In this document: positions 1-64,000 of the stretch, piece by piece | Layout of the letters: every line of letters begins with the position of its first letter | How positions within the stretch are numbered: position 1 is the first letter of the stretch | DNA from: Macrostomum lignano | Taxonomy: Eukaryota | Assembly: GCA_002269645.1 (NCBI GenBank) | Contig: NIVC01000135.1 | Span: forward strand, 1 to 64,000 | Length of the DNA: 64,000 bases | Reading direction: 5' to 3' | Notes under the pieces: generated by a model | What the model was told of the DNA's origin: nothing | The model's input: the letters and a program-made list of their open reading frames with translations, nothing else | The model's database searches: none | Made by a program: the position numbers and the translations under genes

Positions 1-1039
1 TGTTCTTAGCTTATAGTGTAATTCCCGCCCCCCCCGCCCGGCGTCTAACACACACGTTCCTTACTCAGAGAGAAACAACTGCATCATACAGTATAATGAA
101 TACAATTTAAACGGTTCGTTTCAAACATGCCTGCAGGTCAGATCGACCTGAGATACACTGTATGTTGAAGCTGCTGCAGCCTTCGCTCGCAAAAGGCGTA
201 GAGTGTATGATAAGCTATCAGCTCCAAACCAGCTGTTACTATAAAACGTGTGATTGAAATTATTTAAACTAAGGACGGTACAACAGCAGCATATGGCACG
301 AAAGGCTTTCCATCACCAGAACTACTGCAAAGCAAATTTTAGCTAAAAATCTGGCATGATTTCACTTGAGATCAAGTTAAGGTTATAAAATAGAATTTTT
401 ATACTGCTTTTTGTTAGTGGCTCTGGTTGCGGATTGAATCGCATGGTGTGTGAAAACAGGCTCTCTTTATTATCGAACTGGTGGTACATCATCACGACAA
501 TCGTTGATTATTCTAAGAACAAAAATTAAAAAATAATCCTCGGCCAATGTCAATTTTAATTTTGATCAAGTCAAGTTAAGACAGTGCTAGCTCTGTTGTT
601 GATCAGTTCTCGCTTTTTGGCAAATGTTATTCGCGATTCCTAAATGTCAATGTAGAAATTTTTTCTTAGCTATCACACATTGGCTTTAGAGCGTAGCCTA
701 ACATTAACAACAGGAAGTCAATCGATTTAAGAATCAAGAGCCACACGATCACTAAGTTTAAACTTTATGCACGCTTAGTCTAGGGCCTAGGCAGTTAAAT
801 TGTTTTGTCTGTACATTTGAATCTCATCATCCATCACAAGCTGACCAGGATAAAGAAAGCTTGCTAGTCTAGCCAGTCCTATAATATAAAAATGCCTCGT
901 AAGTAATTTTTGTGATTAGGATACTATAATAGTAACTTGGCTTTCAAACTTGTACCTCAAATAAGACCTTGGAATCTTGGATGCAATTTTGCATCATTGC
1001 ACCAGTGAAAAAACCTAGACTATGTGTTTTTAGGCCTTT

Positions 1040-2440
1040 GACTTACTTGACTTAGCTGCAGGGCTGTCCTGGAGGGGACACAGCGAGAAGGCGCGGCACC
1101 CATTCCGCTAGTCCCTGAATGGCTGACGCATCGCTATGGACGGAGGGTTGGCGCCGCCCAGGGAGGTCCCCAGTGTCGCCAGCAGCTATAGTGCTCTCTG
1201 GAAAGGAGAGTTCAGCCCTGCGGGTGGCCCGAAGTAGTGCATGAGCTGATTAAAGTTTTCGGGTTTGCACGCATCAGTAATAGATGTGTGTGGCCCGAGG
1301 TAAGTGAGTCTGGCCGCATGAAGGCGGGACAGATGCTGACGAAATGCTCAGCGGTTTTGTCACCTGAGTTGCAGAAACTACATGTGGCGTTGGTGGCGTT
1401 GCCCTGCAGGTACTGGTGCCTGGAGAAGCAGCCATGACCAGAGAGGGTCATGGTGGCAGCCCGGATGTCTCTGCGCGAGAGGCGCAAGAGGAGCTTCCGG
1501 AGCTGGTGAGAGGGCTGAGGGACAGCGCCTCTGGATTGCCTGCAGTTCGTGCGGTTTGCCCAAGTTGAGCGGTGCTGAGTCCTGATCCACGCTTTGATGC
1601 GCGAGTCGATGACACAGCCAGGAATCAGGACAAGGGTTCGGGACCGAGAGAGGAGCCGGAGGCACCAACTTTTGCAAGGGTATCAGCCAACTCATTTCCT
1701 CGGATCCCCACATGCCCCGGAACCCACTTAATGGTAATTTTGTTGGCAGAAACCCAACACATTGAGGAGTTTGATACAGTCGAGGACTGTAGCAGAGTTG
1801 GTGCTGTAGCCACTGATGGCGTGCAAGGCAGCTTGGCTGTCCGAATGGAAAATGATGTTCTTACCAGTAACGCCAGTGGCGAGAAGCTCTGCAGTGCAGG
1901 AGCTGATGGCCAGAACTTCATTTTGGAAAACATTGGAGTTGACCCCAGTGTATTGAGCGTGGGTAGCGATGACCCTCCCATTCAGAAAGATTCCAACACC
2001 AAAGCCGGTGTTGGCTGACTGCTTAGAACTGTCGGTGTAGCAATGAAGCTCACCAAGGTTCCATTGGTCATTGATGTTATCGCGCGAGTCAATAGCTACA
2101 GAGTAGTGCTGTCTCAGGTTGAGCGTTGAGGCAATGCCATCGGTGAAGACGCGATTGGCCTGACACTCGTTGAGAAAGTTGAGGCACAGATCGCTATGCG
2201 AGACAAGGTTCCGCTTAGCAGGTGCTCTCATGTAAATGAATTTGACGCCGGCATCAATTAGACGCCGCGTCGTTCTAGCCGCCTCATCCCTGATCAAGAG
2301 GTCAAGAGGCGGAAGATTAAGGAAGGCCCCATGCCAGCAAAGGGCGTGGACCTGGTGGCGTTGCAGATGAGCCTACACGCTCTGCCTTGGATCGTGTTGA
2401 GCAGGTCTGCATGGCTTTTGACCTGGATAGCGCTAACCCT
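1040..2440 (-). mobile_element. Decayed 3' part of a non-LTR retrotransposon (RNase H-containing LINE, I/LOA/R1-like): RT C-terminus, RNase H and C-terminal CCHC finger, frameshifted
   Basis: Minus strand from 2440 reads QGRACRLICNATRSTPFAGMGAFLNLPPLDLLIRD (RT thumb region). It continues YTDSSK...FQNEVLAI...IIFHSDSQAAL, then after a frameshift KWVPGHVGIRGNELADTLAK (RNase H motifs), then CSFCNSGDKTAEHFVSICP (zinc knuckle). A short taagtcaag repeated tail lies near 1040. Confidence 0.9.
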
Positions 2441-2790
2441 GCACCATTTAATAACACATTGAGCCAGATTCCTCTCCTAGCTTCTAAGTGTGGTGGTCTT
2501 GGACTTGGTGTGTGGCAGTCTTGGTCCTACACTAGTCAAGATGTTAAATAGTAATTTTACAATTTAATTTTAACTTTAATTTTAATTTTATAATTTTAAC
2601 AATTTATAATTATAAATTGTTAATAAATTGTTATAAATTATAATTATAATTATAAATTTATAATTATAATTATAACTATTTAACATCTTGACTAGGTAGT
2701 ATAAGACCAAGACTGCCACACACCAAGTCCAAGACCACCACACTTAGAAGCTAGGAGAGGAATCTGGCTCAATGTGTTATTAAATGGTGC
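2441..2790. mobile_element. Foldback/MITE-like element: ~112-bp inverted arms around an AT-only spacer
   Basis: 2441-2552 (gcaccatttaataacacattgagccag...gatgttaaatagt) is the near-perfect reverse complement of 2675-2790. The spacer is almost purely A/T (taattataa-like). No TSD seen. Confidence 0.8.
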
Positions 2791-3558
2791 GAGAGAGAAG
2801 ATAAGTAGGTAGGAAAGCCAGCAGGACAAGCCTGCGAGCGAGGAATCTATGACTAGGCCTATGAGAGGAATAGCAATGAATGAATGATAAAATATTATTA
2901 GCTCTCCCCTAATACCAATAGCTAGTAATAGCTGTGGCAGTCTTGGTATGTAGCAGTCTTAGTCATGTGCCTCTTGACTATTTATCTATTATCATATATT
3001 ATATCTTGAAAGTGTATCTTAGAGTCTAGAAAGTTATATATATATATATGCCAGAATCTGGTATACTATTTGAATTTGAAAGTTGGGCTATTTTTGTTTA
3101 CCATTTTGAGCTTGAGAAACTTTTGGTTTAAAAGTTAATGCAGTTTTTGGTATATAAATTCTAGTGAATAAATTCATGCTAGGCCCTAGGGCCTATGTAT
3201 ATACATGCTTGAAATGTTTAGTATAAAAGTATATTTGGATTTATATTTTATAAATAAATAATATTATATTTTTTATTTAATAATATTTTATAAAAAATAA
3301 AGTTAATGAAATTGATTGCTTAAAATGTTTTGCATAATTCAATTTTTTAAATTACCTTTTTACAAGAAATTTTGACATATTTTAAGGACTTTTGTTTTGG
3401 TATATATTGACATAATTTAATTAATACTCTTGTTTTAATGTATACTACTACATAATCTGGACCCTGTATTAGACCTTTGATGTAATCTGGCATCTTTGCA
3501 CTAGCCAAAAACAATCCAAAATAAAAAATATAAGTTGAAATAAATTTCTAAATAAAAT

Positions 3559-3952
3559 TAGAGGTTGGACGGGATCCTGATCCTAATCCCAAAATCTCGG
3601 GATCCCAAGGAAAATTGAATTCCTGTGGGACCAGAATCCCGACCCTAAAAAACTCAAGATTCGGGAACAGGTCTTTCAATTAATAATTTATAGAATTAGT
3701 GATTACTTGAAGGTTTTGCTTTAACTTGTACTCGTTACATTATTATTTACTTTGTTGGTTACAAAACTTCATATCAATTTTGTTGTGTTTTACTTCTTGA
3801 TCTTGACAATCTTTTCTCAATTTTGTTTAACTTTATATGGAAAATACACTAAAAGACCTGATCCCAATTCCCGAATCCCGATCCCGATCCCAAGAAAAAA
3901 ATTATTCCCAGTCCCGATCCCGCCCAAAGATTTCAATCCCGTCTGACCTCTA
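3559..3952. mobile_element. hAT-type MITE (394 bp) with TIRs and 8-bp target-site duplication
   Basis: Left TIR tagaggttggacgggat and right TIR atcccgtctgacctcta (2 mismatches). Identical 8-mer aataaaat at 3551-3558 and 3953-3960. Subterminal atccc(g) repeats. An 8-bp TSD is typical of the hAT superfamily. Confidence 0.88.
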
Positions 3953-5208
3953 AATAAAATCATTTAGTTATAAGTCAACTACAAATAATTTTTTCTATTC
4001 TATAGCAGATAGTTTGGTATTTTATAAATAGCTATTTATTTTAGTTTTATTATTTATTAAATGAATATTGGAGCAAATGTGGTTTTTTTCAGTCGGTATT
4101 TAGCATACAAAATTAGACACTAAAAAGTACATATTTAGCTTATACATCTGTGTGCCTAAGGTTGGATTTAAAAATGATATAGCAATAGTATATATAATAA
4201 TAAATTACAACAAAATACATCAATCAATTAGTAGACAATATCACAAAGGCCTAGGTGCGCCACTGGTTATACTGTCGGCAATGTTCGGTATACCAACATC
4301 AGCCAGCAGACAGTCAACAAAGTGCCAAGTATGTGCCTGCCCTTGCTAGTAAGGTGCATGTATCATTAGCAGTAGCAACTCCTGCATTGGCTCTGGGTAG
4401 TACAACTTTGTTTAGATGAGATGGCCAGCTAGCTAGAGTTGCTGACTAGACTATTTATATTATTATACTAGAAATAGTACACTATAATTTTAAATGCACT
4501 ATTTTATTCTTTAGAGTTTTTTTAGAAAGCAAACATACTAGCAAAGAAGCATGTATAGTCATGCACAGATAATTTTAATACTAGAAATGATTTCTTTTTT
4601 ATTTTAAGAATGTTGGTAAATAGATAAAAAGGCATTGGTATTGGTAATTGATAATTAGTAAGTAAGTGGACAAGAAGCATCAATAAAATGATAAGAAGTG
4701 CCAATGAATGGATATAGATTATTGATATTTCCATGGACACACTGTAATCGACAATATTAGGAGCTGATTATGATTTAGATATGTGTAAATTTGTTAATGC
4801 ATTATGGAAAAAGCAAAATTGAGTACTGAAGTGTATTTTCAAAGCTTAAATTTTGTAGCTATGTATGCACAAAGACAACAGGATAAGTTTGTTAAAGTAA
4901 AAGGCTTCTTTTAATTTATTGATGTTTATGCAAAAATGCAGCCAAAATTTTAAATGAAAAAATAGTAGCAAAAGAGCATTAAGAATATACAGTTTAGAAA
5001 GAATTATAAAATATAAAGTTTCTTAATGCATTCAAACTTGTCCTCCTCCAAAGAATAGGAAGTCAATCATTGTGATGTTGATATCCTTAGAACTATTTTT
5101 GGCAGCACTCCGCAAACTGCCAGACAATATAAATTAAAACCATTAGTGAATTCAACAAAATGAGCATCATGCTAAATTTTTTATACACAAAATTTATTGT
5201 TGCACCAG

Positions 5209-8200
5209 GTCGCTGCCAGGGCTGCTGTGGCATGTGCAAGCCGCGGTGGGTTCGGCTTGTGGACAATATCTATCCAAAAAACTATTTGGTGAGATTCTAA
5301 AAATCTAAATGCACCTCTAAGTACTACATGTTACTCAAGTGTCTGACAAATTGTCTAAAATTGTTCGCATGATAAAATCTCTGCAGAACAAGCAGCCCAA
5401 TGGGCCGAAGCTCAACTCGCTGACTCATTATTCATGCCGCAACCCTGAGAAGCTCGCTCGCATTGCCGAGTACCTGGAAAGCCGGCTGCAAAGAGATCTT
5501 TATAGGAGAAAGACTGGGTGAGTTGAGATCCGAAAAATCGGCTGTAAAACCAGTTTACTGTGAGCAGTGAGAAATTTTCCAATCCATTTTTTTATTTTAG
5601 GCACGTCTTTGTCTCCATGGACATCATTGACAATCTGATCAAGAGCTGCCAGCGACTGGACAACTTCATCTGCACCTATTTGGCTATGGTCACCAGCTTG
5701 TTGGAGAATAAGGATCCCGAGCTGCAGGTTTGGCTTATTGGCTGACTGGATTAACTGTATCGTATCCAGACTTAACAGATCCCCAGATTAGGTCTTCAGC
5801 GACCTTCTACCCTCTCAGATCCTCAGTTGCTGGGCCAGCCTCCCAGATCCTCAGTTGCTGGGCCAGCCTCCCAGATCCTCAGTTGCTGGGCCACCAGCCT
5901 CCCAGATCCTCAGTTGCTGGGCCAGCCTCCCAGATCCTGGCAGTCGCTTTGCCAGCCTTCCAGATCCTCAGTTGCTGGGCCACCAGCCTCCCAGATCCTC
6001 AGTTGCTGGGCCAGCCTCCCAGAGTGTCAGTTGCTGGGCCAGCCTTCCAAATCCCCAGTTGCTGGGCCAGCCTCCCAGAGTATCAGTTGCTGGGCCAGCC
6101 TCCCAGATCCCCAGTTGCTGGGCCAGCCTCCCAGAGTGTCAGTTGCTGGGCCAGCCTCCCAGAGTGTCAGTTGCTGGGCCAGCCTCCCAGATCCCCAGTT
6201 GCTGGGCCAGCCTCCCAGATCCTCAGTTGCTGGGCCAGCCTCCCAGATCCCCAGTTGCTGGGCCAGCCTCCCAGATCCTCAGTTGCTGGGCCAGCCTCCC
6301 AGATCTCCAGTTGCTGGGCCAGCCTCCCAGATCCCCAGTTGCTGGGCCAGCCTCCCAGATCCTCAGTTGCTGGGCCAGCCTCCCAGATCCCCAGTTGCTG
6401 GGCCAGCCCCCCAGATCCTCAGTTGCTGGGCCAGCCTCCCAGATCTCCAGTTGCTGGGCCAGCCTCCCAGATCCTCAGTTGCTGGGCCAGCCTCCCAGAT
6501 CCTCAGTTGCTGGGCCAGCCTCCCAGATCTCCAGTTGCTGGGCCAGCCTCCCAGATCCTCAGTTGCTGAGCCAGCCTCCCAGATCCCCAGTTGCTGGGCC
6601 AGCCTCCCAGATCCTCAGTTGCTGGGCCAGCCTCCCAGATCCTCAGTTGCTGGGCCAGCCTCCCAGATCCTCAGTTGCTGGGCCAGCCTCCCAGATCCTC
6701 AGTTGCTGGGCCAGCCTCCCAGATCCTCAGTTGCTGGGCCAGCCTCCCAGATCCCCAGTTGCTGGGCCAGCCTCCCAGATCCTCAGTTGCTGGGCCAGCC
6801 TCCCAGATCCTCAGTTGCTGGGCCAGCCTCCCAGATCCCCAGTTGCTGGGCCAGCCTCCCAGATCCTCAGTTGCTGGGCCAGCCTCCCAGATCCTCAGTT
6901 GCTGGGCCAGCCTCCCAGATCCCCAGTTGCTGGGCCAGCCTCCCAGATCCTCAGTTGCTGGGCCAGCCTCCCAGATCCTCAGTTGCTGGGCCAGCCTCCC
7001 AGATCCTCAGTTGCTGGGCCACCAGCCTCCCAGATCCTCAGTTGCTGGGCCAGCCTCCCAGATCCTGGCAGTCGCTTTGCCAGCCTTCCAGATCCTCAGT
7101 TGCTGGGCCACCAGCCTCCCAGATCCTCAGTTGCTGGGCCAGCCTCCCAGAGTGTCAGTTGCTGGGCCAGCCTTCCAAATCCCCAGTTGCTGGGCCAGCC
7201 TCCCAGAGTATCAGTTGCTGGGCCAGCCTCCCAGATCCCCAGTTGCTGGGCCAGCCTCCCAGAGTGTCAGTTGCTGGGCCAGCCTCCCAGAGTGTCAGTT
7301 GCTGGGCCAGCCTCCCAGATCCCCAGTTGCTGGGCCAGCCTCTCAGATCCTCAGTTGCTGGGCCAGCCTCCCAGATCCCCAGTTGCTGGGCCAGCCCCCA
7401 GATCCTCAGTTGCTGGGCCAGCCTCCCAGATCTCCAGTTGCTGGGCCAGCCTCCCAGATCCTCAGTTGCTGGGCCAGCCTCCCAGATCCTCAGTTGCTGG
7501 GCCAGCCTCCCAGATCCTCAGTTGCTGGGCCAGCCTCCCAGATCCTCAGTTGCTGAGCCAGCCTCCCAGATCCCCAGTTGCTGGGCCAGCCTCCCAGATC
7601 CTCAGTTGCTGGGCCAGCCTCCCAGATCCTCAGTTGCTGAGCCAGCCTCCCAGATCCTCAGTTGCTGGGCCAGCCTCCCAGATCCTCAGTTGCTGGGCCA
7701 GCCTCCCAGATCCTCAGTTGCTGGGCCAGCCTCCCAGATCCCCAGTTGCTGGGCCAGCCTCCCAGATCCTCAGTTGCTGGGCCAGCCTCCCAGATCCTCA
7801 GTTGCTGGGCCAGCCTCCCAGATCCCCAGTTGCTGGGCCAGCCTCCCAGATCCTCAGTTGCTGGGCCAGCCTCCCAGATCCTCAGTTGCTGGGCCAGCCT
7901 CCCAGATCCTCAGTTGCTGGGCCAGCCTCCCAGATCCCCAGTTGCTGGGCCAGCCTCCCAGATCCTCAGTTGCTGGGCCAGCCTCCCAGATCCTCAGTTG
8001 CTGGGCCAGCCTCCCAGATCCTCAGTTGCTGGGCCAGCCTCCCAGAGTGTCAGTTGCTGGGCCAGCCTCCCAGATCCCCAGTTGCTGGGCCAGCCTCCCA
8101 GATCCCCAGTTGCTGGGCCAGCCTCCCAGATCCCCAGTTGCTGGGCCAGCCTCCCAGATCTGGACTACTGCCGCACCCCCAATCTCGCAGATGACGGGCA

Positions 8201-11200
8201 CGCAGAGCTTCGAGAAGTTCTCCGAGATCGACAAGGAGACGCCCAACTACCTGAAGGAGTACGCCACTCTGCTGGAGTGCTTTGTCAAGATGTGTCACGA
8301 CGCCAGTCCCGACGAAGCGGTCCGCTGCCGGGTGCGCTGCGCTGGGCTGCAGGGCATCATGAGCATGATGCGCAAAGTGGCCTCCGATGATTTGCAGATC
8401 AACATTTGGGAACAGGTGCACATGAACCAGATCCTCTGGGGCATCTTGTTTAACCTGGAGGAGGGTTTGCAGGTGAGTTTTTCGAAAATTCGAGCCTAAG
8501 GCAAATCAGGGAGTAGAGAGCAGATTCAGTAGGGTAGAGAGCAGATTCAGTAGGGTAGAGAGCAGATTCAGTAGGGTAGAGAGCAGATTCAGTAGGGTAG
8601 AGAGCAGATTCAGTAGGGTAGAGAGCTGATTCAGTAGGGTAGAGAGCAGATTCAGTAGGGTAGAGAGTAGATTCAGGGGTGGAGAGCAAATTTAGTAGCG
8701 TAGAGAGCAGATTCAGTAGGGTAGAGAGTAGATTCAGGGGTGGAGAGCAAATTTAGTAGCGTAGAGAGCAGATTTAGGAGGGTAGAGAGCAGACTCAATC
8801 CGCACTGCAATGCCGCACCCCGCAGGCAAGCGAGGAGGCGGCCGCCGCCGCAGCCCCGACCGCAGCGGCGCCCTCAGTCGGTGGCGACGTGGCGCTGCTG
8901 GCCGAGGCGGGTGACGGAGGCGGCTGCGCCTCAGGCAGCGGCCCGCGGCCATTCGACAAGGCTAAGGAGGCCCTGGAGGACCTGGTGATGCGAGCCAATT
9001 ACAACAACATGAACTGCATAGTGGACCCGGTGCTGACCCACCTGGACCACAATCCAGACCTGTGGGCGCCCAACCGGTTCGCCGTCTTCGTATTCCACAC
9101 CATCATCTGCCGCATCCCCAAGCCGTCCCAGGCCTACGCTGTGGTGGACCGGGTCATCCAGCACCTCAACACGGTCAAGTCCACCCCGGTGAAGAAGGCA
9201 GTTGTCCAGGTTGTCAGCAGCATTGTGGGCTACGCTGCCAGCGATGCTATTGGCCCGGCCGTGTACAATGTGTTCAAGGAGCTGTGCAGGCAGCTCATGC
9301 AGAGCATCTGGTCCAGGGATGAGAGCAGCGATGTGAGTTTAGGTTGGGTGGCCACTCTTGGGATAAGTAATCGACTCATTCACTGATCCTCAGTTGCTGG
9401 GCCAGCCTCCCAGATCCTCAGTTGCTGGGCCAGCCTCCCAGATCCTCAGTTGCTGGGCCAGCCTCCCAGATCCTCATTTGCTTGTCCAGCCTCCCAAATC
9501 CTCGGTTGCTGTGCCAGCCTCCCAGATCCTCAGTTGCTGGGCCAGCCTCCCAGATTCCGGTTGCTGGGCCAGCCTCCCAGATCCTCAGTTGCTGGGCCAG
9601 CCTCCCAGATCCTCAGTTGCTGGGCCAGCCTCCCAGAGTGTCAGTTGCTGGGCCAGCCTCCCAGATCCTCAGTTGCTGGGCCAGCCTCCCAGAGTGTCAG
9701 TTGCTGGGCCAGCCTCCCAGATCCTCAGTTGCTGGGCCAGCCTCCCAGATCCTCAGTTGCTGGGCCAGCCTCCCAGATTCCGGTTGCTGGGCCAGCCTCC
9801 CAGATCCTCAGTTGCTGGGCCAGCCTCCCAGATCCTCAGTTGCTGGGCCAGCCTCCCAGAGTGTCAGTTGCTGGGCCAGCCTCCCAGATCCTCAGTTGCT
9901 GAGCCAGCCTCCCAGAGTGTCAGTTGCTGGGCCAGCCTCCCAGATCCTCAGTTGCTGGGCCAGCCTCCCAGAGTGTCAGTTGCTGGGCCAGCCTCCCAGA
10001 TCCTTAGTTGCTGGGTCACCGCCAGCCTCCCAGATTCCAAATTTGGAAATGACCCCACACGTGACCGCCGCTTGCCACCTCAGGTGGAGTCGCAGTACCG
10101 CGAGGAGGTCATCAACACGATGGTGCGCTACTCGGAGGCTTCGCCCGACACGCAGAAAGTTGAGATTATGAAGTACATTCTGTCCTTCGAGGCGCAGCAC
10201 GTTCGCATGCTGGACCAGAGCTCGCAGTCGCAGCCGGAGGTGGAGGAGCGCAAGCGCAAAATGCTGCTGAAGAGCCTGCTCAAGACTGTCAGCATGGTTG
10301 CTGAGAACTATCGAACCACAGTGATCTCCAACGCTTTCCCATTTGATTTCCTGCCTCCCCTGCTGAAGATCTCTATGAACAGCGATCCCGGCATCCGGGT
10401 TGTGGTGCAGAACATCCTGCAGCACCTCATCGATAGGCACTCTTATCGGGAGGCCTTCAGTCGGGTGCGCCTACTGCCGTTGCCCGACAGCTCGACAGGT
10501 GCGCCGTCACCGCGGCACGACAAGCCGTCTCGGCAGGACATGCAGTTCATGCGGTCCGCCATGGGCAGCGAGCTGCTCACCCACCTGTACACCCAGCTGC
10601 AGGTGAGAACTGCGCGGTTGTTATTCAAGTAATAATCATCTAGTAAAAAGTCTATGTAAATTAATCCAATGATATCAGTTTCTAAGATTTTCCTTGGGGG
10701 GGGGGAGGTGTCGCAGCCCAATGGTCCAGCACCGATCTCTGATGTACCAATGGCCCAGACTCGATTCCAAGTTGTCAGTCACATTAATTTAGGGGCCAAA
10801 TTGGAATCTCGGCTTGGCTCTGCTCGTGCCCAGAGCACAGTGAATTGTACATGCGAAACGATAAATAAAGTTTATAGTGCGTATATGTGCGTATGACTGC
10901 GTACGTATCCGCGCGCTTGTGTGCCTGCTCAGGGGACTCGGCGGAATGGGCAGCAATGCCTCTCGCCTCTTGTGTGGCGATGTCGCTTAAAATGTGCCAG
11001 TGTGCCTCTAATGAAAAAATCTATCCTGAAAATCGTCTCTGTATCTTTCTTGAGAATCGTCTCTTGATCTCACATGAGAATCGTCTCTAAGATCTCACCT
11101 GAGAATCGTCTCTAAGATCTCACCTGAGAATCGTCTCTAAGATCTCACCTGAGAATCGTCTCTAAGATCTCACCTGAGAATCGTCTCTAAGATCTCACCT

Positions 11201-12069
11201 GAGAATCGTCTCTAGATCTCACCTGAGAATCGTCTCTAGATCTCACCTGAGAATCGCGTCTAGATTTTACATGAGAATGGTTTCTAGATCTCACATGGAA
11301 ATCGTCTCTAGATCTCACCTGAGAATCGTGTCTAGATCTTACATTAGAATGGTTTCTAGATCTCACATGGAAATCGTCTCTAGATCTCACCTGAGAATCG
11401 TCTCTAGATCTCACCTGAAAATCTTCTCTAGATCTCACCTGAGAATGGTCTCAAAATAGCCCCATTATGCCGTAATGCGAACGCCCCTCAGACTGAGCAG
11501 CTTGCTTCAATCCCGCAGGAGGAGAGCAACCGGGTGGACAACTTCGAGAAGCTGTACACCACCCTGTGCCTGCTGGCGCTGGAGACTGCGGCAGATGAAG
11601 CTCTGGTTGAGTTCTTTCGCCTCGGCCTGCAGACTCAGGACTTTCTAGTCAGCGATCGGTGCGGCCTGAAGATTGTGCACAAGTCTGCCGCCATGGCGGT
11701 TGTGGCCGCCCTCTTCACCCTGCTGTGCGGCCTGCAGCCTTGCAAAGGCATCGACGCTCACGTGGCCGAGGTCGAAATTTATTCGATTTTTACAGAATAT
11801 AGCAATCATGCACTTTGTGTGCTACTTATTTAGCTACTGGGCAGTAGAATGCCTAAACTCTATATATTTAATTCCGCTAAATGCACGCAGGTGATTGAAC
11901 AGCGAAACAGCAAAGCGCCGCATTTTCTGCCTAAAGTGGCTTTCAATAGGAATAATACAGCTAAGAGGTGAGTCTGACTTGCTTTCTAGTGTCTGTCTTA
12001 GTGGCTGTCTGTCTGTCTGTCTCTCTGTCTGTCTGTCTGTCTGTCTGTCTTAGTGTCTTAGTGTCTTAG

Positions 12070-12132
<63 letters not shown>

Positions 12133-12217
12133 GTGTCTGTCTGTCTGTCTTAGTGGCTGTCTGTCTGTCTGTCTGTGTCTGTCTCTCTGTCTGTCTGTCT
12201 GTCTGTCTGTGTCTGTG

Positions 12218-12266
<49 letters not shown>

Positions 12267-15200
12267 GACTACACCCTGTATGCCATCACACTGTCCATCG
12301 CGCAGCTACGCCACCGAGTCCATCACTCCTGAGCTGCTGTTCTCAACCGACCAGATCGAATCCGAGCTGAAGGCGGCCGGCTTCGACACCAGCACCCTGC
12401 GGCAGCCGTACGAGTCGCTGATGGACCTGCGTGCTAAGCTAGGTGACGAGATAAACGCATCGAACAGAGGTGAGGCCATGGTCAGAGCTTGGTTTAAACA
12501 AATTGACTGTAATATTTTGCTGCAATTTAAGTTTGTCTGTTTGTTTTTATAAATTCGCTAGTACAATGATACATTTACATGTAAATACAAGAGTGCAAAT
12601 AAGTATTAACTCCCGAACACTCGGCTATCTGGTCTACTAGGCGGATTTGTTGGATTCGGCAGGCAGCAGCCAAAGCGAAGGGAGTCAACATTTCACTGTA
12701 AATAATATCTGTGTATGCGTTTTGGCCGCCCTGATTCGATGGCTCAATAATATCAACGTGCTTCAATATATGCCCATTGTAGTTTCATAAATTTACATCT
12801 TTCTCAATACTTTGGCGTATTGATTCATTTAAATCAGTAATTGCTGCCAGATAGATTGGTTGCGGGCCAGTTCCTTATCCATCAGTGTACTCTTATAGCT
12901 TAGCGAAATTTATACATTGTTCCCTCTCAATGTACACTCTGCCTGCCCCCACCAACTCATAGACCCTCTGCCTCTCTCCCCAATGTACACATTGCCTGCC
13001 CCCTTCAACCCATAGACCCTCTGCCTCTCTCCCCAATGTACACATTGCCTGCCCCCTCCAACCCATAGACCCTCTGCCTCTCTCCCCAATGTACACATTG
13101 CTTGCCCCCTCCAACCCATAGACCCTCTGCCTCTCTCCCCAATGTACACATTGCCTGCCCCCTCCAACCCATAGACCCTCTGCCTCTCTCCCCAATCAAT
13201 TTATTATTGATTTCGTTCTGCATGTAGGAATACTCTTTTGGGTATTAAATCTATTATTGACTAATTGTTTCAATCTCTGACATTAATTGGTTTAAGTGAG
13301 TAGATTTATGATTTTTTCGAGTTTTTTTCATCTCACCTAAAGTTTAATAATGATTAACAGTACAATGAATACTTTTTTCTGTACAGTACTTGTTCTTAAG
13401 AAAATTTATCTCTGCTTAAATTTAATTCTCACAACTTCCATTATCATTCCCATTGTCCCCACAGATTGGGTTGTAGTGATGGAGAGTTCCTATATTATGG
13501 GGGGGTGGCTTAAAATCCTTTTCATTTATCTGTGCAATTCGATGTATAAAATATTAATATTAACAATAATAAACCACACAGCGATTATTTACCTATAGAG
13601 TCAATAATAATTGTTATTTCACTAATAATTTCTATCACTGTTTTTGCCGGATTTTTTTAAAATTCAAGTGAAACAAAATAATTTGCGCATTCGCACATTT
13701 CATTTTAGCAGTAGTACTAGTAGTAGTGCGATATAGGTTATCAAACATTTTGTTATAATTTATTTTTTAATATAATCCTTTGTTTTAGTTCGTAAGTATG
13801 AGGCACCCGGTTGAATCCGGGTGGATCAGTTTGATAAACGGCAGATCATTGATTAGATTAATTTGTTATAACTATTTTAACTAACCACATTAACACGTGT
13901 TTTTAACCACTAACATTTGCGTAGCATTTGATGTTATTGTTATTATTTATTGATTTCATTGCATTTGCTTTTATTTGTTAACTTAAGTTTTGGTTTTTAA
14001 CTTCTGCAGTTTTTGCATGCCCAGTGAGCTCCGCATCTCTGCTTTTTTCTTTGTCTCCCTTTCCACATCATGTGTACCTCTACCTCCACCTCCTATCTAC
14101 CTCCATTCTCCTCTCGTATCTCACTCTCCACCTCTTCTATCTACCTCTCCACCTATCTCCCTCTTTAACTCTCCTATCTGTTTCTCTCCTCTCCTGTCTC
14201 CCTCTCTGCCTCTCCTATCTTATCTACCTCTTTCCTCCCACCTCTTCTATGTACCTCTCCCTTCCCTAATTTCCACCCTCTCTCTAGATCCTCTCTTCTT
14301 TATCTCATCCTCTCCCTCACTTTTTCCCATATCTCCTTTCTTCCTTTTCCCACTCTAATCTATTTTATCCCTCTCTTTCATGGCTCCTGCCAAGATATTG
14401 ATCACCGGTAAAAAGATAGTGTATAAAGTTATTATCGATACATATCGGTGAATCAACTTTAGTACTATCTAGCGGCTCAATGTGCACGAGGATCTTCGAC
14501 TGCGTTTAGGATTAGAAAAAAAGTGCAATGCTAAAAAATCAGCCATTCCTTTCTCATCCAAGCTTACTAACGCAACCAATAGCTAAGTTTAGCTATGTAC
14601 GCTATTTTTATCTTCTGTTGATGGTCAAAATTTCGATGATTGAATCTCCGCCCTCCCCCCGAATTTTTCATCACTGCAAGATTTCCGCGACTTCATGCAA
14701 ACTGTCGGGGGCGCCAGGCGCGATCGTCGGGAAAGCGCCTGGTCTCTGGCGCCTTCGGTTAGCGACGAGAGCGTCGGGAGCCGGTCGCGTCGGCTCAGCC
14801 GGTCCGACAGCCTGTCGGATTTGGATCTGTCTTTCGGCGCGTTTAGGAAGATTATGTGTGAGTTTTGGTGGCTTAGTGAGCTTGTAGTCTGTGCTCAGTG
14901 ATCTTGTAGTCTGTGCTTAGTGAGCTTGTAGTCTGTGCTTAGTGAGCTTGTAGTCTGTGCTCAGTGATCTTGTAGTCTGTGCTTAGTGAGCTTGTAGTCT
15001 GTGCTCAGTGATCTTGTAGTCTGTGCTTAGTGAGCTTGTAGTCTGTGCTCAGTGATCCTGTAGTCTGTGCTTAGTGATATTGTAGTCCGTGCTTAGTGAT
15101 CTTGTAGTCTGTGCTCAGTGATCTTGTAGCTGTGCTCAGTGATATTGTAGTCCGTGCTTAGTGATATTGTAGTCTGTGCTCAGTGATCTTGTAGTCCGTG

Positions 15201-16412
15201 CTTAGTGATATTGTAGTCTGTGCTCAGTGATCTTGTAGCTGTGCTCAGTGATATTGTAGTCCGTGCTTAGTGATCTTGTAGTCTGTGCTCAGTGATCTTG
15301 TAGCTGTGCTCAGTGATATTGTAGTCTGTGCTCAGTGAGCTTGTAGTCTGTGCTCAGTGAGCTTGTAGTCTATGCTTAGTGATCCTGCAGTCTGTGCTCA
15401 GTGATCCTGCAGTCTATGCTCAGTGATCCTGCAGTCTATGCTTAGTGATCCTGCAGTCTATGCTTAGTGATCCTGCAGTCTATGCTTAGTGATCCTGCAG
15501 TCTATGCTTAGTGATCCTGCAGTCTATGCTTAGTGATCCTGCAGTCTATGCTTAGTGATCCTGCAGTCTATGCTTAGTGATCCTGCAGTCTATGCTTAGT
15601 GATCCTGCAGTCTATGCTTAGTGATCCTGCAGTCTATGCTTAGTGATCCTGCAGTCTATGCTTAGTGATCCTGTAGTCTGTGCTTAGTGATCCTGTAGTC
15701 TGTGCTTAGTGATCCTGCAGTCTATGCTTAGTGATCCTGCAGTCTATGCTTAGTGATCCTGCAGTCTATGCTTAGTGATCCTGCAGTCTATGCTTAGTGA
15801 TCCTGCAGTCTATGCTTAGTGATCCTGCAGTCTATGCTTAGTGATCATGCAGTCTATGCTTAGTGATCCTGCAGTCTATGCTTAGTGATCCTGCAGTCTG
15901 TGCTTAGTGATCATGCAGTCTATGCTTAGTGATCCTGTAGTCTATGCTTAGTGATCCTGCAGTCTATGCTTAGTGATCCTGCAGTCTATGCTCAGTGATC
16001 CTGCAGTCTATGCTTAGTGATCCTGCAGTCTATGCTTAGTGATCCTGCAGTCTATGCTTAGTGATCCTGCAGTCTATGCTTTGTGAGTTTATCTACCAGT
16101 TTAACCGCCGTCTCTGCCCCTCTCCACTCAGACGAGCCGCCAGCTCAGCGCTTGAAGCGCCGAGCCGAGGAGGAGCGCGAGATCAAGGAGCTGTACGACA
16201 CCGCCTCCTTTGACGAGCTGCTGGAGCGACACCGCAGGGAGAAGGCCACCCCCATCAACGAGGTCATCGCCTTCCTCAAGGAGGTTGAAGCCTCCAACAA
16301 CAGCGACAGTCGGCTTGAACTGGGCGACAGCGGCAAGGAGCTGCGATTCTGCGAGCCGAGGAAGGGCGCCACTATTAAGGAGATCGAGTTCCCGTCGCTA
16401 TTCGTGTTCTGA
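5209..16412 (+). CDS. EFR3: EFR3 homolog (PI4KIIIalpha plasma-membrane anchoring protein); start codon/first exon not resolved
   Basis: Exons with GT-AG borders and consistent phases: 5209-5288, 5387-5517, 5601-5727, 8191-8472, 8826-9332, 10084-10602, 11519-11770, 11891-11967, 12306-12469, 14681-14857, 16132-16412. The translation has the N-terminal Cys cluster [21 protein letters not shown], then [38 protein letters not shown] and the C-terminus [12 protein letters not shown]. These match remembered EFR3 motifs (RYKRLVDNIFP, PEKLDRIG, EMKFPDLCVY). Confidence 0.93.
5815..8160 (+). repeat. 28-bp minisatellite (ccagatcctcagttgctgggccagcctc, ~84 units) in EFR3 intron 5728-8190
   Basis: Direct tandem repeat. 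It explains the 28-aa periodic ORFs in all three + frames. It contains a ~1128-bp higher-order duplication. Confidence 0.97.
8510..8792 (+). repeat. 21-bp minisatellite (gagagcagattcagtagggta) in EFR3 intron 8473-8825
   Basis: About 13 tandem units, degenerating toward the acceptor. Confidence 0.95.
9384..10035 (+). repeat. Second array of the same 28-bp minisatellite in EFR3 intron 9333-10083
   Basis: Same unit and same agtgtcag variant as 5815-8160; about 23 units. Confidence 0.96.
11050..11455 (+). repeat. 24-25-bp minisatellite (gagaatcgtctct(a)agatctcacct) in EFR3 intron 10603-11518
   Basis: Tandem units, each with the internal palindrome tctca-cc-tgaga. Confidence 0.95.
11990..12270 (+). 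repeat. (GTCT)n microsatellite in EFR3 intron 11968-12305
   Basis: Long interrupted tetranucleotide run. Confidence 0.95.
12925..13197 (+). repeat. 53-bp C-rich minisatellite (~5 units) in EFR3 intron 12470-14680
   Basis: gaccctctgcctctctccccaatgtacac recurs at 12962, 13015, 13068 and onward. Confidence 0.93.
14030..14380 (+). repeat. CT-rich low-complexity tract
   Basis: Polypyrimidine-dominated sequence with no fixed period. Confidence 0.75.
14875..16080 (+). repeat. 22-bp minisatellite (cttagtgatcctgcagtctatg, ~55 units) in the last EFR3 intron 14858-16131
   Basis: Tandem array with a variant gradient: cttgtagtctgtg on the left, cctgcagtctatg on the right. Confidence 0.96.
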
Positions 16413-16559
16413 GCTGTCCGATGAGATGCAGGTCGATCATAATTTTACTGGACTAAATTCGCTTTGTACTTTTCACATGCAATTATTTGCGAGTTCGTAA
16501 ATTCTGAGTCTTAAATCTACTAAATGACAAAATGTCATTATTGAGACGCTAATTCCTTG

Positions 16560-17420
16560 ATTTCTAAAATCTCATAGGGAAGATTTTGAGTCCTCGGTTT
16601 TTAAAATCTCATGGGTGTTATTCTTAGTCTATGATTTCTGTAAAATTTCATGGGTGAGATTATGAGTCTACGATCTCTCTAATCTCATGGGTGAGATTCT
16701 GAGTGAATCTACGGTTTCTAAAATCTCATAAGTGAGATTCTGAGTAAGTCTACGGTTTCTAAAATCTCATAAGTGAGATTCTAAGTCTACGATCTCTCTA
16801 ATCTCATGGTTAAGGTTCTGAGTCTACGATCTTTCAAATCTCATAGGTGAGATTCTGAGTGAGTCTACGGTTTCTAAAATCTCACGGGTGAGATTCTGAG
16901 TCTACGATCTTTCAAATCTCATAGGTGAGATTCTAAGTGAGTCTGCGGTTTCTAAAATCTCACGGGTGAGATTCTGAGTATACGATCTTTCAAATCTCAT
17001 AGGTGAGATTTTGAGTGAGTCTGCGGTTTCTAAAATCTCATGGGTGTTATTCTTAGTCTATGATTTCTGTAAAATCTCATGGGTGAGATTCTGAGTCTAC
17101 GATCTTTCAAATCTCATAGGTGAGTTCTGAGTGAGTCTACGGTTTCTAAAATCTCATGGGTGAGATTCTGAGTGAGTCTATGGTTTCTAAAATCTCATGG
17201 GTGAGATTCCGAGTGAGTCTACGGTTTCTAAAATCTCATAGGTGAGATTCTGAGTGCGTCTACGGTTTCTAAAATCTCACAGGTGAGATTCTGAGCCTAC
17301 GATCTTTCAAATCTCATAGGTGAGATTCTGAATGAGTCTGTGGTTTCTAAAATCTCATGGGTGAGATTCTTGGTCTATGATTTCTGTAAAATTTCATGGG
17401 TGAGATTGTGAGCCCATATT
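16560..17420 (+). repeat. Composite tandem repeat built on the palindrome aatctca-tggg-tgagatt, just 3' of the EFR3 stop
   Basis: Recurring aaatctcat(g/a)ggtgagattctgag(tgag)tctacg units of variable length. Confidence 0.9.
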
Positions 17421-18164
17421 GTTTTTAAGTCTGAGGCTTTGGGTGTGTATTAATTTAATAAGCAATAACTGTAACGACATGCCTGTCTGTGATGCTACTA
17501 TGAATTTGTCTAAACTAACTGGTTTGTATTATTTTCTTCGAAATTCAAGTTTTTGTTTTTGTTTTTAATGCGCATTCGCGCAATATTCTACTTTTTTTCT
17601 CTAAGCCATTGTTAGTAGGCAGTTTGGTATTATGTGTTTAGATAAACAGAATTGTTAGTAAGCCTTACTATATATTCTTACTAATCTATATTATACTAGT
17701 ATTAACAATCGGTTCTTTTATATAATTTCTAATCCGCATAATCTGCATAACGCCTATGCACTGAATGGTGAGCTTGTACTCCGATATATTTATTTATTTA
17801 AGCCTGATTTACTCTGTCTGTTTTTCTTGTGCGAATATTCTAGGTCTATATGCCTTCGCTTTGTGTATTTAAATATCATTGAATTGTGTTGTAAAACCAA
17901 CAGTTTCTATCTTGCCATAGCATAGTGATTTTAGATGCACTATCTTAGTAAATCAATTACTCTAATCTGTTTTTGTGTTCATTAAATTGCTAATTCCTTG
18001 TTTCGTTTGGCGCGGTTTCTTAGCATCGGAATAAAATAATTCGCAATATTACTAACATTTTGGTTAATTAATAGTTACTTCATGTTAACTCAACCTGTTT
18101 TTTTCTGCCCTTGTAATATACACTACCGTAGGTGTTCAGTGTACTCGTATTGGCTTAAACACCT

Positions 18165-19055
18165 ACCCTCACCCCAATCCTTCCCCCCACTGTACACTGG
18201 CTTTCCAGACCATCTGCCCAAACCCCCACCCATTAAACTGGCGGAGCCCTTCCCCCCACTGTACACTGGCTTTCCAGACCATCTGCCCAAACCCCCACAC
18301 CCTTAAACTGGCGGAGCTTCACCCCCCCCCCACTGTACACTAGCTCTCCAGACCATCTACCCAAATCCCCACGCATTAAACTGGCGGAGCCCTTCCCCCA
18401 CTGTACACTGGCTCTCCAGACCATCCGCCCAAACCCCCACCCATTAAACTGGCAGAGCCCTTCCCCCACTGTACACTGGCTCTCCAGACCATCTGCCCAA
18501 ACCCCCACACCCTTAAACTGGCGGAGCTTCCCCCCCTTCCCCCACTGTACACTGGCTCTCCAGACCATCTGCCCAAACCCCCACCCATTAAACTGGCGGA
18601 GCCCTTCCCCCCCTGTACACTGGCTCTCCAGACCATCCACCCAAACCCCCACCCCTTAAACTGGCGGAGTCCTTCCCCCACTGTACACTGGCTCTCCAGA
18701 CAATCCGCCCAAACCCCCACCCATTAAACTGACAGAGCCCTTCCCCCCCCCCCCCTGTACACTGGCTCTCCAGACCATCCGCCCAAACCCCCACCCATTA
18801 AATTGACGGAGCCCTTCCCCCACTGTACACTGGCTCTCCAGACAATCCGCTCAAACCCCCACCCATTAAACTGGCGGAGCCCTTCCCCCACTGTATACTG
18901 GCTCTCCAGACCATCCGCCCAAACCCCCACCCATTAAACTGGCGGAGCCCTTCCCCCACTGTACACTGGCTCTCCAGACCATCTGCCCAAACCCCCACAC
19001 CCTTAAACTGGCGGAGCCCTTCCCCCACTGTACACTGGCTCTCCAGACCATCTGA
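18165..19055 (+). repeat. ~68-71-bp C-rich minisatellite between EFR3 and CSTF3
   Basis: Recurring ccccactgtacactggctctccagaccatc...aaacccccacccattaaactggcggagccc. The minus strand has many G-runs. Confidence 0.95.
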
Positions 19056-19677
19056 ACCCCCTCAAACGGGCGAACCCCACCGCCTATTTAATTTAAACAG
19101 ACTCCGACTGAAGACCATTTGTATCGATAAATATTATATTTATCTAACAGTTATCTCTAGTCTTGTGATTCTATTTTATTTATTGCATTAATAATAAGCT
19201 CGTAAAACAATCCATTTTTCAAACAGACTTAGTTTACAGCTTGCTCCGACTGCAATTACTAAAACGTTTTTGTTATACTTTTCAGCTATGGAATTCGTTT
19301 CCCCTATTGTTTTATCGATGGCAAAGAACTGTTAAAGTTACTTTTTATAAATATCCAGTGAATAGCAAAGAATTTTCAACCATTTATTAATTATTTATTC
19401 GTGTTGTCCAGCTCTCCTCAAGTTAAACAGTGGTCAATAAAATTAATTGTGTGCAATTCTGATTGTCGTCTCTTTCGCTTTTAATCTAGAGTTGTTGGTC
19501 TTAATCATTTTTAGTAAACTAAGTTTGTAAGTTAACTTTAATTTAAGTTGATACAGAAATATTTCAACAAGGTTATTTTTCTCTATTGTTCATCGTTGAA
19601 CATTCTTGTTTCAGCTGTTCCAACAATATTCTCAATCAAAAGTTTTTTAAAGAAACTTCGCTGCTCTTGTGTTAGCA

Positions 19678-22600
19678 ATGGACAGATCGGTAAGTGACTA
19701 GTTAATTCCTGTGTAAATCGTCCCTAATCGCATTCGTAATGGGCCCTTCAATCCCGTACAGAACCGCTCTTCAATCCCGTACAGAACCGCTCTTTAATTC
19801 CGTACAGAACCGCTCTTCAATCCCGTACAGAACCGCTCTTCAATCCCGTACAGAACCGCTCTTCAATCCCGTACAGAACCGCTCTTTAATCCCGTACAGA
19901 ACCGCTCTTCAATCCCGTACAGAATGGCCCTTCAATCCCGTACAGAATGGCCCTTCAATCCCGTACAGAACCGTTCTCAATCCCGTACAGAATGGCCCTT
20001 CAGTCCCGTACAGAACCGCTCTTCGATCCCGTAAAGAATCGCCCTTCAAACCCGTACAGAATCGCAACCGTTCTTCAATCCCTTACAGAATGGCCCTTCA
20101 ATCCCGTACAGAACCATTGTCAATCCCGTACAGAATCGGCCTTCAATCCCGTACAGACCCATTCTAAATCCCGTACAGAATCGGACTTCAATCCCGTACA
20201 GAATCGGACTTCAATCCCGTACAGAATCGCTCTTCGATCCCGTACAGAATCGCTCTTCAATCTCGTATAGAATCGCCATTATCACTAAGGCGGCATCTCA
20301 CACAGATCCCCCAAAATCCCCCATATGCAGATTTTCCAGCAGGAGAAGCTGTCCAAATCCCGTGAACGAATCGTGATTAACCAGTGGGACATCGAGGCCT
20401 GGTCTGTGCTCATCCGGGATGCTCAGGAGCGTAAGCTCGAAGATGGCGAGAAAATATTCGAAGAAGTTGTGGCCCAGTTTCCGTTGTCCGGTCACTATTG
20501 GAAACTCTACATCAACTATGAGGTTGTTAATTGTGCATTTAAGGGTGGAATGTGGGCAAACTTTGGGATGGAGTGTGGGCAGACTTTGGGGTGGAGTGTG
20601 GGCAGGGAATTGGGGGGTGAGTGTGGCAGAAATTAGCGTAGTGTATGTTTTGTCAGAGATTAGGGTAGAGTGTGCATGGGTAGAGATTAAGGGTAGAGTG
20701 TGCATGGGTAGAAATTAAGGGTAGAGTGCATGGGTAGAGATTAAGGGTAGAGTGTGCATGGCTAGAGATTAAGGCAGTGTCAGTACACGATGTTGAAATA
20801 ACCCAACACACTTGCAGATAAAGCATCACAATTACGAGAAAGTCGAACAGGTGAGAGTTTCGATATAGCAATCACTTGTGTTCGAAAGTTTGTATCTCGC
20901 GTCTTTTTACATTATTTAACTTTTTACTCCCCGCCTTCAGCTGTTTCAGCGTTGCCTCACCAAAGTGCTGCACATCGAGCTGTGGAAGCTGTACCTGCAG
21001 TACATTCGCGACACCAAATCCAAGCAGCCCGCGTTTAAAGAGAAAATGGGCAAAGCGTACGACTTTGCACTGGAGAAAATGGGCCTGGACTTCAGCTCCT
21101 ATTCCATCTGGGTGGACTACATCCAGTTTTTGAAGAATGCGCCTGTTCAGGTCAGCATCGACTCAGATGTCTCCCCAAAGTCTCTTCAGAATCTCCTCAG
21201 AGTCTCGTCGGATGAACCACCAGTTTCCTCTGTTGTCTCCCTAGAATCGCCTGAGATATCTCCCTAGAATCGCCTGAGATATCTCCCTAGAATCACCTGA
21301 GATATCTCCCTAGAATCGCCTGAGATATCTCCCTAGAATCGCCTGAGATATCTCCCTAGAATCGCCTGAGATATCTCCCTAGAATCACCTGAGATATCTC
21401 CCTAGAATCGCCTGAGATATCTCCCTAGAATCGCCTGAGATATCTCCCTAGAATCGCCTGAGATATCTCCCTAGAATCACCTGAGATATCTCCCTAGAAT
21501 CGCCTGAGATATCTCCCTAGAATCGCCTGAGATATCTCCCTAGAATCGCCTGAGATATCTCCCTAGAATCGCCTGAGATATCTCTACAGAATCGCCTGAG
21601 ATATCTCTACAGAATCGCCTGAGATATCTCTACAGAATCGCCTGGGATATCTCCCTAGAATCGCCTGAGATATCTCCCTAGAATCGCCTGAGATATCTCT
21701 ACAGAATCGCCTGAGATATCTCTACAGAATCGCCTGAGATATCTCTACAGAATCGCCTGAGATATCTCTACAGAATCGCCTGGGATATCTCCCTAGAATC
21801 ACCTGAGATATCTCCCTAGAATCACCTGAGATATCTCCCTAGAATCACCTGAGATATCTCCCTAGAATCGCCTGAGATATCTCTACAGAATCGCCTGGGA
21901 TATCTCCCTAGAATCACCTGAGATATCTCCCTAGAATCGCCTGAGATATCTCCCTAGAATCGCCTGAGATATCTCCCTAGAATCGCCTGAGATATCTCTA
22001 CAGAATCGCCTGGGATATCTCCCTAGAATCGCCTGAGATATCTCCCTAGAATCGCCTGAGATATCTCCCTAGAATCGCCTGAGATATCTCCCTAGAATCG
22101 CCTGAGATATCTCCCTAGAATCGCCTGAGATATCTCTACAGAATCGCCTGGGATATCTCCCTAGAATCACCTGAGATATCTCCCTAGAATCGCCTGAGAT
22201 ATCTCCCTAGAATCGCCTGAGATATCTCCCTAGAATCGCCTGAGATATCTCCCTAGAATCGCCTGAGATATCTCCCTAGAATCGCCTGAGATATCTCCCT
22301 AGAATCGCCTGAGATATCTCTACAGAATCGCCTGAGATATCTCTACAGAATCGCCTGGGATATCTCCCTAGAATCACCTGAGATATCTCCCTAGAATCAC
22401 CTGAGATATCTCCCTAGAATCACCTGAGATATCTCCCTAGAATCGCCTGAGATATCTCTACAGAATCGCCTGGGATATCTCCCTAGAATCACCTGAGATA
22501 TCTCCCTAGAATCGCCTGAGATATCTCCCTAGAATCGCCTGAGATATCTCCCTAGAATCGCCTGAGATATCTCTACAGAATCGCCTGAGATATCTCTACA

Positions 22601-25600
22601 GAATCGCCTGGGATATCTCCCTAGAATCGCCTGAGATATCTCCCTAGAATCGCCTGAGATATCTCCCTAGAATCGCCTGAGATATCTCCCTAGAATCGCC
22701 TGAGATATCTCCCTAGAATCGCCTGAGATATCTCCCTAGAATCGCCTGAGATATCTCCCTAGAATCGCCTGAGATGTCTCCCTAGAATCGCCTGAGATAT
22801 CTCCCTAGAATCGCCTGAGATATCCCCCTAGAACCGCCTGGGATATCTCCCTAGAATTGCCTGGGATATCTCCATAGAATCGCCTGAGATATCTCCCTAG
22901 AATCGCCTGAGATATCTCCCTAGAATCGCCTGAGATATCTCCCTAGAATCGCCTGAGATATCTCCCTAGAATCGCCTGAGATGTCTCCCTAGAATCGCCT
23001 GAGATATCTCCCTAGAATCGCCTGAGATATCTCCCTAGAATCGCCTGAGATATCTTCTAGAATCGCCTGAGATATCTCCCTAGAATCGCCTGAGATATTT
23101 CCCTAGAATCGCCTGAGATATTTCCCTAGAATCGCCTGAGATATTTCCCTAGAATCGCCTGAGATATTTCCCTAGAATCGCCTGAGATATTTCCCTAGAA
23201 TTGCCTGAGATATCTCTCCAAATCGCCTGAAATATACCCTATAACCACTGCTTCTTCTCATCCAACCTCAGGGCTCCTACGCGGAGAGCCAGAAAATCAC
23301 CGCGGTCCGCAAGATCTACCAGAAGGCCATCGTCACTCCGATGGTGAACATCGACCAGGTGTGGCGCGACTACAGCAGCTTCGAGACCGGCCTGAACGCC
23401 GCTCTGGCCAAGAAGTTCATCGAGGACCGTCAGCGGGACTACATGAACGCTAAGCGAGTCGCTAAGGAGCTCGAGATTGTTACCAAGGGCATCAACCGGA
23501 ACTGGCCTTCAACTCCGCCTACGAATAATCCTGACGAGGCCAGACAGGTGGAGCTGTGGAAAAAGTACATCGCCTGGGAGAAGGACAACCCGCTGCGCAC
23601 TGACGACTTGTCGCTGATCTCCAAGAGAGGTACATGGCATTTGAAATATCCCTCAATCCTGATCCCAGATATCTCTCAATCCTGATCACAAATGTCTCCC
23701 ATCTCTGATCCCAAATATCCCTCAATCCAGATCCCAAATATCCCTCAATTCAGATCCCAAATATCCCTCAATTCAGATCCCAAATATCCCTCAATTCAGA
23801 TCCTAAATATCCCTCAACTCAGATCCCAAATATCCCTCAATTCAGATCCCAAATATCCTTCAATCCAGATCCCAAATATTCCTCAATTCAGATCCCAAAT
23901 ATCCCTCAATTCAGATCCCAAATATCCTTCAATCCAGATCCCAAAAACTTCTCATCTCAGATCCGGAAAAATCCCATTTTTCCCCTTCCCAGTAATGTTC
24001 GCGTACGAGCAGTGCCTGCTGTGCCTGGGCCACCACCCGGACATCTGGTACGAAGCCGCCTCGTTCTTGGAGCAGGCCAGTCGCACCCTGATAGAGAAAG
24101 GGGTGAGTGAGTTCGTTCAGTGGTTTTCGTGAGTCACTTTTAGTGCTCATGTCTCATATTTAACGTTTCTTATTGACACTGCCCTGTCCCACCCACCAGG
24201 AACCAATGGCTGCAAAGCAGTTCGCTGATGAGGCGGCCTCGATGTACGACAGAGCCACTCAGGTGCTCAAGGAGAACACCTTGCTGTACTTTGCCTATGC
24301 GGACTATGAGGAGGTGAGCTCTCTGGCTGAGATTTGTCGGGTGAAAAGTGAATGAGATTAACTCAGAACTCTGAGATTATCTGTGAATTGGGTGAGATTG
24401 TATAAAATTTGGGTAAAATTATCTAAGAATTAGGTGGGATTATCTGAGAATTGGGGGAGATTATCTGAGAATTAGTGGAGATTAGCTGATAATTGAATGA
24501 TTGAATGAGATTATCTGAGAATCTGGGTGAGACTGGCTGAGAACTGGGCGATACTGTTTAAGAACTCGGTGAGATCAAACCTCATCCACCCCCGCCGTCG
24601 CCAGGGCCGTGGCAACTTCGAGAAGGTGCACTCGATCTACCGCAAGCTGGTGAACGTAGACAGCATCGACCCGACGCTGCCGTACATTCAGTACATGAAG
24701 TTCGCCCGCCGCAAGGAGGGCATCAAGTCGGCCCGCAGCGTGTTCAAGCTGGCCCGCGCGGACCCGCACTGCACCTACCACATATTCGCCGCGGCCGCTC
24801 TCATGGAGTACTTCTGCAGCAAGGACCCGGCGCTGGGCCAGAGAATTTTCGACCTGGGCATGAAGAGATTCGGCCAGGTGCCGGAGTACGTGCTCTGCTA
24901 CACAGAGTACATGTCCCATCTGAATGAGGACAACAACACCCGGGTGCTGTTTGAGCGGGCGCTCACCTCCGGCTCGGTGCCAACGGAGAAGAGCCGGGTG
25001 ATCTGGGCCAAGTTCTTGGAGTTTGAGACCAGCGTGGGCGACCTGGCCAGCGTGCTGAAGGTCGAGCGGCGTCGCCTGCAGGCTTTCCAGGGAGTTGAAG
25101 TGTTCCGTGGCAAGGAGACCGCGCTGCTCATTGACCGGTGAGTCTGTACCTGTAACCTGTGTCCGAGTCTGTAACCTGTGTCCGGGTCTGTAACCTGTGT
25201 CCGGGTCTGTAACCTGTGTCCGAGTCTGTAACCTGTGTCCGGGTCTGTAACCTGTCTGAGTCTGTACCCTGTGTCCGAGTCTGTAACCTGTGTCCGAGTC
25301 TGTAACCTGTGTCCGAGCCTGTAACCTGTGTCCGAGTCTGTAACCCGACTGTGTCCGAGTCTATAACCTGTGTCCGAGTCTGTAATCTGTGTCCGAGTCT
25401 GTAATCTGTGTCCGAGTCTGTAATCTGTGTCCGAGCCTGTAACCTGTTTCCGAGTCTGTAATCTGTGTCTGAGCCTGTAACCTGTCTGAGTCTGTAACCT
25501 GTGTCCGAGTCTGTAACCTGTGTCCGAGTTTGTAACCTGTGTCCGAGCCTGTAACCTGTATCTGATCCTGTAACCTGTGTTCGAGTCTGTAACCTGTATC

Positions 25601-27158
25601 CGGGTCTGTAACCTGTCTGAGTCTGTAACCTGTGTCCGAGTCTGTACATTCAGTACATGATTCTGTAATCTGTGTCCGAGCCTGGAACCTGTGTCCGAGT
25701 CTGTAACCTGTCTGAGTCTGTAACCTGTGTCGAGTCTGTAACCTGTGTCCGAGTCTGTAACCTGTGTCCGAGCCTGTAACCTGTGTCCGAGTCTGTAACC
25801 CGACTGTGTCCGAGTCTATAACCTGTGTCCGAGTCTGTAATCTGTGTCCGAGTCTGTAATCTGTGTCCGAGCCTGTAACCTGTTTCCGAGTCTGTAATCT
25901 GTGTCTGAGCCTGTAACCTGTGTCCGGGTCTGTAACCTGTCTGAGTTTGTAACCTGTGTCCGAGTCTGTAACCTGTGTCCGATTTTGTAACCTGTGTCCG
26001 AGCCTGTAACCTGTATCTGATCCTGTAACCTGTGTTCGAGTCTGTAACCTGTATCCGGGTCTGTAACCTGTCTGAGTCTGTAACCTGTGTCCGAGTCTGT
26101 ACATTCAGTACATGATTCTGTAATCTGTGTCCGAGCCTGTAACCTGTGTCCGAGTCTGTAACCCGACTGTGTCCGAGTCTATAACGTGTGTCCGAGTCTG
26201 TAATCTGTGTCCGAGCCTGTAACCCGGCTGTGTCTGAGCCTGTAACCTGTTTCCGAGTCTGTAATCTGTGTCCGAGCCTGTAACCCGGCTGTGTCCGAGC
26301 CTGCAACCCTGCTGTGTCTGACCCTGTAACCCAATTGTGTCCGAGCCTATAATCGGGCTGCGTCTCTGTGGAATATATATTTTTATTTTCGTCTCAGACT
26401 CCATGATCTAATCGTACTTCATCACCAGCCGCCCCGCTCCCCCCCCCCCCAGCTACAAGTTCATGGAGCTGTTCCCCTGCTCAGAGCAGGAGCTGCGGTC
26501 CCTAGGCTACACGGACCTGGCCAAGCTGTCCCTGGCCGGCCTATCCAACCCGGCCCTCAGCGGCCTGGCCACGGCCGCTGGCATCGACGGCTCCTTCTGG
26601 CTGCAGCAGTCGCGTGACGTCCAGGCCAAACGGCCCGGCGGTGGTGCAGCCGCGGCCGCCTACGCCAAGCCCGACTTCAGCCAGATGCTGCCGTTCCGAC
26701 CGAGGGCGCACCCGCGGACGGACTCGCACCCGGTGCCTGGCGGCGAGTTCCCGCTGCCGCCGGCCGCCTCCCACCTGGTGCGCATCCTGCCGCCGCCTAC
26801 CTGCTTCCGCGGCCCGTTTGTCAACGTGGACCAGCTGATGGAGCAGATGGCCCAGCTGCCGGTGCCGGAGGACTACGTCAGGCGGCAGTACTCGGCCGAG
26901 GACCGCCAGATCGACCAGGGCACCGCCTTCAGCATCGAGGTGGCCACCAGCGGCCTGCCCAGCGGTCTGAAACGGCGCAACCTGTTCCCGCCTGATGCTC
27001 ACCTGTCCTTCATGCTGCCGCCGCCGCCGCCCACCGCCGACCCGGCCGATCCGACCGTCATGCCGGCCGACGCCGAGGCCACCGGCGGCGGGAGCGGCGC
27101 TGGCGGAGCCCCTGCGGAGACCTACAGGCACCGGCTGCAGAAGCGAATCAAAACCTGA
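19678..27158 (+). CDS. CSTF3: Cleavage stimulation factor 77-kDa subunit (CstF-77 / suppressor of forked / Rna14), HAT-repeat protein
   Basis: Exons 19678-19689 (MDRS, tentative first exon before a gtaagt donor), 20331-20522, 20818-20850, 20941-21150, 23272-23629, 23993-24102, 24200-24313, 24605-25137, 26453-27158. The translation matches remembered CstF-77 motifs: [105 protein letters not shown] and the C-terminal [11 protein letters not shown]. Confidence 0.97.
19740..20275 (+). repeat. 23-bp minisatellite (aatcccgtacagaaccgctcttc) in CSTF3 intron 19690-20330
   Basis: About 23 tandem units. Confidence 0.95.
20540..20775 (+). repeat. G/GT-rich short tandem repeats in CSTF3 intron 20523-20817
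   Basis: ggagtgtgggcag-type units followed by ttaagggtagagtgtgcatgggtagaga-type units. Confidence 0.85.
21240..23240 (+). repeat. 23-bp minisatellite (tagaatcgcctgagatatctccc, ~87 units) in CSTF3 intron 21151-23271
   Basis: Highly homogeneous tandem array containing the gagatatctc palindrome. Confidence 0.97.
23645..23945 (+). repeat. 23-bp minisatellite (cagatcccaaatatccctcaatt) in CSTF3 intron 23630-23992
   Basis: About 13 tandem units. Confidence 0.94.
24340..24575 (+). repeat. Degenerate gagattatctgagaatt-type repeat in CSTF3 intron 24314-24604
   Basis: Recurring gtgagatt / gagattatctgagaatt motifs with irregular spacing. Confidence 0.7.
25140..26350 (+). repeat. 19-bp minisatellite (gtccgagtctgtaacctgt) in CSTF3 intron 25138-26452
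   Basis: Starts at the donor (gtgagtctgtacctgtaacc) and includes a ~455-bp higher-order duplication. Confidence 0.95.
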
Positions 27159-27244
27159 CGCTGCGGCCTGACTGGGCTGCTTTCTGTTGTCATCTGTTCT
27201 TGTTAGTGCTGCGGCAGTGCGGCTCCGATCGATTGGAGAGCTTG

Positions 27245-27665
27245 TATTCTGAGGACATGAGATTTTTATAGTTTGTACTCTGAGGCATGAGATTTGGATA
27301 GCTTCTACTCTAAGGCCATGAGATTTGGATAGTTTGTACTCTAAGGACATGAGATTTGGATAGCTTGTACTCTGAGGCCATGCGATTTGGATAGCTTGTA
27401 CTCTGAGGCCATGAGATTTGGATAGCTTGTACTCTGAGGCATGAGATTCGGATAGCTTGTACTCTGAGGGCATGAGATTTGGATAGCTTGTACTCTGAGG
27501 CCATGAGATTTGGATAGCTTGTACTCTGAGGCATGAGATTCGGATAGCTTGTACTCTGAGGCATGAGATTTGGATAGCTTGTACTCTGAGGCATGAGATT
27601 TGGATAGCTTGTACTCTGAGGCATGAGATTTGGATAGCTTGTACTCTGAGGCCATGAGATTTGGA
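27245..27665 (+). repeat. 30-31-bp minisatellite (gagatttggatagcttgtactctgaggc(c)at) just 3' of the CSTF3 stop
   Basis: About 14 units; produces the 10-aa periodic minus-strand ORFs. Confidence 0.95.
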
Positions 27666-28149
27666 GATCTTAGACTGTTGGTGTAGGAGATTTTGAAATC
27701 TTTCCTTGTGGGATCATGAGATTTGAAGAATATCCTACTCTAATTGGACGAGAAGTAGAATATGACATTCGAGCCATCACTGACTGTCGGAGATCGCTGT
27801 TCCTGCAGTACATGCAATTATTTTACATTGTCAACTTGAATTCAAATGCATTGCCACATTTTAATGGTATCCCAGTGTCTGCTCTGGCATGCCGGTGTCG
27901 TGTAATTATTTATTAGTTTCATAATTGTTAAATTATGCGCTTTGCAGCTCCCAGCAGGTGTGTGTGTTTAAGCCACCCTACCTGACTTGACAGTTTCTTA
28001 TTTGATGCATTCTGTACTAGCTAATTAACAGTGTGCTGTATTTATGCGAATTAAATAATAACTCCTAACTGTTAAATATTGGCATTCATTTTTAATCATT
28101 TTGAAAAATATCTTGCTCATAGTTGGCTCTGTTTTCACTGAAAGTTAGT

Positions 28150-28255
28150 GAAAGACAACACAAGTGGTTGCCATAGCGACTATTCATTTAGTTGGCAGGC
28201 TGCGACCAGAACAACAGAGGATCTCAGTAATGACATGCGAGTGTAATTTTATGTT
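28150..28255. promoter_or_regulatory. Conserved non-coding module with RFX X-box GTTGCCATAGCGAC (first of 8 copies)
   Basis: The 14-mer at 28167-28180 fits the X-box consensus RTHNYYWTRRNRAC. It is identical at 33861, 38853, 42745, 47739, 51355 and 56505, with one substitution at 61309. It is followed by conserved gcaggctg.gaccaga...ctcag and atgcgagtgta blocks. Confidence 0.55.
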
Positions 28256-28265
28256 GTGGTGTTTA

Positions 28266-30346
28266 AGACTCAGATATGAGATTCTACAGATCATTAGAGC
28301 GTGCCAGTCGGTGTCTTCCCGCAAAGAATCGTGTCTTTAGCTTTATCCGCTTTCCATATATTCGAAGGCGGCGATTCCGAAAAATTGCAATGCATTCAAA
28401 ACAGGGAAATCCGGGAAAATCAATCAGGAATTGCCTAGATGTATAGGTAGACTCAGATATGAGATTCTACAGATTATTAGAGCGTGCCAGTCGGTGTCTT
28501 CCCGCAAAGAATCGTGTCTTTAGCTTTATCCGCTTTCCATATATTCGAAGGCGGCGATTCCGAAAAATTGCAATGCATTCAAAACAGGGAAATCCGGGAA
28601 AATCAATCAGGAATTGCCTAGATGTATAGGTAGACTCAGATATGAGATTCTACAGATTATTAGAGCGTGCCAGTCGGTGTCTTCCCGCAAAGAATCGTGT
28701 CTTTAGCTTTATCCGCTTTCCATATATTCGAAGGCGGCGATTCCGAAAAATTGCAATGCATTCAAAACAGGGAAATCCGGGAAAATCAATCAGGAATTGC
28801 CTAGATGTATAGGTAGACTCAGATATGAGATTCTACAGATTATTAGAGCGTGCCAGTCGGTGTCTTCCCGCAAAGAATCGTGTCTTTAGCTTTATCCGCT
28901 TTCCATATATTCGAAGGCGGCGATTCCGAAAAATTGCAATGCATTCAAAACAGGGAAATCCGGGAAAATCAATCAGGAATTGCCTAGATGTATAGGTAGA
29001 CTCAGATATGAGATTCTACAGATTATTAGAGCGTGCCAGTCGGTGTCTTCCCGCAAAGAATCGTGTCTTTAGCTTTATCCGCTTTCCATATATTCGAAGG
29101 CGGCGATTCCGAAAAATTGCAATGCATTCAAAACAGGGAAATCCGGGAAAATCAATCAGGAATTGCCTAGATGTATAGGTAGACTCAGATATGAGATTCT
29201 ACAGATTATTAGAGCGTGCCAGTCGGTGTCTTCCCGCAAAGAATCGTGTCTTTAGCTTTATCCGCTTTCCATATATTCGAAGGCGGCGATTCCGAAAAAT
29301 TGCAATGCATTCAAAACAGGGAAATCCGGGAAAATCAATCAGGAATTGCCTAGATGTATAGGTAGACTCAGATATGAGATTCTACAGATTATTAGAGCGT
29401 GCCAGTCGGTGTCTTCCCGCAAAGAATCGTGTCTTTAGCTTTATCCGCTTTCCATATATTCGAAGGCGGCGATTCCGAAAAATTGCAATGCATTCAAAAC
29501 AGGGAAATCCGGGAAAATCAATCAGGAATTGCCTAGATGTATAGGTAGACTCAGATATGAGATTCTACAGATTATTAGAGCGTGCCAGTCGGTGTCTTCC
29601 CGCAAAGAATCGTGTCTTTAGCTTTATCCGCTTTCCATATATTCGAAGGCGGCGATTCCGAAAAATTGCAATGCATTCAAAACAGGGAAATCCGGGAAAA
29701 TCAATCAGGAATTGCCTAGATGTATAGGTAGACTCAGATATGAGATTCTACAGATTATTAGAGCGTGCCAGTCGGTGTCTTCCCGCAAAGAATCGTGTCT
29801 TTAGCTTTATCCGCTTTCCATATATTCGAAGGCGGCGATTCCGAAAAATTGCAATGCATTCAAAACAGGGAAATCCGGGAAAATCAATCAGGAATTGCCT
29901 AGATGTATAGGTAGACTCAGATATGAGATTCTACAGATTATTAGAGCGTGCCAGTCGGTGTCTTCCCGCAAAGAATCGTGTCTTTAGCTTTATCCGCTTT
30001 CCATATATTCGAAGGCGGCGATTCCGAAAAATTGCAATGCATTCAAAACAGGGAAATCCGGGAAAATCAATCAGGAATTGCCTAGATGTATAGGTAGACT
30101 CAGATATGAGATTCTACAGATTATTAGAGCGTGCCAGTCGGTGTCTTCCCGCAAAGAATCGTGTCTTTAGCTTTATCCGCTTTCCATATATTCGAAGGCG
30201 GCGATTCCGAAAAATTCCAATGCAATCAAAAATCGATTTAATCTGAGAGACGATGAGACACGATTCTTTCTGCGGGTGATACCGACTGGCACACTCTAAT
30301 GATGTGTAGAATCTCATGTTTGAGTCTACTGATACAGCTTGGCAAT
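28266..30346. repeat. 183-bp tandem satellite (10 full units plus 1 partial) closed by an inverted copy of half the unit: amplified MITE/foldback element
   Basis: agactcagatatgag recurs every 183 bp from 28266 to 30096. 30256-30346 is the reverse complement (about 85-90% by eye) of the attgcctag...aagaatcgtgtct half of the unit. Confidence 0.93.
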
Positions 30347-30656
30347 GTATACAAGCCTTTAGACTGTCAACTGTCACACCCCACCGTGTCATTCTCTCTC
30401 TGTTGCGGTTTGGTGGGGAAGGGCGGTTCTCCCCCAATCGCCCAGCTTCAACCAATAGGAACAAAATACTATAGAATTCCAGAACGATTCCATGGAAAAA
30501 TTGTGTCTTTCCGTGAACCCAACTGTAATAATAATATTACATGTAGTTTAATCTCCAGGTGATCTGCAGAAAAATGAGCAATTTAAGCATTTCGCCTCAC
30601 CAGAAAGGAGTTTCCATGATAAGAGCAAAGAAACTGAGTTCAGTGGGTACTCTTTG

Positions 30657-31500
30657 GATAAGTGCCGAAGCCGGTCTTGTACTCGGCCCAGAGCCGGTCG
30701 AAGCCCAGCACGTCCGACACCCGCAGGTTGACGGTCTCGAAGCACTGCTGAGTGCCCACAGTGTGGAACTCCTGAGTTTGGATTTCGTGAAATCTTTAAA
30801 GTATTTTTCTTGTGATAGAAATCGATGTGGACTGTCAGAGATGTTAGCTGTTGATCCAGAAAGCAATCAAGATACTTTTACAGCCTTGTTTAAATTAAAC
30901 TCATGCAACAAAAGCAGCAACTGCTAGCAACTTTCACATAACTATTGGCATAATATTGTTACGTGACATTGCCGGCCCCACAGCGCTGAGGCAGTTATGA
31001 CTATTTCGCTGACTCCTGAGCTGGGCTCATACCTTCATGCAGGCTTGAAGATGCAGTACGCAGGAGCGGACTCGTTCGTCTGATCGTCAAGCATGCGCAC
31101 TGTATGAGCCTTGGGGATTTTCCCGCATGGTGGGAATCAGAGAAACTAGACCCCTCAGCTAATTTCTGAGAACAAGGCCCAATTAATGCGGCCGCGCACA
31201 CAGAATCGAACCAAGGCCCAAGGGTCGTGGCGCGCGAGCCGCTGAGCTGCTCAGAGAAACTGCTACTCGCTGGCACAGAAACTGGATCCGGAGAATCCGA
31301 AACTCGCGCGATCGTCTTCAATGCAGACACGATTTACTCAGCAGACCGTGATATCGAAAAGCACTTTTCCAACACTCACATAGACGGTCAGCTCAGAGCT
31401 GTTCGGAGGCTGCTCGAACCAGCGGCACAGCGGGTAGTCGGTGAGCAGAGAGCAGTTGCTGGAGTTGAACACAATCCCACGACAGGCCGGTACCTCGCTG
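30657..31500 (-). pseudogene. Relic copy (copy 0) of the PAN-PAN-FBG gene: 3' half of exon 3 and most of exon 4 only
   Basis: 31500-31380 encodes SEVPACRGIVFNSSNCSLLTDYPLCRWFEQPPNSSELTVY. 30771-30657 encodes EFHTVGTQQCFETVNLRVSDVLGFDRLWAEYKTGFGTY, then homology stops. The intron is expanded by ~530 bp and the 5' end is cut at a minisatellite. Confidence 0.88.
30960..31270 (-). mobile_element. Possible tRNA-derived SINE inserted in the relic's intron
   Basis: Minus strand has an A-box-like cagctcagcgg and a B-box ggttcgattc near 31255-31200. The body and 3' end are uncertain. Confidence 0.4.
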
Positions 31501-31504
31501 CTTT

Positions 31505-32193
31505 CTCTACTAGCACTGATCTAGTGACTCTACCAGCACTGATCTAGGGACTCTACCAGCACTGATCTAGGGACTCTACCAGCACTGATCTAGGGACTCT
31601 ACCAGCACTGATCTAGGGACTCTACCAGCACTGATCTAGGGACTCTACCAGCACTGATCTAGGGACTTTACCAGCACTGATCTAGGGACTCTACCAGCAC
31701 TGATCTAGGGACTCTACTAGCACTGATCTGGGGACTCTACTAGCACTGATCTGGGGACTCTACTAGCACTGATCTAGGGACTCTACTATCACTGATTTAG
31801 GGACTCTACCAGCACTGATCTAGGGACTCTACTAGCACTGATCTGGGGACTCTACTAGCACTGATCTAGGGACTCTACTAGCACTGATATAGGAACTCTA
31901 CCAGCACTGATCTAGGGACTTTACCAGCACTGATCTAGGGACTCTACTAGCACTGATCTAGGGACTCTACTAGCACTGATCTGGGGACTCTACTAGCACT
32001 GATCTAGGGACTCTACTAGCACTGATATAGGGACTACTAGCACTGATCTAGGGACTCTACCAGCACTGATTTAGGGACTCTACTAGCACTGATCTATGAA
32101 CTCTACTAGCACTGATCTAGGGACTCTACTAGCACTGATATAGGGACTCTACTAGCACTGATCTAGGGACTCTACTAGCACTGATTTAGGGAC
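31505..32193 (+). repeat. 23-bp minisatellite (agcactgatctagggactctac[c/t]), unit 1
   Basis: About 30 units; the same array recurs at 39300-39844 and 48187-48454. Confidence 0.96.
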
Positions 32194-32194
32194 T

Positions 32195-33000
32195 TGTAGT
32201 TTACGACCTTCTTTGCCTTCACGCTATTCTCTGACTAGGCGCTTTAGCCCTCTGTCCAACGTGCACTAGCACTGGCCCCGTCAACGTAACACGTCTGTAT
32301 CCGCACGTCGGCAGTGAGTCTATATATATAGCTCAAATATGCAGTCCACGAGACCAGGTTTTTCGCCACACACAAGCGCACTACAATTGCATCGCAAGCA
32401 AGCCTCCCACACCGCCCCCATTGAACTTGCGCGAGGAGCCCCATGCGGCACATACAAAGTGGAGCAAGTGTTGGCTCAGTTCCGCAGCTGTTCGCCGCGG
32501 CCGCTGACATCTCTGACAAGAGGCGACTTCGCCAACTCCTTCTATACACAGCGAGCGAGGACCTACAGGCCATTGCAGCCGGTATCGCCGAAGCCGGTGA
32601 TGACGTCGACAAGCTCATCAAGGCTCTCAATGAGCACTTCATCAGCCAGCTCAACTTGCCCTTCACCCGCTACCAGTTCCGTCTGTGCATCCAGCAAACC
32701 GGAGAGTCCCTGGACGACTGGATGCGGCGGCTCAGCGACACCGCGGACTGCTGCAAATTTGAAGGCCTCCGGGACTTGCTGATCCGCGACCAGCTGATTT
32801 CCGGCTGCAGCTCCGAGCAGCTCCGCAGGAAGCTGCTGGCCATGGACAACGTGGACCTGGGCCAGGCGGTCCGGGTGGCCAGGGCCATGGAGGCAGCTGA
32901 GGCGCAGGCCAGCCTCATGGAGACCAGCGCAGCGACCGTGCAACGGCTGTGGAAGCGCGAGTTCAGGCCATGCGCCTCAGGGACGCCAGCACCAGCTCAA
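32195..33000 (+). mobile_element. Ty3/Gypsy 5' fragment: putative 191-bp LTR (TGTAGT...ACTACA, 32195-32385) plus truncated gag
   Basis: ORF 32443 contains RYQFRLCIQQTGESLDDWMRRLSDTADCCKFEGLRDLLIRDQLISGCSSEQLRRKLLAMDNVDLGQAVRVARAME, typical of Gypsy-type gag. The LTR-like segment has inverted termini and a TATA-like ctatatatatag. Confidence 0.82.
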
Positions 33001-33345
33001 TCAATCAGTTGGGATCGTCTTTAATATGATTGAACAATGCTACATTCTCCAGCGAGCAAACATGCATGTATAGTGTCTGATAAAGCAGACCTCAATGACT
33101 ACCCAAGTATATTCAAGGATAACAAGTTGGCAATAAAATCTCTATAACTGCGCGGCAATGGCCTCCTGTTCTCCGGTTGCTCAGGCTTCTTCTCAAACTC
33201 GCGCGTCGACATCGCACGTCGACATGTGTGATGCTTCTTCCGCGGACGTACGCGATATCGTAGTCGAAAGCGGCCAGTTGGATCGCCCACCGCGTGATTC
33301 TCGCCGACGGGACATTCCGGATCTCCTTGGCTAGGCTGGAGGACT
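32990..33345 (-). mobile_element. Gypsy pol fragment (end of RNase H), inverted relative to the adjacent gag
   Basis: Minus strand encodes IRNVPSARITRWAIQLAAFDYDIAYVRGRSITHVDA, the Gypsy RNase H C-terminal motif. Confidence 0.85.
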
Positions 33346-33346
33346 A

Positions 33347-33812
33347 GATGAGTGCAGTGGAGCACAGAGATGAGTACAGTGGAGCACAGAGATGAGTGCA
33401 GTGGAGCACAGAGATGAGTACAGTGGAGCACAGAGATGAGTTCAGTGGAGCACAGAGATGAGTGCAGTGGAGCACAGAGATGAGTACAGTGGAGCACAGA
33501 GATGAGTGCAGTGGAGCACAGAGATGAGTACAGTGGAGCACAGAGATGAGTTCAGTGGAGCACAGAGATGAGTTCAGTGGAGCACAGAGATGAGTACAGT
33601 GGAGCACAGAGATGAGTACAGTGGAGCACAGAGATGAGTGCAGTGGAGCACAGAGATGAGTGCAGTGGAGCACAGAGATGAGTACAGTGGAGCACAGAGA
33701 TGAGTTCAGTGGAGCACAGAGATGAGTACAGTGGAGCACAGAGATGAGTGCAGTGGAGCACAGAGATGAGTTCAGTGGAGCACAGAGATGAGTACAGTGG
33801 AGCACAGAGATG
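33347..33812 (+). repeat. 22-bp minisatellite (cagtggagcacagagatgagta), unit 1
   Basis: About 21 units; longer arrays at 40995-41745 and 49605-50355. Confidence 0.96.
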
Positions 33813-34313
33813 ATAGATCACGAGCTGTCTGCACAAAAATAGTGATAGAAAGCACAAGCGGTTGCCATAGCGACTTTGTAGTGGGCAGGCTGAGACCAGA
33901 AAGAAGGGAGGACCTCAGCGATGGAATGCGAGTGTAATTTAGTAGTCAGGACACAAAATTTGTCTCACTGCCATGAGATAGAAGTAAGCATGCATAGAGA
34001 CATGATTAGCTGTGTGGTGCCTCGAGACTGACGGCTCAAATTTAGCGCGAAAGGCGAGAGGGCGGTCAGGGGGTGCATGGATCAGTGAGAAGAGGAGTTG
34101 AAGAATCCTACTCAACCGCGACTGCATAAACAATTTCAAAATTTCTGTTTCAATTTAGCACTGCAACTCTGTACTATTTCAATGTATCAGTTCATGACTT
34201 TCACGACAGTGGGCTTCACGTAGTCTCAATGCTCTGCAAAATATCATATGCCAAAAGACGTCGAAAACTTTGCCAAACACCAGGCACTGGCTCGTCTCAT
34301 AGCTCAATGACGT

Positions 34314-36186
34314 TCAGGTGAGCATGAGAATCTCCAGCTGTTTGAAGCTGTAGTACCTTCCATCAGTGATGTTTGTGGGGCATTGCGATACCAAAAGATG
34401 CCTTGGCCCGGTCTGCAGCTGACACATTCAGGGCTGCCGGGTAGTTGAAGTACTTGCCGAACGGACCGGAGTTGTGGCAGCATGCGTGCCAGTGAGGCTG
34501 CTCGTATTGCACTGCACAGTTACTAAAACAAACACTCAATCCGCGATCTCGAGTGACAAACTGCCTGTTCAATCCTTGAATCAGGCCGTCATCAAGGCCT
34601 CCAGCCGGTGCATAGGTGAAGGCAGAAATCGTGTAGTTGGTGCTCTCGGCCAGAATGAGCACGTTCAGGTAGTAGGCGTAGATGTAGGCGTCGTTCCAGT
34701 ACAGCAGTTCGACGCGGAACCGGTTGCTGGGCTGAGCGGTGGTCCGATTGTGCAGCCACTCCAGGCCTGGCGTTATGAAATTCGCAGGTAATGAAATTGC
34801 ATGTTGGTTCTCAACAATTGAACTAAATAAACAAGCCAGCGCACAGAGAAAGAAATCACTAGAGAGGGCCCCTTTTTAAAATTCCAATAGCAAATAACAA
34901 GCGGAACTTTCTGCAACTAGAAGAGACAATATTTCATATATGTGCCAGACCATTGGGGGTTTGGTTGATTGCCATGGCTCCAATTTATCACTTTTGTCAC
35001 ATCCAATTTGACTCCAACATCGAGTACTAGCATGTAGAATTGAAAGTTCCGCCTCACCAGCAAAGTAGTTGCCGTGATAAGTGCCGAAGCCGGCCTTGTA
35101 CTCGGCCCAGAGCCGGTCGAAGCTCAGCGCGTCCGACACTCGCAGGTTGACGGTCTCGAAGCACTGCTGAGTGCCCACAGTGTAGAACTCCTGCGTTTGA
35201 AGTTTGACGTGCAATGTAAAGAAAAGAGTCTACTGTGGTAGCCCTGATCAAGCACTGCTTTCCCAACACTCACATAGACGGCCAGCTCAGAGCTGTTTGG
35301 AGGCTGCTCGAACCAGCGGCACAGCGGGTAGTCGGTGAGCAGAGAGCAGTTGCTGGAGTTGAACACAATCCCGCGACAGGCCGGCACCTCGCTGCACTTG
35401 TCAACGCAGCGAACGAGCGATGAGACAGCCGGCTGGTGCTGAAGAAAGGCGGCGATGATCTTCACCGAGTTGCTGGGAATGTGGACCCGCTTGTGCGTCA
35501 CGTTCCGATCCACCAGGTACGCTGTGAAATATGGATTTTGGGGATGGATTTGATGGGCAATAATGTGAGAAAAGCTAGCATCAGCGTTGAAACTGGCTGG
35601 ATTGCATCAACCTTTCCATGCTTATAAGCATTCTAGAACCCATCGCTTAAACAGACCACAGGTGTAAGACTAGGTTTTCATCGAAAAACTCACCGAGTAG
35701 GCGTGCGGCGTCGGTGCCTCTGAGCAGCTGCTGCTCAAAGTCGCCAGCCTTCCAGATCTGTACACCGTACTCAGGCCGAATCTCCCTGGCAACAAAGCTG
35801 CTGCTGCTCAAGCCCGGCTCGCTCGCATTGTTGATGACGAGCACCTGGCATTCGAGGATCGCGGCTTCCTTAACGACTGCGACAGCGCAGAACGTTGCCC
35901 AGCACTTCCACAGGCAGAGAACATCTGATCGAACACCCGTCTCGTTGAGCAGCTCGCTGCTCACGTAGCTTCCGATGCCGATGAAGCCGCTGCTCACCCG
36001 ATGGTAGAAGCCTCCGGTGACGGCGCTTGGGTCTGCGGCGGAGACCACAGCTGAAAGGGGGGTGAGTGAGCAGTGAGTGAGTAGAGTCTCTCCATCAAGG
36101 TAGCACCATTTTCATGCAGACTCACCCGTGAGCAGCTGGCACAGAAGCAGCTGCAGCGGCTCGGACCGCTTGGCTGTCAGCTTCAT
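34314..36186 (-). pseudogene. PAN-PAN-FBG gene copy 1; last exon has two 1-bp deletions (pseudogene or homopolymer sequencing errors)
   Basis: Exons 36186-36126, 36050-35694, 35521-35274, 35190-35058, 34766-34314. It has gccttggccc versus gcctttggccc (~34405) and a shorter G-run (~34378) relative to copies 2 and 3, giving ...RAKASFGIAMPHKHH* instead of ...RAKGIFWYRNAP...LMLT*. Confidence 0.7.
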
Positions 36187-37099
36187 TGCAGGCAGCTGAG
36201 TTGCTGGGCAGATTTTACAGTCAGCGATCGGCTCTGCTGATGCGAGATGATCCGCGATGGAGCTCAGCTCCTGATGGGGCTCCTGAAATATGGGATTCTG
36301 CCGCCCCCAGAGCTGATAAATACAAGCTGGTTGCCAAGCGCCTGACAAACCACCCATCGCCGCTCTTTCTCCACTGTACACGGCTGTTTCGCAGTGCCCA
36401 GTTATGGTGCAGCGGCTCGGAAGCTATTGGTTCCAGGATTGGTCTAGTGATGGCTGTTTGGCCTGGGGCTGTCTTCCCATCTCTTCAACAACTGCTGTAC
36501 GCTCATGTCGAATCTTAGTTGTCTAGATTTTTACCCCTAACCCCTCCGCCTCCCGCCTTCTTTGGCTCTCTTGTCTCCATTAAATGATTGGCTAGCAACA
36601 GCATGGCAACAAGCAGCATTCCCTGTGCGAGAAAAGTGTGGACTAAGGCAGAAAGATACGACTGAGAGTTGACGACGCCTCTTGGCGTTTATTAGATCAG
36701 CATTCAGGCTGTCTGGCTTGGGGCAGCTTCCTATGTGTTTATCAACTGCTGGGTGCTCATGTCGAGTCTTTATGGTTGGGTGGCTTGGTCTTCTCCTGCT
36801 CCACCTCTTCGCCTCCCACCTACCCTGTCTCTTTTGCTTCTATTAAACTACCGGCTATCAACAGCTAGAATAGCAACAAGCAGCATTTCTTGGGCGAATG
36901 TGCTTAGTTAACAATTGCTTGAAATATTTTCAGCTTAATTTGATGGGCAAAGAATATTATTTAGAACTCAATTCCAAAAAAATTTACAAGAAAAAGACGC
37001 AAAGCTTAAAAGTAAATTTAATTGTCATTTAGGGTCAGATGGCACGCCGCACCTCGAGCGAGCGTTCCAAATGTTAAAGAAGTCAGCCTTCAATCTAGT

Positions 37100-37260
37100 A
37101 ATTCTCCTTATTGCACGGCAGCTGCGGTGCGAGCTTCTGGAGTCCGCAAATTTGGGCCATCCGGGCATTGTAGGACCAAACAGCAGCTTCGCGAATTCAC
37201 CTGTTGGCCAAGCATGGACGCCTACATTGAAACGTTCGTCAGAGATACTCTGATGTCCCC
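37100..37260 (+). mobile_element. Gypsy integrase zinc-binding domain remnant (also ~45990-46150 and ~54590-54750)
   Basis: Frameshifted ELLESANLGHPGIVG / TKQQLREFTCWPSMDAYIETFVRD resembles the HxGHPGIxxTKxxxRxxxWWPxMxxDIxxFVxxC motif. Confidence 0.8.
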
Positions 37261-38307
37261 GCGACCCTGGGTCCCGCGTCCCTTTGTGGTTTGCCCACAA
37301 TCCTTTATCATGGCTTTTGAATATGGATAAAAAACAATGGATAAGACTTCAACCTATTGGTAGGGCCCTTCTAAACTTTAACCTTAGTCCAAGGCCGGTT
37401 CCGCTGGCAGATCCCAACCGGAGTTCTTGAAACCAATAAGGTGCCCTCGAAAAACCTGATGGCCCTGCCGGTGGATCAAAGTTAACCGCTAGCTCTGAAC
37501 CGAATCGGGCAGCTCGAATGGCTCAAACGCACTGACATCGCCCAAGAACCCCTCTGCAAACAAGCTGGCACAGATTGGCGCCACAGTCCACAGTTAAGCC
37601 TCAGAAGTGCAGATTTCAAGCAGAGAAACTGACTAACGGTCACCGTTGTTGTATTCATGTTTGAATAAAAAGTTGCTGAATATGCAGTGCATATATAAAT
37701 TGTTCTACTGAACAGAATAAAAAGAAAAAACTATGAGGAAGGTACAGGGTCTCGGGTACGAAATTAAGCGCAAATGTATTTTTTTAAGTACGTTGACGCA
37801 TGTCTTAAGGCTGTAGCAGTAGGTATGGCATCTGTGGTATCTGTTTTGAGCAAGTTCGAAATGTAAGCTTAATTATGGGGTAATAGAACGCATTAAAAAC
37901 AGAATTCCAATTAATTTTATCCCCCTAAGGGACTTAGCTAGTCAATATGATACTAAACTATTTTTGTAATATCCCTTAATTCGTTTATTGCTATCGAATG
38001 CTGTAAAATAATGCAAACGAGCGTACTAAAACTTAATTATAAAGAGCTAAAACTCATTTCCACCTGATCAACTAAGAAAGCAATTTGTGGATGAAACTGA
38101 CAGCCTTCGCGAGTGCTGCACTCTAGAATAAGGAGCACAAGAATTAACAACAAACAAAAGATTGACATACTGGTGGTACAAATTCAAAGCTGCATACGCA
38201 AAGTAAGATATTTTAGTTTAAATTATCAGATAACTTGTTCACAAACAGGTGTCATATTATTAGAATGGTCGCTGAATAGGCTTTGCTGGTGCCGCATATA
38301 TTCTAAA

Positions 38308-38575
38308 GGGTTTTAGCCTAGTGTTTAGTGACTCGCGACAGAAAGGTCGGAGGTTCGAAGTTCGAACCCCTCGAAACAACTTGTGCCCTTAAGCAAGACA
38401 CTTAACTCTGCACTACTTTAGTTCACCCAGCTGTAAAATGGGTGCCAACATTTGCTGGGGTAATTGAGGGTGTGGCGACCCCCCCCCCCCGTCCTTGGAC
38501 TAAACAGCCGTACGCAGCCTTCAGATGTACCGCGCAATAGGTGCGGCTGAGCTTCGGTTGCGACAAATTACTGTA
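38308..38575 (+). mobile_element. tRNA-derived CORE-SINE, unit 1
   Basis: A-box tagcctagtgtttag and B-box gttcgaaccc, then gtgcccttaagcaagacacttaactc...cagctgtaaaatggg, matching the MIR/CORE domain (gtgaccttgggcaagttacttaac...catctgtaaaatggg). Confidence 0.8.
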
Positions 38576-39299
38576 GACTGATGCATGCGGTGTTTTTCAC
38601 TTGACCCGTTATCAAGTACAAATTCCTTGATATGTGATGCCGCATGACGTAGGCACATGTAAGACTCTGAAGTCAATTATAATTAGCTGCAAACCTTACA
38701 ACCAAGTTGAGCTTGTCTTGACTCCAAGGAAACCCAACTTGCGTGAACTATAATTGGAATATTGACGATTGAATTCGTCAAATTGGGTGCCTTAGAAGAC
38801 TCCATATAAACTCAAAATAAATGCACAAAAAGAGTGAAAGACAATGCAAGCGGTTGCCATAGCGACTATATAGAGGGCAGGCTGCGACCAGAAGAACAGA
38901 GGATCTCAGCGATGTCATGCGAGTGTATCTCAGAACATCAAATTTGTCTCATTGGCAGCAAAGGCTAAATAAGAATGACTTGAGTAGAACGCAAAGAGGT
39001 TGTGAACTTAAGCGCGATTTGGAAGCCGTGAGTCCAGCAACCAAACCGCTGCGAAATTCTCACTATTCAGACCCAAAATAGACAAGAAAAGTGTAATTAA
39101 TCTTTCTTCCACCCCGGCCGCTTCCGCATGGGATAAATGGGGAAAATTGGGGATTTCATGTGAACTTAAGGCTCTGAAATGGAAGCGGTGGCCGATTGAC
39201 CCAAAATTGACCCAAATTGCAAAATAACAATTCAATAACAATATAGAAACTAATGCAGTCAATTTACAACAAAATACACGCAAAGATGCTCACACTACA

Positions 39300-39844
39300 C
39301 AGCACTGATCTAGGGACTTTACCAGCACTGATCTAGGGACTCTACCAGCACTGATCTAGGGACTCTACTAGCACTGATCTGGGGACTCTACTAGCACTGA
39401 TCTGGGGACTCTACTAGCACTGATCTAGGGACTCTACTATCACTGATTTAGGGACTCTACCAGCACTGATCTAGGGACTCTACTAGCACTGATCTGGGGA
39501 CTCTACTAGCACTGATCTAGGGACTCTACTAGCACTGATATAGGAACTCTACCAGCACTGATCTAGGGACTTTACCAGCACTGATCTAGGGACTCTACTA
39601 GCACTGATCTAGGGACTCTACTAGCACTGATCTGGGGACTCTACTAGCACTGATCTAGGGACTCTACTAGCACTGATATAGGGACTACTAGCACTGATCT
39701 AGGGACTCTACCAGCACTGATTTAGGGACTCTACTAGCACTGATCTATGAACTCTACTAGCACTGATCTAGGGACTCTACTAGCACTGATATAGGGACTC
39801 TACTAGCACTGATCTAGGGACTCTACTAGCACTGATTTAGGGAC
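39300..39844 (+). repeat. 23-bp minisatellite, unit 2
   Basis: Same unit and variant order as the 3' part of 31505-32193. Confidence 0.96.
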
Positions 39845-39845
39845 T

Positions 39846-40995
39846 TGTAGTTTACGACCTTCTTTGCCTTCACGCTATTCTCTGACTAGGCGCTTTAGCC
39901 CTCTGTCCAACGTGCACTAGCACTGGCCCCGTCAACGTAACACGTCTGTATCCGCACGTCGGCAGTGAGTCTATATATATAGCTCAAATATGCAGTCCAC
40001 GAGACCAGGTTTTTCGCCACACACAAGCGCACTACAATTGCATCGCAAGCAAGCCTCCCACACCGCCCCCATTGAACTTGCGCGAGGAGCCCCATGCGGC
40101 ACATACAAAGTGGAGCAAGTGTTGGCTCAGTTCCGCAGCTGTTCGCCGCGGCCGCTGACATCTCTGACAAGAGGCGACTTCGCCAACTCCTTCTATACAC
40201 AGCGAGCGAGGACCTACAGGCCATTGCAGCCGGTATCGCCGAAGCCGGTGATGACGTCGACAAGCTCATCAAGGCTCTCAATGAGCACTTCATCAGCCAG
40301 CTCAACTTGCCCTTCACCCGCTACCAGTTCCGTCTGTGCATCCAGCAAACCGGAGAGTCCCTGGACGACTGGATGCGGCGGCTCAGCGACACCGCGGACT
40401 GCTGCAAATTTGAAGGCCTCCGGGACTTGCTGATCCGCGACCAGCTGATTTCCGGCTGCAGCTCCGAGCAGCTCCGCAGGAAGCTGCTGGCCATGGACAA
40501 CGTGGACCTGGGCCAGGCGGTCCGGGTGGCCAGGGCCATGGAGGCAGCTGAGGCGCAGGCCAGCCTCATGGAGACCAGCGCAGCGACCGTGCAACGGCTG
40601 TGGAAGCGCGAGTTCAGGCCATGCGCCTCAGGGACGCCAGCACCAGCTCAATCAATCAGTTGGGATCGTCTTTAATATGATTGAACAATGCTACATTCTC
40701 CAGCGAGCAAACATGCATGTATAGTGACTGATAAAGCAGACCTCAATGACTACCCAAGTATATTTCAAGGATAACAAGTTGGCAATAAAATCTCTATAAC
40801 TGCGCGGCAATGGCCTCCTGTTCTCCGGTTGCTCAGGCTTCTTCTCAAACTCGCGCGTCGACATCGCGCGTCGACATGTGTGATGCTTCTTCCGCGGACG
40901 TACGCGATATCGTAGTCGAAAGCGGCCAGTTGGATCGCCCACCGCGTGATTCTCGCCGACGGGACATTCCGGATCTCCGTGGCTAGGCTGGAGGA
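39846..40995 (+). mobile_element. Gypsy LTR plus truncated gag (+) and inverted RNase H fragment (-), unit 2
   Basis: Duplicate of 32195-33345 (offset 7651); identical 193-aa gag ORF at 40094. Confidence 0.85.
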
Positions 40996-41745
40996 CAAAG
41001 ATGAACAGTGGAGCACAGAGATGAGTACAGTGGAGCACAGAGATGAGTACAGTGGAGCACAGAGATGATTACAGTGGAGCACAGAGATGAGTTCAGTGGA
41101 GCACAGAGATAAACAGTGGAGCACAGAGATAAACAGTGGAGCACTGAGATGAGTTCAGTGGAGCACAGAGATGAGTACAGTGGAGCACAGAGATACACAG
41201 TGGAGCACAGAGATGAGTACAGTGGAGCACTGAGATGAGTACAGTGGAATACAGAGATGAGTACAATGGAACACAGAGATGAGTACAATGGAACACAGAG
41301 ATGAGTACACTGGAACACAGAGATGAGTACAATGGAACACAGAGATGAGTACACTGGAACACAGAGATGAGTACAGTGGAGCACAGAGATGAGTACAGTG
41401 GAGCACAGAGATGAGTACAGTGGAACACAGAGATGAGTACACTGGAACACAGAGATGAGTACACTGGAACACAAAGATGAGTACACTGGAACACAGAGAT
41501 GAGTACAGTGGAGCACAGAGATGAGTACAGTGGAACACAGAGATGAGTACAGTGGAGCACAAAGATGAGTACACTGGAACACAGAGATGAGTACAGTGGA
41601 GCACAGAGATGAGTACAGTGGAACACAGAGATGAGTACAGTGGAGCACAAAGATGAGTACACTGGAACACAGAGATGAGTACAGTGGAGCACAGAGATGA
41701 GTACAGTGGAACACAGAGATGAGTACAGTGGAACACAGAGATGAG
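40995..41745 (+). repeat. 22-bp minisatellite, unit 2
   Basis: About 34 units; variant order appears the same as in 49605-50355. Confidence 0.96.
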
Positions 41746-43197
41746 CAGTGCAGCGAGATTAAGATGATTGAGAAGTGTAAGAACTTTTACCAAGTGACAT
41801 TGGATATGAAATATAAGTTCTGTTTAATAAGACATACTTTGTTTCTTTATTTTGGCACCCAAGACTTATCTATCAGGCAAAAGTTACTTCAAAGGTTAAA
41901 AAAACATATCGGATTTTGATGCGGCCTCGCTAAGGACATCCTCTCTGCTGATAAAATTAGCTCTATCTTTGATTAGTGCTAACTAACTTAGTGCATCATA
42001 AGTATCATTAGCTTAGTTGGCATTAGTTAGTTGATCATCAATATTTGGATAAGAGTTTCCAACTCTGATGAATTCAGCTGCTTGATCGAGGTTGGATGAG
42101 CAAGTGGAGCTTTTTTACGTCTTATTTAAATGTAACTGCAACCCCGATAGGAGTATTGCTTATGATAGTATTGATAATAAATGTGATATACCCTGGTCAG
42201 GCTCGTTTGAAGAGGAAAACTGCCTCTTGAGCCTTAGCGTGCGACGTCAGAGCCATAGGCTCAGCAAATTCTGCAAATTAGAAATAGCATTTTATAGCTG
42301 GCAACATTCAGATTCGCATTAGTTTTGGATATTCCGCCAGTTTTATCCTTTGCAAACAAGTTTCTGGCCTTGAGGGCTCTTAACGAATCTAAATAGCTTC
42401 CAGGAGGCTCGCGCCAAACAACAGTGGATGCATGAGGTGTGAAATCAAACAGGATTAATGGACTTGCATTATCTTCTGTTTGCAAAAATGTTTTCTCATT
42501 TTCCTGAGTATGCACGGATACGAACTCAGGCAAGCACTTAAAAGGGATACCTTCTCATCGTGAGGCATGAAATCCCCAACTTCATGTGGGCTGCGCGGGG
42601 ACTCGAACCCCAGATATAAATGCAGGCTGCTAAGCTCGTCTTCCAAACAAGCAGAGTGCCAGAGGAACTACTAAGTCCAGGATTTTTCTCGTGATGATAG
42701 ATCACGAGCTGTCTGCACAAAAATAGTGATAGAAAGCACAAGCGGTTGCCATAGCGACTTTGTAGTGGGCAGGCTGAGACCAGAAAGAAGGGAGGATCTC
42801 AGCGGTGGGATGCGAGTGTAATTTAGGAGTCAGGACACAAAATTTGTCTCACTGCCATGAGATAGAAGTAAGCATGCATAGAGACATGATTAGCTGTGTG
42901 GTGCCTCGAGACTGACGGCTCAAATTTAGCGCGAAAGGCGAGAGGGCGGTCAGGGGGTGCATGGATCAGTGAGAAGAGGAGTTGAAGAATCCTACTCAAC
43001 CGCGACTGCATAAACAATTTCAAAATTTCTGTTTCAATTTAGCACTGCAACTCTGTACTATTTCAATGTATCAGTTCATGACTTTCACGACAGTGGGCTT
43101 CACGTAGTCTCAATGCTCTGCAAAATATCATATGCCAAAAGACGTCGAAAACTTTGCCAAACACCAGGCACTGGCTCGTCTCATAGCTCAATGACGT

Positions 43198-45072
43198 TCA
43201 GGTGAGCATGAGAATCTCCAGCTGTTTGAAGCTGTAGTACCTTCCATCAGTGATGTTTGTAGGGGCATTGCGATACCAAAAGATGCCTTTGGCCCGGTCT
43301 GCAGCTGACACATTCAGGGCTGTTGGGTAGTTGAAGTACCTGCCGAACGGACCGGAGTTGTGGCAGCATGCGTGCCAGTGAGGCTGCTCGTATTGCACTG
43401 CACAGTTACTAAAACAAACACTCAATCCGCGATCTCGAGTGACAAACTGCCTGTTCAATCCTTGAATCAGGCCGTCATCAAGGCCTCCAGCCGGTGCATA
43501 GGTGAAGGCAGAAATCGTGTAGTTGGTGCTCTCGGCCAGAATGAGCACGTTCAGGTAGTAGGCGTAGATGTAGGCGTCGTTCCAGTACAGCAGGTCGACG
43601 CGGAACCGGTTGCTGGGCTGAGCGCTGGTCCGATTGTGCAGCCACTCCAGGCCTGGCGTTATGAAATTCGCAGGTAATGAAATTGCATGTTGGTTCTCAA
43701 CAATTGAACTAAATAAACAAGCCAGCGCACAGAGAAAGAAATCACTAGAGAGGGCCCCTTTTTAAAATTCCAATAGCAAATAACAAGCGGAACTTTCTGC
43801 AACTAGAAGAGACAATATTTCATATATGTGCCAGACCATTGGGGGTTTGGTTGATTGCCATGGCTCCAATTTATCACTTTTGTCACATCCAATTTGACTC
43901 CAACATCGAGTACTAGCATGTAGAATTGAAAGTTCCGCCTCACCAGCAAAGTAGTTGCCGTGATAAGTGCCGAAGCCGGTCTTGTACTCGGCCCAGAGCC
44001 GGTCGAAGCTCAGCGCGTCCGACACTCGCAGGTTGACGGTCTCGAAGCACTGCTGAGTGCCCACAGTGTAGAACTCCTGCGTTTGAAGTTTGACGTGCAA
44101 TGTAAAGAAAAGAGTCTACTGTGGTAGCCCTGATCAAGCACTGCTTTCCCAACACTCACATAGACGGCCAGCTCAGAGCTGTTTGGAGGCTGCTCGAACC
44201 AGCGGCACAGCGGGTAGTCGGTGAGCAGAGAGCAGTTGCTGGAGTTGAACACAATCCCACGACAGGCCGGCACCTCGCTGCACTTGTCAACGCAGCGAAC
44301 GAGCGATGAGACAGCCGGCTGGTGCTGAAGAAAGGCGGCGATGATCTTCACCGAGTTGCTGGGAATGTGGACCCGCTTGTGCGTCACGTTCCGATCCACC
44401 AGGTACGCTGTGAAATATGGATTTTGGGGATGGATTTGATGGGCAATAATGTGAGAAAAGCTAGCATCAGCGTTGAAACTGGCTGGATTGCATCAACCTT
44501 TCCATGCTTATAAGCATTCTAGAACCCATCGCTTAAACAGACCACAGGTGTAAGACTAGGTTTTCATCGAAAAACTCACCGAGTAGGCGTGCGGCGTCGG
44601 TGCCTCTGAGCAGCTGCTGCTCAAAGTCGCCAGCCTTCCAGATCTGTACACCGTACTCAGGCCGAATCTCCCTGGCAACAAAGCTGCTGCTGCTCAAGCC
44701 CGGCTCGCTCGCATTGTTGATGACGAGCACCTGGCATTCGAGGATCGCGGCTTCCTTAACGACTGCGACAGCGCAGAACGTTGCCCAGCACTTCCACAGG
44801 CAGAGAACATCTGATCGAACACCCGTCTCGTTGAGCAGCTCGCTGCTCACGTAGCTTCCGATGCCGATGAAGCCGCTGCTCACCCGATGGTAGAAGCCTC
44901 CGGTGACGGCGCTTGGGTCTGCGGCGGAGACCACAGCTGAAAGGGGGGTGAGTGAGCAGTGAGTGAGTAGAGTCTCTCCATCAAGGTAGCACCATTTTCA
45001 TGCAGACTCACCCGTGAGCAGCTGGCACAGAAGCAGCTGCAGCGGCTCGGACCGCTTGGCTGTCAGCTTCAT
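43198..45072 (-). CDS. Secreted fibrinogen-related protein: signal peptide + 2 PAN/apple-like domains + FBG domain, copy 2 (417 aa, intact)
   Basis: Exons 45072-45012, 44936-44580, 44407-44160, 44076-43944, 43652-43198 (1254 nt, GT-AG, phases consistent). Signal-like MKLTAKRSEPLQLLLCQLLTAVVSA; PAN-like CLWKCWATFC...ECQV and SLVRCVDKCSEVPACRGIVFNSSNCSLL; FBG motifs FDRLWAEYKTGFG, YFAGLEWLH, FVTRDR, NCA, WHACCHNSGPFG, GIFW, KQLEILML. Confidence 0.88.
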
Positions 45073-47194
45073 TGCAGGCAGCTGAGTTGCTGGGCAGATT
45101 TTACAGTCAGCGATCGGCTCTGCTGATGCGAGATGATCCGCGATGGAGCTCAGCTCCTGATGGGGCTCCTGAAATATGGGATTCTGCCGCCCCCAGAGCT
45201 GATAAATACAAGCTGGTTGCCAAGCGCCTGACAAACCACCCATCGCCGCTCTTTCTCCACTGTACACGGCTGTTTCGCAGTGCCCAGTTATGGTGCAGCG
45301 GCTCGGAAGCTATTGGTTCCAGGATTGGTCTAGTGATGGCTGTTTGGCCTGGGGCTGTCTTCCCATCTCTTCAACAACTGCTGTACGCTCATGTCGAATC
45401 TTAGTTGTCTAGATTTTTACCCCTAACCCCTCCGCCTCCCGCCTTCTTTGGCTCTCTTGTCTCCATTAAATGATTGGCTAGCAACAGCATGGCAACAAGC
45501 AGCATTCCCTGTGCGAGAAAAGTGTGGACTAAGGCAGAAAGATACGACTGAGAGTTGACGACGCCTCTTGGCGTTTATTAGATCAGCATTCAGGCTGTCT
45601 GGCTTGGGGCAGCTTCCTATGTGTTTATCAACTGCTGGGTGCTCATGTCGAGTCTTTATGGTTGGGTGGCTTGGTCTTCTCCTGCTCCACCTCTTCGCCT
45701 CCCACCTACCCTGTCTCTTTTGCTTCTATTAAACTACCGGCTATCAACAGCTAGAATAGCAACAAGCAGCATTTCTTGGGCGAATGTGCTTAGTTAACAA
45801 TTGCTTGAAATATTTTCAGCTTAATTTGATGGGCAAAGAATATTATTTAGAACTCAATTCCAAAAAAATTTACAAGAAAAAGACGCAAAGCTTAAAAGTA
45901 AATTTAATTGTCATTTAGGGTCAGATGGCACGCCGCACCTCGAGCGAGCGTTCCAAATGTTAAAGAAGTCAGCCTTCAATCTAGTAATTCTCCTTATTGC
46001 ACGGCAGCTGCGGTGCGAGCTTCTGGAGTCCGCAAATTTGGGCCATCCGGGCATTGTAGGACCAAACAGCAGCTTCGCGAATTCACCTGTTGGCCAAGCA
46101 TGGACGCCTACATTGAAACGTTCGTCAGAGATACTCTGATGTCCCCGCGACCCTGGGTCCCGCGTCCCTTTGTGGTTTGCCCACAATCCTTTATCATGGC
46201 TTTTGAATATGGATAAAAAACAATGGATAAGACTTCAACCTATTGGTAGGGCCCTTCTAAACTTTAACCTTAGTCCAAGGCCGGTTCCGCTGGCAGATCC
46301 CAACCGGAGTTCTTGAAACCAATAAGGTGCCCTCGAAAAACCTGATGGCCCTGCCGGTGGATCAAAGTTAACCGCTAGCTCTGAACCGAATCGGGCAGCT
46401 CGAATGGCTCAAACGCACTGACATCGCCCAAGAACCCCTCTGCAAACAAGCTGGCACAGATTGGCGCCACAGTCCACAGTTCAGCCTCAGAAGTGCAGAT
46501 TTCAAGCAGAGAAACTGACTAACGGTCACCGTTGTTGTATTCATGTTTGAATAAAAAGTTGCTGAATATGCAGTGCATATATAAATTGTTCTACTGAACG
46601 GAATAAAAAGAAAAAACTATGAGGAAGGTACAGGGTCTCGGGTACGAAATTAAGCGTAAATGTATTTTTTTTAAGTACGTTGACGCATGTCTTAAGGCTG
46701 TAGCAGTAGGTATGGCATCTGTGGTATCTGTTTTGAGCAAGTTCGAAATGTAAGCTTAATTATGGGGTAATAGAACGCATTAAAAACAGAATTCCAATTA
46801 ATTTTATCCCCCTAAGGGACTTAGCTAGTCAATATGATACTAAACTATTTTTGTAATATCCCTTAATTCGTTTATTGCTATCGAATGCTGTAAAATAATG
46901 CAAACGAGCGTACTAAAACTTAATTATAAAGAGCTAAAATTCATTTCCACCTGATCAACTAAGAAAGCAATTTGTGGATGAAACTGACAGCCTTCGCGAG
47001 TGCTGCACTCTAGAATAAGGAGCACAAGAATTAACAACAAACAAAAGATTGACATACTGGTGGTACAAATTCAAAGCTGCATACGCAAAGTAAGATATTT
47101 TAGTTTAAATTATCAGATAACTTGTTCACAAACAGGTGTCATATTATTAGAATGGTCGCTGAATAGGCTTTGCTGGTGCCGCATATATTCTAAA

Positions 47195-47462
47195 GGGTTT
47201 TAGCCTAGTGTTTAGTGACTCGCGACAGAAAGGTCGGAGGTTCGAAGTTCGAACCCCTCGAAACAACTTGTGCCCTTAAGCAAGACACTTAACTCTGCAC
47301 TACTTTAGTTCACCCAGCTGTAAAATGGGTGCCAACATTTGCTGGGGTAATTGAGGGTGTGGCGACCCCCCCCCCCGTCCTTGGACTAAACAGCCGTACG
47401 CAGCCTTCAGATGTACCGCGCAATAGGTGCGGCTGAGCTTCGGTTGCGACAAATTACTGTAG
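47195..47462 (+). mobile_element. tRNA-derived CORE-SINE, unit 2
   Basis: Duplicate of 38308-38575. Confidence 0.8.
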
Positions 47463-48186
47463 ACTGATGCATGCGGTGTTTTTCACTTGACCCGTTATCA
47501 AGTACAAATTCCTTGATATGTGATGCCGCATGACGTAGGCACATGTAAGACTCTGAAGTCAATTATAATTAGCTGCAAACCTTACAACCAAGTTGAGCTT
47601 GTCTTGACTCCAAGGAAACCCAACTTGCGTGAACTATAATTGGAATATTGACGATTGAATTCGTCAAATTGGGTGCCTTAGAAGACTCCATATAAACTCA
47701 AAATAAATGCACAAAAAGAGTGAAAGACAATGCAAGCGGTTGCCATAGCGACTATATAGAGGGCAGGCTGCGACCAGAAGAACAGAGGATCTCAGCAATG
47801 TCATGCGAGTGTATCTCAGAACATCAAATTTGTCTCATTGGCAGCAAAGGCTAAATAAGAATGACTTGAGTAGAACGCAAAGAGGTTGTGAACTTAAGCG
47901 CGATTTGGAAGCCGTGAGTCCAGCAACCAAACCGCTGCGAAATTCTCACTATTCAGACCCAAAATAGACAAGAAAAGTGTAATTAATCTTTCTTCCACCC
48001 CGGCCGCTTCCGCATGGGATAAATGGGGAAAATTGGGGATTTCATGTGAACTTAAGGCTCTGAAATGGAAGCGGTGGCCGATTGACCCAAAATTGACCCA
48101 AATTGCAAAATAACAATTCAATAACAATATAGAAACTAATGCAGTCAATTTACAACAAAATACACGCAAAGATGCTCACACTACAC

Positions 48187-48454
48187 AGCACTGATCTAGG
48201 GACTCTACTAGCACTGATCTAGGGACTCTACTAGCACTGATCTGGGGACTCTACTAGCACTGATCTAGGGACTCTACTAGCACTGATATAGGGACTACTA
48301 GCACTGATCTAGGGACTCTACCAGCACTGATTTAGGGACTCTACTAGCACTGATCTATGAACTCTACTAGCACTGATCTAGGGACTCTACTAGCACTGAT
48401 ATAGGGACTCTACTAGCACTGATCTAGGGACTCTACTAGCACTGATTTAGGGAC
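48187..48454 (+). repeat. 23-bp minisatellite, unit 3 (contracted)
   Basis: Same unit, about 12 copies. Confidence 0.95.
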
Positions 48455-48455
48455 T

Positions 48456-49605
48456 TGTAGTTTACGACCTTCTTTGCCTTCACGCTATTCTCTGACTAGG
48501 CGCTTTAGCCCTCTGTCCAACGTGCACTAGCACTGGCCCCGTCAACGTAACACGTCTGTATCCGCACGTCGGCAGTGAGTCTATATATATAGCTCAAATA
48601 TACAGTCCACGAGACCAGGTTTTTCGCCACACACAAGCGCACTACAATTGCATCGCAAGCAAGCCTCCCACACCGCCCCCATTGAACTTGCGCGAGGAGC
48701 CCCATGCGGCACATACAAAGTGGAGCAAGTGTTGGCTCAGTTCCGCAGCTGTTCGCCGCGGCCGCTGACATCTCTGACAAGAGGCGACTTCGCCAACTCC
48801 TTCTATACACAGCGAGCGAGGACCTACAGGCCATTGCAGCCGGTATCGCCGAAGCCGGTGATGACGTCGACAAGCTCATCAAGGCTCTCAATGAGCACTT
48901 CATCAGCCAGCTCAACTTGCCCTTCACCCGCTACCAGTTCCGTCTGTGCATCCAGCAAACCGGAGAGTCCCTGGACGACTGGATGCGGCGGCTCAGCGAC
49001 ACCGCGGACTGCTGCAAATTTGAAGGCCTCCGGGACTTGCTGATCCGCGACCAGCTGATTTCCGGCTGCAGCTCCGAGCAGCTCCGCAGGAAGCTGCTGG
49101 CCATGGACAACGTGGACCTGGGCCAGGCGGTCCGGGTGGCCAGGGCCATGGAGGCAGCTGAGGCGCAGGCCAGCCTCATGGAGACCAGCGCAGCGACCGT
49201 GCAACGGCTGTGGAAGCGCGAGTTCAGGCCATGCGCCTTAGGGACGCCAGCACCAGCTCAATCAATCAGTTGGGATCGTCTTTAATATGATTGAACAATG
49301 CTACATTCTCCAGCGAGCAAACATGCATGTATAGTGACTGATAAAACAGACCTCAATGACTACCCAAGTATATTTCAAGGATAACAAGTTGGCAATAAAA
49401 TCTCTATAACTGCGCGGCAATGGCCTCCTGTTCTCCGGTTGCTCAGGCTTCTTCTCAAACTCGCGCGTCGACATCGCGCGTCGACATGTGTGATGCTTCT
49501 TCCGCGGACGTACGCGATATCGTAGTCGAAAGCGGCCAGTTGGATCGCCCACCGCGTGATTCTCGCCGACGGGACATTCCGGATCTCCGTGGCTAGGCTG
49601 GAGGA
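48456..49605 (+). mobile_element. Gypsy LTR plus truncated gag (+) and inverted RNase H fragment (-), unit 3
   Basis: Duplicate at offset 8610 from unit 2; gag ORF 48704 differs by one residue. Confidence 0.85.
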
Positions 49606-50355
49606 CAAAGATGAACAGTGGAGCACAGAGATGAGTACAGTGGAGCACAGAGATGAGTACAGTGGAGCACAGAGATGATTACAGTGGAGCACAGAGATGA
49701 GTTCAGTGGAGCACAGAGATAAACAGTGGAGCACAGAGATAAACAGTGGAGCACTGAGATGAGTTCAGTGGAGCACAGAGATGAGTACAGTGGAGCACAG
49801 AGATACACAGTGGAGCACAGAGATGAGTACAGTGGAGCACTGAGATGAGTACAGTGGAATACAGAGATGAGTACAATGGAACACAGAGATGAGTACAATG
49901 GAACACAGAGATGAGTACACTGGAACACAGAGATGAGTACAATGGAACACAGAGATGAGTACACTGGAACACAGAGATGAGTACAGTGGAGCACAGAGAT
50001 GAGTACAGTGGAGCACAGAGATGAGTACAGTGGAACACAGAGATGAGTACACTGGAACACAGAGATGAGTACACTGGAACACAAAGATGAGTACACTGGA
50101 ACACAGAGATGAGTACAGTGGAGCACAGAGATGAGTACAGTGGAACACAGAGATGAGTACAGTGGAGCACAAAGATGAGTACACTGGAACACAGAGATGA
50201 GTACAGTGGAGCACAGAGATGAGTACAGTGGAACACAGAGATGAGTACAGTGGAGCACAAAGATGAGTACACTGGAACACAGAGATGAGTACAGTGGAGC
50301 ACAGAGATGAGTACAGTGGAACACAGAGATGAGTACAGTGGAACACAGAGATGAG
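49605..50355 (+). repeat. 22-bp minisatellite, unit 3
   Basis: Same array as 40995-41745. Confidence 0.96.
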
Positions 50356-51805
50356 CAGTGCAGCGAGATTAAGATGATTGAGAAGTGTAAGAACTTTTAC
50401 CAAGTGACATTGGATATGAAATATAAGTTCTGTTTAATAAGACATACTTTGTTTCTTTATTTTGGCACCCAAGACTTATCTATCAGGCAAAAGTTACTTC
50501 AAAGGTTAAAAAAACATATCGGATTTTGATGCGGCCTCGCTAAGGACATCCTCTCTGCTGATAAAATTAGCTCTATCTTTGATTAGTGCTAACTAACTTA
50601 GTGCATCATAAGTATCATTAGCTTAGTTGGCATTAGTTAGTTGATCATCAGTATTTGGATAAGAGTTTCCAACTCTGATGAATTCAGCTGCTTGATCGAG
50701 GTTGGATGAGCAAGTGGAGCTTTTTTACGTCTTATTTAAATGTAACTGCAACCCCGATTGGAGTATTGCTTATGATAGTATTGATAATAAATGTGATATA
50801 CCCTGGTCAGGCTCGTTTGAAGAGGAAAACTGCCTCTTGAGCCTTTGCGTTCGACGTCAGAGCCACAGGCTCAGCAAATTCTGCAAATTAGAAATTGCAT
50901 TTTATGGCTGGCAACATTCAAATTCGCATTAGTTTTGGATATTCCGCCAGTTTCATCCTTTGCAAACAAGTTTCTGGCCTTGAGGGCTCTTAACGAATCT
51001 AAATAGCTTCCAGGAGGCTCGCGCCAAACAACAGTGGATGCATGAGGTGTGAAATCAAACAGGATTAATGGACTTGCATTATCTTCTGTTTGCAAAAAAA
51101 TTTTCTCATTTTCCTGATTATGCACGGATACGAACTCAGGCAAGCACTTAAAAGGGGTACCTTCTCATCGTGAGGCATGAAATCCCCAACTTCATGTGGG
51201 CTGCGCGGGGACTCGAACCCCAGATATAAATGCAGGCTGCTAAGCTCGTCTTCCAAACAAGCAGAGTGCCAGAGGAACTACTAAGTCCAGGATTTTTCTC
51301 GTGATGATAGATCACGAGCTGTCTGCACAAAAATAGTGATAGAAAGCACAAGCGGTTGCCATAGCGACTTTGTAGTGGGCAGGCTGAGACCAGAAAGAAG
51401 GGAGGATCTCAGCGGTGGGATGCGAGTGTAATTTAGGAGTCAGGACACAAAATTTGTCTCACTGCAATGAGATAGAAATAAGTGTGCATAGAGACATGAT
51501 TAACTGTGTGGTGCCTCGCGATTGACGGCTCAAAGTTAGCGCGAAAGGCGAGAGGGCGGTCAGGGGCGCATGGATCAGTGACAAAAGGAGTTGAAGAATC
51601 CTACTCAACCGCGACTGCATGAACAATTTCAAGATTTCTGTTTCAATTCAGCACTGAAACTCTGTACTATTCAATGTATCAATTCATGACTTTCACGACA
51701 GTGGGCTTCACGTAGTCTCAATGCTCTGCAAAATATCATATGCCAAAGGACGTCGAAAACTTTGCCAAACACCAGGCACTGGCTCGTCTCATAGCTCAAT
51801 GACGT

Positions 51806-53675
51806 TCAGGTGAGCATGAGAATCTCCAGCTGTTTGAAGCTGTAGTACCTTCCATCAGTGATGTTTGTGGGGGCATTGCGATACCAAAAGATGCCTTTGG
51901 CCCGGTCTGCAGCTGACACATTCAGGGCTGCCGGGTAGTTGAAGTACTTGCCGAACGGACCGGAGTTGTGGCAGCATGCGTGCCAGTGAGGCTGCTCGTA
52001 TTGCACTGCACAGTTACTAAAACAAACACTCCATCCGCGATCTCGAGTGACAAACTGCCTGTTCAATCCTTGAATCAGGCCGTCATCAAGGCCTCCAGCC
52101 GGTGCATAGGTGTAGGCAGAAATCGTGTAGTTGGTGCTCTCGGCCAGAATGAGCACGTTCAGGTAGTAGGCGTAGATGTAGGCGTCGTTCCAGTACAGCA
52201 GGTCGACGCGGAACCGGTTGCTGGGCAGAGCGCTGGTCCGATTGTGCAGCCACTCCAAGCCTAGTGTTATGAAATTCGCAGGTAATGAAATTGCATGTTG
52301 GTTCTCAACAATTGAACTAAATAAACAAGCTAGCGCACAGAGGAAGAAATCACTAGAGAGGGGCCCCTTTTTACAATTCCAATAGCAAATAACAAGCGGA
52401 ACTTTCTGCAACTAGAAGAGACAATATTTCATATATGTGCCAGACCATTGGGGGTTTGGTTGATTGCCATGGCTCCAATTTATCACTTTTGTCACATCCA
52501 ATTTGACTCCAACATCGAGTACTAGCATGTAGAATTGAAAGTTCCGCCTCACCAGCAAAGTAGTTGCCGTGATAAGTGCCGAAGCCGGTCTTGTACTCGG
52601 CCCAGAGCCGGTCGAAGCTCAGCGCGTCCGACACTCGCAGGTTGACGGTCTCAAAGCACTGCTGAGTGCCCACAGTGTAGAACTCCTGCGTTTGAAGTTT
52701 GACGTGCAATGTAAAGAAAAGCGTCTACTGTGGTAGCCCTGATCAAGCAATGCTTTCCCAACACTCACATAGACGGCCAGCTCAGAGCTGTTTGGAGGCT
52801 GCTCGAACCAGCGGCACAGCGGGTAGTCGGTGAGCAGAGAGCAGCTGCTGGAGTTGAACACAATCCCGCGACAGGCCGGCACCTCGCTGCACTTGTCAAC
52901 GCAGCGAACGAGCGATGAGACAGCCGGCTGGTGCTGAAGAAAGGCGGCGATGATCTTCACCGAGTTGCTGGGAATATGGACCCGCTTGTGCGTCACGTTC
53001 CGATCCACCAGGTACGCTGTGAAATATGGATTTTGGGGATGGATTTGATGGGCAATAAGGTGAGAAAAGCTAGCATCAGCGTTGAAACTGGCTGGATTGC
53101 ATCAACCTTTCCATGCTTATGCTAGAACCCATCGCTTAAACAGACCACAGGTGTAAGACTAGGTTTTCATCGAAAAACTCACCAAGTAGGCGTGCGGCGT
53201 CGGTGCCTCTGAGCAGCTGCTGCTCAAAGTCGCCAGCCTTCCAGATCTGCACACCGTACTCAGGCCGAATCTCCCTGGCAACAAAGCTGCTGCTGCTCAA
53301 GCCCGGCTCGCTCGCATTGTAGATGACGAGCACCTGGCATTCGAGGATCGCGGCTTTTTTGACGACTGCGACAGCGCAGGACGTTGCCCAGCACTTCCAC
53401 AGGCAGAGAACATCTGATCGAACACCCGTCTCGTTGAGCAGCTCGCTGCTCACGTAGCTGCCGATGCCGATGAAGCCGCTGGTCACCCGATCGTAGAGAC
53501 CTCCGGTGAGGGCGCTGGGGTCTGCGGCGGAGACCACAGCTGAAAGGGGTGTGAGTGAGCAGTGAGTGAGTAGAGTCTCTCCATCAAGGTGGCACCATTT
53601 TCATGCAGACTCACCCGTGAGCAGCTGGCACAGAAGCAGCTGCAGCGGCTCGGACCGCTTGGCTGTCAGCTTCAT
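51806..53675 (-). CDS. PAN-PAN-FBG gene copy 3 (intact)
   Basis: Exons 53675-53615, 53539-53183, 53016-52769, 52685-52553, 52260-51806; open reading frame throughout. Confidence 0.88.
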
Positions 53676-55959
53676 TGCAGGCAGCTGAGTTGCTGGGCAG
53701 ATTTTACAGTCAGCGATCGGCTCTGCTGATGCGAGATGATCCGCGATGAAGCTCAGCTCCTGATGGGGCTCCTGAAATATGGGATTCTGCCGCCCCCAGA
53801 GCTGATAAATACAAGCTTGTTGCCAAGCGCCTGACAAACCACCCATCGCCGCTCTTTCTCCACTGTACACGGCTGTTTCGCAGTGCCCAGTTATGGTGCA
53901 GCGGCTCGGTAGCCATTGGTTCCTTGATTTGGGGGCGGTGATGGCTGTTTGGCCTGGGGCTGTCTTCCCATCTCTTCAACAACTGCTGTACGCTCATGTC
54001 GAATCTTAGTTGTCTAGATTTTTACCTCTAACCCCTCGGCCTCCCTCCTTCTTTGGCTCTCTTGTCTCCATTAAATGATTGGCTAGCAACAGCATGGCAA
54101 CAAGCAGCATTCCGTGAGCGAGAAAAGTGTGGACTAAGGCAGAAAGATACGACTGAGAGTTGACGACGCCTCTTGGCGTTTATTAGATCAGCATTCAGGC
54201 TGTCTGGCTTGGGGCAGCTTCCTATCTGTTTATCAACTGCTGGGTGCTCATGTCGAGTCTTTATGGTTGGGTGGCTTGGTCTTCTCCTGCTCCACCTCTT
54301 CGCCTCCCACCTACCCTGTCTCTTTTGCTTCTATTAAACTACCGGCTAGCAACAGCTAGCATAGCAACAAGCAGCATTTCCTGGGCGAATGTGCTTAGTT
54401 AACAATTGCTTGAAATATTTTCAGCTTAATTTGATGGGCAAAGAATATTATTTAGAACTCAATTCCAAAAAAATTTACAAGAAAAAGACGCAAAAGCTTA
54501 AAAGTAAATTCAATTGTCATTTAGGGTCAGATGGCACGCCGCACCTCGAGCGAGCGTTCCAAATGTTAAAGAAGTCAGCCTTCAATCTATTAATTCTCCT
54601 TATTGCACGGCAGCTGCGGTGCGAGCTTCTGGAGTCCGCAAATTTGGGCCATCCGGGCATTGTAGGACCAAACAGCAGCTTCGCGAATTCACCTGTTGGC
54701 CAAGCATGGACGCCTACATTGAAACGTTCGTCAGAGATACTCTGATGTCCGCGACCCTGGGTACCGCGTCCCTTTGTGGTTTGCCCACAATCCTTTATCA
54801 TGGCTTTTGAATATGGATAAAAAACAATGGATAAGACTTCAACCTATTGGTAGGGCCCTTCTAAACTTTAACCTTAGTCCAAGGCCGGTTCCGCTGGCAG
54901 ATCCCAACCGGAGCTCTTGAAACCAATTAGGTGCCCTCGAAAAACCTAATGGCCCTGCCGGTGGATCAAAGTTAACCGCTAGCTCTGAACCGAATCGGGC
55001 AGCTCGAATGGCTCAAACGCACTGACATCGCCCAAGAACCCCTCTGGAAACAAGCTGGCCCAGATTGGCGCCACAGTCCACAGTTCAGCCTCAGAAGTGC
55101 AGATTTCAATTCTCTGTAACTCTGCAGCTTTGAACTTCTAAAGTTTCCCTAAACTGTGTAATCGATAGGGTTGAGGTCTGTGTCAATTTATTAATTATTT
55201 AAATAGCGCATTTTTCAACCCCCACCCAGCACAAGGTGGAGGCATGCCTTCCAAAACGTTTTCCAAAGATTTAGTGATCATGATCAGTGACCAAATTATA
55301 AGCAGAGAAACTGTCTAACGGTCACCGTTGTTGTATTCATGGTTAAATAAAAAGTTGCAGAATATGCAGTGCATATATAAATTGTTCTACTGAACAGAAG
55401 AAAAAGAAAAAACTATGAGGAAGGTACAGCGTCTCGGGTAGGAAATTAAGCGCAAATGTATTTTTTAAAGTACATTGACGCATGTCTTAAGGCATGGCAT
55501 CTGTGGTTTCTGTTTTGAGCAAGTTCGAAATGTAAGCTTAATTATGGGGTAATAGAACGCATTAAAAACAGAAGTCCAATTAATTTTATCCCCCTAAGGG
55601 ACTTAGCTAGTCAATATGATACTAAACTATTTTTTGTAATATCCCTTAATTCGTTTATTGCTATCGAATGCTGTAAAATAATGCAAACGAGTGTACTTAA
55701 ATTTAATTATAAAAAGCTAAAACTCATTTTCACCTGATCAACTAAAAAAGCCATTTGTGGATGAAACTGACAGCCTTCGCGAGTGCTGCACTCTAAAATA
55801 ATGAGCACAAGAATTAGCTCCTTGGTGGTACAACTTCAAAGCTGCATACACAAAGTTAGATATTTTTGTTTGAATTATCAGATAAATTTTTCACAAACAG
55901 GTGTTATATTATTAGAATGGTCTCTGAATAGGCTTTGCTGGTGCCGCATATATTCTAAA

Positions 55960-56230
55960 GCGTTTTAGCCTAGTGTTTAGTGACTCGCGACAGAAAGGTC
56001 GGAGGTTCGAAGTTCGAACCCCTCGAAACAACTTGTGCCCTTAAGCAAGACACTTAACTCTGCACTACTTCAGTTCACCCAGCTGTAAAATGGGTGCCAA
56101 CATTTGCTGGGGTAATTGAGGGTGTGGCGACCCCGCCCCCGTCCTTGGACTGAACAGCCGTACGCAGCCTTCAGATGTACCGCGCAATAGCTGCGGCTGA
56201 GCTTCGGTTGCGACAAATTATACTGTAGAC
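55960..56230 (+). mobile_element. tRNA-derived CORE-SINE, unit 3
   Basis: Slightly diverged duplicate of 38308-38575. Confidence 0.78.
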
Positions 56231-57132
56231 TGGTGCATGCGGTGTTTTTCACTTGACCCGTTATCAACTACAAATTCCCTGATATGTGATGCCGCATGAC
56301 GTAGGCACATGTAAGACTCTGAAGTCAATTATAATTAGCTGCAAACCTTACAACCAAGTTAAGCTTATCTTGACTCCAAGGAAACCCAACTTGCGTGAAC
56401 TATAATTGGAATATTGACGATTGAATTCGTCAAATTGGGTGCCTTAGAAGACTCCATATAAACTCAAAATGAATGCACAAAAAGAGTGAAAGACAATGCA
56501 AGCGGTTGCCATAGCGACTATATAGAGGGCAGGCTGCGACCAGAAGAACAGAGGATCTCAGCGATGTCATGCGAGTGTATCTCAGAACATCAAATTTGTC
56601 TCATTGGCAGCAAAGGCTAAATAAGAATGACTTAAGTAGTACAATTGCAAAGTACAATTAAGAGCAAAGAGTGCAGCCGATACCAAGCATAAGATAAATA
56701 AAACAAAAGATTAACGCCTTGAAATCTTATTGGCATGCCAAAGAAGAGAAAAAACAATTGAATGTAATCTAATTTATGCAATTTGAAAAGCGATTTATAT
56801 TTTATCGTAGCTAGAAACATAACTGATAAAAGATTTTTATTTGTGCAGTGCTTCCAGACTGACTGCTCAAATTTAGAGCAAAACTCCAGACTACGGTTTA
56901 AACACGGAGGCATCCATCGGGCTAAGAAAGGGGGCGCATGGGTCAGTGAGAAGAGGAGTTGATTGATTCCCACTTAGACGCGATTGCACAAACGATTTAA
57001 AATTTTGTTTAAATGTAGCACTGAAACTGTTGGACTCTGTGCTATTCAATGTACCAATTGACACCCTTAACAAGGGCTTTAATCGTACTTTTACAATTGC
57101 ACTTACTCTCATGGCTCGAGTATAGTTGACGT

Positions 57133-59070
57133 TCAGGTAAGCATGAGAATCTCCAGCTGCTTGAAGCTGTAGTACCATCCATCGGTGATGTTTGTGGGGG
57201 CATTGCGTCTCCAAACGATGCCCTTGGCTCGGCTTCGAGCTGGCACATTCAGCGCTGTCGGGTAGTTGAAGTACTTGCCGAACGGACCTGAGGCATGGCA
57301 GCATGCGTGCCAGTGAGGCTGGTGCATTTCAGCACAGTTCTGTCCACCTTTGCATCTACTCGATCCACGGTCTCGAGTCTGAAACTGGATTTTCCTGCCA
57401 CCGAACAAGTTCTGGCGAAGACCTCCAGCAGCCTGAAACCTAAAGTCAGACAACATGTAGTTGGTGCTCTCGGCTTGAATGAGCACGTTCAGGTAGTAGG
57501 CGTAGATGTAGGCGTCGTTCCAGTACAGCAGGTCGACGCGGAACCGATTCTTAGGCTGAGCACTTGTCCGGGCGTGCAGCCACTCCAAGCCTTGCGTTAT
57601 GAAATTCGCAGGCAATGAAATGGCATGTTGGTTCTTGATGAGAGAACCAGTTGTTGATTCGTCATACAGTGGAAAACAAAGCTCACAAGGGAAGAAGTCA
57701 CTAGAAAAGGGGGTCCTTTTTACAATTGCATTCCAAAGTTCAGATTTTGATTTCGATATTTCACAGACGATATTGATACGAGTATATGAAATCGCTGAGG
57801 CTTTAGTTTGGTTAGTTACATTATTCTTATTTGACACTTGAGGTTTGTCGACACAGTGGTTTATGACATCGAGTATTAGCATGCAGAATTCGCTCGTAAA
57901 AAGCTCCGCCTCACCAACGAAGTAGTTGCCGTGATAAGTGCCGAAGCCGGTCTTGTACTCGGCCCAGAGCCGGTCGAAGCTCAGCGTGTCCGATACTCGC
58001 AGGTTGACGGTCTCGAAGCACTGCTGAGTGCCGACGGTGTAGAACTCCTGCGTTTTGCAATTAAAACGATTTATTCGATCGGCTATCAATAAAAATGCCT
58101 AAATGATGTCAGCGATCAAGCACTGCTTTCCCAACACTCACATAGACGGCCAGCTCAGAGCTGCCCGGCGGCTGCTCGAACCAGCGGCACAGCGGGTAGT
58201 CGGTGAGCAGAGAGCAGTTGCTGGAGTTGAACACAATCCCGCGACAGGCCGGCACCTCGCTGCACTTGGCAACGCAGCGAACGAGCGATGAGACAGCCGA
58301 CTGGTGCAGAAGGAATGCGGCAAAGATCTTTACCGAATTGTTAGGAATGTGGAGCCGCTTGTGAGTCACGTTCCTAGCCGCCAGGTACTCTGTGAAAGAT
58401 TGATATTTTGGGTTGGATTTGATGATCTAGGTCAGCAGCACGCAACAGCAGCAGCAGCATGCATCAGCACTGAGACTGCTGGATTACATCAACCTTTCGA
58501 TGCTTATAACCATGCTAGAACTCATTGCCTTAACAGATAAGGTGAGCTCAGGTGTAAGCCTAGGTTTCCATCGCAAAACTCACTGCGCGCGGCGTCGATG
58601 CCGCTAAGCAGCTGCTGCTCAAAGTCGCCAGCCTTCCAGATCTGCACACCGTACTCAGGTCGAATCTCCCTGGCAACAAAGCTGCTGCTGCTCAAGCCCG
58701 GCTCGCTCGCATTGTTGATTACGAGCACCTGGCATTCGAGGATCGCGGCTTCCTTAACGACTGCGACAGCGCAGGACGTTGCCCAGCACTTCCACAGGCA
58801 GAGAACATCTGATCGAACACCCGTCTCGTTGAGCAGCTCGCTGCTCACGTAGCTGCCGATGCCGATGAAGCCGCTGGTCACCCGATCGTAGAGACCTCCG
58901 GTGACGGCGCTTGGGTCTGCGGCGGAGACCACAGCTGAAAGGGGTGTGAGTGAGCAGTGAGTGAGTAGAGTCTCTCCATCAAGGTAGCACCATTTTCATG
59001 CAGACTCACCCGTGAGCAGCTGGCACAGAAGCAGCTGCAGCGGCTCGGACCGCTTGGCTGTCAGCTTCAT
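57133..59070 (-). CDS. PAN-PAN-FBG gene copy 4 (intact, divergent FBG P subdomain)
   Basis: Exons 59070-59010, 58934-58584, 58389-58142, 58047-57915, 57590-57133. FBG segment YMLSDFRFQAAGGLRQNLFGGRKIQFQTRDRGSSRCKGGQNCAEMHQPHW. Confidence 0.88.
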
Positions 59071-60879
59071 TGCAGTCAGCTGAGTTGCTGGGCAGATTTT
59101 ACAGTCAGCGATCGGCTCTGCTGATGCGAGATGATCCGCGATGGAGCTCAGCTCCTGACGGGGCTCCGGAAATATGGGACTCCGCGGCGCCCAGAGCTGA
59201 TAAATACAAGCTGGTTGCCAAGCGCCTGACAAACCACCCCTCGCCTTTCTTTCTCCGCTGTACACGGCTGTTTCGCAGTGCACAGTTATGGTGCAGCGGC
59301 TCGGTAGCCATTGGTTCCTTGATTGGGGCGGTGATGGCTGGCTGGCTTGGGGCAGTCGTGTCTTCTCTTTAACAATTGGCGCTCACGTCTTTTTTGTCTT
59401 TTTTCCGCTTCTCCCACCTAACTCTTTGGAAGGTTCAGAGTCAGATTCATAAAATCCAGCAATTTCCCTAAAGTTTAAATTTACCGTGTACACTTTTGAG
59501 CAAAAGGCAACCACTCTTCTGCGGTCTTTGGCAACAAAGTTTCCTTTAAGTATACAACCCAAACTCTTCTCTGATGCTTGGCCTACCAACAACTTCCAAA
59601 TGACCTCGGTTGACCCTTGGCATCTTAGCAACCTCAATATGAGTCACAGAAATTCAGCAATCCCCTCATGAGCCTTGACATCTCAGCCATTCCCCTCATG
59701 ATCCACAGAATTTCACGGACAACGAATCTGCATGTGAAGACGAAGTCAGAAAACAAGAATATAAGAAATTTCAGCGAGCTTATCAGAATATTAAGCTCAT
59801 TTTAAGTTTATGAATGAACAAATAATTGGGCAAATGCTATCAAGGATTTAGCAGAAAACTTTTAATTTGATTATAAGCTTAGATCTTCCAATCTAGATCT
59901 GGATCGGTGTTAAATCTCGAAGTGTGCAGTTGCCAAGATTAATGTTTGCATGCCCCGCACAAACCCGACACCAGATGCAAGCCCTCGCAAGTAATAGTAG
60001 CTACTATACATGTTGATTTCTTATTCCAATTTCACTAACTGGATCTGAATTTCGTTCAAATAATGGGGCCTAACCTTATGTTTATGGGGAACGACGTTGG
60101 TAGGGAAAATAAATCTAAACGGAATTTGCACAAATACATTTCCAGATAAAGCTACCTGGGTGTCAACTGCAATGTCCAAATCAGGTTGCACAAAGTAAAT
60201 TTGGAATGTGGAAGCTCACTAACACCAGCTGGCTTGTCGAGAATAAAAAAAAATATGAATATACTTCTTTTAAAAAGTAAAGGTACTTTGTAAAACTTTA
60301 TAAAAACACTCTGCTGTCAGCTAACTAAAGCTCAGTATGACAGTAGTGACAATTTATTTTACAAAAGTAAAGCTTTGCAGGAAATGTTCAAATATTTTCG
60401 AATGCAGAAAAGGCAAACTATACGTTCTAAGTATAGAAATCAAACAAGATATGAAGCTGCTTTGAGCTACGGAAGAAGGCCGTTTTTATCTCTGTTTTAA
60501 ATATCCTGTCATTTTGTGAAGTTCTTTGCCAACCATCTGTTAATACCACGGTGAAATTGTCACTCAGCCGGCGAGAAGCATTGTACTGCCCATTTCGCCC
60601 ACTCCAGAAGTGAAAACGCATATCCAGAAGTATATTTCAGAAGTGAAAACGTGGGGCCTGCTAAAAGATTTCAGTACTGCCTTTGTCGTGGAAATGAACA
60701 GTGTAGTGGAAAGCGTTCGTACGAATTATAATTAACTTGGCTTTGTACTCCTAGCGGAAGTTCCAGTAAGTTCATGCTTTGCTGGCTCTGTCCTCAGCCT
60801 CCAGCTACAGTAGCAGCCCTGCCGCTCAGTTTCTGCACAAAGGGTCCCGGCCGGCTGCCCAATCGAGCCGAGGTCCAGC

Positions 60880-61010
60880 GACTGTCTCTGGAGTCCATGG
60901 CATCAATCATCGTGAGACATCGTTCTACCGCCCTCAAGGAAGTCCGGAGTGGAGCGCCTGAACCGCGTAGTCAAAGAGGTCTTGAAGAGCAGAAGAATTC
61001 CCGACCGATT
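60880..61010 (+). mobile_element. Gypsy integrase catalytic-core remnant
   Basis: Frameshifted HGINHRETSFYRPQGS / GVERLNRVVKEVLKS matches GIxHxxTSxYxPQSNGxVERxNRxxKxxL. Confidence 0.75.
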
Positions 61011-61962
61011 TTGAGACAACAAACGCAGACTGGCGCATGCAATGTTTTTCACTTCACCCATTGATCAGTTCCAAATTCCCTGATGTGTGATGCAGCATGA
61101 CGTAGGCACATGTAAGACTCTTAAGGTCAATTCTAATTAGCTGCAAACCTTACAACCAAGTTAAGCTTATCTTGACTCCAAGGAAACCCAATTTTCTAAA
61201 ACTATAATTGAAGGATTGACGAATTGAATTCGTAAAAATAAGTAATGTTAAAAGACTCCGTACAAGCACAAAATAAATGCACATAAAGAGTGAAAGACAA
61301 CACAAGCGGTTGTCATAGCGACTATATAGAGCGCAGTCTGCGACCAGAAGAAGAGGGGATCTCAGCGATGTCATGCGAGTGTATTTCAGGACATCAAATT
61401 TGTCTCATTGGCAGCAAAGGCTAAATAAGAATGACTTAAGAAAAACAGAAAAGTACAATTAAGAGCAAAGAGTGCAGCCGATACGAAGCATAAGAGGAAT
61501 GAAACAAAAGATGCATGCATTGAAATCTTGATGACACATCAAAGAAGAGAAAAAGCTATTGATTGCCACTACGAGCTAATTTGAGAATTTTGAAAAGTTG
61601 ATTGTTTTATTGTACGTGTAGAATTAAATATATTGTACTAACGAGATGTTTAGCAGTGCAGTGCTTCGAGATTGGGGGCTCAAATTTAGCACGAGTGCGG
61701 TTGAGACACGGAGAGAGCATAAGGATAAAAAAGAGAGAAGGGAAGGAGAAGAAAGATAAGGAAAAAGGGAGGATAAGCAAGGGAGATTTAAACTCTGTTT
61801 AAATTTAGCCCTGTGACTGTTCCACTCTGCTATTCAATGCAGCAATTCATGCTTTTCTCAAGAGTGGGCTTCACATAGTCTCAATGCTCTGCAAAATACC
61901 CAGTATTAAAGAAAAACACGACAAAACAATTGAAACACGACGGCACTGGCTGACGTTGACGT

Positions 61963-63804
61963 TCAGGTGAGCATGAGAATCTCCAGCTGCTTGAAGCTGT
62001 ACAAGAACCCATCAGTGATATTTTTGGGAGCATTGCAAGCCCAGACGATGCCCTTGGCTCGGCTTTTAGCTGGTACATTCAGCGCTGTCGGGTAGTTGAA
62101 GTACCTGCCGAACGGACCGGAGTTGTGGCAGCAATTGTGCCAGTGAGGCTGCTGGTGAACAATCGCACAGTTGTGTATGCAGTTGTTCCATCCGCGATCT
62201 CGAGTGATGAACTGCCTGTTTTTCCTTTGAATTAGACAGTCCCTAAGGCCTCCAGCAGGCACGTGGGTGTAATCAGAAAACGTGTAGTTGGTGCTCTCGG
62301 CTTGAATGAGCACGTTCAGGTAGTAGGCGTAGATGTAGGCGTCGTTCCAGTACAGCAGGTCGACTCGGAACCGGTTGCTGCTGGGCTGAGCGCTGGTCCG
62401 TGCGTGCAGCCACTCCAGGCCTGAAATTCGCAGGTAATGAAATTGCGCTTTGGTTCTGATCTTAACAAGTGAACCAGTTGTCGATTCAGTGGCGCATCAA
62501 GCACATTAAGAAGAAGTCACATGAACACTGAGCCCATTTTTATTATTATTAGTAGAAAGCTACAAGCAGCACTTTCTGATACTATAAGACGATGTTTCAT
62601 GAGCTAAACCATTAAGACTTTCATTGCTGTCAATGATTCTTATTTCTTGCTTTTATTTTGTCGATACAGAAATTTATGACATCAAGGATAGAATATACAA
62701 TAAAAAGCTCCGCCTCACCAGCAAAGTAGTTGCCGTGATAAGTGCCGAAGCCGGTCTTGTACTCGGCCCAGAGCCGGTCGAAGTTCAGCGCGTCCGATAC
62801 TCGCAGGTTGACGGTCTCGAAGCACTGCTGAGTGCCCACAGTGTAGAACTCCTGAGTTTGGAGTTTGATGTGCAATGTAAAGAAACGTGTCTGCAGGGAT
62901 AGCCCTGATCAAGCAATGCTTTCCCAACACTCACATAGACGGCCAGCTCAGAGCTGCCCGGCGGCTGCTCGAACCAGCGGCACAGCGGGTAGTCGGTGAG
63001 CAGAGAGCAGCTGCTGGAGTTGAACACAATCCCGCGACAGGCCACCACCTCGCTGCACTTGTAAACGCAGCCAACGAGCGATGAGACAGCCGGCTGGTGC
63101 AGAAGGAATGCGGCGAAGATCTTCACCGAGTTGTTGGGAATGTGGACCCGCTTCAGAGTCACGTTCCGATCCACCAGGTACTCTGTGAGATGGATATTTG
63201 GGGTTGGATTCTATGGGAATTACGGTGAGAACAGGCTGCATCATCGCTGAAACAAGCTGGATTGCATCAACATTTTCATGCTGGAACTCATCACCTTAAA
63301 AAGGTACTAAAACTCACTGCGCTCGGGGTCAGTGCCTCTGAGCAGCTGCTGCTCAAAGTCGCCAGCCTTCCAGATCTGCACACCGTACTCAGGCCGAATC
63401 TCCCTGGCAACAAAGCTGCTGCTGCTCAAGCCTGGCTCGCTCGCATTGTTGATTACGAGCACCTGGCATTCGAGGATCGCGGCTTCCTTGACGATTGCGA
63501 CAGCACATAACGTTGCCCAGCACTTCCACAGGCAGAAAACGCTTGATTGAATGCCTGTCGCGTTTAGCAGCTCGCTGCTCACGTAGCTGCCGATGCCGAT
63601 GAAGCCGCTGCTCACCCGATGATAGAAGCCTCCGGTGACGGCGCTAGGGTCTGCGGCGGAGACCACAGCTGAAAGGGGTGTGAGTGAGCAGTGAGTGAGT
63701 AGAGTCTCTCCATCAAGGTGGCACCATTTTCATGCAGACTCACCCGTGAGCAGCTGGCACAGAAGCAGCTGCAGCGGCTCGGACCGCTTGGCTGTCAGCT
63801 TCAT
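61963..63804 (-). CDS. PAN-PAN-FBG gene copy 5 (intact, divergent FBG P subdomain)
   Basis: Exons 63804-63744, 63668-63318, 63182-62935, 62851-62719, 62420-61963. FBG segment YTFSDYTHVPAGGLRDCLIQRKNRQFITRDRGWNNCIHNCAIVHQQPHWHNCCH. Confidence 0.88.
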
Positions 63805-64000
63805 CGCAGGCAGCTGAGTTGCTGGGCAGATTTTACAGTCAGCGATCGGCTCTGCTGATGCGAGATGATCCGCGATGGAGCTCAGCTCCTGATGGGGCTC
63901 CTGAAATATGGGATTCTGCCGCCCCCAGAGCTGATAAATACAAGCTGGTTGCCAAGCGCCTGACAAACCGCACTTTCTCCACTGTACTCGGCGGCCCCGC

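Follow-up and report, generated by a model that had tools for sequence, protein, structure and literature searches.

In a 64,000-nucleotide window of the Macrostomum lignano genome, by which we mean the whole stretch of DNA analyzed here, five genes lie in tandem on the minus strand. They are nearly the same over much of their length and strongly different in one short block of the last exon. This raises the question of whether the array encodes a diversified family of recognition proteins, and, if so, whether selection on the protein is what made the block so variable. The gene copies, the proteins they encode, and the pattern of divergence along them lead us to conclude that the family is genuinely diversified and receptor-like; the cause of the variability requires a more cautious answer.

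All five copies have the same architecture of five exons with GT-AG introns, and they are spaced 8886, 8603, 5395, and 4734 nt apart. Copy 2 (43198-45072, type A, 417 aa) was read directly from the sequence, with exons at 45072-45012, 44936-44580, 44407-44160, 44076-43944, and 43652-43198. Gene models were made for copy 3 (51806-53675, type A, 417 aa; exons 53675-53615, 53539-53183, 53016-52769, 52685-52553, 52260-51806), copy 4 (57133-59070, type B, 416 aa; exons 59070-59010, 58934-58584, 58389-58142, 58047-57915, 57590-57133), and copy 5 (61963-63804, type C, 416 aa; exons 63804-63744, 63668-63318, 63182-62935, 62851-62719, 62420-61963). Copy 1 (34314-36186, type A) was modeled by alignment to copy 2, with exons at 36186-36126, 36050-35694, 35521-35274, 35190-35058, and 34766-34314. 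The original prediction of five complete genes was correct in number, strand, and structure, but only copies 2, 3, 4, and 5 (4/5) are intact as assembled. Exon 5 of copy 1 lacks one base in each of two homopolymers, near 34404 and 34376; the deletions shift the frame and lead to a premature stop (...DRAKASFGIAMPHKHH*), so this copy cannot be called complete as assembled.

Copies 1-3 lie within a segmental tandem repeat (31642-53903) with units of 8.6-8.9 kb that are 98.5-99.5% identical by self-BLAST, intergenic DNA included (97.7-99.5% over whole units). Because the units are near-identical, these are not three independent variants, and the window therefore contains three pocket types, not five. 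Such units could arise if copies 1-3 were uncollapsed haplotypes or over-expanded repeats, in which case the array would be smaller than it appears. Several observations point this way besides the near-identity of the units. Of the 23-nt and 22-nt satellite arrays that each unit contains (TRF), two 22-nt arrays match exactly; the lesions in copy 1 change homopolymer length, as long-read consensus errors typically do; and an older fused model, P0005, has a single type-A unit (its order is copy 5-like, copy 4-like, one copy 3-like unit, then the relic described below). However, the copy number of the 23-mer varies between the units (30, 24, and 12), there are unit-specific substitutions, copy 3 carries a tract derived from copy 4, and copies 4 and 5 are clearly distinct genes. 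We consider an assembly artefact unlikely, and given that copies 4 and 5 are distinct, the family and its variable block would stand without copies 1-3.

A relic had been reported as part of the array. It exists, but it falls outside the interval 34314-63804 to which it had been assigned. It occupies 30643-31502 on the minus strand; tblastn and translation identify, at 31502-31380, the 3' half of exon 3 and, beyond an expanded intron, a stop-terminated exon 4 (30771-30643). A 23-nt satellite adjoins it, and P0005 includes the same relic sequence. Together with the frameshifted copy 1 and a decayed pseudogene at a second M. lignano locus, the relic bears out the earlier view of a secreted-type PAN-FBG family undergoing birth and death. 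Only five representatives among 1.84 billion matched at E <1e-30, of which four are entries that are masked or from M. lignano and the fifth is an environmental contig, and on this sequence search the family appears to be restricted to Macrostomum. Our literature search found no description of such a PAN-FBG family in flatworms (Platyhelminthes).

The genes encode, in order, a predicted signal peptide (called by eye), two Cys-rich, PAN-like modules, and a C-terminal fibrinogen-type (FBG) globe. Of the two PAN domains originally predicted, the second passes Pfam PAN_1 only when scanned alone (23.1 bits vs a threshold of 21.4) and, by this match, reads as a bona fide PAN/apple domain, but the first gave no PAN match in the Pfam scan. 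Copy 2 matches Pfam Fibrinogen_C at residues 236-412 (8e-20, 72 bits), and the match runs from position 46 to position 215 of the 221-position profile. The AF2 model of the FBG domain has pLDDT above 90, and its top Foldseek match is L-ficolin (target-normalised TM-score 0.75, rmsd 1.6-2.7 A), so that the predicted structure confirms the FBG fold.

Ficolins, tachylectin-5A, and FIBCD1 are acetyl-group-binding FBG lectins. The flatworm proteins share this fold, with L-ficolin as the best match in sequence as well as structure, and retain both the pocket His and the disulfide of the P subdomain (NCA...C-H). Unlike ficolins, the flatworm proteins have PAN modules in place of a collagen-like stalk (no Collagen match in the Pfam scan), PHWH in place of GGWW, NSGPFG in place of SNLNG, and an extra Cys pair, while about the first 45 positions of the FBG profile, the N-terminal part of the A subdomain, are missing. 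Both canonical Ca2+-binding Asp residues are also replaced, ficolin-2 D224 and D226 aligning with G and S/N; the former Ca2+ loop carries an extra conserved Cys, and a CC pair precedes the pocket His. With a truncated A subdomain and no canonical Ca2+ site, these proteins should not be presumed to bind acetyl sugars as ficolins do. From domain homology and the signal peptide called by eye, we infer that the proteins are secreted lectin-like binders.

The variable block comprises 45-46 codons of the last exon and is located, on the minus strand, at 34498-34632 in copy 1, 43384-43518 in copy 2 (TISAFTY...NCAVQYEQ), 51992-52126 in copy 3, 57319-57456 in copy 4, and 62149-62283 in copy 5. Its assignment to the P subdomain with its Ca2+ loop holds for position, but not for the canonical Ca2+ ligands: the block corresponds to the first half of the P subdomain in ficolins and fibrinogen and, in the alignment to ficolin-2, spans the Ca2+-loop equivalent and the residues immediately after the conserved Cys. 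It terminates in a C-A-x-x-(Y/H/F) segment, the +4 position of which we take to be that of tachylectin-5A Tyr210 and fibrinogen gamma Asp330. In the remaining P subdomain (43198-43383 in copy 2, minus strand, PHWHACCH...LMLT) the variable positions are scattered. As originally observed, copies 2 and 5 differ strongly here, at 19/46 aligned residues of the block (20/51 with slightly wider limits) against two substitutions and one indel in the preceding 45 residues, and the block of copy 4 has in-frame +2/-1 residue indels. Amino-acid differences cluster in the block much more than chance would allow (Fisher p 7e-8 to 9e-12), and entropy across the family rises from 0.35 bits ahead of the block to 1.20 within it and falls to 0.49 beyond it. 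Exon 4 and the start of exon 5 show a nucleotide distance between types of 0.01-0.10, the block one of 0.29-0.42. GC3 is 0.46-0.54 in the block vs 0.75-0.93 elsewhere, a dip that reaches intron-like values in both the M. lignano array and the environmental relative.

Outside the block, the near-identity that had been described for the copies applies to exon 1, which is identical in 5/5 copies, and to intron 1 (0-2 differences in 75 nt), but not to the PAN exons, with 91-96% nucleotide identity between the three lineages. The ~230 nt upstream of copy 2 (45073-45302, minus strand), a putative promoter and 5' UTR, differ by 0-8.7% among the five copies, and this conservation is equal upstream of all of them, whereas introns 2-4 differ by 11-37% between lineages. 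Among M. lignano paralogues, the raw synonymous difference (pS) reaches 0.51-0.63 in the block but 0.02-0.18 in exon 4 plus the start of exon 5; in comparison with the environmental relative, flank and block alike give 0.56-0.82. Given that the flanks are saturated at silent sites against the relative yet near-identical among paralogues, they must have evolved in concert around an island of old divergence. Strong codon bias could add to the low dS of the flanks. Conversion tracts were detected, among them one in exon 2 where copy 3 matches copy 4 exactly over 20 polymorphic sites (permutation p=0.0002), and at intron 3 conservation extends 28 nt into the intron before a sharp break into two haplotype classes. 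Intron 3 and the block of copy 4 are closest to P0002, at another M. lignano locus (distances 0.14 and 0.21, vs 0.32 and 0.40 to copies 1-3). Copy 2 and P0002 differ by 0.8% in exon 4 and 3% in the start of exon 5; their introns 2 and 4 are unalignable, as are their 5' flanks (0.40), and exon 2 is non-homologous.

The variability of the block is not confined to the protein level, as synonymous divergence is raised too: block dS is 0.8-1.7, or 4-14x the value for the remainder of the gene (Fisher p 1e-4 to 3e-9). Because dS is raised like dN, the contrast between block and flanks is largely the result of homogenisation by gene conversion, not of protein-level selection. The original prediction of diversifying selection was to be given up if dN/dS in the block was at or below 1, and pairwise omega is 0.28-0.69, indistinguishable from the rest of the gene in 8/10 pairs. 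In our codon models, a home-made implementation applied to five sequences, the block alone has an M0 omega of 0.47 and no significant omega >1 (M2a vs M1a, LRT 0.26-0.57, top class omega 1.2-1.3), with ~45% of codons at omega ~0.06 and 53-56% fitting omega=1. The whole-gene site test proposed earlier comes out 'positive' in its M1a/M2a equivalent (LRT 50), but it is confounded by synonymous-rate heterogeneity and recombination, and M7/M8 would be expected to behave alike. When the segment downstream of the block was given its own branch lengths, M2a vs M1a had an LRT of 13.2-18.0, and four sites flanking Cys-His (WH-x-CC, NVxx-x-xR, W-x-xNAP, and DG-x-Y) had posteriors above 0.9 and omega ~7-10. 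Since these sites keep omega >1, selection on pocket residues stays plausible. For the block itself, positive (diversifying) selection is plausible but unproven.

Recurrent positive selection on amino acids, in the style of arms-race receptors, is quite possible as the main cause of the hypervariability but falls short of probable. The block coincides with pocket-forming loops, its boundaries are common to all lineages, both block differences between copies 2 and 3 are non-synonymous, covarying extra Cys residues in the family alignment suggest that function has been maintained, the four downstream sites are nearby, and theory and modelling of gene conversion expect linked neutral divergence to rise around selected differences (bioRxiv 10.1101/2025.10.29.685298). 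The low block omega, the non-significant block-only test, and the confounded whole-gene result argue against it, as does a dS raised as strongly as dN. Alternatively, the block may be a tolerant loop under relaxed constraint, in functionally redundant copies, where divergence blocked heteroduplex formation and left conversion to act only in the flanks. This reading would accommodate the codons fitting omega=1, the intron-like GC3, the tolerated indels, the frameshifted copy, and the pseudogenes, but we find it doubtful, given the strongly constrained codons, motifs that are invariant despite saturated dS (GGL, F-TRDRG, C, NCA), omega >1 sites immediately downstream, and open reading frames that are intact in at least eight pocket types among available M. 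lignano proteins, three of these types being in the window.

Conflicting sharing of sub-blocks (P0153 is like copy 4 in block 1, copy 5 in block 2, and copy 2 in block 5), the incompatibility of 109/325 informative-site pairs with one tree (PHI-like p 0.012-0.09), and nearby relics and pseudogenes would fit an active mutational or templated shuffling of segments among paralogues and pseudogenes, possibly somatic. Somatic diversification has reportedly been seen in snail FREP3. The signal here is statistically weak and confined to the protein level, however, and ordinary germline conversion plus homoplasy suffice, so we regard active shuffling as very improbable.

FBG families of mosquitoes, Drosophila, and oysters (FBN/FREP) are lineage-specific tandem expansions of short secreted proteins with birth-and-death dynamics, but their FBG domains are full-length and include Ca2+ sites, and PAN modules are usually absent. 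Molluscan FREPs/FReDs, like the flatworm genes, are multigene FBG families of secreted proteins in Lophotrochozoa, with a presumed role in diversifying recognition. The flatworm genes differ from them in host phylum, here Platyhelminthes, in having neither IgSF domains nor a coiled-coil interceding region, and in the diversified part, which is mainly IgSF1 in snail FREPs and the FBG P subdomain here. The combination of PAN and FBG is already known from molluscs: PAN/Apple+FBG proteins occur as one Biomphalaria FREP, four Crassostrea genes, and some Lottia FReDs, and gene conversion has been implicated in FREP diversity (PMC7588048). In the Arabidopsis halleri HMA4 triplicate and the vertebrate TLR1 family, conversion reportedly homogenises most of the sequence while segments stay diverged (10.1101/2025.10.29.685298; PMC3125219). 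The flatworm array has the same mosaic divergence, but its island is very short (~140 nt), is common to all family members across loci, and matches the ligand-pocket block, with GC3 falling from ~0.85 to ~0.5.

We propose that tandem duplication and decay have been combined with interlocus gene conversion, which would hold the promoter, exon 1, intron 1, and most exon sequence near-identical among paralogues. The ~140 nt block, the first half of the P subdomain with what would be the pocket-lining loop and short helix of ficolins, tachylectin-5A, and fibrinogen gamma, would escape homogenisation, its divergence being nearly as old as that to the relative in another species. The island may persist because converted, homogenised pockets are disfavoured; a neutral barrier, with the diverged block simply blocking conversion, fits equally well. 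The outcome would be a constant scaffold bearing alternative pocket sequences, and we believe that the array is probably part of a Macrostomum-restricted tandem family of secreted, ficolin-like recognition proteins built in this way.

Five copies of one gene lie in the right half of the window, all on the minus strand, with start-to-start distances of 8886, 8603, 5395 and 4734 nt. We read the gene model of copy 2 (45072-43198) base by base and placed the exon borders of the other copies by aligning them to it with MAFFT, which gave 5-exon models with GT-AG introns for all of them: copy 1 at 36186-34314, copy 3 at 53675-51806, copy 4 at 59070-57133 and copy 5 at 63804-61963. The reading frames of copies 2 to 5 are open and encode 417 or 416 aa. 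In copy 1, as assembled, exon 5 has lost one base in each of two homopolymer runs (near 34404 and 34376); this shifts the frame, and the protein ends prematurely at ...DRAKASFGIAMPHKHH*. The original prediction had the anatomy of the locus largely right, although one of the five genes it called complete is interrupted in this assembly. The gene remnant it mentioned is also present, and consists of the 3' half of exon 3 (31502-31380) and exon 4 (30771-30643) with an expanded intron between them; its exon 4 ends in a stop, and it lies below the coordinate at which the array had been said to begin.

Copies 1 to 3 sit in units of 8.6-8.9 kb that are 97.7-99.5% identical end to end, intergenic satellites included, so the window contains three types of sequence: A (copies 1-3), B (copy 4) and C (copy 5). 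Between copies 1 and 2, all 7 substitutions fall in the coding exons (1254 nt), the introns and flanks (about 1050 nt) being free of them, and 3 of the 7 are amino-acid changes unique to copy 1, a pattern that fits either patchy conversion or decay of copy 1. The 8.9-kb units each carry one 23-nt and one 22-nt satellite (31505-32194 and 33346-33813; 39301-39845 and 40989-41745; 48187-48455 and 49599-50355). The 23-mer is present in 30, 24 and 12 copies per unit and two of the 22-mer arrays are identical to each other; both observations bear on the question of whether three real units or an expansion in the assembly are seen here. Between the genes, the repeated unit also has a 193-aa ORF on the plus strand (40094-40675, with a copy at 48686-49282), and near it is a minus-strand ORF (40765-41124) containing 'RITRWAIQLAAFDYDIAYVRG'. 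By eye both ORFs resembled retroelement sequence, the plus-strand one gag in particular, but Pfam gave no match for either.

The left half of the window is dense in long satellite arrays: 28-nt repeats at 5811-8160 (83 copies) and 9385-10015 (23 copies), a 22-nt repeat at 14871-16086 (55 copies), a 23-nt repeat at 21236-23235 (87 copies), a 19-nt repeat at 25150-26285 (59 copies), and a 183-nt repeat at 28266-30231 (10.7 copies, 99% identity). Several frames of the 28-nt array have no stops, which creates spurious ORFs of 800-900 aa. Exons of a Suppressor-of-forked/CstF-77 homologue lie at 20289-23682 on the plus strand (Pfam Suf, 2.6e-48 and 5e-26), and the 2-kb 23-nt satellite fills one of its introns.

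The C-terminal part of the encoded protein matches the Pfam Fibrinogen_C profile (PF00147) at 63-72 bits, against a cutoff of 22 (E 8e-20). The match spans profile positions 46-215 of 221, where canonical relatives match 2-220, so this is a fibrinogen-type (FBG) domain that lacks its N-terminal part, with a truncated A subdomain. An AlphaFold2 model, built on an alignment of 66 sequences from which the spliced proteins of copies 4 and 5 were left out, has pLDDT 86-97 for residues 230-417, which form the FBG part, and below 50 for residues 31-229, the N-terminal modules. Foldseek places L-ficolin, fibrinogen gamma and angiopoietin at the top of the matches to the FBG model (probability 1.00, target-normalised TM-score 0.7-0.75); the best PDB matches are L-ficolin heads, with a target-normalised TM-score of 0.75 and rmsd of 1.6-2.7 A.

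In the HMMER alignment to ficolin-2, the Ca2+-loop segment lies opposite TRDRGLSVCFSNCAV, and TKDQDND of ficolin-2 opposite TRDRGLS, which replaces the second and third Asp by G and S/N. Because D224 and D226, the Ca2+ ligands of ficolin-2, fall on G and S by chain numbering, and because TRDRG is invariant across the family, the canonical Ca2+ site is gone. The Cys...Cys-His arrangement of the P subdomain is kept, NC-A and C-C-H aligning with the NCA and NCH motifs of ficolin-2, and C350 and C363 are nearly invariant in the 66-sequence alignment. An extra conserved Cys two residues further along the former Ca2+ loop, together with a CC doublet ahead of the pocket His, suggests an added disulfide.

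For the N-terminal modules the evidence is uneven. Module 2 (residues 140-222) matches PAN_1 when scanned alone (23.1 bits against a cutoff of 21.4) and falls under the threshold in the full-length scan (19.5 bits). A Pfam scan gave no PAN match for module 1 (residues 21-139), although its cysteine pattern is PAN-like (C-x3-C-x4-C-x12-C) and hhalign gives a weak match to module 2 with the C-x3-C core aligned (probability 1.4%, E 0.036). The putative signal peptide, MKLTAKRSEPLQLLLCQLLTAVVSA|AD, was judged by eye only. With module 1 lacking a Pfam match and the signal peptide judged in this way, the secreted PAN-PAN-fibrinogen protein of the original prediction is plausible, and verified only as regards the second PAN module and the FBG domain.

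The nearest database proteins are all from Macrostomum lignano, with 78-89% identity. In an exhaustive HMMER search of 1.84 billion representatives, only five proteins had E < 1e-30: P0002, P0004 and P0006 from M. lignano, P0005, and P0007. P0005 is a 3025-aa fused gene model that joins units like copies 5, 4 and 3, the relic, and the reverse strand of the neighbouring gene; the window is therefore the M. lignano locus from which P0005 was predicted, or a haplotype or assembly nearly identical to it. P0007, from a wild relative of the family, is encoded on an environmental metagenome contig of 687 nt (ENA ERZ23496033, positions 1-687; hereafter L002), which has the exon 4/intron/exon 5 layout of the window copies, with a phase-1 intron of 72 nt, and a very different pocket block of its own. 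The remaining matches are ordinary FBG proteins of about 30% identity; distant matches that aligned into module 2 proved to be full-length FBG proteins of the ordinary kind, which lack PAN. A literature search on FBG, FREP and lectin families of Macrostomum and flatworms found no relevant description.

A second M. lignano locus, L001, contains the intact paralogue P0002 (10001-12195, plus strand) and a decayed copy (4221-3316, minus strand). In the decayed copy exon 4 is cut short at its end and most of intron 4 is missing; it also has an in-frame stop in CCHT*GPFG, and has TGDRG in place of the otherwise invariant TRDRG. Because an intact and a decayed paralogue are found in the same locus, birth-and-death turnover is real in this family. 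In P0002 and in P0003, another M. lignano protein, exons 3 and 4 are near-identical to those of the window copies and exon 2 is completely different, encoding another PAN-like module with weak PAN_1 matches (E 0.054 and 0.007). There are therefore two versions of the first module in this family, and they are interchangeable.

Differences among the copies concentrate in a block of 45-46 codons in exon 5. Between copies 2 and 5, 19 of 46 aligned residues differ in the block, against 2 substitutions and 1 indel in the preceding 45 residues, and the block of copy 4 has +2/-1 residue indels, much as originally counted. The clustering of amino-acid differences is strong (Fisher p 7e-8 to 9e-12). Averaged over columns, the entropy across nine family lineages is 0.35 bits ahead of the block, 1.20 within it and 0.49 behind it, and the borders of the block are the same in every lineage. 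Within it, GGL, F-TRDRG, C and NCA are invariant.

We placed the block on the binding pocket by the ficolin-2 alignment and by residue numbers of fibrinogen gamma and tachylectin-5A. It starts at the last strand of the B subdomain, takes in the former Ca2+ loop and ends in the residues that follow the conserved Cys. The fourth position after this Cys is Y, H, H or F depending on type, and presumably corresponds to Tyr210 of tachylectin-5A and Asp330 of fibrinogen gamma, both pocket residues. The block is essentially where the original prediction had put it, on the loop and pocket of the P subdomain, with the difference that the loop has no Ca2+ site. At least eight open pocket types occur on the one scaffold. 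Extra cysteines in exon 5 covary, a DCL or NCL Cys in the block occurring together with WAC (copy 5, with exon 5 at 62420-61963 on the minus strand, and the database protein P0153) or with CHC (P0003, P0007), which suggests lineage-specific extra disulfides around the pocket.

Diversifying selection had been proposed for this block, and our tests do not establish it; for the block as a whole dN/dS is below 1, an outcome that the original prediction had itself named as refuting it. Nei-Gojobori dS reaches 0.8-1.7 in the block and stays at 0.12-0.23 across the rest of exons 3-5, a significant excess of synonymous differences (Fisher p 1e-4 to 3e-9), and omega is 0.28-0.69 in the block against 0.25-0.50 elsewhere, with no significant difference in 8 of 10 pairs. 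For site models we wrote a Goldman-Yang codon program with M0 (one omega), M1a (which adds a neutral class) and M2a (which adds a class with omega > 1). Fitted to the block by itself, with separate branch lengths, M0 gives omega 0.47 and a tree length of 3.2 substitutions per codon, M1a assigns 44-47% of sites omega of about 0.06 and 53-56% omega = 1, and M2a brings no gain over M1a (LRT 0.26-0.57), with no significant class above 1. The site-model test suggested at the outset, run on a single tree over exons 3-5, does return LRT = 50 and 13 'selected' sites, a result at risk of being an artefact because both the synonymous rate and the tree shift along the gene. The locus is a caution in this respect, since a standard whole-gene PAML site test would be misled into reporting strong positive selection. 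The segment of exon 5 after the block, analyzed alone under three topologies, gives LRT 13.2-18.0 (p <= 0.0014), with four sites of omega about 7-10 (WH-x-CC x, and one each in NVxx-x-xR, W-x-xNAP and DG-x-Y); based on five sequences only, a home-made implementation and no recombination control, omega > 1 at these sites is suggestive.

The deciding control is the environmental relative L002. Among M. lignano paralogues, exon 4 and the start of exon 5 have pS of 0.02-0.18; against L002 the same stretch has pS of 0.65-0.69 and pN of 0.26, with silent sites saturated. In the block, pS is 0.51-0.63 among paralogues, near the between-species values of 0.56-0.82. Because pS of the flanks is low within M. 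lignano and saturated against L002, and that of the block is high in both, the pattern is one of concerted evolution by interlocus gene conversion, with a short island escaping it. Codon-usage constraint as the main cause of the low flank dS would require flank codons to be unusually constrained, which they are not, since they are saturated against L002, and conservation also spills into the introns: in every lineage it continues for 28 nt inside intron 3, beyond which the sequence splits sharply into two haplotype classes. Recent duplication followed by local hypermutation is disfavoured by the comparison of copy 2 with P0002 from the other locus, in which exon 4 differs by 0.8% and the start of exon 5 by 3% but introns 2 and 4 are unalignable and exon 2 is non-homologous. 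Models of tandem paralogues with gene conversion yield exactly such mosaic divergence (10.1101/2025.10.29.685298).

Exchange between copies can also be traced in individual tracts. A run-length permutation test finds conversion tracts with p = 0.0002-0.001, among them one between copies 3 and 4 in exon 2 with 20 polymorphic sites (p = 0.0002). This tract, 133 nt in exon 2 of copy 3 (53539-53183), is identical to copy 4 (GGLYDRVTSG..ATSC), and elsewhere copy 3 is about 98.6% like copy 2; it is a clear case of local gene conversion between neighbours. Copy 4 is nearest to P0002 in intron 3 (0.14) and in the block (0.21), its distances to the neighbouring copies being 0.32 and 0.40, and the likelihood of the block by itself is better by about 15 lnL units for the tree that joins copy 4 with P0002. 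Paralogues share sub-blocks in conflicting combinations, and 109 of the 325 pairs of informative sites do not fit a single tree (PHI-like test, p = 0.012-0.09), which hints at exchange within exon 5 too. The homogenised exons have GC3 of 0.75-0.93 and the block has 0.46-0.54, with GC of 0.36-0.46 in the introns and flat GC12, and the dip is also seen in L002 (0.70, 0.43, 0.58); this is compatible with GC-biased conversion or with stronger codon selection outside the island. Overall, gene conversion with an unconverted pocket block is a better-supported mechanism than diversifying selection.

The island may have been kept because homogenised pockets were selected against, in which case selection that maintains diversity would have raised linked silent divergence too, or it may be that a block once diverged passively blocks conversion. 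Speaking for function are the strong constraint on about 45% of the block codons despite saturated dS, the presence of at least eight open types, and the covariation of the extra cysteines.

The predicted proteins would work most like FBG lectins of the ficolin, tachylectin-5A and FIBCD1 type. They differ from ficolins in that the collagen stalk and the Ca2+ site are absent and the A subdomain is truncated; a Pfam scan at E up to 1 found no Collagen domain in the window protein and did find one in P0107, a true collagen-FBG relative. Unlike snail FREPs, they have no IgSF domains, a Pfam scan of the window protein giving no match to Ig-family domains. Lineage-specific FBG expansions are common among invertebrates. 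The combination of PAN/Apple with FBG has been reported in molluscs, in one Biomphalaria FREP, four Crassostrea genes and some Lottia FReDs (PMC7588048). Three features are noteworthy here: the Ca2+ site has been lost, the scaffold is made of PAN modules, and the island of divergence is very sharp.

The locus is a clean natural 'island of divergence' within concertedly evolving paralogues, marked by silent sites near saturation, GC3 at the level of introns, and flanking exons that are almost identical across loci whose introns are unalignable. That short-tract conversion among paralogues, relics and pseudogenes shuffles sub-blocks of the FBG pocket on a homogenised PAN-FBG scaffold, possibly somatically as well, and so gives free-living flatworms a combinatorial recognition repertoire of their own, we consider a long shot; if true, flatworms would have a counterpart to the diversification of snail FREPs that works on the lectin pocket itself instead of on IgSF domains. 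The proteins may have immune, reproductive, or mucus or matrix roles, and secreted proteins that evolve fast are a typical feature of reproduction in Macrostomum. The pattern-recognition molecules of free-living flatworms, and their other extracellular recognition molecules, are to our knowledge very poorly known. M. lignano is a transgenic and RNAi-tractable model, and this locus offers in it a small, testable candidate family in which a single scaffold carries at least eight variants of the pocket.
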